From Bilabrum cf. latius (lineage: Eukaryota): DNA of 64,000 nt. A program made the translations under genes and the position numbers. The notes under the pieces are model-generated. The model was not told where the DNA came from and searched no databases. It saw only the letters and a program-made list of their open reading frames with translations. This document shows positions 1 through 64,000 of the stretch, piece after piece; the first letter of the stretch is position 1, and every line of letters begins with the position of its first letter. The stretch is taken from assembly GCA_965178125.1 (NCBI GenBank), contig OZ237758.1, positions 744,001 through 808,000 on the forward strand, written 5' to 3'.

Positions 1-3000
1 GCAGGCCCGCCGTGCAGCACTCGCATCCTTCCGGAACTGCCTTCGCTGCTCCTTGGCAGGATCTTTGGGCTAGTTCTGCTCCTTCTACTTGGGCTCACTT
101 TTCTCCGGTGCCACCTTGCTTGACTTCTCCGAGCAGCAACAGGAGCAGCACAGCATCGACAGCAAGCAGGATGTCCAGCCCAAGTTCGGCTGGCTGTCTT
201 CGTCATCATCATTGTAGGTCTAGTGAATGTCCAAGGCACTCCCAGCGCTGTCATTCATGCCCGAGTTGCTGGAATCGCTGGATATGAAGGCGTCAACACC
301 AGCACCAGCAGTAGAGGCTACAGTGTCCATTTGAGGAGTGGGGGCGTTCAGGGCATCGTGACGGCTGCCTGCCCTCGGACTTGCCTGCACTGGCCAAGCA
401 CCGCGGGTCGAAGCATCGCGATTGGAATCCGCTCCAGGTCCCTTCTTGAGTATGCTCCTCGTGGACCTCTGCAACGTATCATCCCTGTGCCTGCTCTGCG
501 CGCTCATCCTACGTCTCCTGGTGGCAGCCAGGTCCCTCTCTGCTCTCTCCGTCACGATCGTGCCCGTGTCCTCGATCACCCGGATCGTGCGGCGGCCGTC
601 TGCCACAGTGGGCCTATAGGTGGCGCTACCACCCTCAGCTTCACCCCCCTCGTTCGATGTGGTAGACCCTTGCCTCGTGAGACTCATGGAACTTTGTGGA
701 GCAGGCGCATTGGGTGCACTTGGCTAGCCAGACCCACTATCGCCGTTCAACGGATCCTTCATTCCGTTTGCGTCACGGCCTGCGACTGGCACACTCGTGG
801 CAATCGATGCCCGGCGGGTGCGCCGCGGGGAGGCCCAAGAGTCTCCGGCAGAGTCTGCACCAGCCGCCATCTGCTCCCCGCCTGCGTCGTCCTTGCCCAG
901 CACCAGCCCAGTCATGGACCAACGCCGCTGCCTCCTCGGCTGACCCAGTCGACGCGACGACAGCTGCGAGGCGATGAAGCGGCCCGCCTTCGCGCTCACC
1001 TGCTGCGTCTTGCCCTCGCCCTCCTCTCGCACTCGGGACAGGTTGATGCGCAACGGAGGCTCAGGCGGATCCTTGCTCGCGTCCAGAGACTTGGGGGCGC
1101 GCCGAGCCAGCCTGGCTGCCTGCACTGGCCTGAGTACTGCCACCTGCACGTCAATACTACTACCAGATCCGGCAAATCGGATGGCATTGGCAAGGTAGTT
1201 CCTCACGCACTGCGCCAGCCTCTGTGTGTCGGCCACCACGGGTGGCACTTCCTCAAGGGCCTGCAGTCCGTCGTCATCGTACGCTGCTTTGCCCTCATCA
1301 ACAAGATCATACCCATCCTCTCGATCACTCAGCGACTCAGAGCCCTCTGTACCCAATGCCTCGTCTAGACCAGTGGCCACCTGCACCAGCGATGGACCCT
1401 GCGTGCCCTGCTTGCCATCTTCCTCAATTCCTGCAGCTGCATTCCGCGTGCTTGTGGCACGCACAAATTCGAGCGCTTCCGGCGGCAGCTCCCCATTCTC
1501 CAGCATCGCTCGTTTCTCGGCCAGCGACCGGGTCCGCTCATGCTGCTCCCTGCAGTCGTAGAACGACAGACGCATCGTCACGCCGCCCTCCTCGGCCTGG
1601 TGGATCAGCGTCACCAACGCAGAACGAATCGAGGATGCCAGCGTGCAAGGCCTCATCTTCAGCTGCAGACCCTGCGCCTCGATCTGAGCCATCAGCAGCA
1701 CGTCCGTGATGATGTGGTGCATCGCCACGCTGCTGGACCGCATGATGCGCACAGTAGACTCCATCTCCTCGCGGGCTTCCTCGATGGATGCCTGGTCCAA
1801 CCCCTCGCCCTGCTGCTGGCTCTCTACCATCTGCTGCTGCAGCTCCACCAGAGTCTCGTCCATCTGGTCCAGGCCCATGACCACGGAGGCGAAGGGCTGC
1901 TTGAGCTCGTGCAGGACGTACCGGGTGCGGGTCACGTGCCTCTCATTCTGTTCTTGCTCCATCTGCACCTTTGCGTTTATGGTTCGAATGGCCTCTGCCT
2001 CAGCTGTACGCTGCTCGACATAGGCCGTCACCAGGTACCAGACGAGAGCAATCACAACAAGTATTGCCAGTAGGAGACCTGCGATGAGGCCCCAAGGAAA
2101 CGGGGTCGGTTTGGGTGCCTTACCCCATGTGCCGGAGAGGGCCACTGTGGCTGGGCTCATTAGGCAGTTGTATCCAGATGCCCTTATGGGTCGCCGTAAG
2201 TGAACAAGCTGGCTTCCATCCAACTTGGGCTATTTGCTTGCCACTCTTATTATATCTGCCCTTGCACCGCCTAGTGAGTTGTCCGTCCCCGTTGACACTG
2301 TTCCGGCAATGCTCTCTGGCAGAGAGCCATCGGCATTGGCAAGTCCCAGTCCTGAGACATCCGCTTCTACTCCAGCCCCAATGTCCAGCGTTTTTTCGAT
2401 AGCATCAGTGCCAACGCCACGACTCGCACCTGACAAAACACTTTGCTACTCCAACAAGCTCAGAATATCGCTTTGTTCATCCGTGGTGGATGTAAAGACG
2501 ATTCGAAGCTCCCTTGGATTGACCCAGAACGAGATGTGCTTGCCTGGCAGCGGCGGGTCAAACTCGATCACGTCCTAACCAGCAACGCTCGACAGTGGCA
2601 GCATGTCCGAGGGCCGCGTCTGGTTGGAGCTGTCGCTGCTGCTGGCGATACTGATGTCTGGCATCGCCGTATCGCCGTCAAACCGCAGCGTGATACTATC
2701 GCCAGCATTGAAACCAGCATTGCCACCTTCACCGCTAGCCTCTGCACTGACTAGGCGAGGACAGCTTCTGACTGCGACGATGATCTGAATTCCAATCCTT
2801 GTGCTCTCGGGCGTGATGAGCTCGCAGGTCATGTCTTTGCACGCCTGGTCTCTCAAACCGTAGGCAGTCAAAGTCACGCTGCTTACTACAGTACGGCCCT
2901 CATCGTCAGTCACTGGTGGAGTGAAATCATAGCATGTCCCCATGCTACTTGTATACCCCAAATATCCTGAAAATGCGCCCGCGTGGTCCCACACTCGCAC

Positions 3001-6000
3001 GGTGTCATCCAGGGCTACATTTAGTCGAGACGCTAAAGGCCTCGGTGGGCCAGCTACCCGTCCAAATATGGCCAAGTATGGATTTGAAGACCCCGCCAGC
3101 GAGTCACCCCCTGCCAAATCTCGCAGCATTTGCTCCAAAGTCGTGGACACCACGTTCGATGCATCAGCGATCTCAATTGTCCCACGGCCGGGGCCTAGCT
3201 AGACGTCACCAAGCAATTGTGTCCCGACCAAAAAAGTCACGGCGTTAATGTCGGTATAGTCCCCAGCAGTTTGGAACGCATTTTGGGGAAGCTGGTACTA
3301 GTTCACACCCAAGGTAGGGTCGATCGAAGTCTCGTCGGTTCCTCCGCCTTCCACGCTCTGGACGGGGATGCAGATCCGAGTGGTCCGATTGGCTGGAATG
3401 ATCACGGATGGAGCCTCAATCGCAACCTTCGGAAATTTGCTGGGAACCCATTTCGCGCCGTAATGAAACGATGCGGACAATGCGTCGAGTGGAAACACGG
3501 GCGGCACGCCTCGCGACAATGAAGAGCTAGGAATGACTTCCCTTGCGTCTTGAAGTGTGCTACTGCGGTACGAAGCCAGCCGTTCCTAGATGCCACCATC
3601 GGGCATGGGTCGCAGCAGCTAGAAACCCCACTCAGTTACATAACCGAAGGACCGTGCGCGCTCAAGGGAATTTCGAAGCAGCTGTTTAAACAGGAGAGGC
3701 AACCTATCATCACTAGCATCAACATCACCCGCAGTCACCTCAGACCGCGTTTCTCTCAGCTGCTACACGAGCAGATCTGACCTGCCCGCTGGTGACCTGC
3801 CGTCGCTTGTTGTTCGAAGAGATATACTAACATCAGTGGGCAGGTTGACGCTGCCCTCGTCCCACCTCCCTGGGCTGCTCTCGTTGATCCACTGCCTGAG
3901 TGACCGCTGCATGCCAGTCCAGCCAAGGTGCTCCACCGGTGGATCGGCTACTCTGCCCATGGCTTCGTCGAACGCGCTCCGGAATGGACTGTTCGCAAGT
4001 AGGGACGCGAGGCTTCCGCTCTCTGCGAACGACGGCGAGTCGTCAAAGTTGAGCACTGTGAGCATGCGCGACGGTACGCGGTTCTCCGCGAGAGCTTGCG
4101 TCCAACCTTGTTCCGCTGCTCTACTATCGGACGGTTCGGCTGCCGCGCAGTCCGCCGGATTTCCATTCCGAAGTATGCCACATCTGGTTGCGTTGGCGAA
4201 GTCAAGCGGGTGCGAATAATACTGCGCTAGCACAGGCAAACCCCTCATTTCTGCTCGGATTTGAGAGTCTGGCACCACGCCAGCATGCATCCTAACGTCG
4301 TCCACTAGGCCTCTGAAGCCTGCCTATGGCTGATAGTCATCCTTGGATACCTCTGCGCCCAAGATCCACGGCAGGCCACGGGACAGCTCCGTGGCTAGGC
4401 GGCCGCCCTCCCAGCTGGTGTAGGGCAAAACGTGGCAGGAACTGACCTGGCCATTCAGCAGCATCTTCAGCAGGACAACATCGAAGCCACGCGAGAATGC
4501 CGAGGATGAGCCCGGGTGTACGGTCGACAAATGTATTGTTCCACACTCTCGTCTTGTTAGCACATCTGCAAAGCTCGGGACCGAAGATACTACCGAAGGC
4601 GTGTAACGCTACAAAACATCTACAGATATCGCCAAGTGCAGCTTTACTCCAGCCACCCCGGCAACGCTACCCTGAGCTGTTGGACTACCTTGGTCTACTT
4701 GTCCCGGTACAGCCACAGGCACCATAGATCGTCCTAGCTGAGCAGTGAGGCACGCAGACACCCCTTCAGGGCATGCACCCGGTGACGCGCTCAATCTGAG
4801 CGCAAATACAACGTCTCCAACGGCGCTCTGCTTGGCAAAAATCGTCTGCGTGGAGCTGGCGTGGAACGGCTGGATCCAGGCCTGCAAGGTGAACCCAGTC
4901 ACGATCCGGAAGGAGGGCAGCACCACATGGGAGCGAGCCCCGTCGAGCTGCACTGCCCCGTTCATGCCAGCCCGAGGAATATCTAAAGCGCGGGGCATCT
5001 GCGTCACCATAGAAGATATTGGTTCTCGTTGCACGGTGGACCGATCGAATCCAGCAGGCAGGGACACGTTCAGTCCCATCCACTCGGGGGCACAAGCGCC
5101 GGGGATGGCAGAGGAGCACTCCTGCAGCACGAGGCCAGCGCTTGCCTACAGGGCCAGGGGGTCAGGGTCCAGTCTGCCGAATTCAAAGTCAGCCTCGTCC
5201 CAGCTGGAACTGCCTGCATTAACGGCATCGGTGTCGATGACAGCAATCAAGAAGGGGTTGTCTGGCAGCAGCACGGCAGGTGGTGGTCCTACTTCGCGCC
5301 ACAGGCCTTTCTGTTGCATCCACCGTGCAACTCGAACGAAAGCTTGCTGTTTCAGTTGCCAGCTCAGAGACTTGCCGAAATCTCGAAGAGTCGGTGATTC
5401 GCAAGAGTAGTACCCCGGGTCACCGACAGCTGCAATCGCGGTTGCGATGGTTTGCAGTGCTTCGATCTAACCCGGCAGCAAGTCCTAAGAGGACGTCAGC
5501 AGATCGATAAACCCATTGCTCGTATCATGCAAGAACTCTGTTGTCGAATGAAACAGATCGCTTGCCGCCAGATCTCGCAGGTCTATTCCAACTTTTGCCG
5601 GTGATGCCCCTGCTCGGATCTGTGCGCTGGCAGCCGCCACAGCTGCGGCTGCATCATCTGCTGCCACCTAAAATAGCTTCAACCCACCCGGAGACGAGAG
5701 TAAGTGCAAGATCTTCTTGGGCCCGTACCCCTCGATTTCACTGCCAACTGCGCAGAGCACCGACCTGCTAATCCCCTTGGTCGTTGATGAAATGTATGCA
5801 CGCGTGCTCTGCGGCAAGCTGCCAGACACCATGCGCACCGCCTGATCAAGAAGCGCCACATCAAGCTTGGCGACGAGATCTTCGAAATAAGGCTAGGCAG
5901 CTATCGCGGCTTCGTTTACTCTCGGCATCCCGTCGGTTGTGTTGTATCCGTGCACACCATCCTCTCTGTTCAGCCTCAGCGTCTCAAACATGTCATGCAC

Positions 6001-8226
6001 CGCGAGACTGCCTGATCGTGCCCGGTCCTGGACGGCTACACCGCCCCTTCCTGGCACTGAACTTGCAACCAGACCCGTGAGTTGAGTTTGATAGTCTCCA
6101 CCTGACGTCATGATGCGCAAGGGTGGCTCGATGGGCCCTCCAGCTGGACGTCTGCGAGCAGATGACTGTGCGTCTAGTGTGCCGTACTGCCGATTGGCGA
6201 GGTAGTCCGCCACTTGTGGACCCAGCTCATCTTGCTCGCCCACAGCTATTACTCGTGGCGCATGTGCAACTGACACACTGCCTGACCTGGACCACGCGCC
6301 TTGCGTGGCCTGCATATAGTCGACGGGAAGCGCTTTGCTCCCGAGGGCAGTAAGCTGGCCGGTGCTGTTCCAAGCAGCTGGCAACACCCGAGATGCACAA
6401 ATCGAGTCGCGCAACGACTCCATTTCACTGTCTATCAGCGACATCCCACCCCTGTTCAGCCCCTCCCACCAGCCTACAGAGCTGTTCCGATCCGACCCAT
6501 TGACTGGCATGCCAGCCGAAGGATGCAGCCAAAGTCCTACCGCAGCCGGTGCGTCCGAGACAATTAGATCTCCCACGCCCTACGAAAAACTGAATGCCTT
6601 GGTCAGCCCGGGGCACACGCTCACAGCTGCGAGGCTGACATTCACCGCACCAGCACCAAGACCATCCAAACGCAGTGAAAAGTCGAGGACAGCCAGCAAG
6701 TGAGGCGAGGCGCCCTGTCCGTCGATGCGATCACCAAGCAAATACTAGACAGCAGCAGACTGGAATGCAGCTTCATCCCCACCCTCTGTCACAGCCAGCC
6801 TGCCAGCCTCCATCGCCGACCCGTACGCATCCAGCAGATCCCCCACCCTGCAAGCAGGCGGGAATCGGGCCTCCACCGCGGCTCTCTCTCTGGCACTCAG
6901 CAATGAGGGACAGAAACCAACGGGGCGGCTGTGGTAGGCATCCAACGAATCCAGGCTGGCCAGTCCCCTGACCCTCTCTTTCACGGCCACTGCTGTATAC
7001 CCCGGCATGGGTCTCCTGGCGTGCTGTCTCATGCGAGCCCTCCTCCACGGCGTCAGGTCGGTGCCGGGGAGGATGAACCGGGATGGGGTGCGCAGGGGGG
7101 GCGCGAGCAGGGCTGGCGTCAGTGCCCTGTCATTCATCCTGGTGCCCTTGTTCCCTGGCGGCCTGGCCATGGCCCTGAGTGCCTCGGGGACTGCTGCTAG
7201 CCTGTGCGACTCCTCCGCCTCCACGGCCTGTCGGATCGAGGGATGCAGCGAGTCGCCCATCCGGGCAGTGGTGCGCATGGAGCCCCTGTACACGTCCATC
7301 ATAGATACATTCTGAGGATGGTACGCCCACAAGCGCACCTCGTCCAGAACCCCGCACTCCATGAAGCCGGATACCTGGCTGCCGGCCGCTCTCTGGCCGC
7401 CTAGAATCCACTGCCGGGACTCGTGTGGCAATGGAAGATCGGCGCGCGAGCTCCGAGTCGCGATTAGCCCCTGGCACTAGGACTGAGTGAGAAACGATCG
7501 TGCGACCACGATGCCGTCCACTGCGACCTGGGCCACTCCGCAGCTCTCTAGCATGCTTCTGTCAAATACCCGAGTACCATTCGGGCTGAGAAGCATCTCT
7601 TCGCGAACAGCAGGGTTGGATGGCATTATACTTATTGACGCGGCAATATGTACGTTTCGTGTCCTCGCAATATATGCAATCGGTGCAGTTTCGACAGACA
7701 TACTTGCGCCAATTCCTCGTGATCCAAGCGGTCCTTGCTCTGCACTGACGGGAAAGTACTACCACATGAATCGAATGGTTAAATTACTCTGCCGAATTGA
7801 TACTGTATCCGGCGATTCGCCTCTGCGCCATAGTCGAAACGCAGAGCTGTACTTGCTCTCAGAGTACTCAGGCCGGTTGGCCCCTTCCACCAATGCAACT
7901 GATACCTGATGCAATCTAGAGACTGACTGAGACGATATGATGTAATTGATCTGCGGCTCGGAGCGGCCTGATAAAGAGGCATCCTGCAAGCCGAACCTAT
8001 CGCATAATTGTGTCCAAGTCTCCAGCAAGAAGCCGAGCGGCCTAACTTGAAACTACTCGGCGAACTCAGCCCACCGCCCAACATGAACGTTTAAAGCATT
8101 ATCAGATGATCCAGTAATAGGAGCCTTGTACGGCAGACCGCGTGTGGTGCATGCCAACACTAACGCAAATACCACCGATGCAGAACCAAGCCTTCGAAGC
8201 GCTCCGGTGGTAATTGACCCTATCAT
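1..8226 (-). CDS. Giant single-pass membrane sensor histidine kinase (signal peptide, LamG/ConA-like ectodomain, TM, HisKA, start of HATPase); runs off left edge; 24 in-frame TAG
   Basis: ORFs 220-687, 724-2223, 2230-2436, 2575-3153 ... 7759-8028 share one frame and are separated only by TAG. The nearest upstream TGA is at 8299. ATG at 8226 gives the hydrophobic leader MIGSITTGALRRLGSASVVFALVLAC. LamG-like motifs: AVQLDGARSHVVLP..FTLQAWIQP, GVLDEVRLW, GLVDDVRMH. TM: WGLIAGLLLAILVVIALVWYLV. H-box RYVLHELKQPF; N-box ADTQRLAQCVRNYLANAIRFA. Confidence 0.85.
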
Positions 8227-8386
8227 GGGTCTGGATGAAACCCCTCCTTCTAATCCAACTATCTAGGCTGAAAGGAGTGTTGTTTTTCTATCACCACCTC
8301 AGATTGAAATGCGTCGAACTTCCGCTAGACTGGTCTTCATCTTCAATTTGGTCGGCCAAGCGCCGATGAATCCTTCATAGTCTGCT

Positions 8387-10271
8387 TCACAGCTTAGCCA
8401 CGCGATACACTCCATAGGCCGCAAGCCCGAGTACCCCTAGCGCTGCTAGCCCAGCTCCAGCAACGGTTGCAACCGGCCGCAACGGCCAATGAATCCTCCT
8501 GACCCTTGCCCCGTTCCCGCCGCCGGGCAGCTTGCGACGGTACTCTCTGAACATCCGAAGAGCGTGTTGGCCAGCCGGATGTGCTGCGCAAAGAATGAAA
8601 TGGGGAGAGCATTGTAAGGAGCTTGGGCGGCTTGTTTCGTATGTCTTGGCACTTTACAGAGTGCTTGGGCATGCTTCTGTTCGCATTCGTTGATGCACCA
8701 TACATGCGATGGAAACCCAATGCCATCAGAGTCTCTGTAGGCAGATGCATTCATGCATTCATGCAGACTGCCTTTGATCGCTCACCTCGCAGCATTAGCA
8801 CCTGCTCCCTCATCCGGTCGGGCACTTGCTCAGGGGCGGGGAGCCATGCGCCAGCCCCCATATCCGGCTGCGGACAAATGAGTATAGACGGGGAGATCGA
8901 ATGCAATGGCAAATACGAGTTTCACGGCGCTCGCAGCCGCCTTGGGTGCACCCATGCCTAGCACGAGTCGAGCCGACCATGTTTTCACGCAAGTACAAGC
9001 ACAAGGAGAGCACCGTGAGATTCTCACCCCAACGAGCAGCGCAGGCGCCGCGAGAGCCGCGAACGTGAGATCCGCAGCAGTGAAGTGCTTCCCCTCGGCA
9101 CCAGCAATGAATGGCCTCGTGGGAGCCGTCCATTCTCCCGACCGGACGGACCACTCATCCGCCTTGGGGAACACGTCCTTCTGTAGTTCCGGTTTACCCT
9201 CGACCGCACCCGTGGTGCACCTTGCAATGCCAGCGGCGGTATCAGCACCGCTAACAGAAACAGAGGGGGATATAGTGGCCCCTGCACCCATTGCTGTTCC
9301 CCGGCTCCGAGTCCGCACTCCCTCTCCACCGACAGTGCCATCCGAGTTCGACGAAGCTGATCCCACCGTGGCTGAAGCCCTCCCGGCGGTCATTGAGCTC
9401 CCAGATGCTTGATGGGGGCGGGTGGAGCCTCCTGCCTACCTTTCGTTTCCCTACTCTGCTGCTCCCCCTTCTCCTCTCCCTCCCCTTCCCTCCTCGCCGG
9501 CAACTCTCTTGCAGCCGAGCCTCTCTGCCACAAAGTCGAACTCTCGCTCCATGCGCACCAGATCGCGACCCACGGTATCAGAGCGGATGCGAAGGGCCTT
9601 CCTTATCAGGTTCGCGAAGGTTCCTCTGAAAGGCGTTACCAGGGCGCTCTGCCACAAGGGCGCATTCAGGACGATCATGTCACGAAGCAGGGCCATGTCT
9701 TGGAGCAGGTAATAGTACGCGAATCGCCGAGATGCTTGGCCCAGTACCCCTCCGAATCGTTCCTCCAATGCGATGACGTCCTGCTCGTCCTCCTCTGAGT
9801 TGCCGAACAATCCGCGCGACCCCAGCGGGACCCCGGCAACCGCGGCGTGCAGCCCCGGAGAAACTCCCCGTGGGGAATCATCGCCGCTCTTGGACTACTG
9901 GCGCTCCAATTCGAACTAAATTGCCATTCTTTCCGATGCATGCGCTACTATTTGGTTCGAAGACACCAGGTCGGTACCATCGTGGCACTCGAGTGCTGGC
10001 GTCGCAAACTTGGAAGACGCTGCAATGTATCAGAGGGCGTTGTTGGTGAAGGGAGTGCCATTTGAACAAATCAAAGTATCGGAAAATATCAACAGAAGTC
10101 CTCACTCTTGCTACCTTTGCCCGCAGTTCGTCGTGGGGCGAGGAAATGCAGCATGGGCAGGTAGCCTTCTTCGACATACTACAATCCAGCCAGTTCAAGC
10201 GCCCACCGCGCCTTATCCACAAAGTGCGAAAAACATATGGTGACAAGTTTCCCAGTGATTGCGTCCGACAT
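8387..10271 (-). CDS. Glutathione S-transferase-like protein with C-terminal hydrophobic anchor; 4 exons (10271-10115, 10019-9028, 8867-8786, 8583-8387); 5 in-frame TAG
   Basis: Spliced translation gives LVTICFSHFVDKARWALELAGL*YVEEGYLPMLH, TPALECHDGTDLVSSNQI, FTAADLTFAALAAP, LRAHPAGQHALRMFREYRR, then VATVAGAGLAALGVLGLAAYGVY and TGA. All three GT-AG introns keep phase. Confidence 0.85.
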
Positions 10272-10771
10272 CGTCTGGATTTTGTTCGAGTGACAATTTG
10301 CCGACAGCGAATGCTGCCGGTGTGATGAATGCTGCTCGCTGTATTTGAAGTTGAGTTGTTTGGAGGTGAAGGATGATGGTGCGCCATATTATGCTACATT
10401 CCTGGCTAACAATTCGTGTTGCTTCGCAGTGTGGTGCAGGGTCCTTGGCCTGGCAAGGGCAAGGCGCAGATTACACATTCCGAGGCCACAGCAACCCGGT
10501 TTAGAAGAAAATCCGGGATAAACTCAACATATGTGAGCTTATGCGGCACAATACAGATGATAAACGTTTGCTGTGGCGATGCACGAGTTTGGTGGCTGTC
10601 GAAACGTGAGGTTCCGCAAACAAAGAAACGCTACTTGTGAATGCGCGGCGTCACTGGACTGCGAGGCCAGTACAATTTGCAACGAAATTGCCAACTGGCA
10701 CCGCAGCTGCTTGCTGCTTTGCCCGGCACAAACGTTCGATCTCATATCTTTTCGTAGGATCCCGCTAAAGA

Positions 10772-12966
10772 ATGTCGACAATGACGACTGTGCAATCCAA
10801 AGTACGGCAGGCAAAAGAGATCCTGAGGACCAGCCTAGCTTCCGAGATGTAGGGCAAGTTTGACGTGCACCCCAGGTACATGCAGGCGATCCAAGGCGTG
10901 GATATTAAGACAGAGTATAGAAAGAAGGTCATCGTATGGGTTAAGAAGGTAAGTTTGGCTGCTTTTGCGAACAAATGACTCCGACTCGATTTCACGGACA
11001 GCCTGACAGATTCTTGTAGCCCCTCCTGTGCGCGTTTCTCGGCCTCGGTCAAGCCCACACGTTCTCCACGTTTTTTATTTCTAGCGTCTCAACATAATGC
11101 GTTATTGCAGCTGGCGGATCTCTTCAAGCTTTCAAAGGAGTGCGTAGCTGGGACTGTGTAGTACCTCGACAGGTTTCTGTCGCTTGTACGGTGCCGCCCG
11201 GGGCAGCTGCAGGTTGCAGCATTGGCCTGTATGTTGTTAGCTAACAAGTACATCGACCTTGGCCGGGTAGGAATCGTGAGAGTTTGTTTTTCGTTGTCTC
11301 AGTCCAGCTGGGTGATTTCGTGTGGTGCGACTACAAACCGGTGATTTGGCCCCAGGGACCGGCTCTGGCCCAAGTAAATCCGCTCAGGTTGTTCATGTTC
11401 AGTTTTTATTGAGTTCTGCTAGCCTAGTTATCTACCGTGACAAGCTTGGATGCGCCGATCTTTTTCTTGTGCTTGCACGTACCTGGACCATTCCACGTTG
11501 CTCGCCGCGCCATCCATACCTAGCGCAGAGGCATTTGTGTCGGCTTTTCGAGCGTGTCATCCCTTCCGAACACGTACGTAGTGCCGAGTTGATGATCCTC
11601 ATGAAATTGAACTGGGAGGCCCATGCGTTCACCCCGCTGGGCTGCCTGAACATTCTGAGCACGCTGGACGCGGGCAGGCGATTCGAGGAGAAAATTTGGC
11701 GCACTGCCGAAGAACTTATCGATTATGCCATGCTGAGTGAGACACTGGAACGGATTTGCTGCGTATATTCAGCCGAAGAGATTCGTCTCACGCCTCGCTG
11801 ACTCTGCGCATACCGCCACCGAATGGACCTCGCCCCGTTTTCCGTGCCGCAGACTACGAGTTCGTGGCGTACAGACCGTCTGCAGTGGCAGCTGCTTCTA
11901 TTAAAGTTGCATGCTAGCATCATGGCGCGTCGAGCAGGGAGATTGAGCGATTCCTTGATGAGCATGACGTGGGATACGAGGTGAGACGCATGACTTTACG
12001 GCCACTGTGCGTTCGGATGCACGGCGGCAGCAAACTGGATCCGAATCGGATTTGGCGATGATTCACGGAAAACCTTGGACACCGAAGCAGTACGCTGCAT
12101 TTGTAGCACCCGATTCGTGTTTTTTTCTATGCCGCGACTCTGTGACGCGCCAGCGGTGACTCGTCTAGCTCAGGCTTTGCGATGGAGCATACGCTGCATC
12201 GAGCTAGCAACCATGTTTATGAGCGAACATGCACTCTGCTCAATTCATATCGCAGCTACCCGACGCGCTGACGAGCAGCCTTAGGACGCAGCTGGTCTTC
12301 GCACACTGCGTCTCTCCCCAGCCTCTCGGCGAGGAGCCCGCCGCTGCGGGAGCGAGCAAGGCAAACGGCCCTGATATTGACGGCTCGGAGCGTTCTGCCG
12401 CGCCGAGCACGCCTCCCACGACTCGCGCGCGCCGCTTGAGCGAGCACGGCTCGTACGAGGAGGAGGGCGCTTGCTCCCAGGATTCCGTGGGGAGCGCTCT
12501 CAGCACCGGGACGTGTGACGAGTGCTGCAGGGGCGACGCCGCGCACAGAGGAGACCACGGGGCATCCGCTGCTTCCAACGCAGTTGTATCGAGCTGCTCT
12601 GCCTCGAGAGTGCCCGATCACGAGCAGCAGCAGCAGCAGGCGCAGGCGAAGGAAGCACATCTTCAAGGTGCTCGCCTCGCGCGCCACCCCGCGCGCCACC
12701 TGGTCGCGAGCTCCGCATGCTTCAGCGGAAAGGCTCTCGAGGCCGACGGAGCCGCGGACTGCTCTGCGATCACTGCCGGTTCCGGGGCGGAGTCCGCCCT
12801 GTAGAGCCGTTCCACGGCCGAGTTCTCCGCCGACATCGACATGCACAGGGAGCACGCGCCAAGCGGACCCTCGAAGGAATTCGTAGCTGCTGGGGGAGCG
12901 AGCGAGCGCGGAGCAAGTGCTCGGATGGGTTCGGGCGAGGTGCTCGTCGCCGTGACCTGTCACTGA
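10772..12966 (+). CDS. Cyclin (N- and C-terminal cyclin folds, low-complexity tail); 5 exons (10772-10948, 11111-11275, 11529-11736, 11853-11980, 12256-12966); 4 in-frame TAG
   Basis: Cyclin-box motifs YMQAIQGVDIKTEYRKKVIVW, GTV*YLDRFLS, LQVAALACMLLANK, ELMILMKLNWE, FVAYRPSAVAAASI. Phase-consistent GT-AG introns; ends TGA at 12964. The last acceptor is less certain. Confidence 0.85.
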
Positions 12967-14296
12967 TACAGGGCACTGCGGTGCCCTGCTCCGGGGAACA
13001 GTGCTGGAGAGTCAAGGGATTTAGATCTCGGCTCGGGGTTTACGTCTGCGGTTGAGGATGGTGACACGGCGGTCGGCTGCTTGGAGCGGCAGACTGCTGT
13101 GTTCCCCTGCCGCACGGGCACCCCAAGGGAGACTGCTCTTCTTTGGTTTCTTCCGGCTTTTTCTTCGGCTAGTCATAGGAATTGGGACTGGACAAGGGAC
13201 AGCGCACGGCGCCTGTGTTCGCACTCGCCACGCGACCCATGCGAGCTCCGTGTCTCTTTGTAGGAGACACGGCTGACTTGCGGGCCTTCGTGTGGCTTTT
13301 GAGGCGAATGCATGTGCTCTAACGCTTGCTCTATGGTCAAGTTCTCGTCGGCGACAGCGTGGCAAAACCAGGCATCTCGTAGCGAGCAGCCGTCCGGCAT
13401 TTGGTTGTGGCGGCGGCGGCTTACAGGATTGCTGGTTGTCTGGGGGCACCGCAATTCAATTGCGGTGTCCCACGCTTTGGTCGACTCTTTTGTTAGGTAC
13501 ATTTTTGGATTTCGATGCGATAGGCATTGGAGGTAGTTTTGGTTCGTTCGCGGCGGTGGATGGCTGGCAGCGGCTTTGAAGCAAGCCTCTCTTTTGCGAC
13601 ATGACGCGCGTCTTCTGCCTTGGCGGCAGTTCGATGAGCGCGCAGTTGCAGGGTGGCTTCGTCCAGCCGCATGCCTCGCCTCCTGTTGCGGATGGGCTCG
13701 AGCGAGCGAGCGAGCGCCTGCACTCGGTGTGTGGGACGGTGTTTGAGGCGGGGGGATTGCTCGCGTCGCTCTTGGTTCGCGAAGCATTTGGCACGATGCT
13801 CGTTGTTTTGGATAGGTACACGGCCCGACTTGGGACGTTGTTTCGTATGTGGCTAGGGAACGTGAGGGACTTGTTGTTCCGGTTTGTGGGAAGTGGCACG
13901 ATGCTCTGTGCGGCTTGCTGATTGCTCTGGCCCGCTTCCGTGAGGATGCGGAGACGCTCGCTTTGGCAGCATCTTGGAGATGCCTGTTTGCCATCGTGCG
14001 AGTGCAGCCGAGCTCGAAGCTGCCCGGCGTGCAGCTCTTTCTGCTTCATGATCGCCTGTGCGGGAGCCCATCGGAGTGCTTGGAGCCTCTGTTGGACGCA
14101 TACTTGCCAGGAACTCTGAAGTGTGAGGAGCGTTGCGGCCGTCTGCGAAGCGTTTGTATATTCGGGACCTAACGCGCTTGGAGCGCATCGGGCCGACTGC
14201 TGCCTTCCAGTTGCGGCCGTCGTATTTGCCACAGTCTGTGTGAACGATGAGATGTCTCTTTGATTGGGAAAGATACGAATTTTGAAGCTTTCGTTT

Positions 14297-15046
14297 TCAT
14301 TTTGTGTGACGGCGCACGCATCCGATCCAACGGGATGACCAGAACGGGCACCAACCAAGGTAGCACTGAGCCAGGTTCTCATGGCTCGTTGCCTGCAGCA
14401 CCAATCGCTGCACCTGCTCGTTCACTCCCAGCCTCTCATCTCGGGAGAAATCGCGACCAGTCAACTTCGCCTATACCCTCGCCACCACGGACACGGCCCT
14501 CTGGTTGAGCTCCTCGGGCTTGGCCTCTTCTCCCTCGGGTCCCAGCAGAGACTGCAACTGTCTCTCCATGTCGCCCCTGTTGGCGTGCACAGATGCCGCC
14601 AGGCTCCGTGCATCCATGCCCTTGGCGCTGACACCTGCCTTCTCGGCTGCCTGCTGCATGGCGCTCTCTGTGATCATGCGGGCTCCGGCCGGCCTTGCAT
14701 CCGATGATGAGTCGGCCTTGCCAGCCCCAGATGCCGCCCCGCCGCCCGTCCCGCTGCCCTTCCCAGCAGAGCTGGCGGCGCTGCCTGACGCGCCGCTAGC
14801 AACACTACCTGCTGCCTTGGCTCCCGCCCCGGCAGCCCCGCCTTCCCCGTTCTTCTGCTGCTGCTGCTGCTTGGTGTGCAGGATGGCTCCGGACCGGCGA
14901 TCCAGCATGAGGTTGCTGGGGTGCCTGTCGCCCAGACCCAGGATGTAGCCGACCACAGACATGACTGCGAGTGTGCGCGTGTACAGGGTACGTCGGCGTA
15001 ATCGTCTTCGTACCGTCGCCAGGCAAACCAGGTCGCCCCTTCGCAT
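14297..15046 (-). pseudogene. Partial, internally deleted duplicate of the TOR 3' end (homology 14338-14995); pseudogene or short expressed ORF
   Basis: Direct repeat of 20812-21706 with 9 substitutions. Bases 21341-21585 are replaced by an 8-nt filler (net -237 nt, in frame). Keeps DRHPSN and FATC, loses DFG. ATG at 15046; the TOR stop is lost and the next TGA is at 14297. Confidence 0.85.
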
Positions 15047-15300
15047 TTATACGGTTATGTTTTACAATAAATCATATTTCGGATGATTGCCGCATTTTGT
15101 CCACCATACGCACACGAAAGCGCAAAGTCGCGAGCTTTGCTAGTCAATTTAGCGGTTATAATTTATCGGAGCCTACGTGCGACTATACACTTCGCGCGTG
15201 GCGCTTTCACCCGCCGTAGAGAGCAACGCAGGAACTCGAACGCCAACCTAAACGCACTTCCTTGGATAAAACTGAGGCTTTCGACCTCTGACCGCGTAGT

Positions 15301-18300
15301 ATGGAAGATACAGGTGCGAACGGTGGGCGATTGAGAAGGTCATGACTGGCTGCTTGAGGCCAATAGCATGAACTATGTATTGCCACTGTCAAACGTCCTC
15401 CATCTTGTTGCTGCACTTCCACCATATGATCGCTCGCTCTATCGCAGACAGTGTTTCCAATACAAAAGATCAAGCTGGCACTTCCTTTACTACCCTAGTG
15501 GAGGGGTCTAACTTGCACAATTGCGCTGCATCAGAATATATAGGAATTTCATCTGGGCCGACAACTTCATCACATGGATTCTCTGTTGGAGTTCCGTTAG
15601 CAGCTCGGGGCACCAGCACAGGCAGACAGGACACTGTTGAAGATAATGCAAGATCCGATGGCTCACCAGAGAGTTGCAGTGCTGGAGGCTTGCCTAGCAC
15701 GGCAAGCAAGTCCGGCTCGGTTGGGTAGTCTGGCACGGTAAGCGAATCTGGCACGGTGTATGTTCCACGTCCTTCGGGAGGGAAACTACCAGCGATGCAG
15801 CCGGCTGGAGCGGGCGCTGGTGGGGCTGACCAACCCACCGGAGCGACTGAGGGAGGCAGTGTTGGAGGCTTGCCTGGCACGGCAAGCAAGTCTGGCTCGG
15901 TTGGGCAGTCTGGCACGGCAAGCGAATCTGGCACGGTGTATGTTCCACGTCCTTCGGGAGGGAAACTACCAGCGATGCAGCCGCCCGGGGCGGGTGCTGG
16001 TGGGGCTGACCAACCCACCGGAGCGACTGAGGGAGGCAGTGCAGGGGGCAAGTCAGCTGCTAGGTCTAGTGCTTTACTCCGGCCACGACATGCAGCTTCA
16101 GGGGCTGGGGCCGGTGACTCGATCGGTCATGGTGTTTTTAGTGGCCCTCCGGTACCAGACGCAGCTAGGGCCCTCAGCAGCGCTGCTGTTGCTCGTAGAG
16201 ACGAATCGTAGACTGGTCATGCGATCAGTGTGGAGACAGGTCATTCGGTGGGGCGCCAGCCCGCCTTCGAGGCCGCCAAGCGCATTGTGGCGCTGTTGCC
16301 ATACCAGGTGAAAGAACGCAAGGAAGAGCTGGAAAGGATCGGGACTCTTTTCAGCCAGGACGTCGAGAAGGTGCTGGAGAGCTTCCCCGAAGTCGAGTTG
16401 GAATGGTGGAATAGACATACGCCTCGTGGATTCACCACGGAGGATATCACGAAGATCAAGCATCTTACCGGTCTCGAGCGTAAGGACGGCGGTGCTGCTG
16501 GTGGAATCAAGTTTGTGCATGACAAGCTTGGACTCTTCCTCAAATTCGCGTTTGATCAGGAGGGCATCTACGGCAGCACTCGGATGGCGGCCAAGGCGGC
16601 CAAGCGGGAGGCAGCTGCGAGTCGGTGGGTGCATGCCATGGACAGCGTGCATGTCTCCACGCCTCTGCTAGAATGCGTGGATCTGCCGTTGCAGGTCAGC
16701 GGTGGAAAGTCTGTGGTCATCCGTGTGCAGGTATTTGCCAAGGTTGACGTGGTCAAGACTTCAACCGAAGGGCTAAGCAAAACAGCCATGTATGCCTAGC
16801 GGTATTATGAAGCGCACGTCTATGGCAGGCCTGAGGATCGCAGTGCAGTTGCAGAGGCTTCATCCGTGCCTGACTCGAAACCTCTGAGCGATGACCAAGG
16901 GCGGATACGCTAGGCACCGAGTCTTGCTCGCGGCTCAAGCTCCGGGATTATGGCAGGGGCTGATGCCTTGGATGGCGATGATGCTCTCATGACAATTCGC
17001 ATCGGTTCCCCTGACGCGCTAGTGACTATGCACATAGATGAAGAACAGCAGTAGGATGTAGTGCAGCCACTGTAGGCGCATTTTTACCTGGCAAAGCACA
17101 GATTGCGAGCAGGGCGAAGATAGCCAAAGCAGTGGGTGCAGCACTCGTACCTTGCTAGTGAAGGTAGCCGTTTGCGTGGGAGCAGCAGTCAAGCTGCCTC
17201 CGCAGCTGCTGCAGGCCACAATGCAGACGAAGGTAGATTTAGAAGCATTTTTGACGAGTTCGAAGTACTTCGTAGAAAGTACGCACCAGACGATGAGATA
17301 CTTGGCAGTGTTTTGACTGTGTGTGACCATGAACAACTGCTCGACGAGAACGTGGACATGAGCGGCAGCGCGCTCGAGAGCCAGTTGGAAGCAGCCGTGT
17401 ATACCGCGGTACGAGACTTCAAAGCAGACCTCAGCCTGCAGATGAGCCCTGCCCGGCACGAATGCGGAAAGCTTCCGGCAGGTGGCAAAAAGCCTGATAG
17501 TGTGCATCTGCCGTTCGATGTAGAGGTTCATCAGCTGCCAAGCGGACAGCGCATGGTGCTGGATACGCACCGACTGCTACTGCCGGACATCCCGTGGATA
17601 AATTGGATAGATTCGAACGAAGCTTCTCCTCGAGTGTGGGCGGTATCTGGAGGAAAGAGTCCCACGGTATTCCGAGGGATGCTACGTTCGCATTGTGAGG
17701 TTAGACGGCGTGGAATACCCGATCTGGAGACCGTGTGCGAGGCGCTGAACTAGTGGAAGGATGCCAACGAAATTGCTCCGGCTGCATAGTTTTAGGTAGA
17801 AACGGCGTTGGATATCGCCGATGCAGGGTGCGTTGTTGCCAGGGCTTGCGCTGCACGGGACTGCAAACTGGTAGCGATCGTGTCGTGCCCTTCTTGGTAC
17901 TACCGGAAGAGCTCGCATTTGACCTGCCTACTTCCACCAGAGGCCGCCAAGGTCGTAAAGGAGCTTTCTAGTGGTTCGACACGATCTAGCATTAGCCCTG
18001 ATACTCTTCTCGACGACGCTTACAAGGCCGGGGCACTTGCTTCAGAGCCTCTGCTTGACCTGTTGTACGATTCAGTAGTTACTAGAGCCAGGCCTGACGA
18101 GCAGATTGAGAAGGGCATCGCTGAGTGCGATTCCCTTGCCGACGTGAGGAGCGCCCTGAAGAAAGCCATGCACGACGTTGGTTTGGGGTTGAGGCATACT
18201 CGGCTGGTCATCCCGCATCTGCAGAATCCCGCTACGCGGAAGCGAGTGGTTGAAGCTTTATGGTTTGGCAGCAGCCATGTGGGACAACATACCAAGAAGA

Positions 18301-20576
18301 GCATGCTGTCCTCCCCACTGCTGCAGATTGAAGGTGTTGACCGTCGCATTGTGTCCAAGATGGTGCAGGCTGCTTGCCTGTATGCCTCTAAGGGGATCGA
18401 GCTGGACTGGGCGGATGAAAAGAGCATTCTACCCTATGTGCATGCGAGTGAAGCTCAGTCAAAATCACTTCCTGAGCGCGGTCAGTGTGCCGGAGTTTCC
18501 ATGGCGCAGGAAGCTGGACCTGGTAGCATGGAATCGAAGGAGGCTGCGAGGACCTTGATAAGCGAGCTAGCTCACGTGTAGAGAGTAGGGGGTAGCGGTG
18601 AGCCGGATGTCCTGAAGTCGCTGTGCACCTTTTCAAAACAGTCAGCCAGCCTAGATCGCTTTAGGCTGGTGTGTCTGACTCGGCGGGCACAGATGTCGCT
18701 GGCTGGTATGGATGGGGGAGTCTCTGTTGTGCAGTGGATCCATGCTATTGCACAGTACTGGTCCAACCACGGCGGCCTTCAGAAAGCCATGAAGCTATCC
18801 GACCTTGCACTGAAAGTTCAGGAAGAGGAGTTCGGTGGGACTGTCCACCGTGACTACATTCGAGCACTGCAGCAGAAGTCGAATTGCCTCCAGCTGCTCA
18901 AAGGGAGTATTGACGACGCCGTTGCTCTTTTGCGGGAAGCAGAGGACAAGATCAAGATGCTTGAGCGTGAAAGCGATCGCAATGAGCTGCGAGGGTCCAT
19001 CTTGGAGGATTTGGGCTCGTGCTACATAACCAAAGAGGATTTCAAAAGTGCTGAGCGTACGTACAGTGACTGCGCCAAGCACTGGAGAGAGACACGGGGT
19101 GAAGGCTCGCGGGAGCATGCAAGGTCCCTGGTACTGTTGGCCGATAGCCTCGCTAGGCAGGGCACTCAGGAGAAGTACAGCGAGGCCATCCGGCTGTACG
19201 AGGAGTGCAGCGAGATGCAGGAGGCCATGGTTGGACGAGAACACGCGGACTATGCCACCACTCTGCACAAGTGGGCCAACTGCCAATGGCACCACTGGAG
19301 GCCTACGTATCGAGAAGGGTAGAAACGGCTGGCCTGTCTGCGCTACAAGGGCAGAGAATACAAGCCCCATTGGCACACTACAGTCGATGCCATGCCCGAG
19401 TTGTTGGAAGGAAAGGCCGGTCAAGCCCGCAGTATGATGGACGAAGCCAGCAAGATGCAGGAAGAGTGCCTCAGGATTCGCAAGAAGCTTCTTGGGGAGA
19501 AGCATCCTGACTGCATCAACACAATGTTGAGTTTGGCGAGCAACCTGTCTTGGATGGGCCGCTTTGATGAGTCGTACGAATAGGAGAAACGATGCCTTTC
19601 GATTATGCGGGACACTTGGGGAGAGATGCACCCCTAGTTCACTGGTAGCTTGCGGAGGCTGTGGATGCTCATAGCACGACCGGAAGGGCGGCGAATTTTG
19701 ATCTAGAAAGGCTACAACTGGGATAAGCTGCGCACCGAAATGCACGAGCTCGATCGGGAACGGGAGGACATTCTTGCCCAACACCGCATCCAGAAGAAGA
19801 TCATGGAGTGCTTCCGGGCGCCATCGATGGAGGATGCCCCAGTAACAGCGAGCCAATTCGAGGCGGAGTATCGCAGGCGGTCTCCTGAGGACCGTGGGTC
19901 GCTGCCGGAGCAGCTGTCTCGTATACAGCGCTTGACTAGACAAAGTCGCGGCACAATGGTGGGAATCCTGGAAGACATGGCCGCGCAAGGACTCCTGCAG
20001 CGGCTCAAACATGACGATGGTAGCTCACCTGATCGATATAGACAAGCAGTTGGCGGTCGACAGACCCTCTTTGATGGCATCGGGCTAGGCAGTGGCGAAG
20101 ATGAGGCACAAACTGAAATAGCAAGTGGCAAGGACTTTTCAAAGGCTGATGCTTCCCAGGATTGGAGGGTTTCATCTCCTATTCCGGTTGGTCATGCCCG
20201 AGCCCCGCAGGCATCGGGAGGAGCGGCAGGCGGCACCTTGCCTTCAGGCGGCCCCCACAGGCGCAGTCCCGAACGGGTCGGCAGGGCAGAGAGCAAGACG
20301 AGATCGGGAGCCGGTGGCTCAATCAGAGCGAGCGGCCGCGCTCCTGGGACGGCCGCTTCATCTACTCCCGGCAGCTAGAGGCGAGCGCCTGGCACGGCCA
20401 CTTCATCTACTTCCGGCAGCTGGAGGCGAGCGTAGCCGGGCGCGCGGGACGCTGACAGGGAGTCAAAGACGGTGATGGGCCACGCGTCTACTTTCGGTGG
20501 CCGGCGAGGCAGGGGGCGGGCCAGAGGTCGCGGTAGAAGCCGTGGCAATGGCAAGAGAGGGGGATACATTTGGTAA
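15301..20576 (+). CDS. Clu (clustered-mitochondria)-domain protein with kinesin-light-chain-type TPR repeats and an RG-rich C-terminus; 17 in-frame TAG; ends TAA
   Basis: Eight ORF pieces from 15375 to 20378 are in one frame, joined only by TAG. Likely short exon 1 from ATG 15301 with acceptor at 15447. Clu-like motifs GGIKFVHDKLGLFLKFAFDQEGIYGSTRMAAKAAKRE, PFDVEVHQLPSGQRMVLDTHRLLLP, MHDVGLGLRH. TPR motifs GREHADYATTLHKWA, LLGEKHPDCINTMLSLA. TAA at 20574 is followed by AT-rich sequence. Confidence 0.75.
15676..16042 (+). repeat. 180-bp (60-codon) tandem duplication inside the Clu-TPR gene
   Basis: 15676-15855 and 15856-16035 are near-identical; TAG at 15726 aligns with CAG at 15906. Confidence 0.95.
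20343..20432 (+). repeat. 45-bp tandem duplication near the Clu-TPR 3' end
   Basis: cctgggacggccgcttcatctactcccggcagctagaggcgagcg is followed by cctggcacggccacttcatctacttccggcagctggaggcgagcg. Confidence 0.9.
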
Positions 20577-20809
20577 GCGAACTTCATTTGCTATGATTAT
20601 CAGCTTTACACATTTTATTCATAAAATTGTGCGTGTTGATCTGGATCTGATCCGATCAGAATAGAACCAACGAATCCAACGTCTCACTTCAAAATCACCA
20701 AGGTGTTACTACAGTACCTTTGGGCATCCGGATGCGCTCTACAGGTAGCATGTTATCCCTGTGAAATTGCACACGCTTACATCCGGCTTTGCATCCATCG
20801 GATGTAGCT

Positions 20810-23800
20810 TCACCAGAACGGGCACCAACCAAGGTAGCACTGAGCCAGGTTCTCATGGCTCGTTGCCTGCAGCACCAATCGCTGCACCTGCTCGTTCACT
20901 CCCAGCCTCTCATCTCGGGAGAAATCACGACCAGTCAACTTCGCCTATACCCTCGCCACCACGGACACAGCCCTCTGGTTGAGCTCCTCGGGCTTGGCCT
21001 CTTCTCCCTCGGGTCCCAGCAGAGACTGCAACTGTCTCTCCATGTCGCCCCTGTTGGCGTGCACAGATGCCGCCAGGCTCCGTGCATCCATGCCCTTGGC
21101 GCTGACACCTGCCTTCTCGGCTGCCTGCTGCATGGCGCTCTCTGTGATCATGCGGGCTCCGGCCGGCCTTGCATCCGATGATGAGTCGGCCTTGCCAGCC
21201 CCAGACGCCGCCCCGCCGCCCGCACCGCTGCCCTTCCCAGCAGAGCTGGCGGCGCTGCCTGACGCGCCGCTAGCAACACTACCTGCTGCCTTGGCTCCCG
21301 CCCCGGCAGCCCCGCCTTCCCCGTTCTTCTGCTGCTGCTGGGCGTCGTCTCCCCGAAGCAGTCTCCAGTTGATCAGCGGGTCGTGCACAAACGCCTCAAG
21401 CATGGCCATCACGCTGCTCTCGTTGGCTCGCACCACCTGCATGGTGGCCTCTGCAGTGGCCCTGTACGCGCCCTCGATGCCGCATGCCTCCATGGCCTTG
21501 ACCAGCATCCTGGTGAGTCGGAAGGGAATCATCTCTGGGAACTTCTCGCGGGTCATGGCCACCTCGAAGCAGTCGCCGAAGTCGATGTGCAGGATGGCCC
21601 CGGACCGGCGATCCAGCATGAGGTTGCTGGGGTGCCTATCGCCAAGACCCAGGATGTAGCCGACCACGGACATGACTGCGAGTGTGCGCGTGTACAGGGT
21701 ACGTCGCCCCAGCCACACCTCGGACGAGTTCGATTTGAGCCACAGGACCCTGCGAATGTCCTGGCCCTGTGTCTCATCCAGCGCGTGCGTGAACACTTCC
21801 ACCTTGTGCAGCAGTGACATGGTCTCGTACATGGGTGCCATGCGGTACATGAGCTGCCTCTCAACGTCCAAGCTGATGCGGTTCAGCTTGCGGTACTCTT
21901 TGATCAGCACGTGCAGCGTGTCGCAGTTGGGCACCCAGCCCACGATCCCCACGTTGTGCGAGAGCGGCGTGACTGCGTACCGACGGATCGCGAGGCCCTT
22001 GCGCGCCGTACCGCTGTTGTTGGCCAGCAGAGAGTTGATCAGGCCAAAGAGCTGCATGGCGCGCTCATCCTGCCTAAGGTCCTCGTGCCCCTTGAGCAAG
22101 AATGCATAGCGGCGGCCATCCGAGCCGAACACCACGATCTTCCTCGGGCGCTGCTTGCTGGTGATCACGGTGACGTGAGGCGCAAAGCCGGCGATCCGGA
22201 CCATCCTCTCGCTGCCGCTCCACGTCGTGCTGCTGCCTCCACCCATGCCATCGCTGCTCCCCCCTCCTCCACGACGGCTGGACGTACCTCCCGCGGAAAG
22301 CCCCGGGGCCATTGCCGCCAGCGCCTCGTGGGCTCGAGCACCGCCCCGCCTAGCCCGGAGACTTGCACTGCCACGCCCCAGCCCAGCCTCCTCCGCCAGC
22401 TCGGGCAGGATGGAACCCGGGATCAGCTCGTCCTCGTGGTCAATGTCGCTCTCCGCGAGGAAGGCCGCCATGCGTTCCGTCCTGCTCGTGCCCACGCCCT
22501 CTCCGTCGAGTCCCCTTCGGGCCATCTCCTCCGCAGCCCAGGAAGCCGCTGCGCCAGCCGCCGTGTAGGTGCCAGGCACGGCCAGCTCCAAGCCCTGGGC
22601 GGCAAGCAGCGTGGGCGATGTCTCGTGCAGCTTGAGCTGCGTGATCTTCGCCATGTACTTGTTGATCTGGTTGTACACGTTGTGGTACAGCTCCCACGCC
22701 TTGTCTACATCGGCGCTTCTTCGCAGGTGCTGATACCGGAGCAGGTGCTTCACGGCGTCGTTGAGATCGTTGCCGAAATGTTGCAAAAATGCGGCATCCT
22801 GGATTGTCTCCGGCCCCTTGTGCATCTGCTGGTGCATGGGGATGAGCAGCTTAAGCATGGCCTGCTGGTCGTTCTCGTCGAAGTTGTGCTTGGCGGCATC
22901 CTCCAGCGCAGCCCGCCACTCCTCTGGCCATAGAATGGCAACTCGCATGAGCTCCCGGCTCACAGTCTCAGCCTCAAGGACCAGACGCGGCCAGTGCCGC
23001 CGGAGCTCCACAACGAGCGTTTCGCCAGCGGCCCGCCTCTCCGGACTTGACGAGTTGGAGGCGACAGTGAGCGGATACACGAGAGCCTGCGGGTGGTACC
23101 TGCCGATGCGCCCGAGCAGCCCGCGCAGTATGGCAGCGGTGTGCGGTTTTCTCGTGTCCACGCGAGCGATCAGCTGCGGAATGACCTGCAGCCAGGTCAC
23201 CACATCGACCCTTCGGATAGTGTCAGCCACGCACTCTCTGACGAGAGGCAGCTCACCTGTATCGAACCACAGAGTGAGGAGTCGGAGCAGGTCCTGCAGC
23301 ACGTGCGACTGCAGCTGCGCCCGTCCCAACACGATGCTGTGCCCGAAACCAGACACTGCAGCGCTGGCGTATCTCGCCACGACCCGCCCGGGCGCCTTGG
23401 CGCGGCGGAGCTGCTACGCCGAATAGAAGTTCGCGAGAGCCCATGCGTGCCAGGGTCCATAGCGGGTCGCGCCGCACGCCCTCGCCACCCGTAGGTGGCC
23501 CAGCACGGGTGCCATGAGCTGCTCGATCCTTCGAGTGGCTTGCTCGGGAGAGTACTGCCTGGCGTGCTCCCTCTCTTCCCTCCCGCCCTCCTGGTGAGGA
23601 CTGCCAGCCCCGAACGCCGCTGCGGCACCCACTGCACCCACTGGCCCGTCGTCGTCACCGCTGAACTTTCTACCGCTCTTGATGCGTCGGCCCGCCGGAA
23701 AGGTGACGCCGCCCACACCAACACCGGACGCAGTGTCGGGCCCAGCCACCTCTTGCACCCTGGACTCAACCAGCGACCGACGCCACTCGCCCAGCCGCAA

Positions 23801-26800
23801 GTGCGCCTTCACTCGCAGCGCCGTCTCGGCTGATTCGGGCAGTCGCTTCCCGGAGCCGAACCAGTACTGGGTCAGGTTCTTGCCCCTGGCCCTTGCTGCT
23901 CCAGCAGGAGAGCTGTAGCCGCCACTGGTCCCGATTCCCAGCAGTGGGACGGAAGGGGCCTGTCGCGAGACCGGCGTGCCGACAGCAGCCGTGCCCGCGC
24001 TGGATGCCTGAGGAGGTCCAGTGCCTTTGCCCCCGTCGGCCTCTTCTGCCACCATCGGCAGCACGTGCGTTCCGCGGCTGGAGCCACGACGGAGTACGAG
24101 CCGGTCACCGGAGGAAGCACCACCTGAAGGAACACCGCCCATGGCGGGAGACTGGCCCGCATGGCTAGAGCCGTCGGCAGCGGCAGGGGGCTAGGCCCAT
24201 GTGCCGTGGCCCGGCCCAGACACGAGCACGCCGCTCCTGCCCAACACGACGTCCCGCCAGTGGGGCACGGGCGGCGGATCCAGGCCGCGTCTGCGGTGCG
24301 CCCGCGTCTCCGCCACTGCGTCGAGGGCCGTGACGAGTGCAGACAGCCGCAGCACCGCCAGTTCCTTGAAATCGGATGCCCACAGCTGCTTGCAGTACGC
24401 GAGCACGATCTGCGGGTGGGGCGGAAGGGGCGATCCGGCCCTGGGTGCGCGCGCCGCGTCGTAGCCCGGCCCGCCCAGCCCAGTGACCACCCACCCGTCC
24501 TCAAAGAGCGCCTCGGGAAGACTGCCTGGGCCGCCAGGGGCGCCTTGCGGAGACATTGACATGGTGGCCGTGATGTCACCGAGGGCGCCCGCCGCCCTGC
24601 CATCCCCTGCGCTACCAGCAGCACCGCCAGACCGCCAGCTGCCGCCCTCCTGCTCCTTCGATTCCGGATCCGAGTCCGCTCCGGGGCCCCCTTCCTCCTC
24701 TCCAGGCACCTCGTTTCCGGGTCTTGATGCCGAGGCACGACCGGCCCCAGCGGTGGCGCTGGCGCCACCTTCGGACCCGCGCCTGTTCGCTTTCCCCACC
24801 GTGCTGGCGTAGTGGAAATGAATGGACATCCCGCCCGACAGATACTACTCCACAGACAGCATCGACCCGCCAGAGCCGTCCATACCCAGCGCGAGCAGCA
24901 TCCGGAAGCCCAGTGAGCTCTCACCGCTGCTGCGGCACAGTCCGGCGTACTTGAGCCAAGACTCGGACAGCTTGCCACCCTGAGGCACGAGAGCGCGGAC
25001 GGACAGCAGGCGCTGCCACACGTCCTGCCTGTGCTGGACACCCCGCAATCTGCGCTCCCACACAGCCTGCAGGTGGCTGGCATACTCCTGGGCCGCCATC
25101 CCGGCAGCGGTGGCAGCTCCCGCCATCGGCGTCGAGCGCTCGCCAAGCATCGCCGCTGCGGCTACAGGGCCAGCCAGCGCTTCGCCCGCATCCGCGGCGC
25201 ACGCGGCAGCGGAGGCCTGTAGCCTCTTGAGCGTGACAATCTCGTCCAGCTCAACTAGCTGCTGCGCCGTCACCACGTCACGGTACATGCGCCCGTACGA
25301 CTCGTTCTGCGCTGCCTGCATGCTTAGCTTGCCCGCCAGGACGTGTCTCGCCCTGTCGACGTACCTGGACGCTGCGCTGAGAGCGCCACGGTGTGTGGCG
25401 TGGATGGCGCGGTAGAAGAGGCCCTGCAGCGTGGATGAGTCGGTCCAGCGCATGTACTGGCCCATGTCGTCCCACAGGCCGAGCGCCCACGCGGCCTGCG
25501 TGCCCATGGCCGCCATCTTCTTGAGAGCCGCCTGGCTTCCCTGGCGCTCCGCCTCAAACCAGACCCCTTCGGCAACCGTGGCAAGCTCTCGCCACCGCCC
25601 CAGCTTCTGCAGGCACCGCATGCGACCCATGTACAGCTGGAAATCGTGCGGCCTCTCCTTGAGCCGCCGGTCGTAGAAATCGAGGGCGTTGCTCCACTGG
25701 CCCAGCTTCTCGTACCACCTCTCCTCCGAGTCAAAGACCCTGCGTCGATCGCCGGCACCGTCACCACTTGTTCCCTGAGAGGCAGCGAGATCCGCATCCA
25801 GATCATCGCGGGCCTCTGCCGCATCCTCCTCGTCAAGGTCCCAGCCTCGGGCGCCGAGCGGCTTGCCGCGCCCCCGCCTGGCCAGCTTGAGCAGACCCAC
25901 CGCTGCCTCTGGCTGCTCCAGCTGATTGTAGATGCTGATCAGATCGTCCACACAGCTGACGTCGCCCTGGTGCCACTGCACCTCGCGGTAGTGGAGTGCC
26001 TTCGCGTATGCCTCGCACTGCAGGGCAAGGTCACCGAGGTCCTGGATGCTGATCGACAGCGGCTTGTTGTCGTGCTCCATGAACTCTGCAAGGTTGAGCA
26101 GCCTGCGCAGCACGTCCTGAGGCGTGGAGTCGCTCCGCATCGCGACTTCAAGGGCCTCGCAGAGTGACCTCTGGTCGTCGGGGCCCATCTGCAGCCAGCA
26201 AGACACGAAAGCACCATCGAAGAGCTCCCTGGCGAGGGGCCGGATCACCTGTGCAACGGTGGCGCAGCTTCGCAGCGCGGCGTTGGGAGACTGCTGCAGC
26301 AACGACTTGGCAAGGTTCTGCATCCAGTCGCTCCAGTCGTCTGCCGTGGTGCGTCCCCGCGTGTCCCAGTTCTGCCGCAGCTGCTGCATCTGCACTGCCT
26401 ACGCCCGCATGTTGCCCCGCGCCGGCCTGGCAGGCTGGCCCGCGCCCTAGGGACCATTCTTCGCGGCATCGGCACGCTGCTGCGCCTCTGTCTGGAACCG
26501 CCTCGCGAAGGGAGACAGTCCGGGACCGATCCCCGCCTACACGGGGTCTGGCGGCAGCGGCCCTCCGTCGAGAAGTAGAGCCGCGAGCCGCTCAAAGGCG
26601 ACGTGCTTGAGGCCGTAGCCGCTAGCACCGGCTCCATACAGGTACTAGGCCCCAGACCCGCCGTCACCCCCCAAGTCGGCCGACCCGCCCGCAGCCGAGG
26701 AGGACGCGCCTGCCTCCAGCCCGATGCCCGGCTGCCCACGCAGCATCGCTCTGCGAATCAAAGGCAGATACACGACGAATTCCTCGCGCATCTGGCACAT

Positions 26801-29800
26801 AAGGTAGCAGAGCGAGTCAAGGCAGGCTGCCTTGACCTGCCACGGGGTCTTGAGGCCCCAGGGCCCGACAGAACCAGGCGCTGCTGAGGTGCCCGACAGA
26901 CCCAGCAGCTGCAAGCCAAGCGTCGGCGCGTTGCCGTCTGCAGCCGGCACCGCGGCCGGCACGGACGCGGTGCCGTCGCCTTCCGCCCCCGCTGGCCGCA
27001 GCGCAGCTTGTGCGATCAGCAGGATGCGCTCAACGGACACTTCGTCCTGCGGCTGCTGCGGCATGCCGAGCTCAGCCTCGGACGACTCAAGGCATGACAG
27101 CTTGGTGGCTGCGTCGGCTATACGCATGGTAGGGCCGTGCAGACCATTATCGCCGGACATGAAGCCACCCCCCGATCCAATAGGCACGGCCAGGCCGAGC
27201 GTTGCCCCGACTCCGTCTTCTGCAGCTCTGGACGGCTTCGGCTCATCACCGAGGACACGAGCCACCGGGTGCACAATCTGCGGTGCAAATCGTTCCAGCC
27301 TGCACGTCGAAGCAAAGGTGCAGAGGCACAGCGCGGCGTATGACCTAGCAAGGGCACCGGCATCTCTCCTCTCAATCACCCCAGCAATGGCGGGGATCAG
27401 CTGGGGAGCGAAGTCTCGCAGCATGGGAGCAAGCGCGTGCACGATCAGCAGCACGTGCCTGGCGCCTTGCGATCGTCTCTCGGCCCGAGAGGCGGCAAGC
27501 GCCGCGGCAGCTGCGGGATTTCGGGCCTGGCCAGCTCCGCCGGAGGCTGTGCGCGCCGTTGCCGCCCCGCCGCGCGAGCCAGCGGCACCGCCAGTGCCTG
27601 CACCGGCGCCGCGCGCGGTTCCGTCGGACGACCCCATCCCGACGGCTGCACCGGCGGGGGGCAAGGAGCCGCAGGGGTGCCTCAGGACGGCCAGGATGGG
27701 GGGAATCACCACGGGCAGGAATGGCCTGCACCCTTCCAGCAAGGCAGACGCGATCGCCTCCAGGAGCTGCAGCAGAGGACCGACCATGGGACTGGCAGCA
27801 GCGGCAGCGGCCGCGCCCGGCGAGTCCAAGCCGTGTGTCGCACCGGCTTGGTCCTCGCGACCAGCCGCACCCATGGCCGACCCGCCCACTGCGGCTGCGG
27901 CAGCTGCTGCCGCGGCCGCGGCCGCCGCACCCCGCGCCGCCCTCGGCATCGCATCACCGTCGAGCCCGCCTCGGCCAGACCCCGCCCCCGCGCGACCACC
28001 AGCCCGGCTCGAGCCCCGGAAGAAGGCCTGTTCCTCTGCGGACACAGAGCCGGTCCAGCCGCCCACCCCGCCGTTCGCGGGACCGCCCAATCCGGACGTT
28101 CGCGTCGCCTCCGACACGGCTTCGTCAAGCCCGAGCAGCTGCAGAGCGCTGACACCATCTGATGCCGCCTCACCGCCGCCTCGACCGCCTCCCGCAGACC
28201 CACCCACCGAGCTCTTGGCTAGCGCGGCGCGAATGGCGGCAGCTCCAGATGCCAGCCAGACGTGTCGGAGCAGTCCGATCATGCCAGGCACGAACGGCAG
28301 AATCATGCTGCCTACCAGCTGCACCAGTACCGCCAGCTGCTTCAGCAAAGCCTCCTGCAGCGATGGCGCCGTCTCTGGCCTCCGAAGGATTTCAAGCAGC
28401 GGGGGTATGACGAGAGGCAGGAACGGCTGGCAGCGGAGACCAAGCGAAGTGAAGATCCTGGTGAGGGCTTGGAGCACGTCGTCGTGGTGCGCCGACTGGC
28501 TCCGGTTCCTGAGCACCCTCATGAGCGCAGTGATGGTCAGCGTCGGGTAATAGTCTTCTTCTGCGCCCAGCATGGACGGAAGGATCACCACGTTGTCGGC
28601 AGGATCCATTGCCGCCACCGCGGCCGTCGCGCCCAGCCCGCCCCCACCTGGCCCCAGACCCCCGCCCCCGCCCGCGCCCGCCGCAGCCAGGTATCCGTTC
28701 TGAGGCAGCACGCCGCCCCACGCGCCGACGCCCACGCCGGCCGCCGCCAGGCCCCCGCGCCCGGCCGTGGCCTTCCTCATGCCAGCAGTTACGGCTCCGA
28801 GTCCCGCCAAAGGCCCCTGTCCGAAGGCGTTCATGCCGCCAGGGGCACCCACGGCCGAGGCGCCGAGCGGCCTTGCGATGCTGCCGCCGCCGGCCTGAAG
28901 ACCCACGTGCTGCAGGAGCTGCGCGTGGTGAGACGCCATGCCTGAGCCGCCGGAGAGGGCACCGGCGAGCTGTGGCAGGGCGTGGATGAGCGAACCGTGC
29001 CCGCCGCTGTTGGGGCCCGGGGAGGACCCCATCAGCGCGGCTGCCAGTGCCTGCGCCGGGGCCATCGGCATCCCGCTGGAGCTGCCAAGGCCAGCACCAG
29101 GGCCTATCCCGAATGGTGACCCCGCCGCGCCGAAAATGTGCTGGCTGTGCGCATCCGATCCCAGGCCCATCCTCCCAGCAGTGCCACCCCCGGACACGGC
29201 ACCAAACAGCAGCTGAGAGATCGCGCTCGCGGCTGCACCCGGCCCAGCACCACCCGCAGCGATGCTGAACGCATCCGTGCCCACGCCAGCAGACGCCTGG
29301 GAACCAAATCCAACAGAGGGACCACCGAAGCCCTTTAGCCACTCGTTCGCGGCTGCAGGCAGCTAAGCCAGCGCTCCCGCCCCGGCACCTCCCTACCCGC
29401 TCAGCGCCATCGCAGACGCAGCCGCTGCCGCAAGTGCCTCGTCATCATCAGCCGCATCCACACCTTCCCCTTCCACAAGGGCGACAGCATCCGCCCCGGC
29501 AGCGCCTGCGCCCAGCAGCTCACGCAGGCCTGCAAGCGACAGACCCCCACCGTCGTCCCCGCCACCAACGGCCCCACCAGCACCGCCGGCACCGAACCCC
29601 ATGAACCTTCGCCTTCCCCTAGTCCCCAGACCAGGACCCCTCGTGTACTCGGCGTCCGTCACCTGCACGCCAGAGGAGAGGAAAGCATCTGCGGGCGTGC
29701 CGCCGCCCGCCCCTTGCGCCAAGAGAACCAGGTACAGATAAAGGGGCAGCGCCTCCGGTGGAAGGCCGCTCCACTCAGACAAAATGCCCCACGGGCCACC

Positions 29801-32800
29801 CACCCAGGAGTTGCCACCACCAGCCGCGGACGCCGCCGCCACTGCTGCTGCCCTCCTGGCACCCGATTCCGCGCCACGTCTGGCAGCAGAATCGCCACCG
29901 GCTCCCGGGCCACCACCCACCGTGGTCCGCCTGCTGCCGCCCGCGGTCCCAGCACCACTTACATCGTCCTGCCCCATGCCCATCCCATCCAGGTCACCCC
30001 CAGCATCTGCCTCAGCAAGGAGCGTCTGCCCCGCCGCTTGCGTGCCGGCCACGGTGGCTGCTGCCGCCCTCGCGACAAGCGTGCTCGAGCCACCGCCTCG
30101 CGCCGCCGAAAACGCCGCGGCAAGTGCCGCGTGACTCGCAGCCGCCGCTTCCGCCTTTGCAGCCGCCATCGCCGCCCTGATCATCTCCAGCCGCTTGGGA
30201 TCAAGAGCGCCCACGATGCCGAGCGCCCTGAGTGCCTCTCGGCGCAGCCTCCAGGTGGCGTGCTGCAGGGTCTGCAGGTGACCGGAGAGCTGGCCGTCAG
30301 GCCCAGCGATCGCCTCTGCCGCAGCAATCGCAGTGGATCCAATGTCGCTGGCACCCATGGCCCCCGCCACAGCCGCAGCCCCAGGGGCAATGGCCAGAGT
30401 GGCGAGCAGGTCGGGCAGCAGCTGCGGATAATCCACGAATGGAGTCACCACGGTTCCCGTGTTCTCCACCACGCAGGCCAGCGCTCTGAGCGCCATCTCC
30501 TGCCTGGCTGGCACGGTGAAATCGCCGCAGGGACGCACCAGCGCGGGCATCAGGGACGCCAGCCTGGGACGAAGCACTGAGGGTGCTAGCACCGCCAGCT
30601 CCGAGAGAGCCGCCAGCGCAGCCGTCGCGACCCCAGGCTCCCTATCGCTCAGCTGCGGAGTGATGGTCTGCAGCACCAGAGGGGCGTAGGGCCGGATCAT
30701 GCTGCGAGCAGACCGCATGAGGACCGCGAGCAACCTGGCCGCGTACCGTCGCGCCCTGGGTCCCGCTGCGTAGTGCGTGTCGCCTATCACGTCGAGAAGA
30801 AGCGTTCGGAGGTCCGCGGCCACGCTCAGCGGGTTCCTCCGAGTTGCCCTGCCAAGGCACACGACGGCCTCCTCCCTGACCCTGTGGCTCTCGTCGCGGA
30901 GACACACCCGTATGCTGGGGATGGTCTCTGGGAGGGCGAGGAGGGGGGCGAACCTCGGGTCCTGGCCCATGACGCGGAGCACGCCCGCCCGGATGGCAGG
31001 GTCAGGGTCGGCAGTGGCCGCCATGAGCAGACGCTGGAAGACGTCCTGGGCCATCGCAGCTGCGGGGCCAGAGCCCACGAGCAGCATGGGCAGGACAGCC
31101 AGCGGAGGAGGGCCCGCGTGCCTGGCGAGGCCGGAAGCACTCGCCAAGGTGTCGCGCTGCGGGGAAACGAAGGATCCACGGGTGGATTGGCCGCCGGTCG
31201 CCCCGCCTGCGTGCCCGCCCCACTCTCCCTCCGTTGCACCGGGCATGGTCACCCCCCCGAACTCAGAGGTGGAGGCTGCGGCGTGCGCGGGCACGACGGG
31301 AGGTGCTGGCGGCATGTCAGTCCCACCGCCCTGCAACCACGCGCCAGGAGCAGACCCAGCCGACGGTGGTGCCAGGGCGGGCGCAATCGTCACACCCGCA
31401 GCGCCTAACCCACCGTCGTCTGATAGTTCCGCCGCGTTCCGCAGCGCCGCGATAGCCTGCCTGCCCTCCCTCTGCTGCACCTGCAGCCGCAGCAGCGTAG
31501 CCTGCACCTCCAACTTGCGGTCCTCCTCCTCCGCCCAGCGCCACCACAGCGACGTCCCGCCCAGCGCCGCGGCCATGGCGTCCTCGGGCGGAACGATCCC
31601 GCTGCCTCCAAACGCCGCGCCCTTCCGCGCTGCCTCCCTACGAATGGGCCCAAACACACCCTCCTCGTCATCGGCCGGCCGCACCAGCACGCGGTAGCAC
31701 GTCTCGAGCGCCTCTCGCCTCACGGACGGATCCTCGTCATCGAGGTAACCGAGCACACTATCCCGCGTGAAGGAAAGCAACGGCACGCCCCTGAAGTCAA
31801 AGGCCCACAGGGCACGCAGTGCCAGGCACGTCACGGCCACGTCGATCCGCCTAGCGCGCGTGCGCTGGGCCTCGATACCCGTTGACGGCACCTCAACGCC
31901 AGCCCCAGCCCCGGAACCCCCGGCACCAGCGCCAGATGCAGCCCCAGCCCCCGCCCCGGATGGGATGGCACCGGCTGCCCCGTCAAGACCCCTGACCGGC
32001 GTGCCAGCCAGCAGGCTAGCTTCCCAGGAGTTGTGCTCCGCACTAAAACCGAGGCCCTCACCGAGCGCCAGGCTGGATTCCCCCGCGAGGGCTCGGCCGG
32101 TTGTGCCCGAAGCAGGCAGCGCGCCGGTAGCGGCGGCGTCCTCCGCCAGCCCGGAAGTGAGCCTGAGGCCGCTCCCAGCGAGTGCGCGCGCCGCCCGGGC
32201 GCGCCGAGTCGAGATGACGTCGGTGCCGGAGGGCAGATGCACGTGCGATGGCGGGAGGGGGGCTCCATTGGAAGGGGCGGCTGGCATGGGCGGAGAGACC
32301 AGAGCCGGACCCAAAGGGCCGCTGAGAGCTGCGTGGGCAGCAGCCACCTGCGGCGAAATGAGGGCAAGGCTGCTCTCCGCGCCCGCAACTGAGCCGGCCT
32401 CGTTGATGGAGGAGGCGTTGGAAGAACGGCGGGAGCTCGCGCGCCGCCGCCCGGAGCCACCCGGTGACTGGGAGCTCACCGAGCCGCGACCGCTTCGGCT
32501 CTTCCTCGAGTCAGACGACGTCATGCGCCCGCGCTGCAGGGAAGGCGCGGCCCCGCCCGCCGACTGCGGCATCGCGGCTGCGTTCACGCCGTCTTGCACC
32601 GTTGCAGAGGCCCCACCGCTCGCACCGTCTCCTCCAGCGGCGCGCTTCTCGGCCTCTCCTACCAGGCTCCTGAGCTTTGCCGCGGCCTTGTTCAGCACCT
32701 CAATCCCCATGGGCCCCTGCTGTGCAGCTAGCCTGGCTTGCTTGACGTGCTCGTCTGCCTCGGCATCGCGAAGTGCCTTTTCCTCCACGTGCTGCTGCTG

Positions 32801-34443
32801 TAAAGCCCACGTGGACGGCACGGCCGACCCCGCAGCCTCGATGGGCCTGGTGAGCGGCACGGCAGTCGGCAAGACCACGGCTGGCTCCGCGGGCGGCTGC
32901 TTGAAAGGCTCGCCCGCCAGAACAAGGCTGATTTCGTGCAGCAATCGCTCCTGCAGCAGCGGCAGCGCCGCAGGCACGCACACGGCAAGCTCTGCCAGCG
33001 CCGCCAGCAGCCTGTGGGTGAGACCGGCCCCGAACATAGCGTCTAGGAGGAGATGCACCCGCGGTGTGAGCGCGGGCCCGATGGCTCTCGCAAGCATCGC
33101 CACGGTTGTGAGGGCGGGAGGACAGAAGAAGAGCCCCTGCTGCGGGTTGTGGGTCAGCGCCTCCCGCAGCAGGAGCACCGCATCGGGCAGCCGAGCTCGT
33201 ACGAAGGCTACGGCTGACGTCTCGAACCGAGTGGCGAGCGCAAGCCGACCCAGAGCCAGGAATGCTGTGGCTCTGTCGTGCTAGGCCTCAATCGCAGCGG
33301 CAGATCCCTGAGTCAGCGACTCTGTCTTCATTTTCTGCAGCAGCAGCGTGATTGCCCGCTTGATGTGCCGTGCCGCGAACTGCCTCGGCGAGAACTCGGC
33401 CAGCTGCGGCACGAGCGCGACCACCGCGCTGCTGACCACGGGGTCTGTGCTCTCCCTGTACTTCAGGACCATCTCGCACGCCTCGTTGTACCTGGCTGCC
33501 ATGACGGTCCTACTGCCCGCGAGCAGTTCCCTGAGACAGAGCATCGCGCCGTGGAGCCGGGCCGTGCTCTGTGACCCCCCCTCGCCCCCTTTCAGCGCTT
33601 CTTCAAGGCTTCGGTAGGCGTCCCGGCTGTAGCTGCGGAGCTGGTCAGAGCGTCGCAGCTGGAGGACCCGCAACCCCTCCCGGAGGGCCTCCGCAGCGGC
33701 GATTCGAACCGATATGCTGTCGTCCGACTGCGAGGTCCAGTAGTTGGCGAAGAACTCGTCGATCTTCTGGTTGAAAAAGGTCGGCGCGTTGATGGCAGTT
33801 TCTCGGAGGACCAGCATGGCCGCCAATCTCCATGTGGTGTGCTTGGTCTCCGGCACCATCCTCTCCAGTGACCGCTGCAGCTCAAAGTTGACGATCTCGG
33901 CCTTGAGGCCGCTGCCAGCGCGGGCCAGCTTCCCGAAGGCGCTGCTCGCCTGCCGTATGGTGGCCTCGTCGCACGTCGGGGATGCAAACACCGCCTGCAG
34001 GGATCCAGCAAACCTGATGAATTTCGATTCGTCTTCCCGCAGGCGGACGTCGATGAGCTCGTGGATCGCGCACACGCCTGCGGCTCTATCGTCGTTCTGC
34101 CGGGAATTCACGAGGTCCGAGACGCCGCGCATCAGCTCATTGAAAAACCGTTTGAACGCGTCGGCGGGCAGGCTTTGTGCAACATTGCGAACCACGTCTC
34201 GAAGCCTTCGCGCAGCTTGCAGGCGGCCCTGCGCACAAATACGGTGGTGGCGGTACGGTAGTGTGAAGTGGTGACTGTAGACCTGAGGACATGTTCTGTA
34301 GCATCCTTTCGAGATCAAAGTCGCGCGGCAAAACCAAAAAGTAGGAGAGGTACAGCTATCAATGGAATGCAATCCAGCCTCACCTCAATCGACCCTGCCG
34401 CCCGGAGCTCCCCGAGGGCAGCTGCCCCCAAAGCCAGAGCCAT
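20810..34443 (-). CDS. TOR: Target of rapamycin kinase, ~4,490 aa (HEAT, FAT, FRB, PIKK kinase, FATC); exons 34443-34384 and 34228-20810; 11 in-frame TAG
   Basis: Seven ORFs share one frame and are separated only by TAG (33281, 29393, 29363, 26645, 26537, 26447, 26399, 24845, 24191, 23414, 20945). Motifs [84 protein letters not shown], and [25 protein letters not shown]. Confidence 0.97.
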
Positions 34444-34705
34444 TCGTCGGAAGTTTGTACTATATTGCTGAAAAGATTGGTTTCAATCGTATAGTTTTGC
34501 TTGGGGTACAGAGGTTATGCCTTCATTCGATCGCAAGGAAACTTAGCTGTCTGGTCCCAGAGAACCTTCATCAAATCGAGATTTAGGTTCGCTGATGCAT
34601 CCGGACCCCTTCCGGGCGAGAAAGATCGAAAACGCCACATAAATCAAGACTGATGTTCCGTATTTAGAATCAGCACTCAGTCAAAGGCGTCCCTCGGGAC
34701 GATTT

Positions 34706-35366
34706 TTAGGGGCTGCGAATGTGCGCTTCGGTGGACACGCCCGCATACCATGCCAGCGCCACAATCACCAACAACAGCACTGCAACGTGCTGCACAAGCT
34801 CCCGGTCAACCCCACTCGCCTCGCTCAGGGCCCCAATCCCACCCCTCACCACCATCCTGCCTGCGCCCAGCCGGAATACCAAAAGTCCCGCGGCGATCCG
34901 CCACCACAGGTCCCAGTCAGCGCTGCCGTCCTCTTGCCGCCCGTGCGGTAGCGCCTGCTCCTCCTCCTACTCCTTCTCCTCCTCGCCCTCGAATGCCACA
35001 GCCCCTGCACTCGCCTCCATCCCAGCCCTACCAATGGGGTCACCACTGATGCTTGAAGTGCTTGCTGCACTGCCCGCGTGCATCCCAGCGGCGGGGTTGA
35101 ACCGCATCGACACACGCCTCAATGCATCGTCAATGGCAAGACAGGCACCACCAGCCCCATCGCGAGCACCGCCACTCCCTGCACCCGCCGCATCCCCCAC
35201 TGCCTGCACCCTCTCCATCGTCGACAGCCTATGCGAGATGCAGCGACGGGGCCAGCAGTCTCCGCCGCCTCCTCCTCGCCCTCCCACCGCAGGGCCTCCC
35301 GCCGCGCTGCGAGGGCGGTGGCCGGGGCAAACCGCTCGATTGCCGATCGTAGGGCAGAGCTTCAAG
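34706..35366 (-). pseudogene. Internally deleted partial copy of the RING/LON-domain gene at 37465-41085
   Basis: Four collinear blocks: ~34735-34860 = 37467-37592, ~34866-35135 = 37830-38093, ~35145-35235 = 38415-38505, ~35250-35366 = 40465-40582. A 170-codon frame from ATG 35218 to TAA 34706 stays open if TAG is sense. Confidence 0.8.
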
Positions 35367-35373
35367 GGAAGGC

Positions 35374-36129
35374 TGCCGCAGGGCCCCGCCTGCCATCGGA
35401 CGACAAGGCCAGCACAGCAGCATCAGCAGCAGCAGCCACTGAAGCAGCTGCCTCGTCAAGCGCGCCCCACTCGTCACCCTTGCCAGCTACCGCAGCAGCA
35501 CCCGCCCCTCCAACAAGTGCAGCAAGCCCCACAAACAATCTGAAATCCGAATCGAGGCTCCCCTGCTGCTCGCCTGTGATCTCGCGGCGCCGGTTGCCTG
35601 CGTTGAGCCTCTGCTCGACACCATCGGACGCCTCCTGTCGCACTCATCACAGGGTCTCCCGGTCGGAGTAGACGTCGTCGCATCTGGAGCTTTGCCATCC
35701 AGCAAGCCGGCAAGTCTCGGAGCACCGGCTGCTTCCGAGGACGGCGCTGCCAGCGGTTCTGGCGCTGGCGGTGGCGCCGAGTCTGCTGGGGTGGGCGGGG
35801 CTGGGCCCAGGACAGGGTGCCAAGCCACAGCAGCGGAAGCAGAAGCAGAAAATCCAGTTGCTGGAGCCCTCTCTACAGAGAACGGGATGCCAGCCTTTGA
35901 CCACCTCCCTGTGGTCAAACCGACGGATCTTACGGGCGATCCCGACCCCTCTTGCAAGCTCCTGTACCTGCTGCAATCCAGGGAGCGCGAGTTCACTCCG
36001 CCGCTGCTCGCAGGTCTGGCCAGGAGGGGCTACCACATCGCCAGCATCTCGCAGGAGATGTGGCACCCTGAGTATCGCGCTGCCAGGTTTGTGTTCCTGC
36101 GGGTGACGGCGCCTGGTGAAAACGAATGA
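35374..36129 (+). pseudogene. 3' half of the METTL21-like methyltransferase gene, lacking the SAM-binding N-terminal half
   Basis: Encodes LLLACDLAAPVACVEPLLDTIGRLL ... YHIASISQEMWHPEYRAARFVFLRVT-TGA. The VIELGTGTG region is absent, and the fragment is fused to an opposite-orientation RING/LON fragment. Confidence 0.75.
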
Positions 36130-36252
36130 GATGCTTGCTGCATCAATCTAGGCACATCAATCGGACCTCAAGCGCGTGCATGACGCACGCCCTCAACGGG
36201 AGCCGGGAGTTTCGAATCAAGCAGCCCACACCATGCAGCTGACCCAACCGCT

Positions 36253-37173
36253 TCAATGCAATCGTGATATGTGCCTCTTGAGACTGACTGCCTGCCCGAA
36301 GCGCTTGCCGCACACGCTGCACTCGTGATTGCGCTCCCCCAGATGCACTGTTCTCATGTGCGTCTTGAGATGGCCTGCCACCCCGAAGCGCTTCCCGCAC
36401 ACCATGCACTCGTGCTTACGCTCCCCAAGATGCACTGTGCTCATGTGCGTCTTGAGACTGCCTGCCTGCCCGAAGCGCTTGCCGCATACCATGCACTCGT
36501 GATTGCGCTCACCATGATGCACCACAGTCATGTGCCTCTTGAGACTGCTTGCCATCCCGAAGCGCTTCCCGCACACAATGCACTCGTGCTTGCGCTCACC
36601 CAGATGCACCACTGACACGTGCCGCCTCAAGCTGTTCATGCTGCTCAGCACCTTCCCGCACACCTCGCAGCGATAGCCCTCCTTCTCCTCTCCCCCATCC
36701 CGACCGGCCTCCCCCCGCCGCCTCTTCAACGACCCTCCAGCGCTGCTCACTACTGAGCCATCGTCATCCTCATGCTTCCTGCTCCGCTTCTGGCCGATGG
36801 ACGCAGGTGCACATTCGGTAGAACCAGCGCCTGCAGAGCTTGGCATGCTGACCAAGCCCGCCGTACGTGATGATGATGATGACAATGACCTGCCACCCCA
36901 TGATGCGACGCCCACACCGCTGCTCCATGATAAAGCAGAGCCGGTGGGCTGCACCCCTGCTGCATTCGGCGCTACCCCCAGCTTCTTGCCGCCTTGCGGG
37001 ACGCCGCTGTGGTTGATGCTGGCAATGCCAATCGATGATGACCATACACTGCCAGAGGGTCTTTCCTCATCGCTGTCGCTGTCATCGTCGCTGCTGCTGG
37101 ACTCGCTCACAAGATCCACGTAGTCGGAATCGATGCTGCCAGGCTTCACAGCCATAGAGCCCGTCTGATCCAT
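36253..37173 (-). CDS. C2H2 zinc-finger protein, 5 tandem fingers
   Basis: Repeats of CxxCGKRFxxxxxLKxHMxxVHLGERxHE; Ser-rich N-terminus; KRRR NLS-like motif; ends TGA. Confidence 0.9.
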   Translation of the reverse strand: MDQTGSMAVKPGSIDSDYVDLVSESSSSDDDSDSDEERPSGSVWSSSIGIASINHSGVPQGGKKLGVAPNAAGVQPTGSALSWSSGVGVASWGGRSLSSSSSRTAGLVSMPSSAGAGSTECAPASIGQKRSRKHEDDDGSVVSSAGGSLKRRRGEAGRDGGEEKEGYRCEVCGKVLSSMNSLRRHVSVVHLGERKHECIVCGKRFGMASSLKRHMTVVHHGERNHECMVCGKRFGQAGSLKTHMSTVHLGERKHECMVCGKRFGVAGHLKTHMRTVHLGERNHECSVCGKRFGQAVSLKRHISRLH

Positions 37174-37464
37174 ATGCAGACACTTCGCAGTAGGAAGCTC
37201 GCCGGGGAAAGACGCGGGGACTGGGATGGCGTGCTATCACTAACAGATTGCAATCACGAGTTTGCACGCGGCTGAGAGAAGGTTACCAGCAGGTCACGAC
37301 CTCCAGGCTACGCACAACGCTTGGATAGCAAGGAAAAGCAGTGAATGCAAAACTCCAAATGCAAATCGGCAACACAAGAGCCAGAGTGTCAATCTGCGAG
37401 AAATCCGTTGAGATAGACTTGCTGTCTTCGTCTTCACAATTTGGAAACAAACGAGCGTCTCTCA

Positions 37465-40400
37465 TCACACGCGCGCGTACCATGCCAGCGCCACAATCAC
37501 CAACAACAGCACTGCAACGTGCTGCACAAGCTCCCGGTCAACCCCAGTCGCCTCGCACAGGGCCTCAATCCCACCCCTCACCACCATCCTGCCGCCCCGC
37601 ACCACCGCCCTCAAGGCCCCAAACAGCCCCGCGCCTGCCCCCCTCGCAGCACCCACCCCCACCAAGCCCTGCTGCCGCCCGAGCACCTGCTGCACAATAC
37701 CACCCAGCACTCCACCTGCCGCTCCGCTCGACTCGGCCCGTATCCCCGCCAGTCTCCTCTGCACCTGCAGTCGGGCCGATGTCCGCAGCAGGTTCGGCCG
37801 ACCCGCCAGCGCGAGCTCTGGGGATGCGTCCAGCCGAAATACCGGAAGCCCCGCGGCGATCCGCCACCACAGGTCCCAGTCAGCGCTGCCGTCCTCTTGC
37901 CGCCCCTGCGGTAGCGTCTGCTCCTCCTCCTCGCCCTCCTCGCCCTCGAATGCCACAGCCCCTGCACTCGCCTCCATCCCAGCCCTACCAATGGGGTCAC
38001 CACTGATACTTGAAGTGCTTGCTGCACTGCCCGCGTGCATCCCAGCGGCGGGGTTGAACCGCATCAACACACGCCTGAATGCATCATCAATGGCACGGCC
38101 CGCGTCAACCGCGTCCTGCTGAAGCTGCGCGGCCTCCTGCCTGAGGTGCGCACGATGCTGTGCAAGAGTTGGGGTCTGTGATGCATCTTCACCACCGTCC
38201 CCTGCACCCTCAGGAGGGGCACCTGCTGCCCCGCCCAGCGCCACGCCAGCCCCCGCAGCAGCAGCCCCGCCCAATCCGCCCCTGAGAGCCGCCAGGACCT
38301 GCCCCAGCTGCGCCGCTACACCCACGCCTCCGCCCACGTGCGGTCCATGCGCATCCCCATTCCCTGCACCCAAGCCTGCTGCAGCAGCCCCACCTGCCAC
38401 GGCTTCGGCAACACCGGCACCGCCAGCCCCATCGCGGGCACCACGATTCTCTGCACCCGCCGCATCCCCCACTGCCTGTAACCTCTCCATCATCGACAGA
38501 TTCTGCGGCGTTGGTAGCCGAAGCAAGTGGTTCCGCATGGCGCGCGCGGCTCTGGATGCAAACACATCATTCGCCAGTCCTCGTGCAGGCGCCTCCATGC
38601 CCAGCCAGTCGTGAGATCCTTCCATTGCGGTGGGTGACGACGACGACGACGATGATGACGACGCTGACGATGACGCTGACGATGCCACTTCCGGCCCGCA
38701 GGCCGACGGTGGTAATGATCCGGCAGATGCAGCATCGGCGGTAGGATCCGCAGGTCTAGCCAGATCAGCTGCTGCAGCAGCTCTATTCTGCGGCGCAGGC
38801 GGCAGTAGGGGTGGTGGGAGCCACAGCCTCTCCTGCAGCAATGGCTTGGGGGCGTGCCGCGCACGGCTAGCATAGCTTGGTGGGGCAGGCACCTGCGCCT
38901 GTGCCCGCCTGCCTGCCTCATCGCTGGCATCAGCTGCGGCGCTGGCTCGGATCATGGCCCGTTTTCTCCACAGAGCGTGCTTCCTCCATTCGATCTCAAA
39001 CACGGTGCGCTCCGCAAGCTCCCTCACCCCCGACGCCTCCAGCGCAATCTCCAGCTGGCACAGATACCGCGCAATGGCCCGCAGTCGCCCTAGCCTGCTT
39101 GGGCATCGCACGATCCTGGACCGCAGCTGCGGCGGCAGCAGCAGGGAATTCGCGAGATACCAGTCGATCCGCCTCGGGGACTGCGGCCTCTGTCCGGCCA
39201 ATGCCTCGTTCGCCTTGACCGCTTCCGTGGCCTTGCCTACCACACGCACAGCAAACCGATGCAGCTGCGTCGCAAGAGCCTCTTCTTCGTGCCTCAGCCG
39301 ACCGAGGACGTGCGCTGGCGGGGTGAACGCAGACGTACTCGCCAGCCTCCGGCTGTACCCCGCGAATCGCTCATGTGTCGCAGCCTAGCCGTGTCCAGCC
39401 GCTGCGGCAGCACCAGCGCGACTCGTACTTCCTCCTCTGCTGCCCGACGCCCCGCTGCGGTTGTCTCCAGCTGCAGCGGAAGAAGCAGTTGCGCTGCTTG
39501 CCTCTGCCCTCGCCAGCTCGATGCCCGATACCTTGCAGAAATGCAGCTCTCCCGTCCCCGGCTCGGTCCTCATGGACCCGGGCACGACCCGCAGCACCTC
39601 GGTCACCTGCCCCTGCACCATCCACCTCCCCAGAGGCACCCTCTGCGCCCTCTCAAACCGGAACAAGGAGGCCACGCCCGCGTCGGCAGAGGGCGCCAGC
39701 AGAAACCGCCGCGTCATGGCTGTGTCCAGGCTCTCTGCCATGTAGACGTACCTGGGCTCATGCATGACCAGCCGCAGCCTCGCACCGGGGAGAAAGAAGC
39801 CACGGCGGGCGGACCTTGCCGCGCCGCTTTCCCCGCAATCCCCGAACGGGTCCAGGTGCGACGGGTGCAGCCCCCAGGCCTGGCTGTGTGACGAGTGATC
39901 GCCCTTGTCGCCTGGTTGTGCGCCCGTCGTCGCTGTGCATGGCGCCATCGCTTCGCTTCCATCGGCCAGCGGCAGCACAATCTCCACGTCGCCACCATCC
40001 ATGCCAGCTGCCACCCGCTCTGGGTCGAAATCTCTGAGCCCAACGATCGGCAGGGGGTCCGGAAGCACACCGTCAGCATCGGCCCCTGGCTATGCCTCGT
40101 TGCTCCCACCGGACTTTGGACTCGCCTTCTCCGCCTCCTCCTCCTCCTCCTCCTTCTCCTCCTGCTATGCATCAGCACCTGTGCCCTCGAGGCGGATGCC
40201 CCGCTGCACATTCCCCGCCCTTTCGTCTTCCTCTAGTCCTAGACTCTGTTCTTGTTCCCCAGCATTCTGTTCTTGTTCCCCAGCACGGAGCCCCTGCAGC
40301 ACCTCGTCAGCAGCAAGTGCGGACTCCCTGGCAGCTGCTGTCTCCTCCCTTGCTTGCTCCACATATGCAGCCGCATCCAGCTGGCGAAGCACCGCCGCGA

Positions 40401-41085
40401 AATCGGAGGCCTCGTCCGCATCCGCGAGCAGCATCACCGGGAGCTCCCGGGCAGCAGTGACGGGGTCAGCAGTCTCCGCCGCCTCCTCCTCGCCCTCCCA
40501 CCGCAGGGCCTCCCGCCGCGCTGCGAGGGCGGTGGCCGGGGCAAACCGCTCGATTGCCGATCGCAGGGCAAAGCTTGAAGGAAAGTCTTCCGCCGAGCCG
40601 AATACCTAGTGCCGGCATATGGGGCAGCGTGGGTGCGCAGGCAGGGCGGCCCGGAGGCTGGAGCGGTCGAACGAGTGACCGCACGGCAGCGTGACTGGAT
40701 CGACCATGAGCTCGTGCGAAAGAGGGTCGATCAGTTCCTCCGGAATTTCTTCATCTTCGTCTGAATCAGTGTCGCTCTCGCTCTGGTGCTGCCCGTCTTC
40801 GGGCTTTGCAATGCCAGCTGTATCGCCATCAGACACGTCAGTCGAGCCTTGATGCGCCGACGATTCGCCACCTGCTGGGACCGGATCCTATTGAATGTTA
40901 GCACATGCATCATTAGAGCTGGTCGTAGATCCATTGCTGCTGCCAGCGGCCTACAGGCCTTGCTGGACTGGTGACGTGCTGCCTTCGCTAGCAGCTGCAG
41001 ACAATGCGTTTTGGCGGCTACCCTAAGCAGCCCTTTGCTGTCTTCTCTGCCGAACAATGCTCCAAATGTTTTCTTCGCCATCCAT
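37465..41085 (-). CDS. U-box/RING + LON substrate-binding-like domain protein (LONRF-like E3 ligase) with C-terminal TM, ~1,206 aa; 7 in-frame TAG
   Basis: ORFs 40606-40836, 40165-40437, 39385-40068 and 37465-39249 share one frame, joined by TAG; ATG at 41085. Motifs IPEELIDPLSHELMVDPVTLPCGHSFDRSSL..CPICR and FFLPGARLRLVMHEPRYVYM; tail VAVLLLVIVALAWY-TGA. Confidence 0.8.
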
Positions 41086-41226
41086 TTTTGGTTCTCTCTT
41101 TGTATTACAAATTGAAGCAAGCAAGCAATCACATGCAAGCGAACGTTCGATCCACTGGCACGGACGAATCGCCCTTCCAGCCCTTCCACCATTTACCCCT
41201 CCATTTACGTACTACCAGCATTACCG

Positions 41227-42017
41227 AGCACATCCTCCAGCACACCCACGCAATCATCGCGACCTCCAAACCGAGCAGCTTCCAATGCGCTCACCATACG
41301 CCCACCCACCTCACCTTGAGCCATCGCCCCCCATGCCAGCACCACACCCAGCCTCAGCCGCTTGCCTCACCCAGCTCCAGTGGCCTCCCCTCCCTCGCCG
41401 CCTGGAACACCATCTCCGCATCCCTCTTGGCCTCGAAGCCCCTGCAGAAGCACAGCAGTGCAGTGCGCCTCTTCTGCAAGGCAATGATGGGCCCTGTCTC
41501 TAGCGCCTCGCAGACCGCATCACTGAAAACACCTCAGCTGCATCCTCGATATTTCCATATTGCTTTCATGCTGGGGTGTCTCTTCACGGCCTCTATCAGA
41601 CGCACTGCACCTCCATGGTACCACCACCATCCGTCAGAATCAGGCACAGGCCGATATTGAGGTTGCGCAGCCTGCCGTTGGCAAGCACCACATTGGCCAA
41701 GAGGTTTGAGGTCCGAGGGCAAATTATCGACCTGCAGAGACTCGGGCGATGCGGCTTCATGCCCATAAATATCGGCTGCTCCTGACCGCCTCACCAGCGC
41801 ATGACCAGAATAAAATACGCTTAGGGTTGAGGGCGGGGGGTGGCTGCTAGCATCAAGACCAAGGAAACTCGATGCAAAACATCCGGTCACCGCTTCTCCA
41901 TACCCCCTTTTCCTATCACCCCATCCTCTCCGCCTCACCCAGCACATCCCCCAGCACACCCACGCAACCATCGTGACCCCCAAACCGACCCGCCTCCAGT
42001 GCGCTCACCATACGCCC
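41227..42017. repeat. Pair of ~77-bp direct repeats (41227-41303 and 41941-42017) flanking a degenerate coding-like fragment
   Basis: agcacatcc(t/c)ccagcacacccacgcaa(t/c)catcg(c/t)gacc...tgcgctcaccatacgccc occurs at both sites. Confidence 0.8.
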
Positions 42018-42096
42018 CCAACACCACGAGGCTCTGGGCCACCGCCCTGCCCGCCAGCTTACCCAGCCGCAGCCGAGCCTCGTGGGGTGCGCCACT

Positions 42097-44428
42097 TCAG
42101 GGCGGTGTTGCGGGGCGGCAGGATGGTGGTGAGGGGTTGGATTGGGGCCCTGCGCGACGCGAGTGGGGTTGATCGGGAGCTTGTGCAGCACGATGCAGTG
42201 CTGTTGTTGGTGATTGTGGCGCTGGCATGGTACGCGGGCGTGTGATGAGAAGAGGCTCGTTTGTTTCCAATTTCGAAGACGAAGATAGCAAGTCAACGGA
42301 TTGCTCGCAGATTGAGACTCTGGCTCTTGTGGTCTGATTAGCATTTGAAAGTTTTGCATTCACTGCTTTCCTTGGCTATCCAAGCGTTGGGCGTAGCCCG
42401 GAGGTCGTGACCTGCTGGTGATCTTCTCTCAGCCGCGTACGAACTCGTGATTGCAATCTGTTTGTGAGAGTGCGCCATCCCAGTACCCGCGTCTTTCCCC
42501 GGCGAGCTTCCGACTGCGAAGTGTCTGCATATGGATCAGACGGGCTCTATGGACGTGAAGCCTGGCAGCATCATCGATTCCGACTACGTGGATCTTGTGA
42601 GCGAATCCAGCAGCAGCGACGATGACAGCGATGAGGAAAGACCCTCTGGCAGTGTATAGTCATCATCGATTGGCATCACCAGCATCAGCCACAGCGGCGT
42701 CCCGCACGGCGGCAAGAAGCTGGGGGTAGCGCCGAATGCAGCAGGGGTGCAGCCCACGGGCAGGGAGGCGTCTGCTTCTTCATGGAGCAGCGGTGTGGGC
42801 GTCGCATCATGGGGTGGCAGGTCATTGTCATCATCATCATCACGTATGGCGGGCTTGGTCAGCATGCCAAGCTCTGGAGGCGCTGGTGCAACCGATCGTG
42901 CACCTGCGTCCATCGGCCAGAAGCGGAGCAGGAACCATGAGGATGAGGATGGCTCAGCAGTGAGCAGCGCTGGAGGGGCGTTGAAGAGGCGGCGGGGGGA
43001 GGCCGGTCGGGATGGGGGAGAGGAGAAGGAGGGCTATCGCTGCGAGGTGTGCGGGAAGGTGCTGTGCCGTATGAGCAGCTTGAGGAATCACGTTATAGTG
43101 GTGCATCTGGGGGAGCGCAATCACGAGTGCAGCGTGTGCGGGAAGCGCTTCGGTAAGGCAAGCAATCTCAAGACGCACATGAGGACAGTGCATCTGGGGG
43201 AGCGCAATCACGAGTGCGTGGTGTGTGGCAAGCGTTTCGGGGAGGCAGGCCATCTCAAGAGGCACATGACTGTGGTGCATTTTGGGGAGCGCAATCACGA
43301 GTGCAGTGTGTGCGGGAAGCGCTTCGGGCGGGCAGGCCATCTCAAGACGCACATGAGCACAGTGCATTTTGGGGAGCGCAAGCACGAGTGCATCGTGTGT
43401 AGGAAGCGCTACGGGCAGGCAGGTGATCTCGGGAAGCACATGAGAACAGTGCATCTGGGGGAGCGCAAGCATGAGTGTGTCGTATGTGGCAAGCGCTTCG
43501 GGAAGGCAGGCACTCTCAAGAAACACCTGGCACGATTGCATTGAAGCGGCTGGGTCAGCTGTATGATGTGGGCTGCTTGATCCGAAACTCCCGGCTCCCG
43601 GTGAGGGCGGGCGTCATGCACGCGCTTGAGGTCCGATTGATGTGCCCAGATTGATGCAGCCAGCATCTCATTCGTCTGCACCAGGCACCGTCACCCGCAG
43701 GAACACAAACCTGTCAGCACGATACCCAGGGTGCCACATCTCCTGCGAGATGCTGGCGATGTGGTAGCCCCTCCTGGCCAGACCTGCGAGCAGCGGCGGA
43801 GTGAACTCGCGCTCCCTGGATTGCAGCAGGTACAGGATCTTGCAGGAAGGGTCGCGGTCGCCCGTAAGATCCGTCGGTCTGACCACAGGGAGGTGGTCAA
43901 AGGCAGGCATCCCCGTCTCCGTGGAGAGGGCTCCTGCTCCCTGGCCTTCTTCTTCTGCTTCTGCTTCTGCTTCTGCTTCTGCTGCTGTGGCTTGGCACCC
44001 TGTCCTGGGCCCAGCCCCGCCCACCCCAGCAGACTCGGTGCCACCGCCAGCGCCAGAACCGCTGGCAGCGCCGTCCTCGGAAGCAGCCGGTGTCCCGAGA
44101 CTGGTCGGCTTGCTGGATGGCAAAGCTCCAGATGCGAGGTCTGCTCCGACCGGGAGACCCTGTGATGAGTGCGACAGGAGCCGTCCGATGGTGTCGAGCA
44201 GAGGCTCAACGCAGGCAACCGGCGCCGCGAGATCACAGGCGAGCAGCAGGGGAGCCTCGATTCGGATTTCAGATTGTTTGTGGGGCTTGCTGCACTTGTT
44301 GGAGGGGCGGGTGCTGCTGCGGTAGCTGTCAATGGTGACGAGTGGGGCGCGCTTGACGAGGCAGCTGCTTCAGTGGCTGCTGCTGCCTTGCTGGCCTTGT
44401 CGTCCGATGGCAGGCAGAGCCCTGCTGC
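42097..44428. repeat. Right arm of the inverted duplication
   Basis: Reverse complement of 35374-37612 with one extra 84-bp finger unit. Confidence 0.9.
42531..43544 (+). CDS. C2H2 zinc-finger protein, 6 tandem fingers (paralogue of 36253-37173); 1 in-frame TAG at 42657
   Basis: ATG 42531 (MDQTGSMDVKPG) matches the paralogue start and is in frame with ORF 42747-43544; ends TGA. Confidence 0.88.
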
Positions 44429-44971
44429 ATCCATCGCCAGATTTTCGTGTTCAGAGTTGCCCCACTCTAGCTCCACGCACTGCACGATTCCCCCAAGACC
44501 ATTAGCTTCCACATGACGCTCGGCTTGTCGCACGACCGGCCCCAGATCGGTCGCAATAATTCGGCGTGGTCGCACGGCATCCAGACGTCCGAGTACCATG
44601 GCCACGATTCCCGTGCCGGTGCCGAGCTCAATTACTGATCGTGTGTCCCAATGAAGATCGCTGCTTTCCAGCCATTTCCCCATCACGCTTGCACCGTCCC
44701 ACACCCGATGACCAACCATCCCATGCCCCTCCTTGATCGCGATGCGCTCCAGTTGACCAGCACGCGAAGACTGACACTCAGAATCGAAATCGTACTTGTA
44801 TACCCCATCGGCCCCGTCCACAGTCGTCACCCCGCGCTTCCATGCTTTTTCTCGTTCCCAATCTGCGTATCGCTACGCATCGTGCGCGGGAGCCTTATGC
44901 TTGCGCGCTTCGACTGAACCCAACTTGCTTAAGAAAGCTGCGCTTATGCCACTTCTTTGCTTTTTGGGCAT
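43668..44971 (-). CDS. METTL21/Methyltransf_16-family protein lysine methyltransferase with an internal frame discontinuity (~44260-44360); 1 in-frame TAG
   Basis: ATG 44971. Motifs VGHRVWDGASVM, VIELGTGTGIV, IIATDL, ELEWG lie in one frame. LLLACDLAAP..VEPLLDTI and the C-terminus ending TGA 43668 lie in the -1 frame. Confidence 0.75.
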
Positions 44972-45112
44972 CTGCTGCTGAAGCCGCAAAATGCTCTGCA
45001 AAAATTGCTCCGAATCTCGACAGTCTGCCCGATAAGTTCCGCTACTCGCAGCAGTCTACCACCTTTACGCAGTGGCACGACCAAGGTTTTCGTTGTACTC
45101 AATACGTTTCGA
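44972..45112. promoter_or_regulatory. 141-bp divergent intergenic region, probable bidirectional promoter (methyltransferase / PI4K)
   Basis: Head-to-head ATGs at 44971 (-) and 45113 (+). Confidence 0.5.
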
Positions 45113-48100
45113 ATGTCTTTCTGCTGCGGCTCTTGCTTCTGCTGCTGCGGCTGCTGCGAGGAGGAGCCGGATGAGCTGTACGACCAGCACGATCCAGAGG
45201 AGCAGCGTCGGCGGACCAAGCGAAAATACAGGGACTTGATGAACGTAGCGTTTGCATCCAGGGCATTCAAGAGCGGGACACATCAGAAGGATGTGACTTT
45301 TCGAACCGTAGGAGCATTGTATGCCAATGAGGTGAGGCGGCGTTTGGTTGAAAATTTCTATGGGTTTCGTCTGCGGGAAAGACGCTCCTTTCGGCAGTGC
45401 TAGACCGTTTCATGTATCTATTTTTAATCTGACGCGTGCCCGTACGCAGCCCGGCGTCGTGCAACGGCTCTACGAGCAGCACGAACTGGAGCCAACTAGG
45501 ATGAGGTTCTTCGTGAATCATCTCGTAAATCAGCTCGTGCGAGGGGAAATGGAAGAGAAAATAGGGCTAGAAGGATTCATAATTGGGAAGAGCGAATAGT
45601 GAGCCACCAAGTACTATCTGTCGACACTCCCGGACGGTATCCCGTCAATTTGCCCTGCAACGGCCGCTCTCACCTCTTGCCTCGCAGGTCAATTCTGTTC
45701 GCGCACCGCGTGCTTTGGTTCCTCCATGCATTTGCACCCGACTCGCGATATGCTTCAAAGCTGTGCAGGGCCATTGCGTCGCGCTGCGAGTCTTCCGACC
45801 AAATGCAGCGGATTGCTCGCTCCGTGCGCATGCTCCGGCAGCCCCACTCGCCCATGGCAGACGCGGTATTTCTGCGCGGCAGCCTGTGCGCCAGACGATC
45901 GTTCTTGCTCGGAGCTTTGGCCGGAAACCACGTGCATGCGCCCGTGCAGGCCGGCGAGCAGCGAAACGCCGCACTGGCCGCAGTCCGCCAGTTCGGGCTG
46001 CAGGCCATGCAGGTATTCACCGACGCCATGACAGCAGCCACGGGACTGGTGCGCGGCAGGGGCGGTTCCGCAGGCTCGATCGACAGTGCGGGGGTAGATC
46101 CAGGGAACAACAACGGCAAGAATGGCAGGGAGAGGGGTCTGAAAGATGACAGGCTGCACCGGGGCAGCCGACCGGGCGTAGAGCTGTCGCACGCGGCGTC
46201 CCAGCTCTCCATCGACCCCGGGGCTCAGGGAACAGCGATGGAGGAAGGGGAGGCTCCGCCGGGCTCACTTTCAGCCCCGCTGCCACCGGGCGGTTCCGCA
46301 GGCGCCGCGGCGCCGGGGGACTCCCGCCGGTCCTCGATGGCCAGCAGCCGGGCGGAGCGGGTGCACTCGATCGAGACCAGGAGCAGGCAGGACTCGCTGT
46401 CCTCCATCGCAGGGACGCCCGCCGGCAGTGGCGCGGGAGGGGGTGCCGCCGCCGGGGCGTCGGCGGATGGTTCCGCAGCCGGCGCCGCGCGGCCGTCGCA
46501 CGGACCCCGCCCCGCCCCTGCAGCCACCCCTGGCCCCACCGACGCCACCGCCGCCGACGCGGAACTCTTCCTGAGGAACGTTCGTTTCTGCGAGCAGCTC
46601 TCGGAGCTCTCGAGGGACCTCAAGGCAGTCCCAGTCCCGGAGAGGAACGACCGGCTGAGGCACCAGCTGAGGGCGATCGACAGGTTCTACTGCGGGCAGG
46701 ACCGAGTCCTCGCCGCGGGCGCCGCGCCACCAAGCGTTCCTGGTTCCGCAGGGGCTGCCGCAGCGCCGGTTCCGCTGACGAACGGCCTGGTGTACGTCCC
46801 TGTGGGGAACTGCCACAACACCCTGCTGAAGGTTCATCCGGAGAACAGCTTCTGCTTCCGGACCAAAGAGAGGGTGCCATTCATGGTCGTGTTTGAGGTG
46901 TTGGAGTACGCAGACATGAAGGGGGGCCCCATCCGGCCCAGGGAACAAGAGGGGGAGCACGGGGGGTCTGTCGGGGGCGCGGCAGGGGGGGGTGCCGCAG
47001 GCGCCGCCGCGGACACGGTCCGCTGGATCCAGAAGCGGCTGGGGTTCGGCGGAGAGGGCACCGAGGGAACAGCGGCCGCGTCACGAGCCGCGGAACAGAC
47101 TCCGCTCCGTGTGGGCGGGGTGATCCCCGGGACGGGCACGGCCGGTGGCGTCGCGGCGGGGGCACACGGGGGTGAGGCCGCCGCTGGCGGGTCAAGCACG
47201 CGGGGCCGAGCGGCCTCCAGTGCGGCCAACTCGTACGGCACTGCTGATAGCCCGCCGCCCGGCGTGCTGCCCTCGGCTGATGCCTCCGGTGGCGCGGGCC
47301 GCCGCGGAGCTGAAACCGCCAAGCTCAACCCCTTGCAGGGTCTGCAACCGGCAGACGCGCAGACGGGTCGCCCTCAGGGAGGTGGTCAAACCGGCCGATC
47401 GGTCGCAAATCCCTTGGGCCAGTGGGCCTCGGGTGCCCCCCCAGGGAACAGCGGGGCACCCCCCGGCTCGAGCCTCGCGCACGGGGGCAGCGGTGCGGGT
47501 GCTGGTGCTGGTGCTGATGCTGGTGGGTCCTACCACCACGGCTCGGCCCTATCCTATGGGCCAGGGAACAGCAGGAGGGACGGAAGCGGTGCCGGCGGTG
47601 GTGGTATTCCCAGGACCAAGTCGGGTGCGTTCATAGATTCGTTTCACGAGCAGCAGCACCACGAGCAGCAGATGGGTGCAGGCATGCGCCAGGGTAGGCA
47701 CGTCGTCGGCACGCTCCACTCTCCGGTGAAGGAATCCCACGAGGAGGTAGAGGAGGAAGAAGAAGGCAGGGACTCTTCGTCCATGACCTCTCCCCGATTG
47801 GGGGAACACAGGGGGTCGCTCGACTCCACCGGTGGACCAGACGGCGGCGGCAGCCTCGCGTCTGCGAGCGGAATCTCACCCCAGCTGTCCCCAGCCAGGC
47901 ACCCAGTGAGCAGCCCCATGTACGCGTCCAGCAAGCGCTCCGAGGAATTAGACAGACCGCTCATGCTGCCCTCACCCACGCTCCCGCCCTCGTCTTCCTA
48001 GTCACAGAGGGGCAGCGGGCCCCACGCCAGGAGCCACCTGCCGGCGCCCCAAGACAGCAGGGAACTGGAGGCGCAGCTGGCCTCGGAGCTAGACCCGGCT

Positions 48101-49150
48101 CTCATGTCACACTCGGCGGCGGCTGCGGCCGCAGGGGCCTCTCAGGGCAAGCAGGATGGGGAGCGCAAGGGCGCCGCGCGTGGATCTGGTGGTTCCGCAG
48201 CCTCCGGCAGCGGCGGTGGTGAGGGTGGCGAGGGCGAGGGCCAGCGCGAGAAGAAATCGGTGTCGGTCGCTTTCCCGGACCCCTGGGCCACGGTGGAGGC
48301 GGTCAAGCGGCGCGAGAGCCGCTGGGGCCACCTGCCCGGCTGGCGCCTAGTTCCGGTGATCGTCAAGGCGAACGACGACCTGAGGCAGGAGCAGTTCGTG
48401 TCCCAGCTCCTGCGGGTGTTCCAGGACATCTGGGAGGACAAGTAGACCCCCGTGTGGGTGCGCGCCTACGACATTCTGGCTACATCCAAGGACGGCGGGA
48501 TGATCGAGGCGGTGCCGGACACGATCTCCCTGGACTCGCTCAAGCGCGCCGACCCGAACTACACGACGCTCCGCGATTTCTACGCGAGGCACTGGGGCGG
48601 CGGCTCGGACCGCTCAGCAGGGTTCCGGAAGGCGAGAGATGCGTTCCTCACGAGCCTGGCGGGCTACTCGATCATCTGCTACCTGCTCAACATCAAGGAC
48701 CGGCACAACGCCAACATTCTGATCGACAGGGAGGGCAGGGTGCTGCACATCGATTTCGGGTTCTTGCTGAGCAACTCGCCGGGTGGCAACATGAACTTCG
48801 AGAACGCGCCCTTCAAGCTGACTGCGGATTTCATCGACTTGCTCGGCGGGACTACGTCGGCGGAGTTTGAGCAGTTCAGGCGCGCGTGCGCCATGGCATT
48901 CATCGCGGCGAGGCAGCGCTACGGCAAGATCATGCTCATGGTTGAAGTCATGCTGGACGGCAATGAGGACCTTCCTTGCTTCCGAGCAGGCAAAGTGCAA
49001 GTTATGCGAGAGCTGCGGGAGCGATTTGCCCTGGGGGAGGATCACAGAGACCTCATCACGTACGTGAACAACCTCATTGACGCGTCGGCGAATAGCTGGA
49101 GAACAGGCTGCTACGACGCGTTTTAGAGGTGCTCCATGGGAATTTTGTGA
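45113..49150 (+). CDS. PI4KB: Phosphatidylinositol 4-kinase type III beta-like; exons 45113-45331, 45450-45598, 45688-49150; 4 in-frame TAG (one split by an intron)
   Basis: Motifs SILFAHRVLWFL, FRTKERVPFMVVFEV, WRLVPVIVKANDDLRQEQF, SLAGYSIICYLLNIKDRHNANILID, HIDFGFLLSNSPGGNMNFENAPFKLT, and C-terminus CYDAF*RCSMGIL-TGA. Confidence 0.93.
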
Positions 49151-49492
49151 TTGATGAATGCCCATCTTTGACTTATTATTCGCAAGCGACCGATAGCTGC
49201 TGCAGGCTGGGCGCGTTTCTCGGACCACGAGCAGTTGCACTTGGGCGTTTTTGAAACGCGCCAAAAAATCTGATTTATTTGGTCGTTGCGCGCGGATTGC
49301 GGGGCACCTGCTGCACATCCTTCAGGCGGCAGATTTCAGATCTCGTTTGACTTATAAGAACGGATAATTGTATCACATTTAATTTTTCTGCCTAGTCTCG
49401 ACTTGGCACTGCAATTGTAGATCTGAATTCGTGCAGCAGCAAGTGTTCTTGTCCCGTGTGCGAAACCGCGTGCAAATTTAATCATCTCAACC

Positions 49493-52400
49493 ATGGCAGC
49501 CATGGGCCAAGGAGGAGGTGGAAGTGGAAGTAGCATGCCTTCCTTGACAGTTGAGCGATTTGAGGGAGTCGCTCGCGCGGCCCATGATGGGGACCACGGA
49601 GCCTGGCAGTAGATATCACAGATTGTGCGGAGCGTGCAAAGCACCAAGCTGCTGCAGCAGGTCTTGGATTCCAGCACTGATTCAGTTACTCTAGGTATTG
49701 CTAGCAATGCCTTGCGGCGGCTGTTTGTGGCGCATTAGCCAAGGTTTCAGCCGAAAGACAGACTTCAAATGCGTAAGTTGCGCTCTAATTGCGATTCAGA
49801 GACCGCATCTCACTAGTTACACCGCGCTGTACGAATTGTATTTGCTATTGTTATGTTTGGAGGCGTTCCACTCCTTGAATTGCTCGATTTATTCGGACGG
49901 CTGGGTAGCAGTTGCTGGCCGCACGGCGATCGTTTGCCCTCATCGGCACCTGATTTGTTTCGGCTGCAATTAAAACGTTGCGCGCAGGAAATTACATGAT
50001 GCGATTTCTCGCCAAGAAAGGCCCCAGGCTCCAGCATCATGCTGTTCAAGCTGCCATTTCAGTTGTTGCGACGATCACCAAGCACTCGTGGTTCTCGGAA
50101 GAAGAGAAAATCAGGCAGATCATCCCTGATATTACTGTTCTGCTACAAGTGAGTCTCGAATGATCCGTACATAGCTGGTCTGCTTCGCGGGCGGTGTGCG
50201 TCACCGGAGGCACACTCCGAGCACCTGCTCGTTCGTATCGAGTATTGCAAGTGCTCGCCTGCATAGCATGAAGCACCACTGCTTTGTTCAATGTTGCCAT
50301 ATCGTTGTTCGCAGAGCAATGCAGAGCACAACGTGATCGGCCTGCAGCTGCTTCAGGTGCTCGTAGATGAGATGAACACGAGGCGGGAGGGCGTTTCCAT
50401 CACCGAGCACAGGAGGACTGCCGTGTCGTTCAGAGATGCGGCTCTCGTATTTGCGTTCGACCTAGGGCTCACCATCTTGAACCACGTGGCACTGCAGAAG
50501 ATTCAATTTGGGGGCGTCCCGCCGGACCACGCTGCCAAGCTGCAGCACACCATCACTGTGCTCGCTCTCTCGCTGGTGGACACCTGCTTGGGGTTCGACT
50601 TCGTCGGAACCACCGCCCACGAGGCCTCAGAGGAGGCGACCACGATCCATGTGCCGTCCACGTGGCGCAGCAGGATCTCCAATCCAGCCACCTTGAAGCT
50701 TTTCTTTGCCCTCTACCGCGGGCTGTGCACCGGCAAGGTCCCTGTGGACCAGACCATCGCAGAGGCCGGATCGAAGGGAGAGCAGGCGCCGCCTTCCGAC
50801 CAGCGCATCGCAGACGCCATCAGGGGGGGCGCTCTGTCGGTGAGCGAGCTCATGAGGGGCAACTGCCAGAGCATACCCATCGGGGCCAGGCAGGAGCCCG
50901 CCGTCCTTGCGCTCAACGTGCTCACTCGCTTGGCCTCCGTGCGGAGAGGGCTCTTTGCAGACGATAAGGATAGGGTCAACTACCTCACGGGGGTGCTGCA
51001 GGGAGTGGCGGTCATTCTCGAGGCCAAAATGGGGATCGATGGATCGGATCAGTGCTTCCTGGCCTTTTGCAGGTTCGCGGGGCGGGTCAAGTCCAACTTT
51101 CAGCTGAGCGAGATGATGCAGGTGCCGGAGTACCCCAAGTGGATCGCACAGATGCAGGACTTCTCGATCGCCACCTTCAATCGGTTCAGAGACGCGGACG
51201 CCACGATCGGGTACATTCTCGGGCTGTGGTCGCGCATGGCCGACGCGCTGCCATACGTGCACAAGCTGCCCGTTGGAAGGAAGGGAATGGGGGAGCCGAT
51301 CGTGGACAAAGTGGCCCCGCAGATCGCCTCGGAATACGTCAAGTCCAGGCTGCTCCTCGCGCAGAAGATCGTGGACGACGACGACGACGTGATGGACCCG
51401 TACTGCGATGGGAACGATGACCGGGTGAGAGTCGAGGTGGAGCAGCTGCCGAGGCTCTTCCGGCAGCAGTACGCACTAGTCAGCAAGGGCATCGCGGCCA
51501 TGTGGGACATACGGCAGAAGAGATACGACGAAATCATGCAGCAGTACAAAGCCGCCCAGCAGTCGGGGGCGGGACCTCCTCCTGACGGGGTGGCCAAGGC
51601 GAAGTACAGGCTTGAGTATGAGCTGGCCTGGCTCGTCTACATCATCTCCAGCGTGGTGGGCACGCAGCAGTTTGGCGGGATCGGCACCAAGACAGATACC
51701 ATCGTTGGAGACGCGGAGCTCTGCAAGCGTGTCCTCCAGCTGCTGGACCAGACCGAGGCCGCGCAGTTCCACAGGCCCTCGCGCTGCCACGAGTTTCTCG
51801 AGTCCGGCTTGCTCTTCTTCATCGAGAATTTTAGGAAGACTTTCGTGAGCGAGAGCAAAGGCATGCCTTCCCCCAAGACGACGGCCACCGGGAAGCGCAC
51901 CTGGCAGCCGTTCTCGGACGATGATCCGGACAGCGGCGCTTTCTCGATCGACGAGGGCGACGGCTCCATGGCCGCCGGATCCGCTGGCAACAGCATGCTG
52001 ACGCTCGCAGACGCCAGCGGAGGCAACGCGCTGGGCCTTGGTTCCCTGCCGATCGCGGCGCAGGCAGCGAAAGCTGCCGCTAGCATAGGGGGTTCTGGTG
52101 CCAGGGCGCACATGACTGTCAAGCAGAAGCACTTTGCGGAGTTTTTCAAGATCCTCGGGCACGAGCATACGGTGGTGGTGGGCAAACTCGTCAACAAGCT
52201 GTGCAACAACCTGAGGGCATGGGTGGACAGGAGGCCGCTGATGGAGCGCTCTCTTGACGTCTTTTTCGACATGGCGTTCACCTACTCGAGCGTGAAGCTG
52301 CTCAACACATTGCCGGCCACCGAGTTCATTCTCAAGAACCACGGGCCCAGGCACTACCCGTTCCTTGACGACCCATCGCAGGGGAGGGTGCGGACCAAGT

Positions 52401-53611
52401 TCTACACGTGCCTGGCCCGCGTGCTCTTCATGCAGGAGGATCCGGAGCTGAAATTCGACGTGTTCATCCGCCCGGTGATGGAGGTGCTGGACCAAATCAC
52501 CCCCCGTGTGGCCGCCAAGGAGAACTCTGAAGAGCTATCGCGGCGCGTGGCGGGCGTGGCCCGTGATCTGAGGGGGATCGCGGCCGCGGCACACAACAAG
52601 CGGACGTACAGGCTGGTGTACGACGCCGTGTTCCCCAGCCGCATCACGCCATTAGTCCAGAGCTGCCAGGTCTTTGCGGACAAGCCCCACGTGAGCAATC
52701 CGGTGCTCAAGTGTTTGGCAGAGCTGGCCTTCAACAGGGGCATACGGATCAGCTTCCCTTCGTCCTCCCCGAACGGGATCGTTCTGTTCAAGTCTCTTGC
52801 CAACGCGCTCGTGCTGTACCAAGGCGCTGCACTGAGGCTGCCGAGACCCCCACCGCAGCGGGTATATCCCGCCAGGTATAAAGGCCTCATGGTTGCCATG
52901 CGTGTGCTAGAGAGGGCGCTTCACGGCGGGTACTGCCCCTTTGGTGTGTTCGAGTACTACAAGGACGCGTGCCTGAAGAACGCGCTCAAGACGGGCCTGG
53001 TGATGATGCGCGACATCCCGCCGCAGGACCTGCCCATGCATCCAAAGCTCAAGCTGGCGTTCTACGACCTCTTGAGCATCTTGTTTAGGAACCACATGCC
53101 CACTGTGGCTGCCGTGCCCCCGGGCGTGTTCCAACCCCTCATCAAGCTGATCAAGAGCGGCCTTGAGGACCTCGACACGGGCGCGAGCACGTCGGCGGCA
53201 CAGGCAGCCGATGCATTGGCCACGTCGTACGTGAAGGGTGTCCACAAGGAGGCCCCTGAGACGAGGCTCCTCACGGCACACGTCAAGGCCATGCCCCAGA
53301 TATTTGAATACCTCATGCAGCACCTCTTCTGGATCGTCGCATTCAGTGACGTCAGCAACCACTACACGCTCTCCAGGCCGCTGCTCAGCCTCATGGTGGC
53401 AGCCGCGAGAGTGAAGGGCAGCGCCTTCGCAGAGATGAGGGAGAAGATCCTCAAGGCGCAGAAGCACCAGGAGAAGAGGGAGAAGCTCCGGGGCGAGTTC
53501 AAGCTCCTCGTGGAGGGCATCACGTCGTCTCTAGATGCGCCCAATCGGGAGCGATTCGCGAGGAGGCTGACCCTCTTCAAGCTTAGGGCCAAGAGCCTCG
53601 TGCCGTTGTGA
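49493..53611 (+). CDS. XPO7: Exportin-7 / RanBP16-17-like; exons 49493-49772, 49988-50148, 50315-53611; 2 in-frame TAG in exon 1
   Basis: Motifs RLQMRNYMMRFLAKKGP, ITKHSWF, HRRTAVSFRD, CLGFDFVGT, LASVRRGLF, RVKSNFQLSE, RTKFYTCLARVLF, RDLRGI, FPSSSPNGIVLF, SRPLLSL; ends TGA. Confidence 0.92.
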
Positions 53612-53759
53612 GTGTGACGAGTGCTTTGATTGGATGGACAGATCGGATTCTCTGAGCCAGTCTGAAGCAAGCACGATAATCGTTTCTCAGTGGCGTGCAT
53701 ACGCACCTTCACGGAATAACCCACACACATTTGTTTTGCAACCGCCCCCACATGGGGCC

Positions 53760-54944
53760 TCACTTCCTCCTCCTCCTGCCCGGCCCCTTGGGCCTAGACG
53801 ACAGCATGCTCTCCTGGGACTCGCCACCAGCAGCCGCGGCGCCCTCCCCTGCCCCCCCGGCCGCCGCCCCGCCCCCGCCCCCGCCCTTCGCCTTGCTGAT
53901 TGCCTCTTGCACGTCGTCCGCATCCCTAGCCTCATACTGTGCAGCGATCGCGACGCCGGCGGCAGCGGCAGCCGTCACAAAAGGCCGCTTCGCCGTGGAG
54001 CTGACCATCCTGGGCCTGGCCTTGGCGGTGTCGGGGCACACAAACAGCATCGCCACGGTGCTCGACGCGTCCTGCTTCTCACCGCCTTCGCCGGCACCGG
54101 CCGCCTCCTTATCTTCTTCCTGTGACGAGTGCGCGGAGAGTGGGGTGCCCCTGAGCAAGTAGTAGGTTGGCTTGCCATCCTCCTTGGCTCGGTCCGCGAG
54201 GGAGGGGAGCTCTGCCTCGGTGGGCGGCGACTCTCCGGACTCTACCAAGGTGAGACGCTCCGTCTTCATGCCCACCCTCGCCGCGATGAACCCCAGCGAA
54301 CCTCCAGCGAAGGATCGCAGCGCGTCCTGCAGCTTTTCGGTGGCCTGAAACGGGACGGCTGCCCCGCTCGACGCGCCTCTCGTCGGCGATTTCATCAGGG
54401 GTGATCCAATGCTTGCCGAGCCGGAGTCCTCAAGCGCTTCTGCGGCGGCAGCTTCCATCTCGCGGGCGGCGGCGGCTTCGGCCTCATCGGCCTGGGCTCG
54501 CAGCTCTTCCACGTGAGACATAACTCGCGCGTGGTGTCCCGATTTGGATACCCAAGCCTCGAACTCGGCGAAGTCGATATCATCTTCTGTCGTTGCCTGG
54601 TACTCGCCGCGTACTTCGAGTCCAGCCGCGGCCAACGCGCCATGCACCACGGATACAGAAAGGGCAACCGGCATCTTGGCAATACTCTTCGCTGAATCTG
54701 GGGACAGGTGCACGATAGCAACCTCTCCCGATGCCAACTGAGTAATAAACACACAAGGACGAGAATCAGCGTACGCTGCAGCGATGTTGTTGGTGAAAAG
54801 GGTTTCGGGATCTTTCTGAGTTGACGCTACCACTATCTCGGCCTTTGGCTGCTTCAACTCGATTCCCTTGTCGCCCTCTCCCGCAGCTAGAGACTCCAAT
54901 ATGCTCTTGAGATCATCTCCTACCCGTGCTCCGCCAGATACCAT
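53760..54944 (-). CDS. TWF: Twinfilin-like actin-binding protein (two ADF-H domains + basic tail)
   Basis: Two ADF-H-like units (HLSPDSAKSIAKM; FVCPDTAKARPRMVSSTAK) and C-tail SRPKGPGRRRRK resembling the twinfilin KPKGP tail. Probable start is MVSGG at 54944. Confidence 0.75.
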   Translation of the reverse strand: MVSGGARVGDDLKSILESLAAGEGDKGIELKQPKAEIVVASTQKDPETLFTNNIAAAYADSRPCVFITQLASGEVAIVHLSPDSAKSIAKMPVALSVSVVHGALAAAGLEVRGEYQATTEDDIDFAEFEAWVSKSGHHARVMSHVEELRAQADEAEAAAAREMEAAAAEALEDSGSASIGSPLMKSPTRGASSGAAVPFQATEKLQDALRSFAGGSLGFIAARVGMKTERLTLVESGESPPTEAELPSLADRAKEDGKPTYYLLRGTPLSAHSSQEEDKEAAGAGEGGEKQDASSTVAMLFVCPDTAKARPRMVSSTAKRPFVTAAAAAGVAIAAQYEARDADDVQEAISKAKGGGGGGAAAGGAGEGAAAAGGESQESMLSSRPKGPGRRRRK

Positions 54945-55119
54945 TTCTGCGGCTCTTGCTTGTGTCCCCACTGCGAAGCTAAAATCCGTATTTCCAATGT
55001 TTGGTAACGAACACTTTGCTGGAAGCTTGCCCGATCCACCATACTGCCATTCCCCTGGTCGTCCAGGCTGTCTATCGCGCACTTTCGCGGCCCTATCTTA
55101 TTTTAATAATATACGTGTC

Positions 55120-58100
55120 ATGGACAGGGTGAGACAGTGACGAAACAACCGATTACCTTCGAACGATGCAGCGATACAACAATAATTCAAAACCTAAATA
55201 TCTTGTATCTGTGCTGCTTGCCGTAATTCGCAGTTTCTGTAGCGGCAGCCTAAACCAGAAGCTGGTACAGTTTCTGAGGGTGCTTCTGCCGCGGAGTCTG
55301 AGAGAAAAGACGATTCAAAACCTAGCCCGGCTGCAACGCAATCTGCACCGGCGCAGCAGGTGCCGGGCGCCCAGGCGTCTGAACCTGCGAGCTCCAGTAG
55401 CCCGACGGCTCCGCCTTTGCAGTCAGGCTCCAAACTGTCGGGTGGCAACCCTGCGTAGTCCAGCTTGGCTTCGCTATCCAGGAGCGGCTCATCGAAGAGC
55501 TCGGCATCCTCAGCCAGCGCATCCTCTAGCTCTTCCTCAAAAGCAGCCCCTGGAAAGAGCCTCAGTGCCATCATGCGAGATCGGTAGCAGGCTTCAGCTC
55601 AGCTGCAAACTCTTTAGAAGGAGCTTCAGAAGCTGACCCGCCAGGAAACCGCCATCCGCAAGCGTGCCGACGACTACGAGCGCAAACACTTGGAAAAAGA
55701 AGAGGCCCTGCGGAAGCAATTGCAGGCGCTGTAGAAGCCGTCCAAGGTGAGGTACACATGTAATCCCCCGCACACTCTCGGGCGGCATTCCTTGTCAATC
55801 CGTGGGTCGCAGACACTACGGTGCGTCCAGTGGACACGTCCCCGAGCACTTGCTCCGCGCCCCCGGGCCTTCCCCCCCCCCCCCCCCCTCACACCCCACC
55901 AACCGACACACCGCGTACCCCGCCGCCAAACTCATCCTCCGCAGAAGCGCTCTACCCAGCCATTCCCTGCTCCCGACGCCATGGTACCCTTGCTGCAGCG
56001 AGCCGCGGATTTCGCACAGACGCAGCAACGCCAGCAGCAGCAGCAGCAGCAGCAGCAGACCAAGCCGGCCGGCAAACCGGAAGCAGCCGCTCAATCGGCC
56101 CCGTAGTCGGAGGGCAGCGCCGCCCCCGCAACCCCACCCACCGGCGCGAAGACAAAGGCTAGGCCAAGCCGGCCCGCCCCCCGGGACCTCGCAGAGGCGC
56201 TTCGGCTGCCACACGCCTGCGTTGGGGACGTATTGCAGGCGTGGGATTTCCTCCGCAGGTTCATACGCCGCGGCTTCCTCGATGCCTCCCCCAAGGCGTG
56301 TGCGGAGGGCATGGTGGACTGCCACGAGGACGTGCAGGTGGACGATCCTGCCACGCTGGCGGCCCGGCCGGCCGATGGGACCGCGACCGTGGGCGTGAGG
56401 AGCTCTGGGCGGAGCCGGATGGCTGTTGCCGGTAGCAATGATGCGTCAGCGACTGCTGGTACGTTGCCTGGGTCTAATTCCCTGGAAGTCTCCTCTTCGG
56501 CCACCTCAGGCAGCGGCTCTGCTCTGCAGTCGGATCGAGCAGACAAGGCCGAGAAGATGCAGGCTTCCGGACTCACGCTCGACCTGGGAAACCTGGAGCT
56601 GGAGGAGCTGAGCATCGCGCTGCGGCGCCCCGAGTTCCGCTGCGCCCGCGTGCTGAACAGGCTGCACACCGCTCTGCTGAGGGTCGTGCTGGAGGATGTC
56701 GAAGGCAGCCTTGAAGACCGCGCCAAGAGCGGCAAGCACGGCCACGGGAGCCACGGAGGGGGGCACGGGTCGCTGATGCTAGAGGCGGCCGAGGGCGTCA
56801 CGGGAGCCTCTGCTTCCCTACGGGCCCCCAAGCTCGCCATGCTGTCGCCGCTGACGTGGCCACATCTCCTCGGGTGAGACAAAGAGAGCACTGTGCGGCC
56901 ACCTGCACGCTGACGAGTTGCGATGAGCTGCGGGGTTTCCGCTGCTGCAACAGACCCCAACCATAGCGCGTTGCTCTTTCTGTGGGTCACCCACGTCTTC
57001 CATTCTTGTGTTTTCTCCATGGTCGCAGCTAGATGCTTGAAGACGGTCTCGGAGATGACTGGGAAGAGTTCCAGGATCTCGCCACGCCCGGTAAGATCAA
57101 GCCCTTGTGTTGCAATTGTTCCGACGGAGGGCCTTGCTTGCGTATCCCGTTGCGGCTGTGTGCTTGCTTGCCTTGCGTGCGCTTGGTACTGTGCTTGTAC
57201 CGGTGTATCTTGACACCGCTTAAATGCCTCTGTCTCTACTGTTGGTTTCACCTAAATGGCTCCCACTCATCCCTCTGTGGTCGCAGGCGTTCGGGCGGCC
57301 ATCCGCCGCCTCAACAAGGCAGACTACGCCGCCCTCTCTATCGCGGAGCGAGTGGCCATCCTCAAATACCTGGTGGACTGCGTCACTGCCACCATCAATT
57401 TCTCCGAGATGATGGACGACGTGGACGTCCAGCGACAGGAGGCCGTGAAGGAGCACGCCTCCGAGGAGGAGAGGTACCTGGCAAGAATCAAGAAGCAGAA
57501 GCAGGAGGCCAAAGAGGCTAGCGCGGAGAGGGTCGAGAAGCTGCAGGAGCAGCTCAAGCTGGCTCTGGAAGAGCTGGGCGAGGACGACGACAGCATGGCA
57601 CCCAAACCCAAGGCAAAGGCCAGCTCGGCCAAAGGCAGTAACACCTCCAAGGCAGCTGCGAGCGGGAAGAAGCCGAAAAAGGAGGGCGAGAGCACGGCCT
57701 CGAAGCAGGCAAAGCTGCCCGTGGCCTCCAGCGGGCAGGCTGCCATGGAGGACGGCGAGCAGGCCGGCTCTGGCGGCACAAAGGCAGGGGGTGCGGACAA
57801 GGACGAGGTGCTCGAAGTGGAAGACAGCTCTGGCGAGGAAGACGAGGGCGAGGGCGATGATGAAGAGGAAGATGATGATTCCGACCTCGATTCGGTCGGT
57901 AGCTTCAACTCGCAGGCGAGCGAATTCAAGGAGATGGGCAGCGCGGCGGTGAGGCAGAAGCGGCTGGAGCACGACAGGCACAGGAAAGCCAGGATCGAAG
58001 AGAAACGAAGGCAGAAGCGACTCGCCAAGGCCGCAGAAACAATCGAGACCAAGCGGACCGAGCTGATTGCGGAGATGAAGGGTGCTGCAGCCGCCAAGGA

Positions 58101-60849
58101 CATCGACAGGCTCAGGCAAGCGATCACGCGGGCACAGGACAGCGCCTGCGAGTTTGTGATCGGGAGGGGCAAGGGCAAGCGCAGGTCTCCCAGCCTGCTC
58201 CGTGCCATGATCGAGGAGCAGAGGCTGGAAGAGACGCTCGAGATCTCTGCGATCAACGAAAGAGCAGAGGAGAACCGCCTGCGCAAGCTCAGAAGGCACT
58301 TCCGTCGGTTGGAGCCCCACCGCACCCAGGCACTCTGCTTAGGACGGGACGGGCTGCGCAGAACATACTGGTACTACACGCACGACAGGACGGCTATTTA
58401 CGTGGAGCAGCCCGTTTTTGACTCTGCCGCACAGGAAGTGGCCGTCAAGGAGGCTGCCAGACGAGCGGCACACAAGGCCGCCAGCGCGGGCGGCATCGCG
58501 AGCGTGAGCGGTGCGACCCCGCTCAGGCCTGTCCTCGCTTCCACTGGAGCGGCGGGTGCTGTGGCATCCGACAGAAGCGGTTCCTCGTCCTCTGGAGCTG
58601 CGGCCATGTTAGACGGGGACGAGGGCGAGGCGTAGGCGTCGTCCGCACCGGCTGCTGCCGCTCCCCTTGAGACGGCGGTTCCCACGGTGCTGGTGGGCGG
58701 CACCTGGGACCGGCTGGACGACAAGCTTCGGATCGCGGCCGAGGAACGACTCGCGGAGGACGCAGTGATCGCGCAGGCCGCGATCGCCCAGCGCTAGCCC
58801 AAGCTGGAAACGGTCGTGTGGGGCAGGATCGAGACTTTCGAGGCGGTGCAGCAGCTCCTCGACTCGCTGGACCGGCGTGGGGAGGACGAGGACGATCTGT
58901 TCCGGCAGATTGAGGCGTGGTCCCAGGTTCTCTCCAGCTCGATCCCCACTGCTGAAGAGCTGGAGGAGGAGGACGAGGCCGGTCCGCAGACAGACGACGA
59001 AGCCATGGAGGACGATGAGGGCGAGGACGAGGAGGGTGCTGGCAGCAAGGGAGGCCGCGGCGTCGGCGCAAAGGAGGTTGAGGAGGAGGAGATGGATGGC
59101 GCCGTGGCCATCGCCATCAAGCGCTCTATGCGGGGGAACAAGGCGCCCAGAGGTACCGTCGAGTCTGACGACGAGGGCGAGGCCGAGCTGGAGCTAGACA
59201 GCTTCAAGTACGGCGGCGGCGGGGTCGGAAGCGGGAGCATCGATAGCGCCAGTGCACGACCCTCCAGGGAGGAGCGAGAGGAGATGAAGGAGAAGCAGCG
59301 CCTGGAGGAGCTGGAGCGGGCGAGGAACGGGGGCAAGACGAGGAAGAGGGGCAGGGTCAAGTACTCTGCCTTCATCCCCAGGAAGAGGAGGCGCACTGAG
59401 AGCGATGCTGCCGTGGAGCAGCGCACGCCTGGCAAACTCTTTAGCGCATTCCGCAACCAGAGGCGAACGACGCTGCGTCGCCGACTGGACCTGGGTCACG
59501 GCGCGGGCTCTGGCTCCGATGGAGACAGCGACGAGGACGAGGACGGCAGCGACAGCGAGGTGGAGGAGATGCTGAACGAGTCGCTGTTCGAGGGAGGAGG
59601 CGGAGTGGAGGGCGTGGGGAACAAGGACCACCCGTACGACGAGCTGAGTGCGCCTGCAGGCAACTTGTGCAGTCTGAGGTCGACCTTACTGCGCATGGAG
59701 GAGCAGCTGAGGGACGCCCTGCATGCCGCCAAGGCCCCGTGGTACGTGAAGGCAGGCCAATCCACCGGTGGATCGTCCGGTGCGGGGGCGGCGTCGTCAT
59801 CGTCGTCTTCGTCCGCGTCTTCGTCTTCTTCGTCTCTGATGAAGCTCAGCGTGGCGGGACCCATCGACCTGAGCGCCTTGCCCCCCCCGCGCGGCGCGTG
59901 GGTCACGGACGTGAGAACTGCCACAAGTCCCCACCAGCTGTCCAAAGCGGCGCTGCTACTGGAGGCACAGGCATATCACCCCCAGAGGGCCAGGAGGCTC
60001 GCCAGGCTGGCGGCATCTGCCGGGGAACGAACCAAGGGCGAGGGGGAGGATGAGGAGGCTGGCGGGAAGGCTGCAGCGGAGGATGACCCTGCGACGGGCT
60101 GGTCTGACGGGGAACAAGAAGACGAGGAGGAGCAGGAGCAGTCCAAGGGTAGTGCCAAGGGGGCCGCATCCGAGGGCGGTCAGGCCGCGATGGAATCCGG
60201 CGAGGAGGAGGAGGAGGAAGAGGAGGGCAGCAGGAACGGCGAGGAGGACGAGGACGAGGAGGACGAGGAGGAAGCCGACCTGACACAGGGGGCAGTGTGG
60301 ACGCTCCGGTCGCTGAGGAGGCGCTGGAGGTCCGCGGCGAGGCGGGCCGTCACGGTGCATTCCATTGCGGTGCTGTTGCTGGAGCTCCAGGAGCGGGCGG
60401 CAGTGGCCGGGCTGTGCCCCGCGCCCACCTCGCTGGTGGTGCGTGCCACCAGGAAGGCCGCATTGAAGAAGGAGAGAGAGGAGGCGGCCCGCCGCAGGCG
60501 TGAGGCCCAGAACAAGAAGAAGAGCGGGAAGGGCGCCTCGGGCTCGTCCCGAGGAGGTTCCGCATCGCGCGGCGCCGCTACGGCTGGCTTCGAGGAGGCC
60601 TTCGGCTCTCGTCGGAGCTTGCGGGAGAGGACGAAGCGAGTGTCATACTCTGACATGGGAGGCGGTGGTGGTGACTCGGATGATGAGGACTACCACAGGG
60701 GCAGCAGGAGGGGCCGCCGGGGCGTGATTGATTCCGACGAGGAGGACGAGGACGAGGAGGCCGAAAGGGCCAAGGCCGAGCTCATGGGGTTGCGCCGCTC
60801 TGGGCGTGCGGCTGCTTCGAACGCTCGTCGAAACATTCGGCGATCGTGA
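55120..60849 (+). CDS. DDT + WHIM1/2/3 chromatin-remodelling (ISWI partner) protein; exons approx. 55120-55128, 55234-55746, 55945-56873, 57029-57090, 57287-60849; ~9 in-frame TAG
   Basis: DDT: VGDVLQAWDFLRRF ... LHTALLRVVL. WHIM1: LSPLTWPHLLG* ... DYAALSIAERVAILKYL. WHIM2: LGRDGLRRTYWYY. WHIM3: WGRIETFEAVQQLLDSLDRRGEDEDDL. GT-AG introns are phase-consistent; ends TGA. Confidence 0.85.
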
Positions 60850-61004
60850 GTGCAATACAAAGTTCTCATGTTCCCCGTGAGCTACGATTCACTATTCGGT
60901 GCAGGTGGGCCGCGAACTCCGGTTGCACACGTTCATAGTGTGTACATAATGGCAGTCACAAACTATGCACTTCTTTTCAAACCAAGGTAGCAATTAGCTT
61001 GCAA

Positions 61005-61250
61005 TCATACGGCAATCTTTTCGCTATATCTCCACAGCAAGAAGACGGATGCCGCCCACAATGCCCCATGCAGAGCTAGTTCCCGGTACTTAGCCCCTTC
61101 AGCACTCTTCATGTCTACAGTCTGCTTCACAACGTCCTCAACCGCCCTGAATGGCCCTTTCATAAGACCTGCAACGTCCATGTCACGAAACCAATTCCCC
61201 CAGCTGTGTATAGTGAGGGGCAAAGCGCGGCTTCTTTCGAGTTCAATCAT
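61005..61250 (-). CDS. Small protein (58-81 aa) with a C-terminal TM helix
   Basis: ORF fills the gap between two genes. Hydrophobic LALHGALWAASVFLLW near the end; alternative start at 61181; ends TGA. Confidence 0.5.
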   Translation of the reverse strand: MIELERSRALPLTIHSWGNWFRDMDVAGLMKGPFRAVEDVVKQTVDMKSAEGAKYRELALHGALWAASVFLLWRYSEKIAV

Positions 61251-61342
61251 AGCGCAACAACATGCAGTAAATCAGATTAAGTTGCCCAGGTGCAACCGCC
61301 AAGATCACTTTGGCAAAAAGGGTAGCAGAAGACAAATACATC

Positions 61343-64000
61343 ATGTCTGAGCCATACAGTTAGGCGTTAACAAGTGATGACGATGCGCTGCCTCGAAGCC
61401 TCTTGCTTGGCGAGCTTGACCCAAGATTGATCAACCGAACGGGCTTGCTTTCGATGCGGCTGAAAGCTGGAAAGCAAAGTGTGAAGCGACTCATGGGATT
61501 CTTCTCTGCCCGCGCAGCTGCAGAACGCGCGTATGCAGCCCACATGATGGACTGGGCAGGGAAAGAGGCGGCGGCTGGGAATGCAGGAGTTGGGTTGGAT
61601 TCTAGCGTTGCAGCCGCTTTGGAGACGGCTCTTCGGCATGCGAAACAAGAAGGAAGCAGAAGAATGCAGTATGCGCTATTTTTGCAGCGCGAGGTAGCCT
61701 AGAGTCAGTCTCATTTGCTAGAACAGCTTCGAGCGCGGAAGGCGGATCTCGAACTGGCCGAGCGCGAGAGCGAGCGCATCAGGTCTGCAAGTCAGGAAAA
61801 CATGCTTAGAATCCATAGGTAGCACGAGCAGCTAACCACTGAAGGCCAAAGGATAGCAGACCGCGTCCGCACTCTGCCTCGCGGCTCGGCCGACAAGGAA
61901 GTGTGGCAGGGCAGGCTGCGGGACATTCAGGGCAAGATCGGAGCAGCGGAGCAGGCACTCCTCAAGTCGTCCGAAATGCAGCGATCCACGCACGCCAGAT
62001 TTGCTAGAGAGGAGAGGAAGCTGGCCGCGAGGTACGTGCAGCTGGAGGAGAGGCGCCTCCTCGAGACCTCACGAGTGCTCGTTCAGGCAGCCGAGCGCGA
62101 GAGGCAGCTGCTCCGATCCTCGTATTCAGAGGTTGCAACAGCCCTGACCAAGGCCAAGGAGGTGTCCCCGTCCAGGGAACTGGGCCTGTTTCAGCGCAAG
62201 GCGGTCGCTAGGCTGGTCAGGGATCGGGTCGTGTCACAGCACGCCCACCTGGCGGCACTGCCTGATGACCCACGCAAGAAGGCGCAAGAGGAGCAACAGC
62301 GCCGCGCAGAGGCGGCTGCGGAACTGCAGCGGGCGGCGGAGCGGCGGCAAGAAGCGCAGAGAAGCCGGTGGGCCGCCGTGGCGGGTCAGGCCGAGGCGGG
62401 AGGGCGGCAGCTGTTGACCTGGCTGGAGGGAAGGGACGGCAGCTCGGCGGCAGCTGTGGCCAGTGGAGGTGTTGATGCAGGTGCTGGCGCCGATGCTGGT
62501 GGCGACGGCTCTAGTACATCCCAGTCCGGACGCGCGATCGAATCTTCATCGTCACCATAGGAAACCCCGAGTGACGGCGCCGCCACAGGCTCAGCGGCCG
62601 TGCTTCCAGGGAGGATGGATCACACGGCAGCGGCTCTTGCACGTGCGCTGACCGTGCGACCCTCACGCCCCGACACGTCAGTGGTCGTAGTATAGGCACG
62701 CTCGTCGCACGATTCCAGCGCGCTGAATCGGAGCATGGAGGCTGTGCTTGGGCCACTGAGGGTGGCCTGTTTCGAGACATTCGTGCTGGGCAGCGACCAG
62801 GTGCAGGACACTGCGCTGTCGAGCATGCACCTAGTACCTGATGGGGACACTGCGCCTGGCGTGCGATTCAGGGCCACGAGACACGCGGCTGCCACGCTGG
62901 GAGTGACGCGGCAGCAGAAGCACCTGCTGCCGGATCTGCTGAAGCTGAGCGTAAAGCACCTCCGGCAAGAGGCCAGCGACAAGAAGCGCGGCGCGAAGCC
63001 CGGTGCCGGCACAGATGCTCATTCGCATCAGCTTCTCCCCCGCTTGCTCAGAGACTCCGTTCGATTGCGACTGCACATGCTCAACGAGACGGCAACATCG
63101 GCAGTGACGATGCGGCGCTAGGGTACCAGGCGTCATGCCATCGTTGTGTGCTGCGCGCTGCAGGCTCTGCTGGCTCAGGTACTGGATCAATCGAGTCCAC
63201 CGGCTGGGAAAGCCGAGGAGGAGAAGGGCACTGCCACAGAGCTGCAGTCGGAGGCGAAAGGGCTCAGAACGGCGCTGTCTGGTCTGTGGACTCGCATATT
63301 CAAAGCCACCGAGGAACCAGACGACGCAGACGCAGGCGGTACAGCTGGCCCAGACGCAGACGCTGACAGCTCGTCTTCGGCAAAAGGCAAGTCGAAGGCA
63401 AAGGGCAAAGGCAAGGCCGGCAAGACCAAGCGCGGCTCAATGGGTGGCAAGAAAGCAGCCGCTGAGGACGAAATCAAAGCAAAGGGGCAGTCGGGCAGTG
63501 CCAAGGGCAGCAAGGTGAGGAGGGGGTCGATTACGAGACCTAGGCGACTTTCCTCGGCGGTTTCCGTGGAAGGCCTAGCCAAGGAGCTGCACGGTCTCGC
63601 CGACGGCGTGTGTGCACTGGTGGCGCGAGTGAGACGACGGGCTGCTTCTGGAGGGGACGGAAGCAGCGACGATGAAGGGAATGGGGGGACCGAAGATGAT
63701 CATTCGCTGGCATCGTACTGCATCTCGCTGGAACCGCTACCTCTGGGGCTGCGATCCATTATGCTTAGCGTGTTTCTGGGCTGCACTGCCCTGGAATTGC
63801 GAGCTGCAACTGCCGTCACTGGCGTTGCACCCGCTGGTGCTTCCTCGGGAATTGCCACCCCTAGTGGAGCGTCAGGTACAGGCACGCACAACTGCATACT
63901 CGTGGAGAGTCCACATCATCGCGCTACAGACCCAGCAGCGACCGTTGCCGATGCTGCCGGCAGCAAGACTACACCTGGTGCAGATGGCAGCGATGCTGAT
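61343..64000 (+). CDS. F-BAR/FCH-like coiled-coil protein; runs off right edge; 6 in-frame TAG
   Basis: ATG 61343; one frame to the window end, broken only by TAG (61361, 61700, 61820, 62558, 62693, 63119). FCH-like motif LSMRLKAGKQSVKRLMGFFSARAAAERAYAAHM followed by coiled coil. Confidence 0.7.

Follow-up and report, generated by a model that had tools for sequence, protein, structure and literature searches.

The window, i.e. the entire stretch of 64,000 nucleotides analysed here, very probably stems from the nuclear genome of a stramenopile with high GC content and few introns, placed near the Cafeteria group, in which UAG encodes glutamine and UAA and UGA serve as terminators, as in NCBI translation table 15. 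Its GC content is approximately 62%, and its predicted genes, among them those for TOR, PI4K, exportin-7, a U-box protein and C2H2 zinc fingers, are eukaryotic. With TAA and TGA as sole stops, frames of 4524, 2766, 1734, 1251, 1240, 1197, 1152, and 910 codons are obtained. The longest frame spans 1295 codons under the standard code, and still 1295 codons if TAA or TGA is taken as sense; the lengthening of the longest frames is thus observed for TAG as a sense codon only. Altogether, 88 in-frame TAG codons occur in 14 frames (17,278 codons), which contain neither an internal TAA nor an internal TGA. These frames are as follows.

1..8298, minus strand: HK-like membrane protein, 2766 codons, 25 TAG (24 after the first Met), running off the window start.
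8830..10029, minus strand: orf8830, a putative frame of 399 codons without Pfam family, 4 TAG, TGA end.
15372..20576, plus strand: CLU-domain and TPR protein (CLU-TPR), 1734 codons, 17 TAG, TAA end at 20574-20576 (Pfam TPR_12, TPR_10, weak CLU).
20810..34227, minus strand: exon 2 of TOR, approximately 4472 codons, 11 TAG (Pfam mTOR_dom, FAT, FRB, PI3_PI4_kinase, FATC).
36253..37236, minus strand: C2H2 zinc finger protein ZnF1 (Pfam), paralogue of ZnF2, 1 TAG, TGA end.
37465..41220, minus strand: U-box protein (Pfam U-box), 1251 codons, 8 TAG (7 after the first Met), TGA end.
42468..43544, plus strand: C2H2 zinc finger protein ZnF2, 1 TAG, situated opposite a TGG of ZnF1, TGA end.
43691..45064, minus strand: MT16, 2 TAG, matching Methyltransf_16 at positions 12-126 of the 174-position profile.
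45428..49150, plus strand: PI4K, type III beta-like (Pfam), 1240 codons, 4 TAG, ending in GIL followed by TGA.
50153..53611, plus strand: exportin-7-like protein XPO7 (Pfam TPR_XPO7), N-terminal exons not in the frame, 1 TAG before the first Met, TGA end.
53760..55097, minus strand: cofilin/ADF-domain protein (Pfam), 0 TAG, TGA end.
55198..56877, plus strand: DDT frame (Pfam DDT, weak), 6 TAG, TGA end.
57256..60849, plus strand: WHIM frame (Pfam WHIM1, WSD), 2 TAG, TGA end.
61271..64000, plus strand: F-BAR (FCH) protein (Pfam FCH), 6 TAG, running off the window end.

Approximately 7 of the 88 TAG codons precede the first Met of the respective frame and may not belong to the coding sequence. 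The TAG within the U-box occupies a variable position, at which N, P or T is found in solved structures. Due to the incomplete Methyltransf_16 domain, an intron is likely in the MT16 frame, and the DDT and WHIM frames probably represent one gene with an intron (55198..60849). The label “histidine kinase”, given to the HK-like frame by an initial annotation made from the sequence, finds weak backing: HisKA scored 22.6 bits (cut-off 26.9), HATPase_c matched only in part, and these as well as Laminin_G_3 remain below the Pfam cut-offs.

When this DNA is read in the other two frames, TAA, TAG and TGA occur at rates of 2.05, 6.58 and 17.87 per 1000 codons, respectively. Accordingly, approximately 35 TAA, 114 TAG and 309 TGA would be expected in frame without constraint, compared to 0, 88 and 0 observed. 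From the CAA:CAG ratio of 110:560, approximately 17 in-frame TAA codons are predicted if TAA encoded glutamine as well, but none occurs. Twelve frames end within the window, 11 with TGA, one with TAA and none with TAG, the procedure allowing only TAA and TGA to close a frame. TGA directly follows the conserved ends of both TOR and PI4K, which stop exactly where their homologues do. UAA and UGA hence do not encode amino acids but serve as terminators; for UAA, the evidence for this role consists of a single frame end, in a protein lacking C-terminal homology, and of the absence of this codon in frame. The share of TAG among the putative glutamine codons (TAG, CAG, and CAA) amounts to 2-6% in the GC3-rich genes XPO7, WHIM, and TOR and to 18-22% in the GC3-poorer genes HK-like and CLU-TPR. 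TAG thus behaves like a non-preferred synonymous codon, with a trend that parallels the use of CAA.

That UAG is a sense codon and UAA and UGA are stops had already been proposed in the initial annotation, and the frame lengths, the lack of internal TAA and TGA in 17,278 codons and the frame ends, solely TGA or TAA, agree with this proposal. Its counts require small corrections: instead of approximately 90 TAG codons in 13 genes, with 24 in HK-like, 17 in CLU-TPR and 11 in TOR, we counted 88 in 14 frames, with 25 (24 after the first Met), 17, and 11, respectively. Instead of 12 TGA ends 11 were found, while the single TAA end and the lack of TAG ends stand.

The TOR locus illustrates the distribution of the three codons. 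The coding frame (4471 codons) contains 0 TAA, 11 TAG and 0 TGA, whereas the two other frames contain 4 and 2 TAA, 14 and 19 TAG, and 61 and 65 TGA, respectively. The 11 TAG codons fall between conserved domains, which extend from the HEAT/mTOR domain to FATC, the motif with which exon 2 closes before the TGA at 20810-20812. Three further features belong to this locus or are derived from comparison with it.

34228..34382, minus strand: TOR intron, 155 nt, GT..AG on the gene strand; a contig of run X5 joins 34227 to 34383.
34383..34443, minus strand: coding part of TOR exon 1, ATG at 34443-34441 (spliced translation).
14338..14866, minus strand: copy of the 3' end of TOR, comprising FATC and a portion of the kinase domain (FATC and PI3_PI4_kinase in a six-frame Pfam scan).

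Splicing out 34228-34382 restores a Met-initiated N-terminus of TOR. The contig of run X1 reads through the intron, and the cut may be located one base further on. The 3'-end copy is 99% identical to 20812-21340 (529 nt, 5 mismatches; self-BLAST) and retains an in-frame TAG. The earlier statement that conserved motifs continue downstream of TAG codons holds for TOR (FRB, kinase, FATC) and PI4K (kinase, C-terminal motif); it is weak for the exportin, since its sole TAG precedes the first Met.

In order to assign an amino acid to TAG, a tally was derived from profiles of TOR, PI4K, and CLU-TPR homologues, with TAG treated as X and at sites covered by at least two homologues. As a control, 59 of the 61 sense codons were recovered, the exceptions being ATA (n=16) and TTA (n=2). 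This codon-meaning inference, suggested in the initial annotation and run here on a small sample of three window genes, assigns 15.8 bits to glutamine at 22 TAG sites, compared to 4.1 bits for the second-best residue, lysine, i.e. a lead of 11.7 bits. For each of the ten residues K, E, S, L, W, Y, R, D, A and T, 2000 random sets of 22 sites were drawn from its codons, and glutamine led by 11.7 bits or more in none of them, whereas resampled true glutamine codons reached this lead in 1283 of 2000 cases. Glutamine was retained each time a single site was left out, its lead never falling below 4.6 bits. In a single-site tally, glutamine scored +14.7, Glu +3.3, Ser -5.5, and Leu -29 bits. The mean support is 0.72 bits per TAG site compared to 1.16-1.21 for CAG and CAA, which indicates that TAG codons are mostly situated at weakly conserved positions. 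Two sites deserve closer description.

49124..49126, plus strand: TAG at PI4K residue 1233, an invariant glutamine seven codons before the conserved C-terminus.
19581..19583, plus strand: TAG at CLU-TPR residue 1404, an outlier at a TPR core position usually occupied by leucine.

PI4K has 2179 homologues at E≤0.001, its C-terminus aligns to their ends, and 3 of its TAG codons lie in the supported part. In a MAFFT alignment of the best 120 of these homologues, the column of residue 1233 contains 115 glutamines, 4 gaps, and 1 Glu, and all 119 homologues aligned by BLAST carry glutamine. The motif RCSMGIL downstream of this TAG matches the R..xGIL ends of the homologues, and translation with table 15 reads the codon as Q. 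This site alone contributes 4.5 of the 15.8 bits for glutamine; without it, the single-site tally still favours glutamine (10.2 bits) over Glu (5.8 bits). At CLU-TPR 1404, leucine is found in 88 of 136 aligned homologues as well as in the close relative P0264. In close relatives and paralogues, in a comparison performed partly by eye in a translation, the TAG codons are paired with Gln (5), Lys (3), Arg (2), and Trp (1-2), and once each with Leu, Ser, Glu, Ala, His, Gly, and Val. Except for Arg(CGC), Ala, His, Gly, and Val, codons of these partners are single-base neighbours of TAG. Judged from the profile tally, the resampling and PI4K residue 1233, TAG is most likely read as glutamine, in which case the code would equal table 15.

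With respect to placement, the initial annotation had suggested a GC-rich, possibly stramenopile lineage, which fits the PI4K tree and the nearest homologues. Among the best 120 of the 2179 PI4K homologues, the nearest named relative is the stramenopile Cafeteria roenbergensis. Across the PI4K kinase region, identity amounts to 62% with a cluster that holds two proteins of this species, and to at most 53% with named oomycetes, Triparma, and Hondaea among the matches listed. In the tree, a single-gene maximum likelihood analysis of stramenopile top hits only with midpoint root, the window and two relatives that likewise use TAG, R1 and the metagenome locus L001, form a clade (100/100) that is sister (100/98) to the Cafeteria clade. 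These relationships point to a stramenopile near the Bicosoecida (Cafeteria group). L001 represents a second species, found in an unrelated metagenome; it contains a PI4K frame of 992 codons with 8 TAG, 0 TAA, and 0 TGA, its TAG codons being located at other positions of the gene, and the TAG at the invariant PI4K glutamine is shared by the window and a relative. Furthermore, the protein fragments P0008, P0231, P0264, and P0282 (74-92% identical) end exactly before four window TAG codons. The close relative P0282 carries glutamine at TAG 1571 of HK-like (nt 3586-3588), and its sequence stops directly ahead of TAG 1667. In-frame TAG use is thus common to at least two further related lineages.

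The TAG codons could be artefacts or remain untranslated, due to C-to-T assembly errors, RNA editing of UAG, or a location in introns or pseudogenes, an explanation that is barely credible and largely refuted. Among the pieces listed, contig pieces with zero mismatches cover 28 of 28 CLU and TOR TAG codons in run X1 and 27 of 28 in X5, the latter from a second study; in X6 and X7 (a third study), 6 and 7 of the same codons are covered, respectively. Contigs of three studies therefore agree at the TAG codons, which speaks against the C-to-T assembly error that the initial annotation had named as a possible refutation, as do the differently positioned TAG codons of the second species. Introns or pseudogenes would carry TAA and TGA and shift frames, but neither codon occurs in frames as long as 4472 codons, and the 155-nt TOR intron is the sole supported splice in the stretch compared with contigs. 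The listed X5 pieces over TOR (20683-34227) show no other letters and keep all 11 TAG codons, and one X5 contig skips 34228-34382. By an automatic guess, run X5 is probably DNA, and the intron-less contig could therefore represent an intron-less allele instead of cDNA. Nothing specific was found in favour of an artefact.

If the TAG codons are translated, UAG might still be context-dependent as in Condylostoma and karyorelict ciliates or in codes of the Blastocrithidia type, i.e. sense within genes and terminator near some transcript ends. Because only TAA and TGA served to close the frames, genuine termination at a late TAG would have escaped notice. Such late codons are present in CLU-TPR (residues 1669 and 1688, frame length 1734) and in HK-like (residues 2693, 2738, and 2743), and translation of frames without C-terminal homology may end at a late TAG. 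However, both genes with alignable C-termini, TOR and PI4K, end at TGA, the conserved residues behind the PI4K TAG indicate read-through close to the 3' end, and a TAG is needed at 0 of 12 frame ends, so that we give this explanation a slim chance. Likewise improbable in our view, UAG may be sense and not simply glutamine, encoding another residue (Lys, Glu) or being decoded loosely by near-cognate tRNAs that insert several residues without a dedicated tRNA. The variety of partner residues, the leucine-type TPR core site at CLU-TPR 1404, the second rank of lysine and the reduced lead over Glu without PI4K 1233 would be in agreement with this. Yet the observed glutamine lead was attained by none of the 2000 sets drawn for each of Lys, Glu, Leu and Trp, the invariant PI4K glutamine is replaced by TAG in the window and in a relative, and single-base neighbours are expected of any reassigned codon at weakly constrained sites. 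Inefficient near-cognate decoding would also be costly at 88 TAG codons in 17,278, up to 25 of them in one gene. Reading of UAG as glutamine therefore remains the preferred interpretation.

Pyrrolysine-type UAG is found at few sites in specific enzymes (methyltransferases) together with pyl genes; such recoding does not agree with the 88 sites of the window, which are spread over unrelated eukaryotic genes and fit glutamine. Codes in which both UAA and UAG encode glutamine, described in part in PMC5304391, occur in many ciliates, hexamitin diplomonads, some ulvophytes, and Amoeboaphelidium, and tRNA-Gln(CUA) is known there. Glutamine is common to these codes and the window, but UAA is not sense in the latter (0 versus approximately 17 expected). 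Macronuclear genomes of ciliates are AT-rich. According to PMC11687900, UAG alone is reassigned to glutamine in the ciliate Protocruzia tuzeti and two phyllopharyngean lineages, which thus share table 15, with TAG as Q and TAA and TGA as stops, with the window. The ciliates belong to the alveolates and show numerous code variants, whereas the window belongs to a GC-rich stramenopile flagellate lineage. In PMC5304391, PMC11687900, and PMC10553269, other UAG-specific nuclear codes are given for the rhizarian exLh (Leu), Scotinosphaera (Ser), and the ciliate PL0344 (UAG as Glu, UAA as Lys). UAG is decoupled from UAA in all of them as in the window, but the amino acid differs, and Leu, Ser, and Glu scored far below glutamine at the window TAG codons (see the single-site tally above).

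The closest counterpart is the fornicate Iotanema spirale, for which PMC5304391 describes UAG as glutamine, UAA and UGA as stops, and a mechanism with a tRNA-Gln(CUA) that arose from tRNA-Gln(CUG) and with a modified N-domain of eRF1 (T32G in GTS). The reassignment of UAG alone to glutamine, the retention of UAA as a stop and the predicted mechanism are the same as proposed here. Differences are that Iotanema belongs to the Metamonada and the window to the Stramenopiles, that the window is GC-rich, and that TGA is its main terminator (11 of 12), while UAA remained the dominant stop in the two taxa of that paper. By analogy with what is known of stop-codon reassignments (PMC5304391), UAG would be decoded here by a tRNA-Gln with anticodon CUA, pairing with UAG and not with UAA, and the recognition of UAG by eRF1 would be lost or weakened. 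No tRNA genes were found in the window, L001, L003, or L004, an Rfam search gave no match for the sequence searched, and the eRF1 gene is not located in the window.

No reassignment of UAG alone in a stramenopile was found in the literature searched. Together with the Cafeteria proteins annotated in full length in NCBI (1220 and 1470 aa), this suggests that the code may have originated independently. A code with UAG as the only reassigned stop is a rare variant, and its occurrence in a stramenopile is, with respect to the literature searched, apparently new.

Under the standard code, no stop-free frame in the window is longer than 1295 codons, and this maximum does not change if TAA or TGA is taken as sense instead. 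Reading TAG as sense opens frames of 4524, 2766, 1734, 1251, 1240, 1197, 1152, and 910 codons. The 14 frames, which comprise 17,278 codons, contain 88 in-frame TAG, no internal TAA, and no internal TGA. In the two remaining frames of this DNA, TAA, TAG, and TGA occur at 2.05, 6.58, and 17.87 per 1000 codons, respectively, and about 35 TAA, 114 TAG, and 309 TGA are expected in unconstrained sequence. For the TOR gene, 4471 in-frame codons include 11 TAG but neither TAA nor TGA, whereas its other frames contain 61 and 65 TGA. About 7 of the 88 TAGs are located ahead of the first Met of their frame. The occurrence of in-frame TAG is confirmed, and it is close to certain that UAG is a sense codon. 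The initial annotation had estimated about 90 TAGs, with 24, 17, and 11 in the HK-like, CLU-TPR, and TOR frames, and no in-frame TAA or TGA; its counts are essentially right and the absence of the other two codons is borne out.

The window has a G+C content of 55-70% (about 62% as a single figure) and carries eukaryotic nuclear genes, as identified by Pfam scans.

Genes of the window
20810-34443, minus strand: TOR, with mTOR_dom, FAT, FRB, PI3_PI4_kinase, and FATC domains
43691-45064, minus strand: Methyltransf_16 fragment, matching profile positions 12-126 of 174
CLU/TPR protein (Pfam)
PI4K, type-III-beta-like (Pfam)
Exportin-7-like protein (Pfam)
U-box protein (Pfam)
C2H2 zinc-finger genes ZnF1 and ZnF2 (Pfam)
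Cofilin/ADF protein (Pfam)
DDT-WHIM-WSD protein (Pfam)
F-BAR protein (Pfam)
Large membrane protein (HK-like), with HisKA, HATPase_c, and Laminin_G_3 matches, all sub-threshold

The HK-like frame gave a single match in a search restricted to shorter proteins, and a PDB search with the F-BAR region gave none. TOR, with about 4490 residues, is nearly double the usual length of 2400-2700 residues in the homologues found, and the surplus consists of long Ala/Gly/Ser-rich insertions separating the conserved domains. The Methyltransf_16 frame continues into inverted-repeat sequence, which may reflect an intron or a disruption caused by the duplication. Six-frame Pfam scans of the unannotated stretches revealed a cyclin exon, ZnF2, and a fragment of TOR; no other conserved gene with TAG turned up. 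The Cyclin_N match (E 3e-9, about 11102-11254, plus strand) lacks a long surrounding frame and is presumably a single exon of a cyclin gene with introns, situated in the 10-15 kb stretch that carries no other annotation.

Support from independent sequence data was measured as zero-mismatch contig pieces listed over the 28 TAGs that CLU-TPR and TOR have together. All 28 are covered by run X1 of a first study, 27 and 6 by runs X5 and X6 of a second study, and 7 by run X7 of a third study; one X7 piece (19199-19608) has one differing letter, the place of which is not listed. Introns are scarce in the window, and a single one is supported where run contigs were compared. An X5 contig joins 34227 to 34383 and omits 155 nt with GT..AG on the TOR strand, past the first 20 codons, whereas the X1 contig is continuous; the spliced frame starts with Met and proceeds into the TOR N-terminus. 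Since the exportin and PI4K frames lack N-terminal parts, we infer additional introns in these two genes. Other contig joints, which are short-sided and lie within repeats, and uncovered parts in X5-X7 were given no weight. Contigs of X5 and X6, which stem from the same study, match from 20419 rightwards and are preceded by about 250 unrelated letters; this junction could be a missed splice, a chimeric contig, or a different transcript near the CLU-TPR 3' end.

As the frames contain TAG but never TAA or TGA over thousands of codons, neither hidden introns nor decay of the genes into pseudogenes can explain them, and both were rejected. RNA editing of UAG was rejected as well. The pieces of X5 listed over TOR show no differing letters, and the intron-skipping contig of this run looks as cDNA would; the kind of run is unrecorded and was guessed to be "probably DNA", and the contig is therefore a hint against editing, not proof.

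Termination is assigned to the other two codons. Among the 12 frame ends within the window, 11 are TGA, one is TAA (20574-20576), and none is TAG, in agreement with the single TAA end at 20574 proposed before. TGA directly follows the homology-defined ends of TOR, where FATC is matched to its last position, and of PI4K. TAA forms the upstream bound of 7 of the 14 frames. If TAA encoded Gln, the CAA:CAG ratio of 110:560 predicts about 17 in-frame TAA, but none was observed, and with TAA as sense in addition to TAG the frames gain at their edges only. Closure of frames by TGA or TAA, together with the absence of TAA in frame, thus leads to NCBI table 15, and the reading of UAG as sense with UAA and UGA as stops, as put forward in the initial annotation, is supported.

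The share of TAG among putative Gln codons (TAG, CAG, and CAA) is 2-6% in XPO7, WHIM, and TOR, where GC3 is 0.77-0.82, and 18-22% in the HK-like frame and CLU-TPR, where GC3 is 0.59-0.63. Across genes it parallels the share of CAA; TAG acts like a non-preferred synonymous codon.

Most TAGs are situated in weakly conserved or lineage-specific segments, for TOR mainly in the lineage-specific insertions, and the U-box TAG occupies a variable position. PI4K residue 1233 (nt 49124-49126) is the clearest of the sites; here 115 of 120 homologues have Gln, 4 a gap, and 1 Glu in a MAFFT alignment, and all 119 BLAST-aligned homologues have Gln. This TAG is followed by the seven residues RCSMGIL and then TGA. 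As these residues match the C-terminal R..xGIL of the homologues, translation passes this TAG, which occupies an invariant Gln position.

For a Codetta-like tally, HMMs were built from alignments anchored on the query and composed solely of homologues, TAG being set to X, and log-odds were summed per codon. The input comprised 150 proteins for CLU-TPR, 124 for PI4K, and 7 for TOR, the TOR search being dominated by low-complexity words (7 matches among 8000 candidates). As a control, 59 of 61 sense codons were recovered, except for ATA (16 sites) and TTA (2 sites). For the 22 TAG sites with at least two homologues in the three genes, Gln obtained 15.8 bits and Lys 4.1 bits; Lys is also the runner-up for CAG and CAA. 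A Gln margin of at least 11.7 bits was reached in 0 of 2000 resampled 22-site sets for each of K, E, S, L, W, Y, R, D, A, and T codons and in 1283 of 2000 sets of true Gln codons. Gln is still called if any single site is omitted, by 4.6 bits in the least favourable case.

A TAG site has 0.72 bits of support on average, which is lower than the 1.16-1.21 bits of CAG and CAA. At CLU-TPR residue 1404, a TPR core position, the TAG stands where 88 of 136 homologues, and also the close relative P0264, have Leu, and the ZnF2 TAG is opposite TGG (Trp) in the paralogue ZnF1. Considering close relatives and paralogues, TAG partners are Gln (5), Lys (3), Arg (2), and Trp (1-2), and once each Leu, Ser, Glu, Ala, His, Gly, and Val; two partners were read by eye from a repeat. 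Most partners are single-base neighbours of TAG, which is expected of any sense codon at weakly constrained sites and is thus of little information on its meaning. The variety of partners does show rapid TAG codon turnover and keeps a looser decoding on the table. A young and loose reassignment, with UAG decoded at imperfect fidelity or acting as a residual terminator near some 3' ends, appears improbable to us. If it were true, new TAGs would arise freely from CAG, AAG, TTG, TGG, TCG, and GAG, with rapid turnover between sister lineages, and this GC-rich stramenopile clade would represent a live intermediate of stop-codon capture instead of a finished table-15 code. We consider it likely that UAG encodes Gln, with UAA and UGA as stops, in a stramenopile near Cafeteria.

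In the PI4K kinase region, identity is 98% with P0008, a protein from a Logan assembly that ends exactly at TAG 1233 of the window, 62% with a cluster that includes two Cafeteria roenbergensis proteins, and no more than 53% with named oomycetes, Triparma, and Hondaea. The further protein fragments P0134, P0172, P0231, P0264, and P0282 are 74-92% identical to the window and bounded by stops at both start and end. P0231, P0264, and P0282, like P0008, end immediately ahead of a window TAG, and the end of P0134 faces a window CAG. The metagenome locus L001 (58% G+C, kinase domain 88% identical) contains a PI4K frame of 992 codons with 8 TAG, no TAA, and no TGA, the TAG positions being different from those of the window. 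In a maximum-likelihood tree of the kinase region (30 rows, stramenopile hits only, midpoint root), the window groups with P0008 and L001 at 100/100 support and with a long stem, and this group is sister (100/98) to a clade containing Cafeteria. A PI4K search of genome contigs found no relative. TAG usage is common to at least three related lineages. The Cafeteria proteins carry full-length annotations (1220 and 1470 aa), which suggests the standard code in Cafeteria. With Cafeteria as the closest named group, the GC-rich stramenopile lineage assumed from sequence inspection is supported.

Several segments of the window are duplicated. Part of the TOR 3' end (kinase part and FATC) recurs at 14338-14866 (minus strand), 99% identical to 20812-21340, with further copied sequence upstream to about 15000, an internal deletion compared to TOR, and the in-frame TAG kept; this copy probably results from a recent segmental duplication or is a piece of a pseudogene. 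The U-box gene is flanked by the arms of an inverted repeat (35368-37615 and 42095-44435; about 2.3 kb, about 90% identity), and each arm contains one C2H2 zinc-finger gene and a copy of the C-terminal membrane-anchor segment of the U-box gene. ZnF1 and ZnF2 agree in 280 of 326 aligned residues, with an additional finger in ZnF2. The CLU-TPR N-terminal region comprises a tandem 186-nt repeat (15676-15861 and 15856-16041, plus strand, 95% identical), in which a TAG in one copy corresponds to a Gln codon in the other; read depth is elevated here in all runs because the copies cross-map. A 277-nt repeat of 93.5% identity occurs upstream of TOR (34862-35138) and in the 3' part of the U-box gene (37825-38095).

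UAG would be decoded by a tRNA-Gln(CUA), one base from tRNA-Gln(CUG), since only the anticodon CUA reads UAG without UAA, and eRF1 would have lost UAG recognition (PMC5304391). Such changes of eRF1 have precedents: T32G within the GTS motif in Iotanema, and L69A in a rhizarian (PMC5304391). ARAGORN predicted no tRNA in the window or the metagenome loci L001, L003, and L004, an Rfam gathering scan of the window gave no matches, and eRF1 is not among the genes of the 64-kb window.

Codes that split UAG from UAA are described as rare, occurring in a fornicate, a rhizarian, a green alga, and a few ciliate lineages. UAG alone is reassigned to Gln in Iotanema, Protocruzia, and two phyllopharyngean ciliate lineages, and to Leu in a rhizarian, Ser in Scotinosphaera, and Glu in a ciliate (PMC5304391, PMC11687900). 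A full-text literature search, in which subscription journals are thinly covered, found no nuclear stop-codon reassignment in stramenopiles or bicosoecids. In a stramenopile overview (PMC11412368), genetic codes appear only via a reference on mitochondrial codes, and the Halocafeteria genome preprint (10.64898/2026.06.25.734631) does not mention code or stop codons. According to the latter, the genome of Halocafeteria seosinensis has 46.8% GC, compared to about 62% in the window, and this species was therefore discarded as the source of the window. Provisionally, the stramenopile case is unreported so far.

The case would add a new supergroup-level lineage, with a GC-rich genome, to those with the table-15 code, and the literature search suggests that it would be the first UAG/UAA-split code in stramenopiles. 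A GC-rich genome with TGA as main terminator is of interest for the way in which GC pressure and the usage of stop codons permit UAG capture. Gene callers using the standard code truncate proteins at each TAG, as exemplified by the fragments P0008, P0134, P0231, P0264, and P0282, and the proteome of this organism in public databases is therefore fragmented. Since at least three related lineages share the trait and their sister group, Cafeteria, is a cultured model with annotation by the standard code, it should be feasible to date the change and to compare the tRNA and eRF1 steps directly between close relatives.

Follow-up and report, generated by a model that had tools for sequence, protein, structure and literature searches.

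The window analysed here, a stretch of 64,000 nucleotides with a GC content of 0.55–0.70 (about 60%) and few introns, is eukaryotic nuclear DNA. Pfam matches name a TOR kinase, a histidine-kinase-like protein, a CLU/TPR_12 protein, a U-box protein, a PI 4-kinase (PI4K, type III beta-like), an exportin-7, a DDT/WHIM protein, an F-BAR protein, two C2H2 zinc-finger paralogues and a cofilin-fold protein among its products. To these is added a cyclin, with a Cyclin_N match of about 4e-10 in one exon alone. The TOR product displays the FAT, FRB, PI3_PI4_kinase (5.6e-71) and FATC domains. TAG was translated as X so that homologue searches stay unbiased, and single TAG codons are cited below by their X number. 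The main features are collected in Table 1.

Table 1. Genes and TAG codons of the window discussed in the text, in order of position.
Feature	Position	Strand	Remarks
Histidine-kinase-like ORF (gene A)	1..8298, runs off the window	-	25 in-frame TAG
Cyclin gene	10772..12966 (region 10683-14269)	+	four GT..AG introns; TGA end
CLU/TPR_12 ORF (gene B)	15372..20576	+	17 in-frame TAG; TAA end
Gene B TAG X1404	19581..19583	+	hydrophobic TPR core position
Gene B TAG X1422	19635..19637	+	'HP-D' position of TPR
TOR ORF	20810..34384	-	4524 codons, 11 in-frame TAG; TGA end
TOR TAG X4480	20945..20947	-	not a conserved Gln column
TOR TAG X2662	26399..26401	-	Leu-dominated column
PI4K ORF	45428..49150	+	PI3_PI4_kinase 3.5e-36; open only with TAG read; TGA end
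PI4K TAG X1006	48443..48445	+	kinase domain, variable polar column
PI4K TAG X1233	49124..49126	+	invariant Gln column
DDT/WHIM TAG	57030..57032	+	in frame only after removal of intron 56874-57028

Several duplicated or less certain elements lie among these genes. An inverted segmental duplication (34600-37300 versus 41800-45100) carries the two zinc-finger paralogues, at 36253-37236 on the minus strand and 42468-43544 on the plus strand, which are 82% identical. About 6 kb from TOR stands a near-identical partial copy of its 3' end (14251-15083 versus 20476-22175), which is 99.4% identical over the last 176 codons, extends into a flank and keeps the in-frame TAG. The CLU-like part of gene B (16009-16675) finds many contigs in related runs, up to 28 in X11, as well as several 55-68%-identical fragments in the protein search, and probably belongs to a family with several copies in this lineage. 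A possible GST-like gene with in-frame TAGs lies on the minus strand at 10092-10388 and 8833-10029, its GST_N_3 match staying below the Pfam cut-off (E about 0.003-0.03). By eye, the plus-strand segment 49427-49750 resembles the missing N-terminal exon of exportin-7, again with in-frame TAGs; neither the Pfam nor the PDB search lent support to this presumed exon.

Nine large ORFs, amounting to 15,187 codons, contain 78 TAG in frame and not a single TAA or TGA, whereas 202 TAG, 57 TAA and 545 TGA occur in the two remaining frames of these stretches. With standard stops the longest ORF has 1295 codons; once TAG is read through, the longest frames reach 4524, 2766 (running off the window), 1734, 1251 and 1240 codons. 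This read-through restores TOR, PI4K, the cyclin and others, and both the Pfam domains and the orthologue alignments run on across the TAGs. Setting TAA to sense only adds short tails to the ORFs. TGA terminates 11 of 12 ORFs and TAA one, the TPR gene, some of the smaller gene models being uncertain. The in-frame counts, the ORF ends and the TAA-sense reading thus indicate that TAG is sense and that TGA and TAA are stops, and the status of TAG as a sense codon in this nuclear DNA is practically beyond doubt. The base after TAG displays no bias (p 0.33). A Tyr codon (TAC or TAT) follows TAG six times in the nine large ORFs against 1.1 expected, with p 0.001 uncorrected and about 0.06 once corrected for 61 codons. 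No tRNA gene or Rfam family was found within the window, and the eRF1 gene lies outside it.

The cyclin gene provides a view of splicing. A 767-nt contig of run X5 joins 10683-10946, 11109-11275 and 11529-11736 across GT..AG stretches, and further joints lead from 11736 to 11853 and from 11978 to 12254. The four introns measure 162, 253, 116 and 275 nt, so that canonical splicing operates in this otherwise intron-poor region. The joined exons form 462 codons with in-frame TAG at 10850, 11159, 11915 and 12802, which come on top of the 78 mentioned above; the spliced X5 contig retains the first two of these with no differing letter. The run X5 belongs to another study than the four best-matching runs. 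Whether it represents RNA or DNA is uncertain; none of the listed runs is on record as RNA. Stretches of X5 contigs without any difference to the window cover 25 TAG codons, and among the listed differences to runs X5, X11, X12 and X13 (40 of 1804; positions 1-20000) none falls in a TAG codon. The minus-strand ORFs at 12217-14421, which overlap the last cyclin exon, are probably spurious.

The in-frame TAGs cited in the initial annotation are indeed present in PI4K (X1233) and TOR (X4480), at 55585, 55615 and 17052, and at 40165 on the minus strand. The DDT/WHIM one, cited in the context TWPHLLG, is there too, but it comes into frame only after removal of a 155-nt GT..AG intron deduced from the sequence, the unspliced frame meeting a TGA at 56875.

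The clearest indication of the residue comes from the 3' end of PI4K, which reads CYDAF-TAG-RCSMGIL-TGA. In a 120-protein alignment the column of X1233 contains Q in 119 of 119 orthologues, the 120th protein, P0123, ending there. The RCSMGIL stretch beyond X1233 still matches the orthologue C-terminus, and in human PI4KB chains ydgfQyltngi aligns to ydafXrcsmgi, with Q opposite the TAG. The C-terminal consensus of the PI4KIII-beta family, on which the initial annotation had relied, therefore holds. P0123 is a Logan-derived PI4K (1026 of 1172 residues identical, about 88%) whose ORF ends at F1232, exactly at X1233. Opposite the other PI4K TAGs it carries S at X858, within a low-complexity and loosely aligned part, and K at X1006. 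The latter column is composed of K42 S29 N10 R10 G9 Q7 E5 of 120, and the Pfam score with X1006 set to one residue is 59.1 bits for N, 58.1 for K, 58.0 for Q and 56.5 for L. When metagenomes were scanned with P0124, a single contig of 1605 nt came up, without an informative TAG. At the other end of the gene (45428-45800), the PI4K ORF has no ATG where P0123 starts, the M of P0123 standing opposite L.

The TOR columns are of another kind. Seven of the 11 TOR TAGs fall in columns that are gapped in 107-120 of 120 orthologues, and X2646 is variable (P13 S10 V9 G9 A8 T6 Q6, 43 gaps). The X2662 column reads L85 M11 V5 Y4 I2 Q2 A1 with 8 gaps, of 120, and X3657 reads S49 L20 Q11 E10 T8. The TAG X4480, which had been taken as a Gln position, does not behave as one, with S51 Q17 R15 N14 K9 A7 of 120 and with Q, S, Q and R in the four nearest orthologues.

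For gene B, the columns were derived from an alignment to 150 representatives. Leu occupies the X1404 column in 349 of 528 aligned stretches and is also found in the 80%-identical homologue P0373. The X1422 column contains D189 S41 N37 E23 Q6 of 409, and P0373 ends there, which points to a shared stop. The remaining columns are L110 E51 A46 with 114 gaps at X1317, R7 K5 Q3 of 21 at X1070 and E6 R3 of 23 at X1445. Homologue fragments of this gene (72-85% identical) carry K opposite X794 and L opposite X1404. Two of their ends, at X806 and X1422, are shared stops, and others lie opposite the CAG of residue 726 and the AAG of residue 976 of the window gene. In the U-box gene, X204 lies opposite N, P, T and M in solved U-boxes and is uninformative.

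A calibrated test was applied to these columns. A TAG column was considered usable if 20 or more residues were aligned there and gaps did not exceed 40%, which is the case for 12 of the 78 TAGs (TOR 4, PI4K 3, the TPR gene 5), the other 66 being without a usable column. The profiles exclude P0123 and stretches of at least 70% identity. The score is the summed log-odds per residue, with a substitution table learned on the same alignments, and the null consists of 4000 random sets of 12 window positions truly carrying each residue. In 83-100% of draws such a true set points back to the residue it carries, or in 66-100% if conservation-matched. For the TAG set the log-odds are +1.97 for Q, +0.91 for S and -0.36 for K, all others being lower. 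The fraction of true sets with so low a score is 0.048 for Q, 0.008 for S, 0.0008 for T and 0 for the rest. With conservation matching it becomes 0.099 for Q, 0.018 for S, 0.002 for L and 0.0005 for T, and 0/4000 for all other residues, K, E, W and Y included. Gln is thus top-ranked and the sole residue that is not rejected, its own fit lying in the lower tail (p 0.05 unmatched, 0.10 matched). The preference for Gln over Trp, Leu and Tyr, already expressed in the initial annotation, agrees with this result.

The call leans on one column, since without X1233 Ser (0.99) outranks Gln (0.40). This column carries considerable weight, though it is a single one: columns with at least 90% Q are found at 15 of the 146 Gln positions of the window, against 1 of 98 for K, 1 of 200 for E, 0 of 220 for S and 0 of 422 for L, so that X1233 is worth a roughly ten-fold or greater ratio. 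It is the only Gln column among the 12 opposite TAG. Columns with at least 60% Leu are observed twice among the 12 (X2662, L 85/112; X1404, L 348/525), as compared with 3 of 146 true Gln positions and 225 of 422 true Leu positions. The Leu count is 0/119 at X1233, 0/120 at X4480 and 0/119 at X1006. Tabulating the residues of orthologues opposite TAG gives a mixed picture, all Gln at X1233 and Leu-dominated in two of the usable columns. That conserved positions identify the residue, as had been claimed, overstates the case for Gln: this residue does come first and alone escapes rejection, but the PI4K C-terminal column is the only conserved Gln one.

Another view was obtained by setting TAG to each of the 20 residues and scanning the Pfam bit scores of the cyclin, of the weak GST_N_3 match, of a TPR_10 pair and of the PI4K domain. 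The summed scores are 151.7 for D, 150.2 for N, 149.5 for Q (third), 147.8 for S, 146.4 for E, 145.5 for L and 144.0 for W, K scoring too low on the TPR segment to be reported. At the cyclin and GST sites, the worst scores are those of Leu, Ile, Phe and Trp. The residues within two places of TAG give a log-likelihood of -875.0 for the background, -879.1 for Q and -873.0 for K. The argument that TAG sits in Q/E-rich coils, also part of the earlier case for Gln, was dropped, since the surroundings of TAG fit the background composition as well as the neighbourhood of any residue. The Gln conclusion itself is probably right and the grounds first given for it are partly sound.

Close homologues and repeats allow a comparison at shorter distance. 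For the kinase-like gene, two fragments from ENA, 60-70% identical, have their ends opposite CAG (2234) and GAG (2267), where a TAG is presumed. A 180-nt tandem repeat has TAG (15726) versus CAG (15906), a 45-nt repeat TAG (20376) versus TGG (20421), and the zinc-finger paralogues TAG (42657) versus TGG; this pair alone was used from an all-against-all comparison of the window ORFs, which gave mostly low-complexity matches in non-coding frames. A homologue search with gene A and shorter proteins brought two matches, none of them spanning a TAG, and a look-up of homologue clusters added one near-identical member and nothing else. Over the 11 pairs, the partners opposite TAG or presumed TAG are K in three, Q in three, W in two, and S, L and E in one each. 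Two homologue ORFs ending opposite CAG and the CAG copy of the tandem repeat speak for Gln. All six partner residues have a codon that differs from TAG by a single base, and in the seven pairs where the partner DNA was seen, the partner codon is such a single-base neighbour. At constrained sites, a TAG that was neutrally synonymous with CAG would be expected to face mostly Q, and no such CAG excess is observed (Q 3/11). Under weak constraint, the spread of partners does not discriminate between residues. It leads many of the TAGs to be read as young, and not as having another meaning.

TAG density differs widely between the genes. Per 1000 codons it reaches 9.0 in the kinase-like gene, 9.8 in the TPR gene and 10.7 in the first part of DDT (stretches 1-8298, 15372-20576 and 55198-56874), and it amounts to 6.4 and 6.8 in the U-box and F-BAR genes. 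The values are only 2.4 in TOR, 2.6 in PI4K, 1.7 in the second part of DDT and 0 in exportin-7 (low-density stretches 20810-34384, 45428-49150 and 50153-53611). The density is therefore about four times or more higher in fast-evolving genes (9-11) than in conserved ones (0-2.6), which suggests that highly constrained or highly expressed genes avoid TAG.

Judged from these alignments, UAG is probably read as glutamine, in a code resembling NCBI table 15; we would give this reading a probability of about 70%. The foremost alternative is that UAG stands for another single amino acid, Ser and Lys being the least unlikely, followed by Leu or Glu. Ser is first or second in 6 of the 12 columns, besides taking the lead once X1233 is removed. 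Lys is the partner in three of the 11 close pairs (X1006, X794 and the AAG at residue 976 of gene B) and the commonest residue in the X1006 column; Glu is found opposite X561 of gene B in three of three aligned homologues. Leu dominates X2662 and X1404 and leads at X1317. The charging of Ser and Leu tRNAs does not read the anticodon, so that a CUA variant of either would easily evolve. Codes with UAG as Leu do exist, in the rhizarian exLh (PMC5304391) and in three uncultivated phyllopharyngean ciliates (PMC11687900). As in the window, where two to three TAG columns are Leu-rich, UAG alone is reassigned in these codes; unlike them, the window has an invariant Gln column and polar columns, which reject Leu (p 0.002). 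Ser, Lys, Leu and Glu each score 0/119 at X1233, and the matched calibration leaves 0.018 for Ser and 0/4000 for Lys and Glu. The poor Pfam scores at the cyclin and GST sites, where Leu, Ile, Phe and Trp come last, go in the same direction, and another single meaning appears rather unlikely.

It is also conceivable, if unlikely, that UAG is a young and still costly sense codon caught early in its reassignment, possibly with multi-residue decoding. New TAGs would then arise from AAG, TTG, TCG, GAG, TGG and CAG codons and would be tolerated mainly in fast-evolving genes. The organism may in that case lack a fully dedicated tRNA-Gln(CUA), and more than one residue might be inserted. Such an organism would be a natural model for stop-codon capture.

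Decoding could also be ambiguous, UAG having no single dedicated meaning and near-cognate tRNAs (for Gln, Lys, Tyr or others) inserting mixed residues after eRF1 loses UAG. In yeast, near-cognate tRNAs are known to insert Gln, Tyr and Lys at UAG. The lack of any residue that fits well, Gln being the best at p 0.05-0.10, would be in line with such mixing, as would the spread of partners over K, Q, W, S, L and E and the depletion of TAG in conserved genes (0-2.6 versus 9-11 per 1000), as for a costly codon. Against this, two lineages have retained TAG at a position of an essential kinase where Gln is invariant, which argues for reliable Gln insertion; the base after TAG is unbiased, and the spread of partners is equally expected from young codons made by point mutation. 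Ambiguous decoding is thus quite improbable. As for TAGs that would not be translated at all, because of introns, RNA editing, sequencing errors or pseudogenes, the position of some of them in low-complexity insertions (the seven TOR TAGs in gap columns) and the possession of GT..AG introns weigh little against alignments that cross TAGs without frame change or inserted sequence, a spliced contig that still has its TAGs, second-study contigs identical over 25 TAG codons, and the in-frame count of 78 TAG, 0 TAA and 0 TGA, and this explanation is close to refuted.

A FastTree analysis of 2180 TOR columns places the window as sister to a JGI protein (0.99), and this pair inside a clade with two Phytophthora, one Nannochloropsis and two unnamed sequences (0.998). 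The best named PI4K matches are from oomycetes, Triparma, Aurantiochytrium and Hondaea, the names being those given by the sources. NCBI table 15, used for Blepharisma nuclei and with TAG=Q in some phages, has in common with the window that TAG alone is reassigned, TAA and TGA being stops. In contrast to the table 15 organisms, the window belongs to a different lineage, with about 60% GC and few introns, and Gln is here the probable meaning. Table 6 (ciliate, dasycladacean and Hexamita nuclei), in which TAA and TAG both encode Gln, shares the reading of TAG as Gln, but TAA is not sense in the window (0 in frame versus 57 in the other frames) and it ends gene B.

Closer counterparts have been described. 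The fornicate Iotanema spirale has UAG as Gln with UAA and UGA as stops (PMC5304391); UAG and UAA are thus decoupled in a nuclear code as they are here, with UAG as Gln, but the primary terminator reported there is UAA, unlike the window (TGA 11/12, TAA 1/12). In the phyllopharyngean ciliates Hartmannula sinica and Trochilia petrani, UAG is putatively Gln (PMC11687900), with UAG alone reassigned and its meaning deduced from sequence, as in the present case. These are ciliates with UAA as the preferred stop, whereas the window is stramenopile-like and prefers TGA. A full-text literature search, with most subscription journals outside its reach, found no report of nuclear UAG reassignment in stramenopiles.

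The picture that would account best for these observations is that of a nuclear variant code in a stramenopile-like eukaryote, in which UAG is translated, most probably as Gln, with UGA as the usual terminator and UAA as a rare one. The putative decoder would be a tRNA-Gln with anticodon CUA, and eRF1 would have lost the recognition of UAG. Many of the TAGs look young, lying at sites where homologues or orthologues have Lys, Leu, Ser, Glu or Trp.

In practical terms, annotation under the standard stops would fragment most long genes of such a genome, TOR falling into a dozen pieces. Correct protein sequences, proteomics and expression in other hosts all depend on assigning the right residue. 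If the stramenopile placement holds, this would bring nuclear UAG reassignment to a further major eukaryotic group and represent an independent origin of a UAG-only change, with UGA and not UAA as the main terminator. The uneven spread of TAG codons, which look young, is relevant to the question of stop-codon capture.
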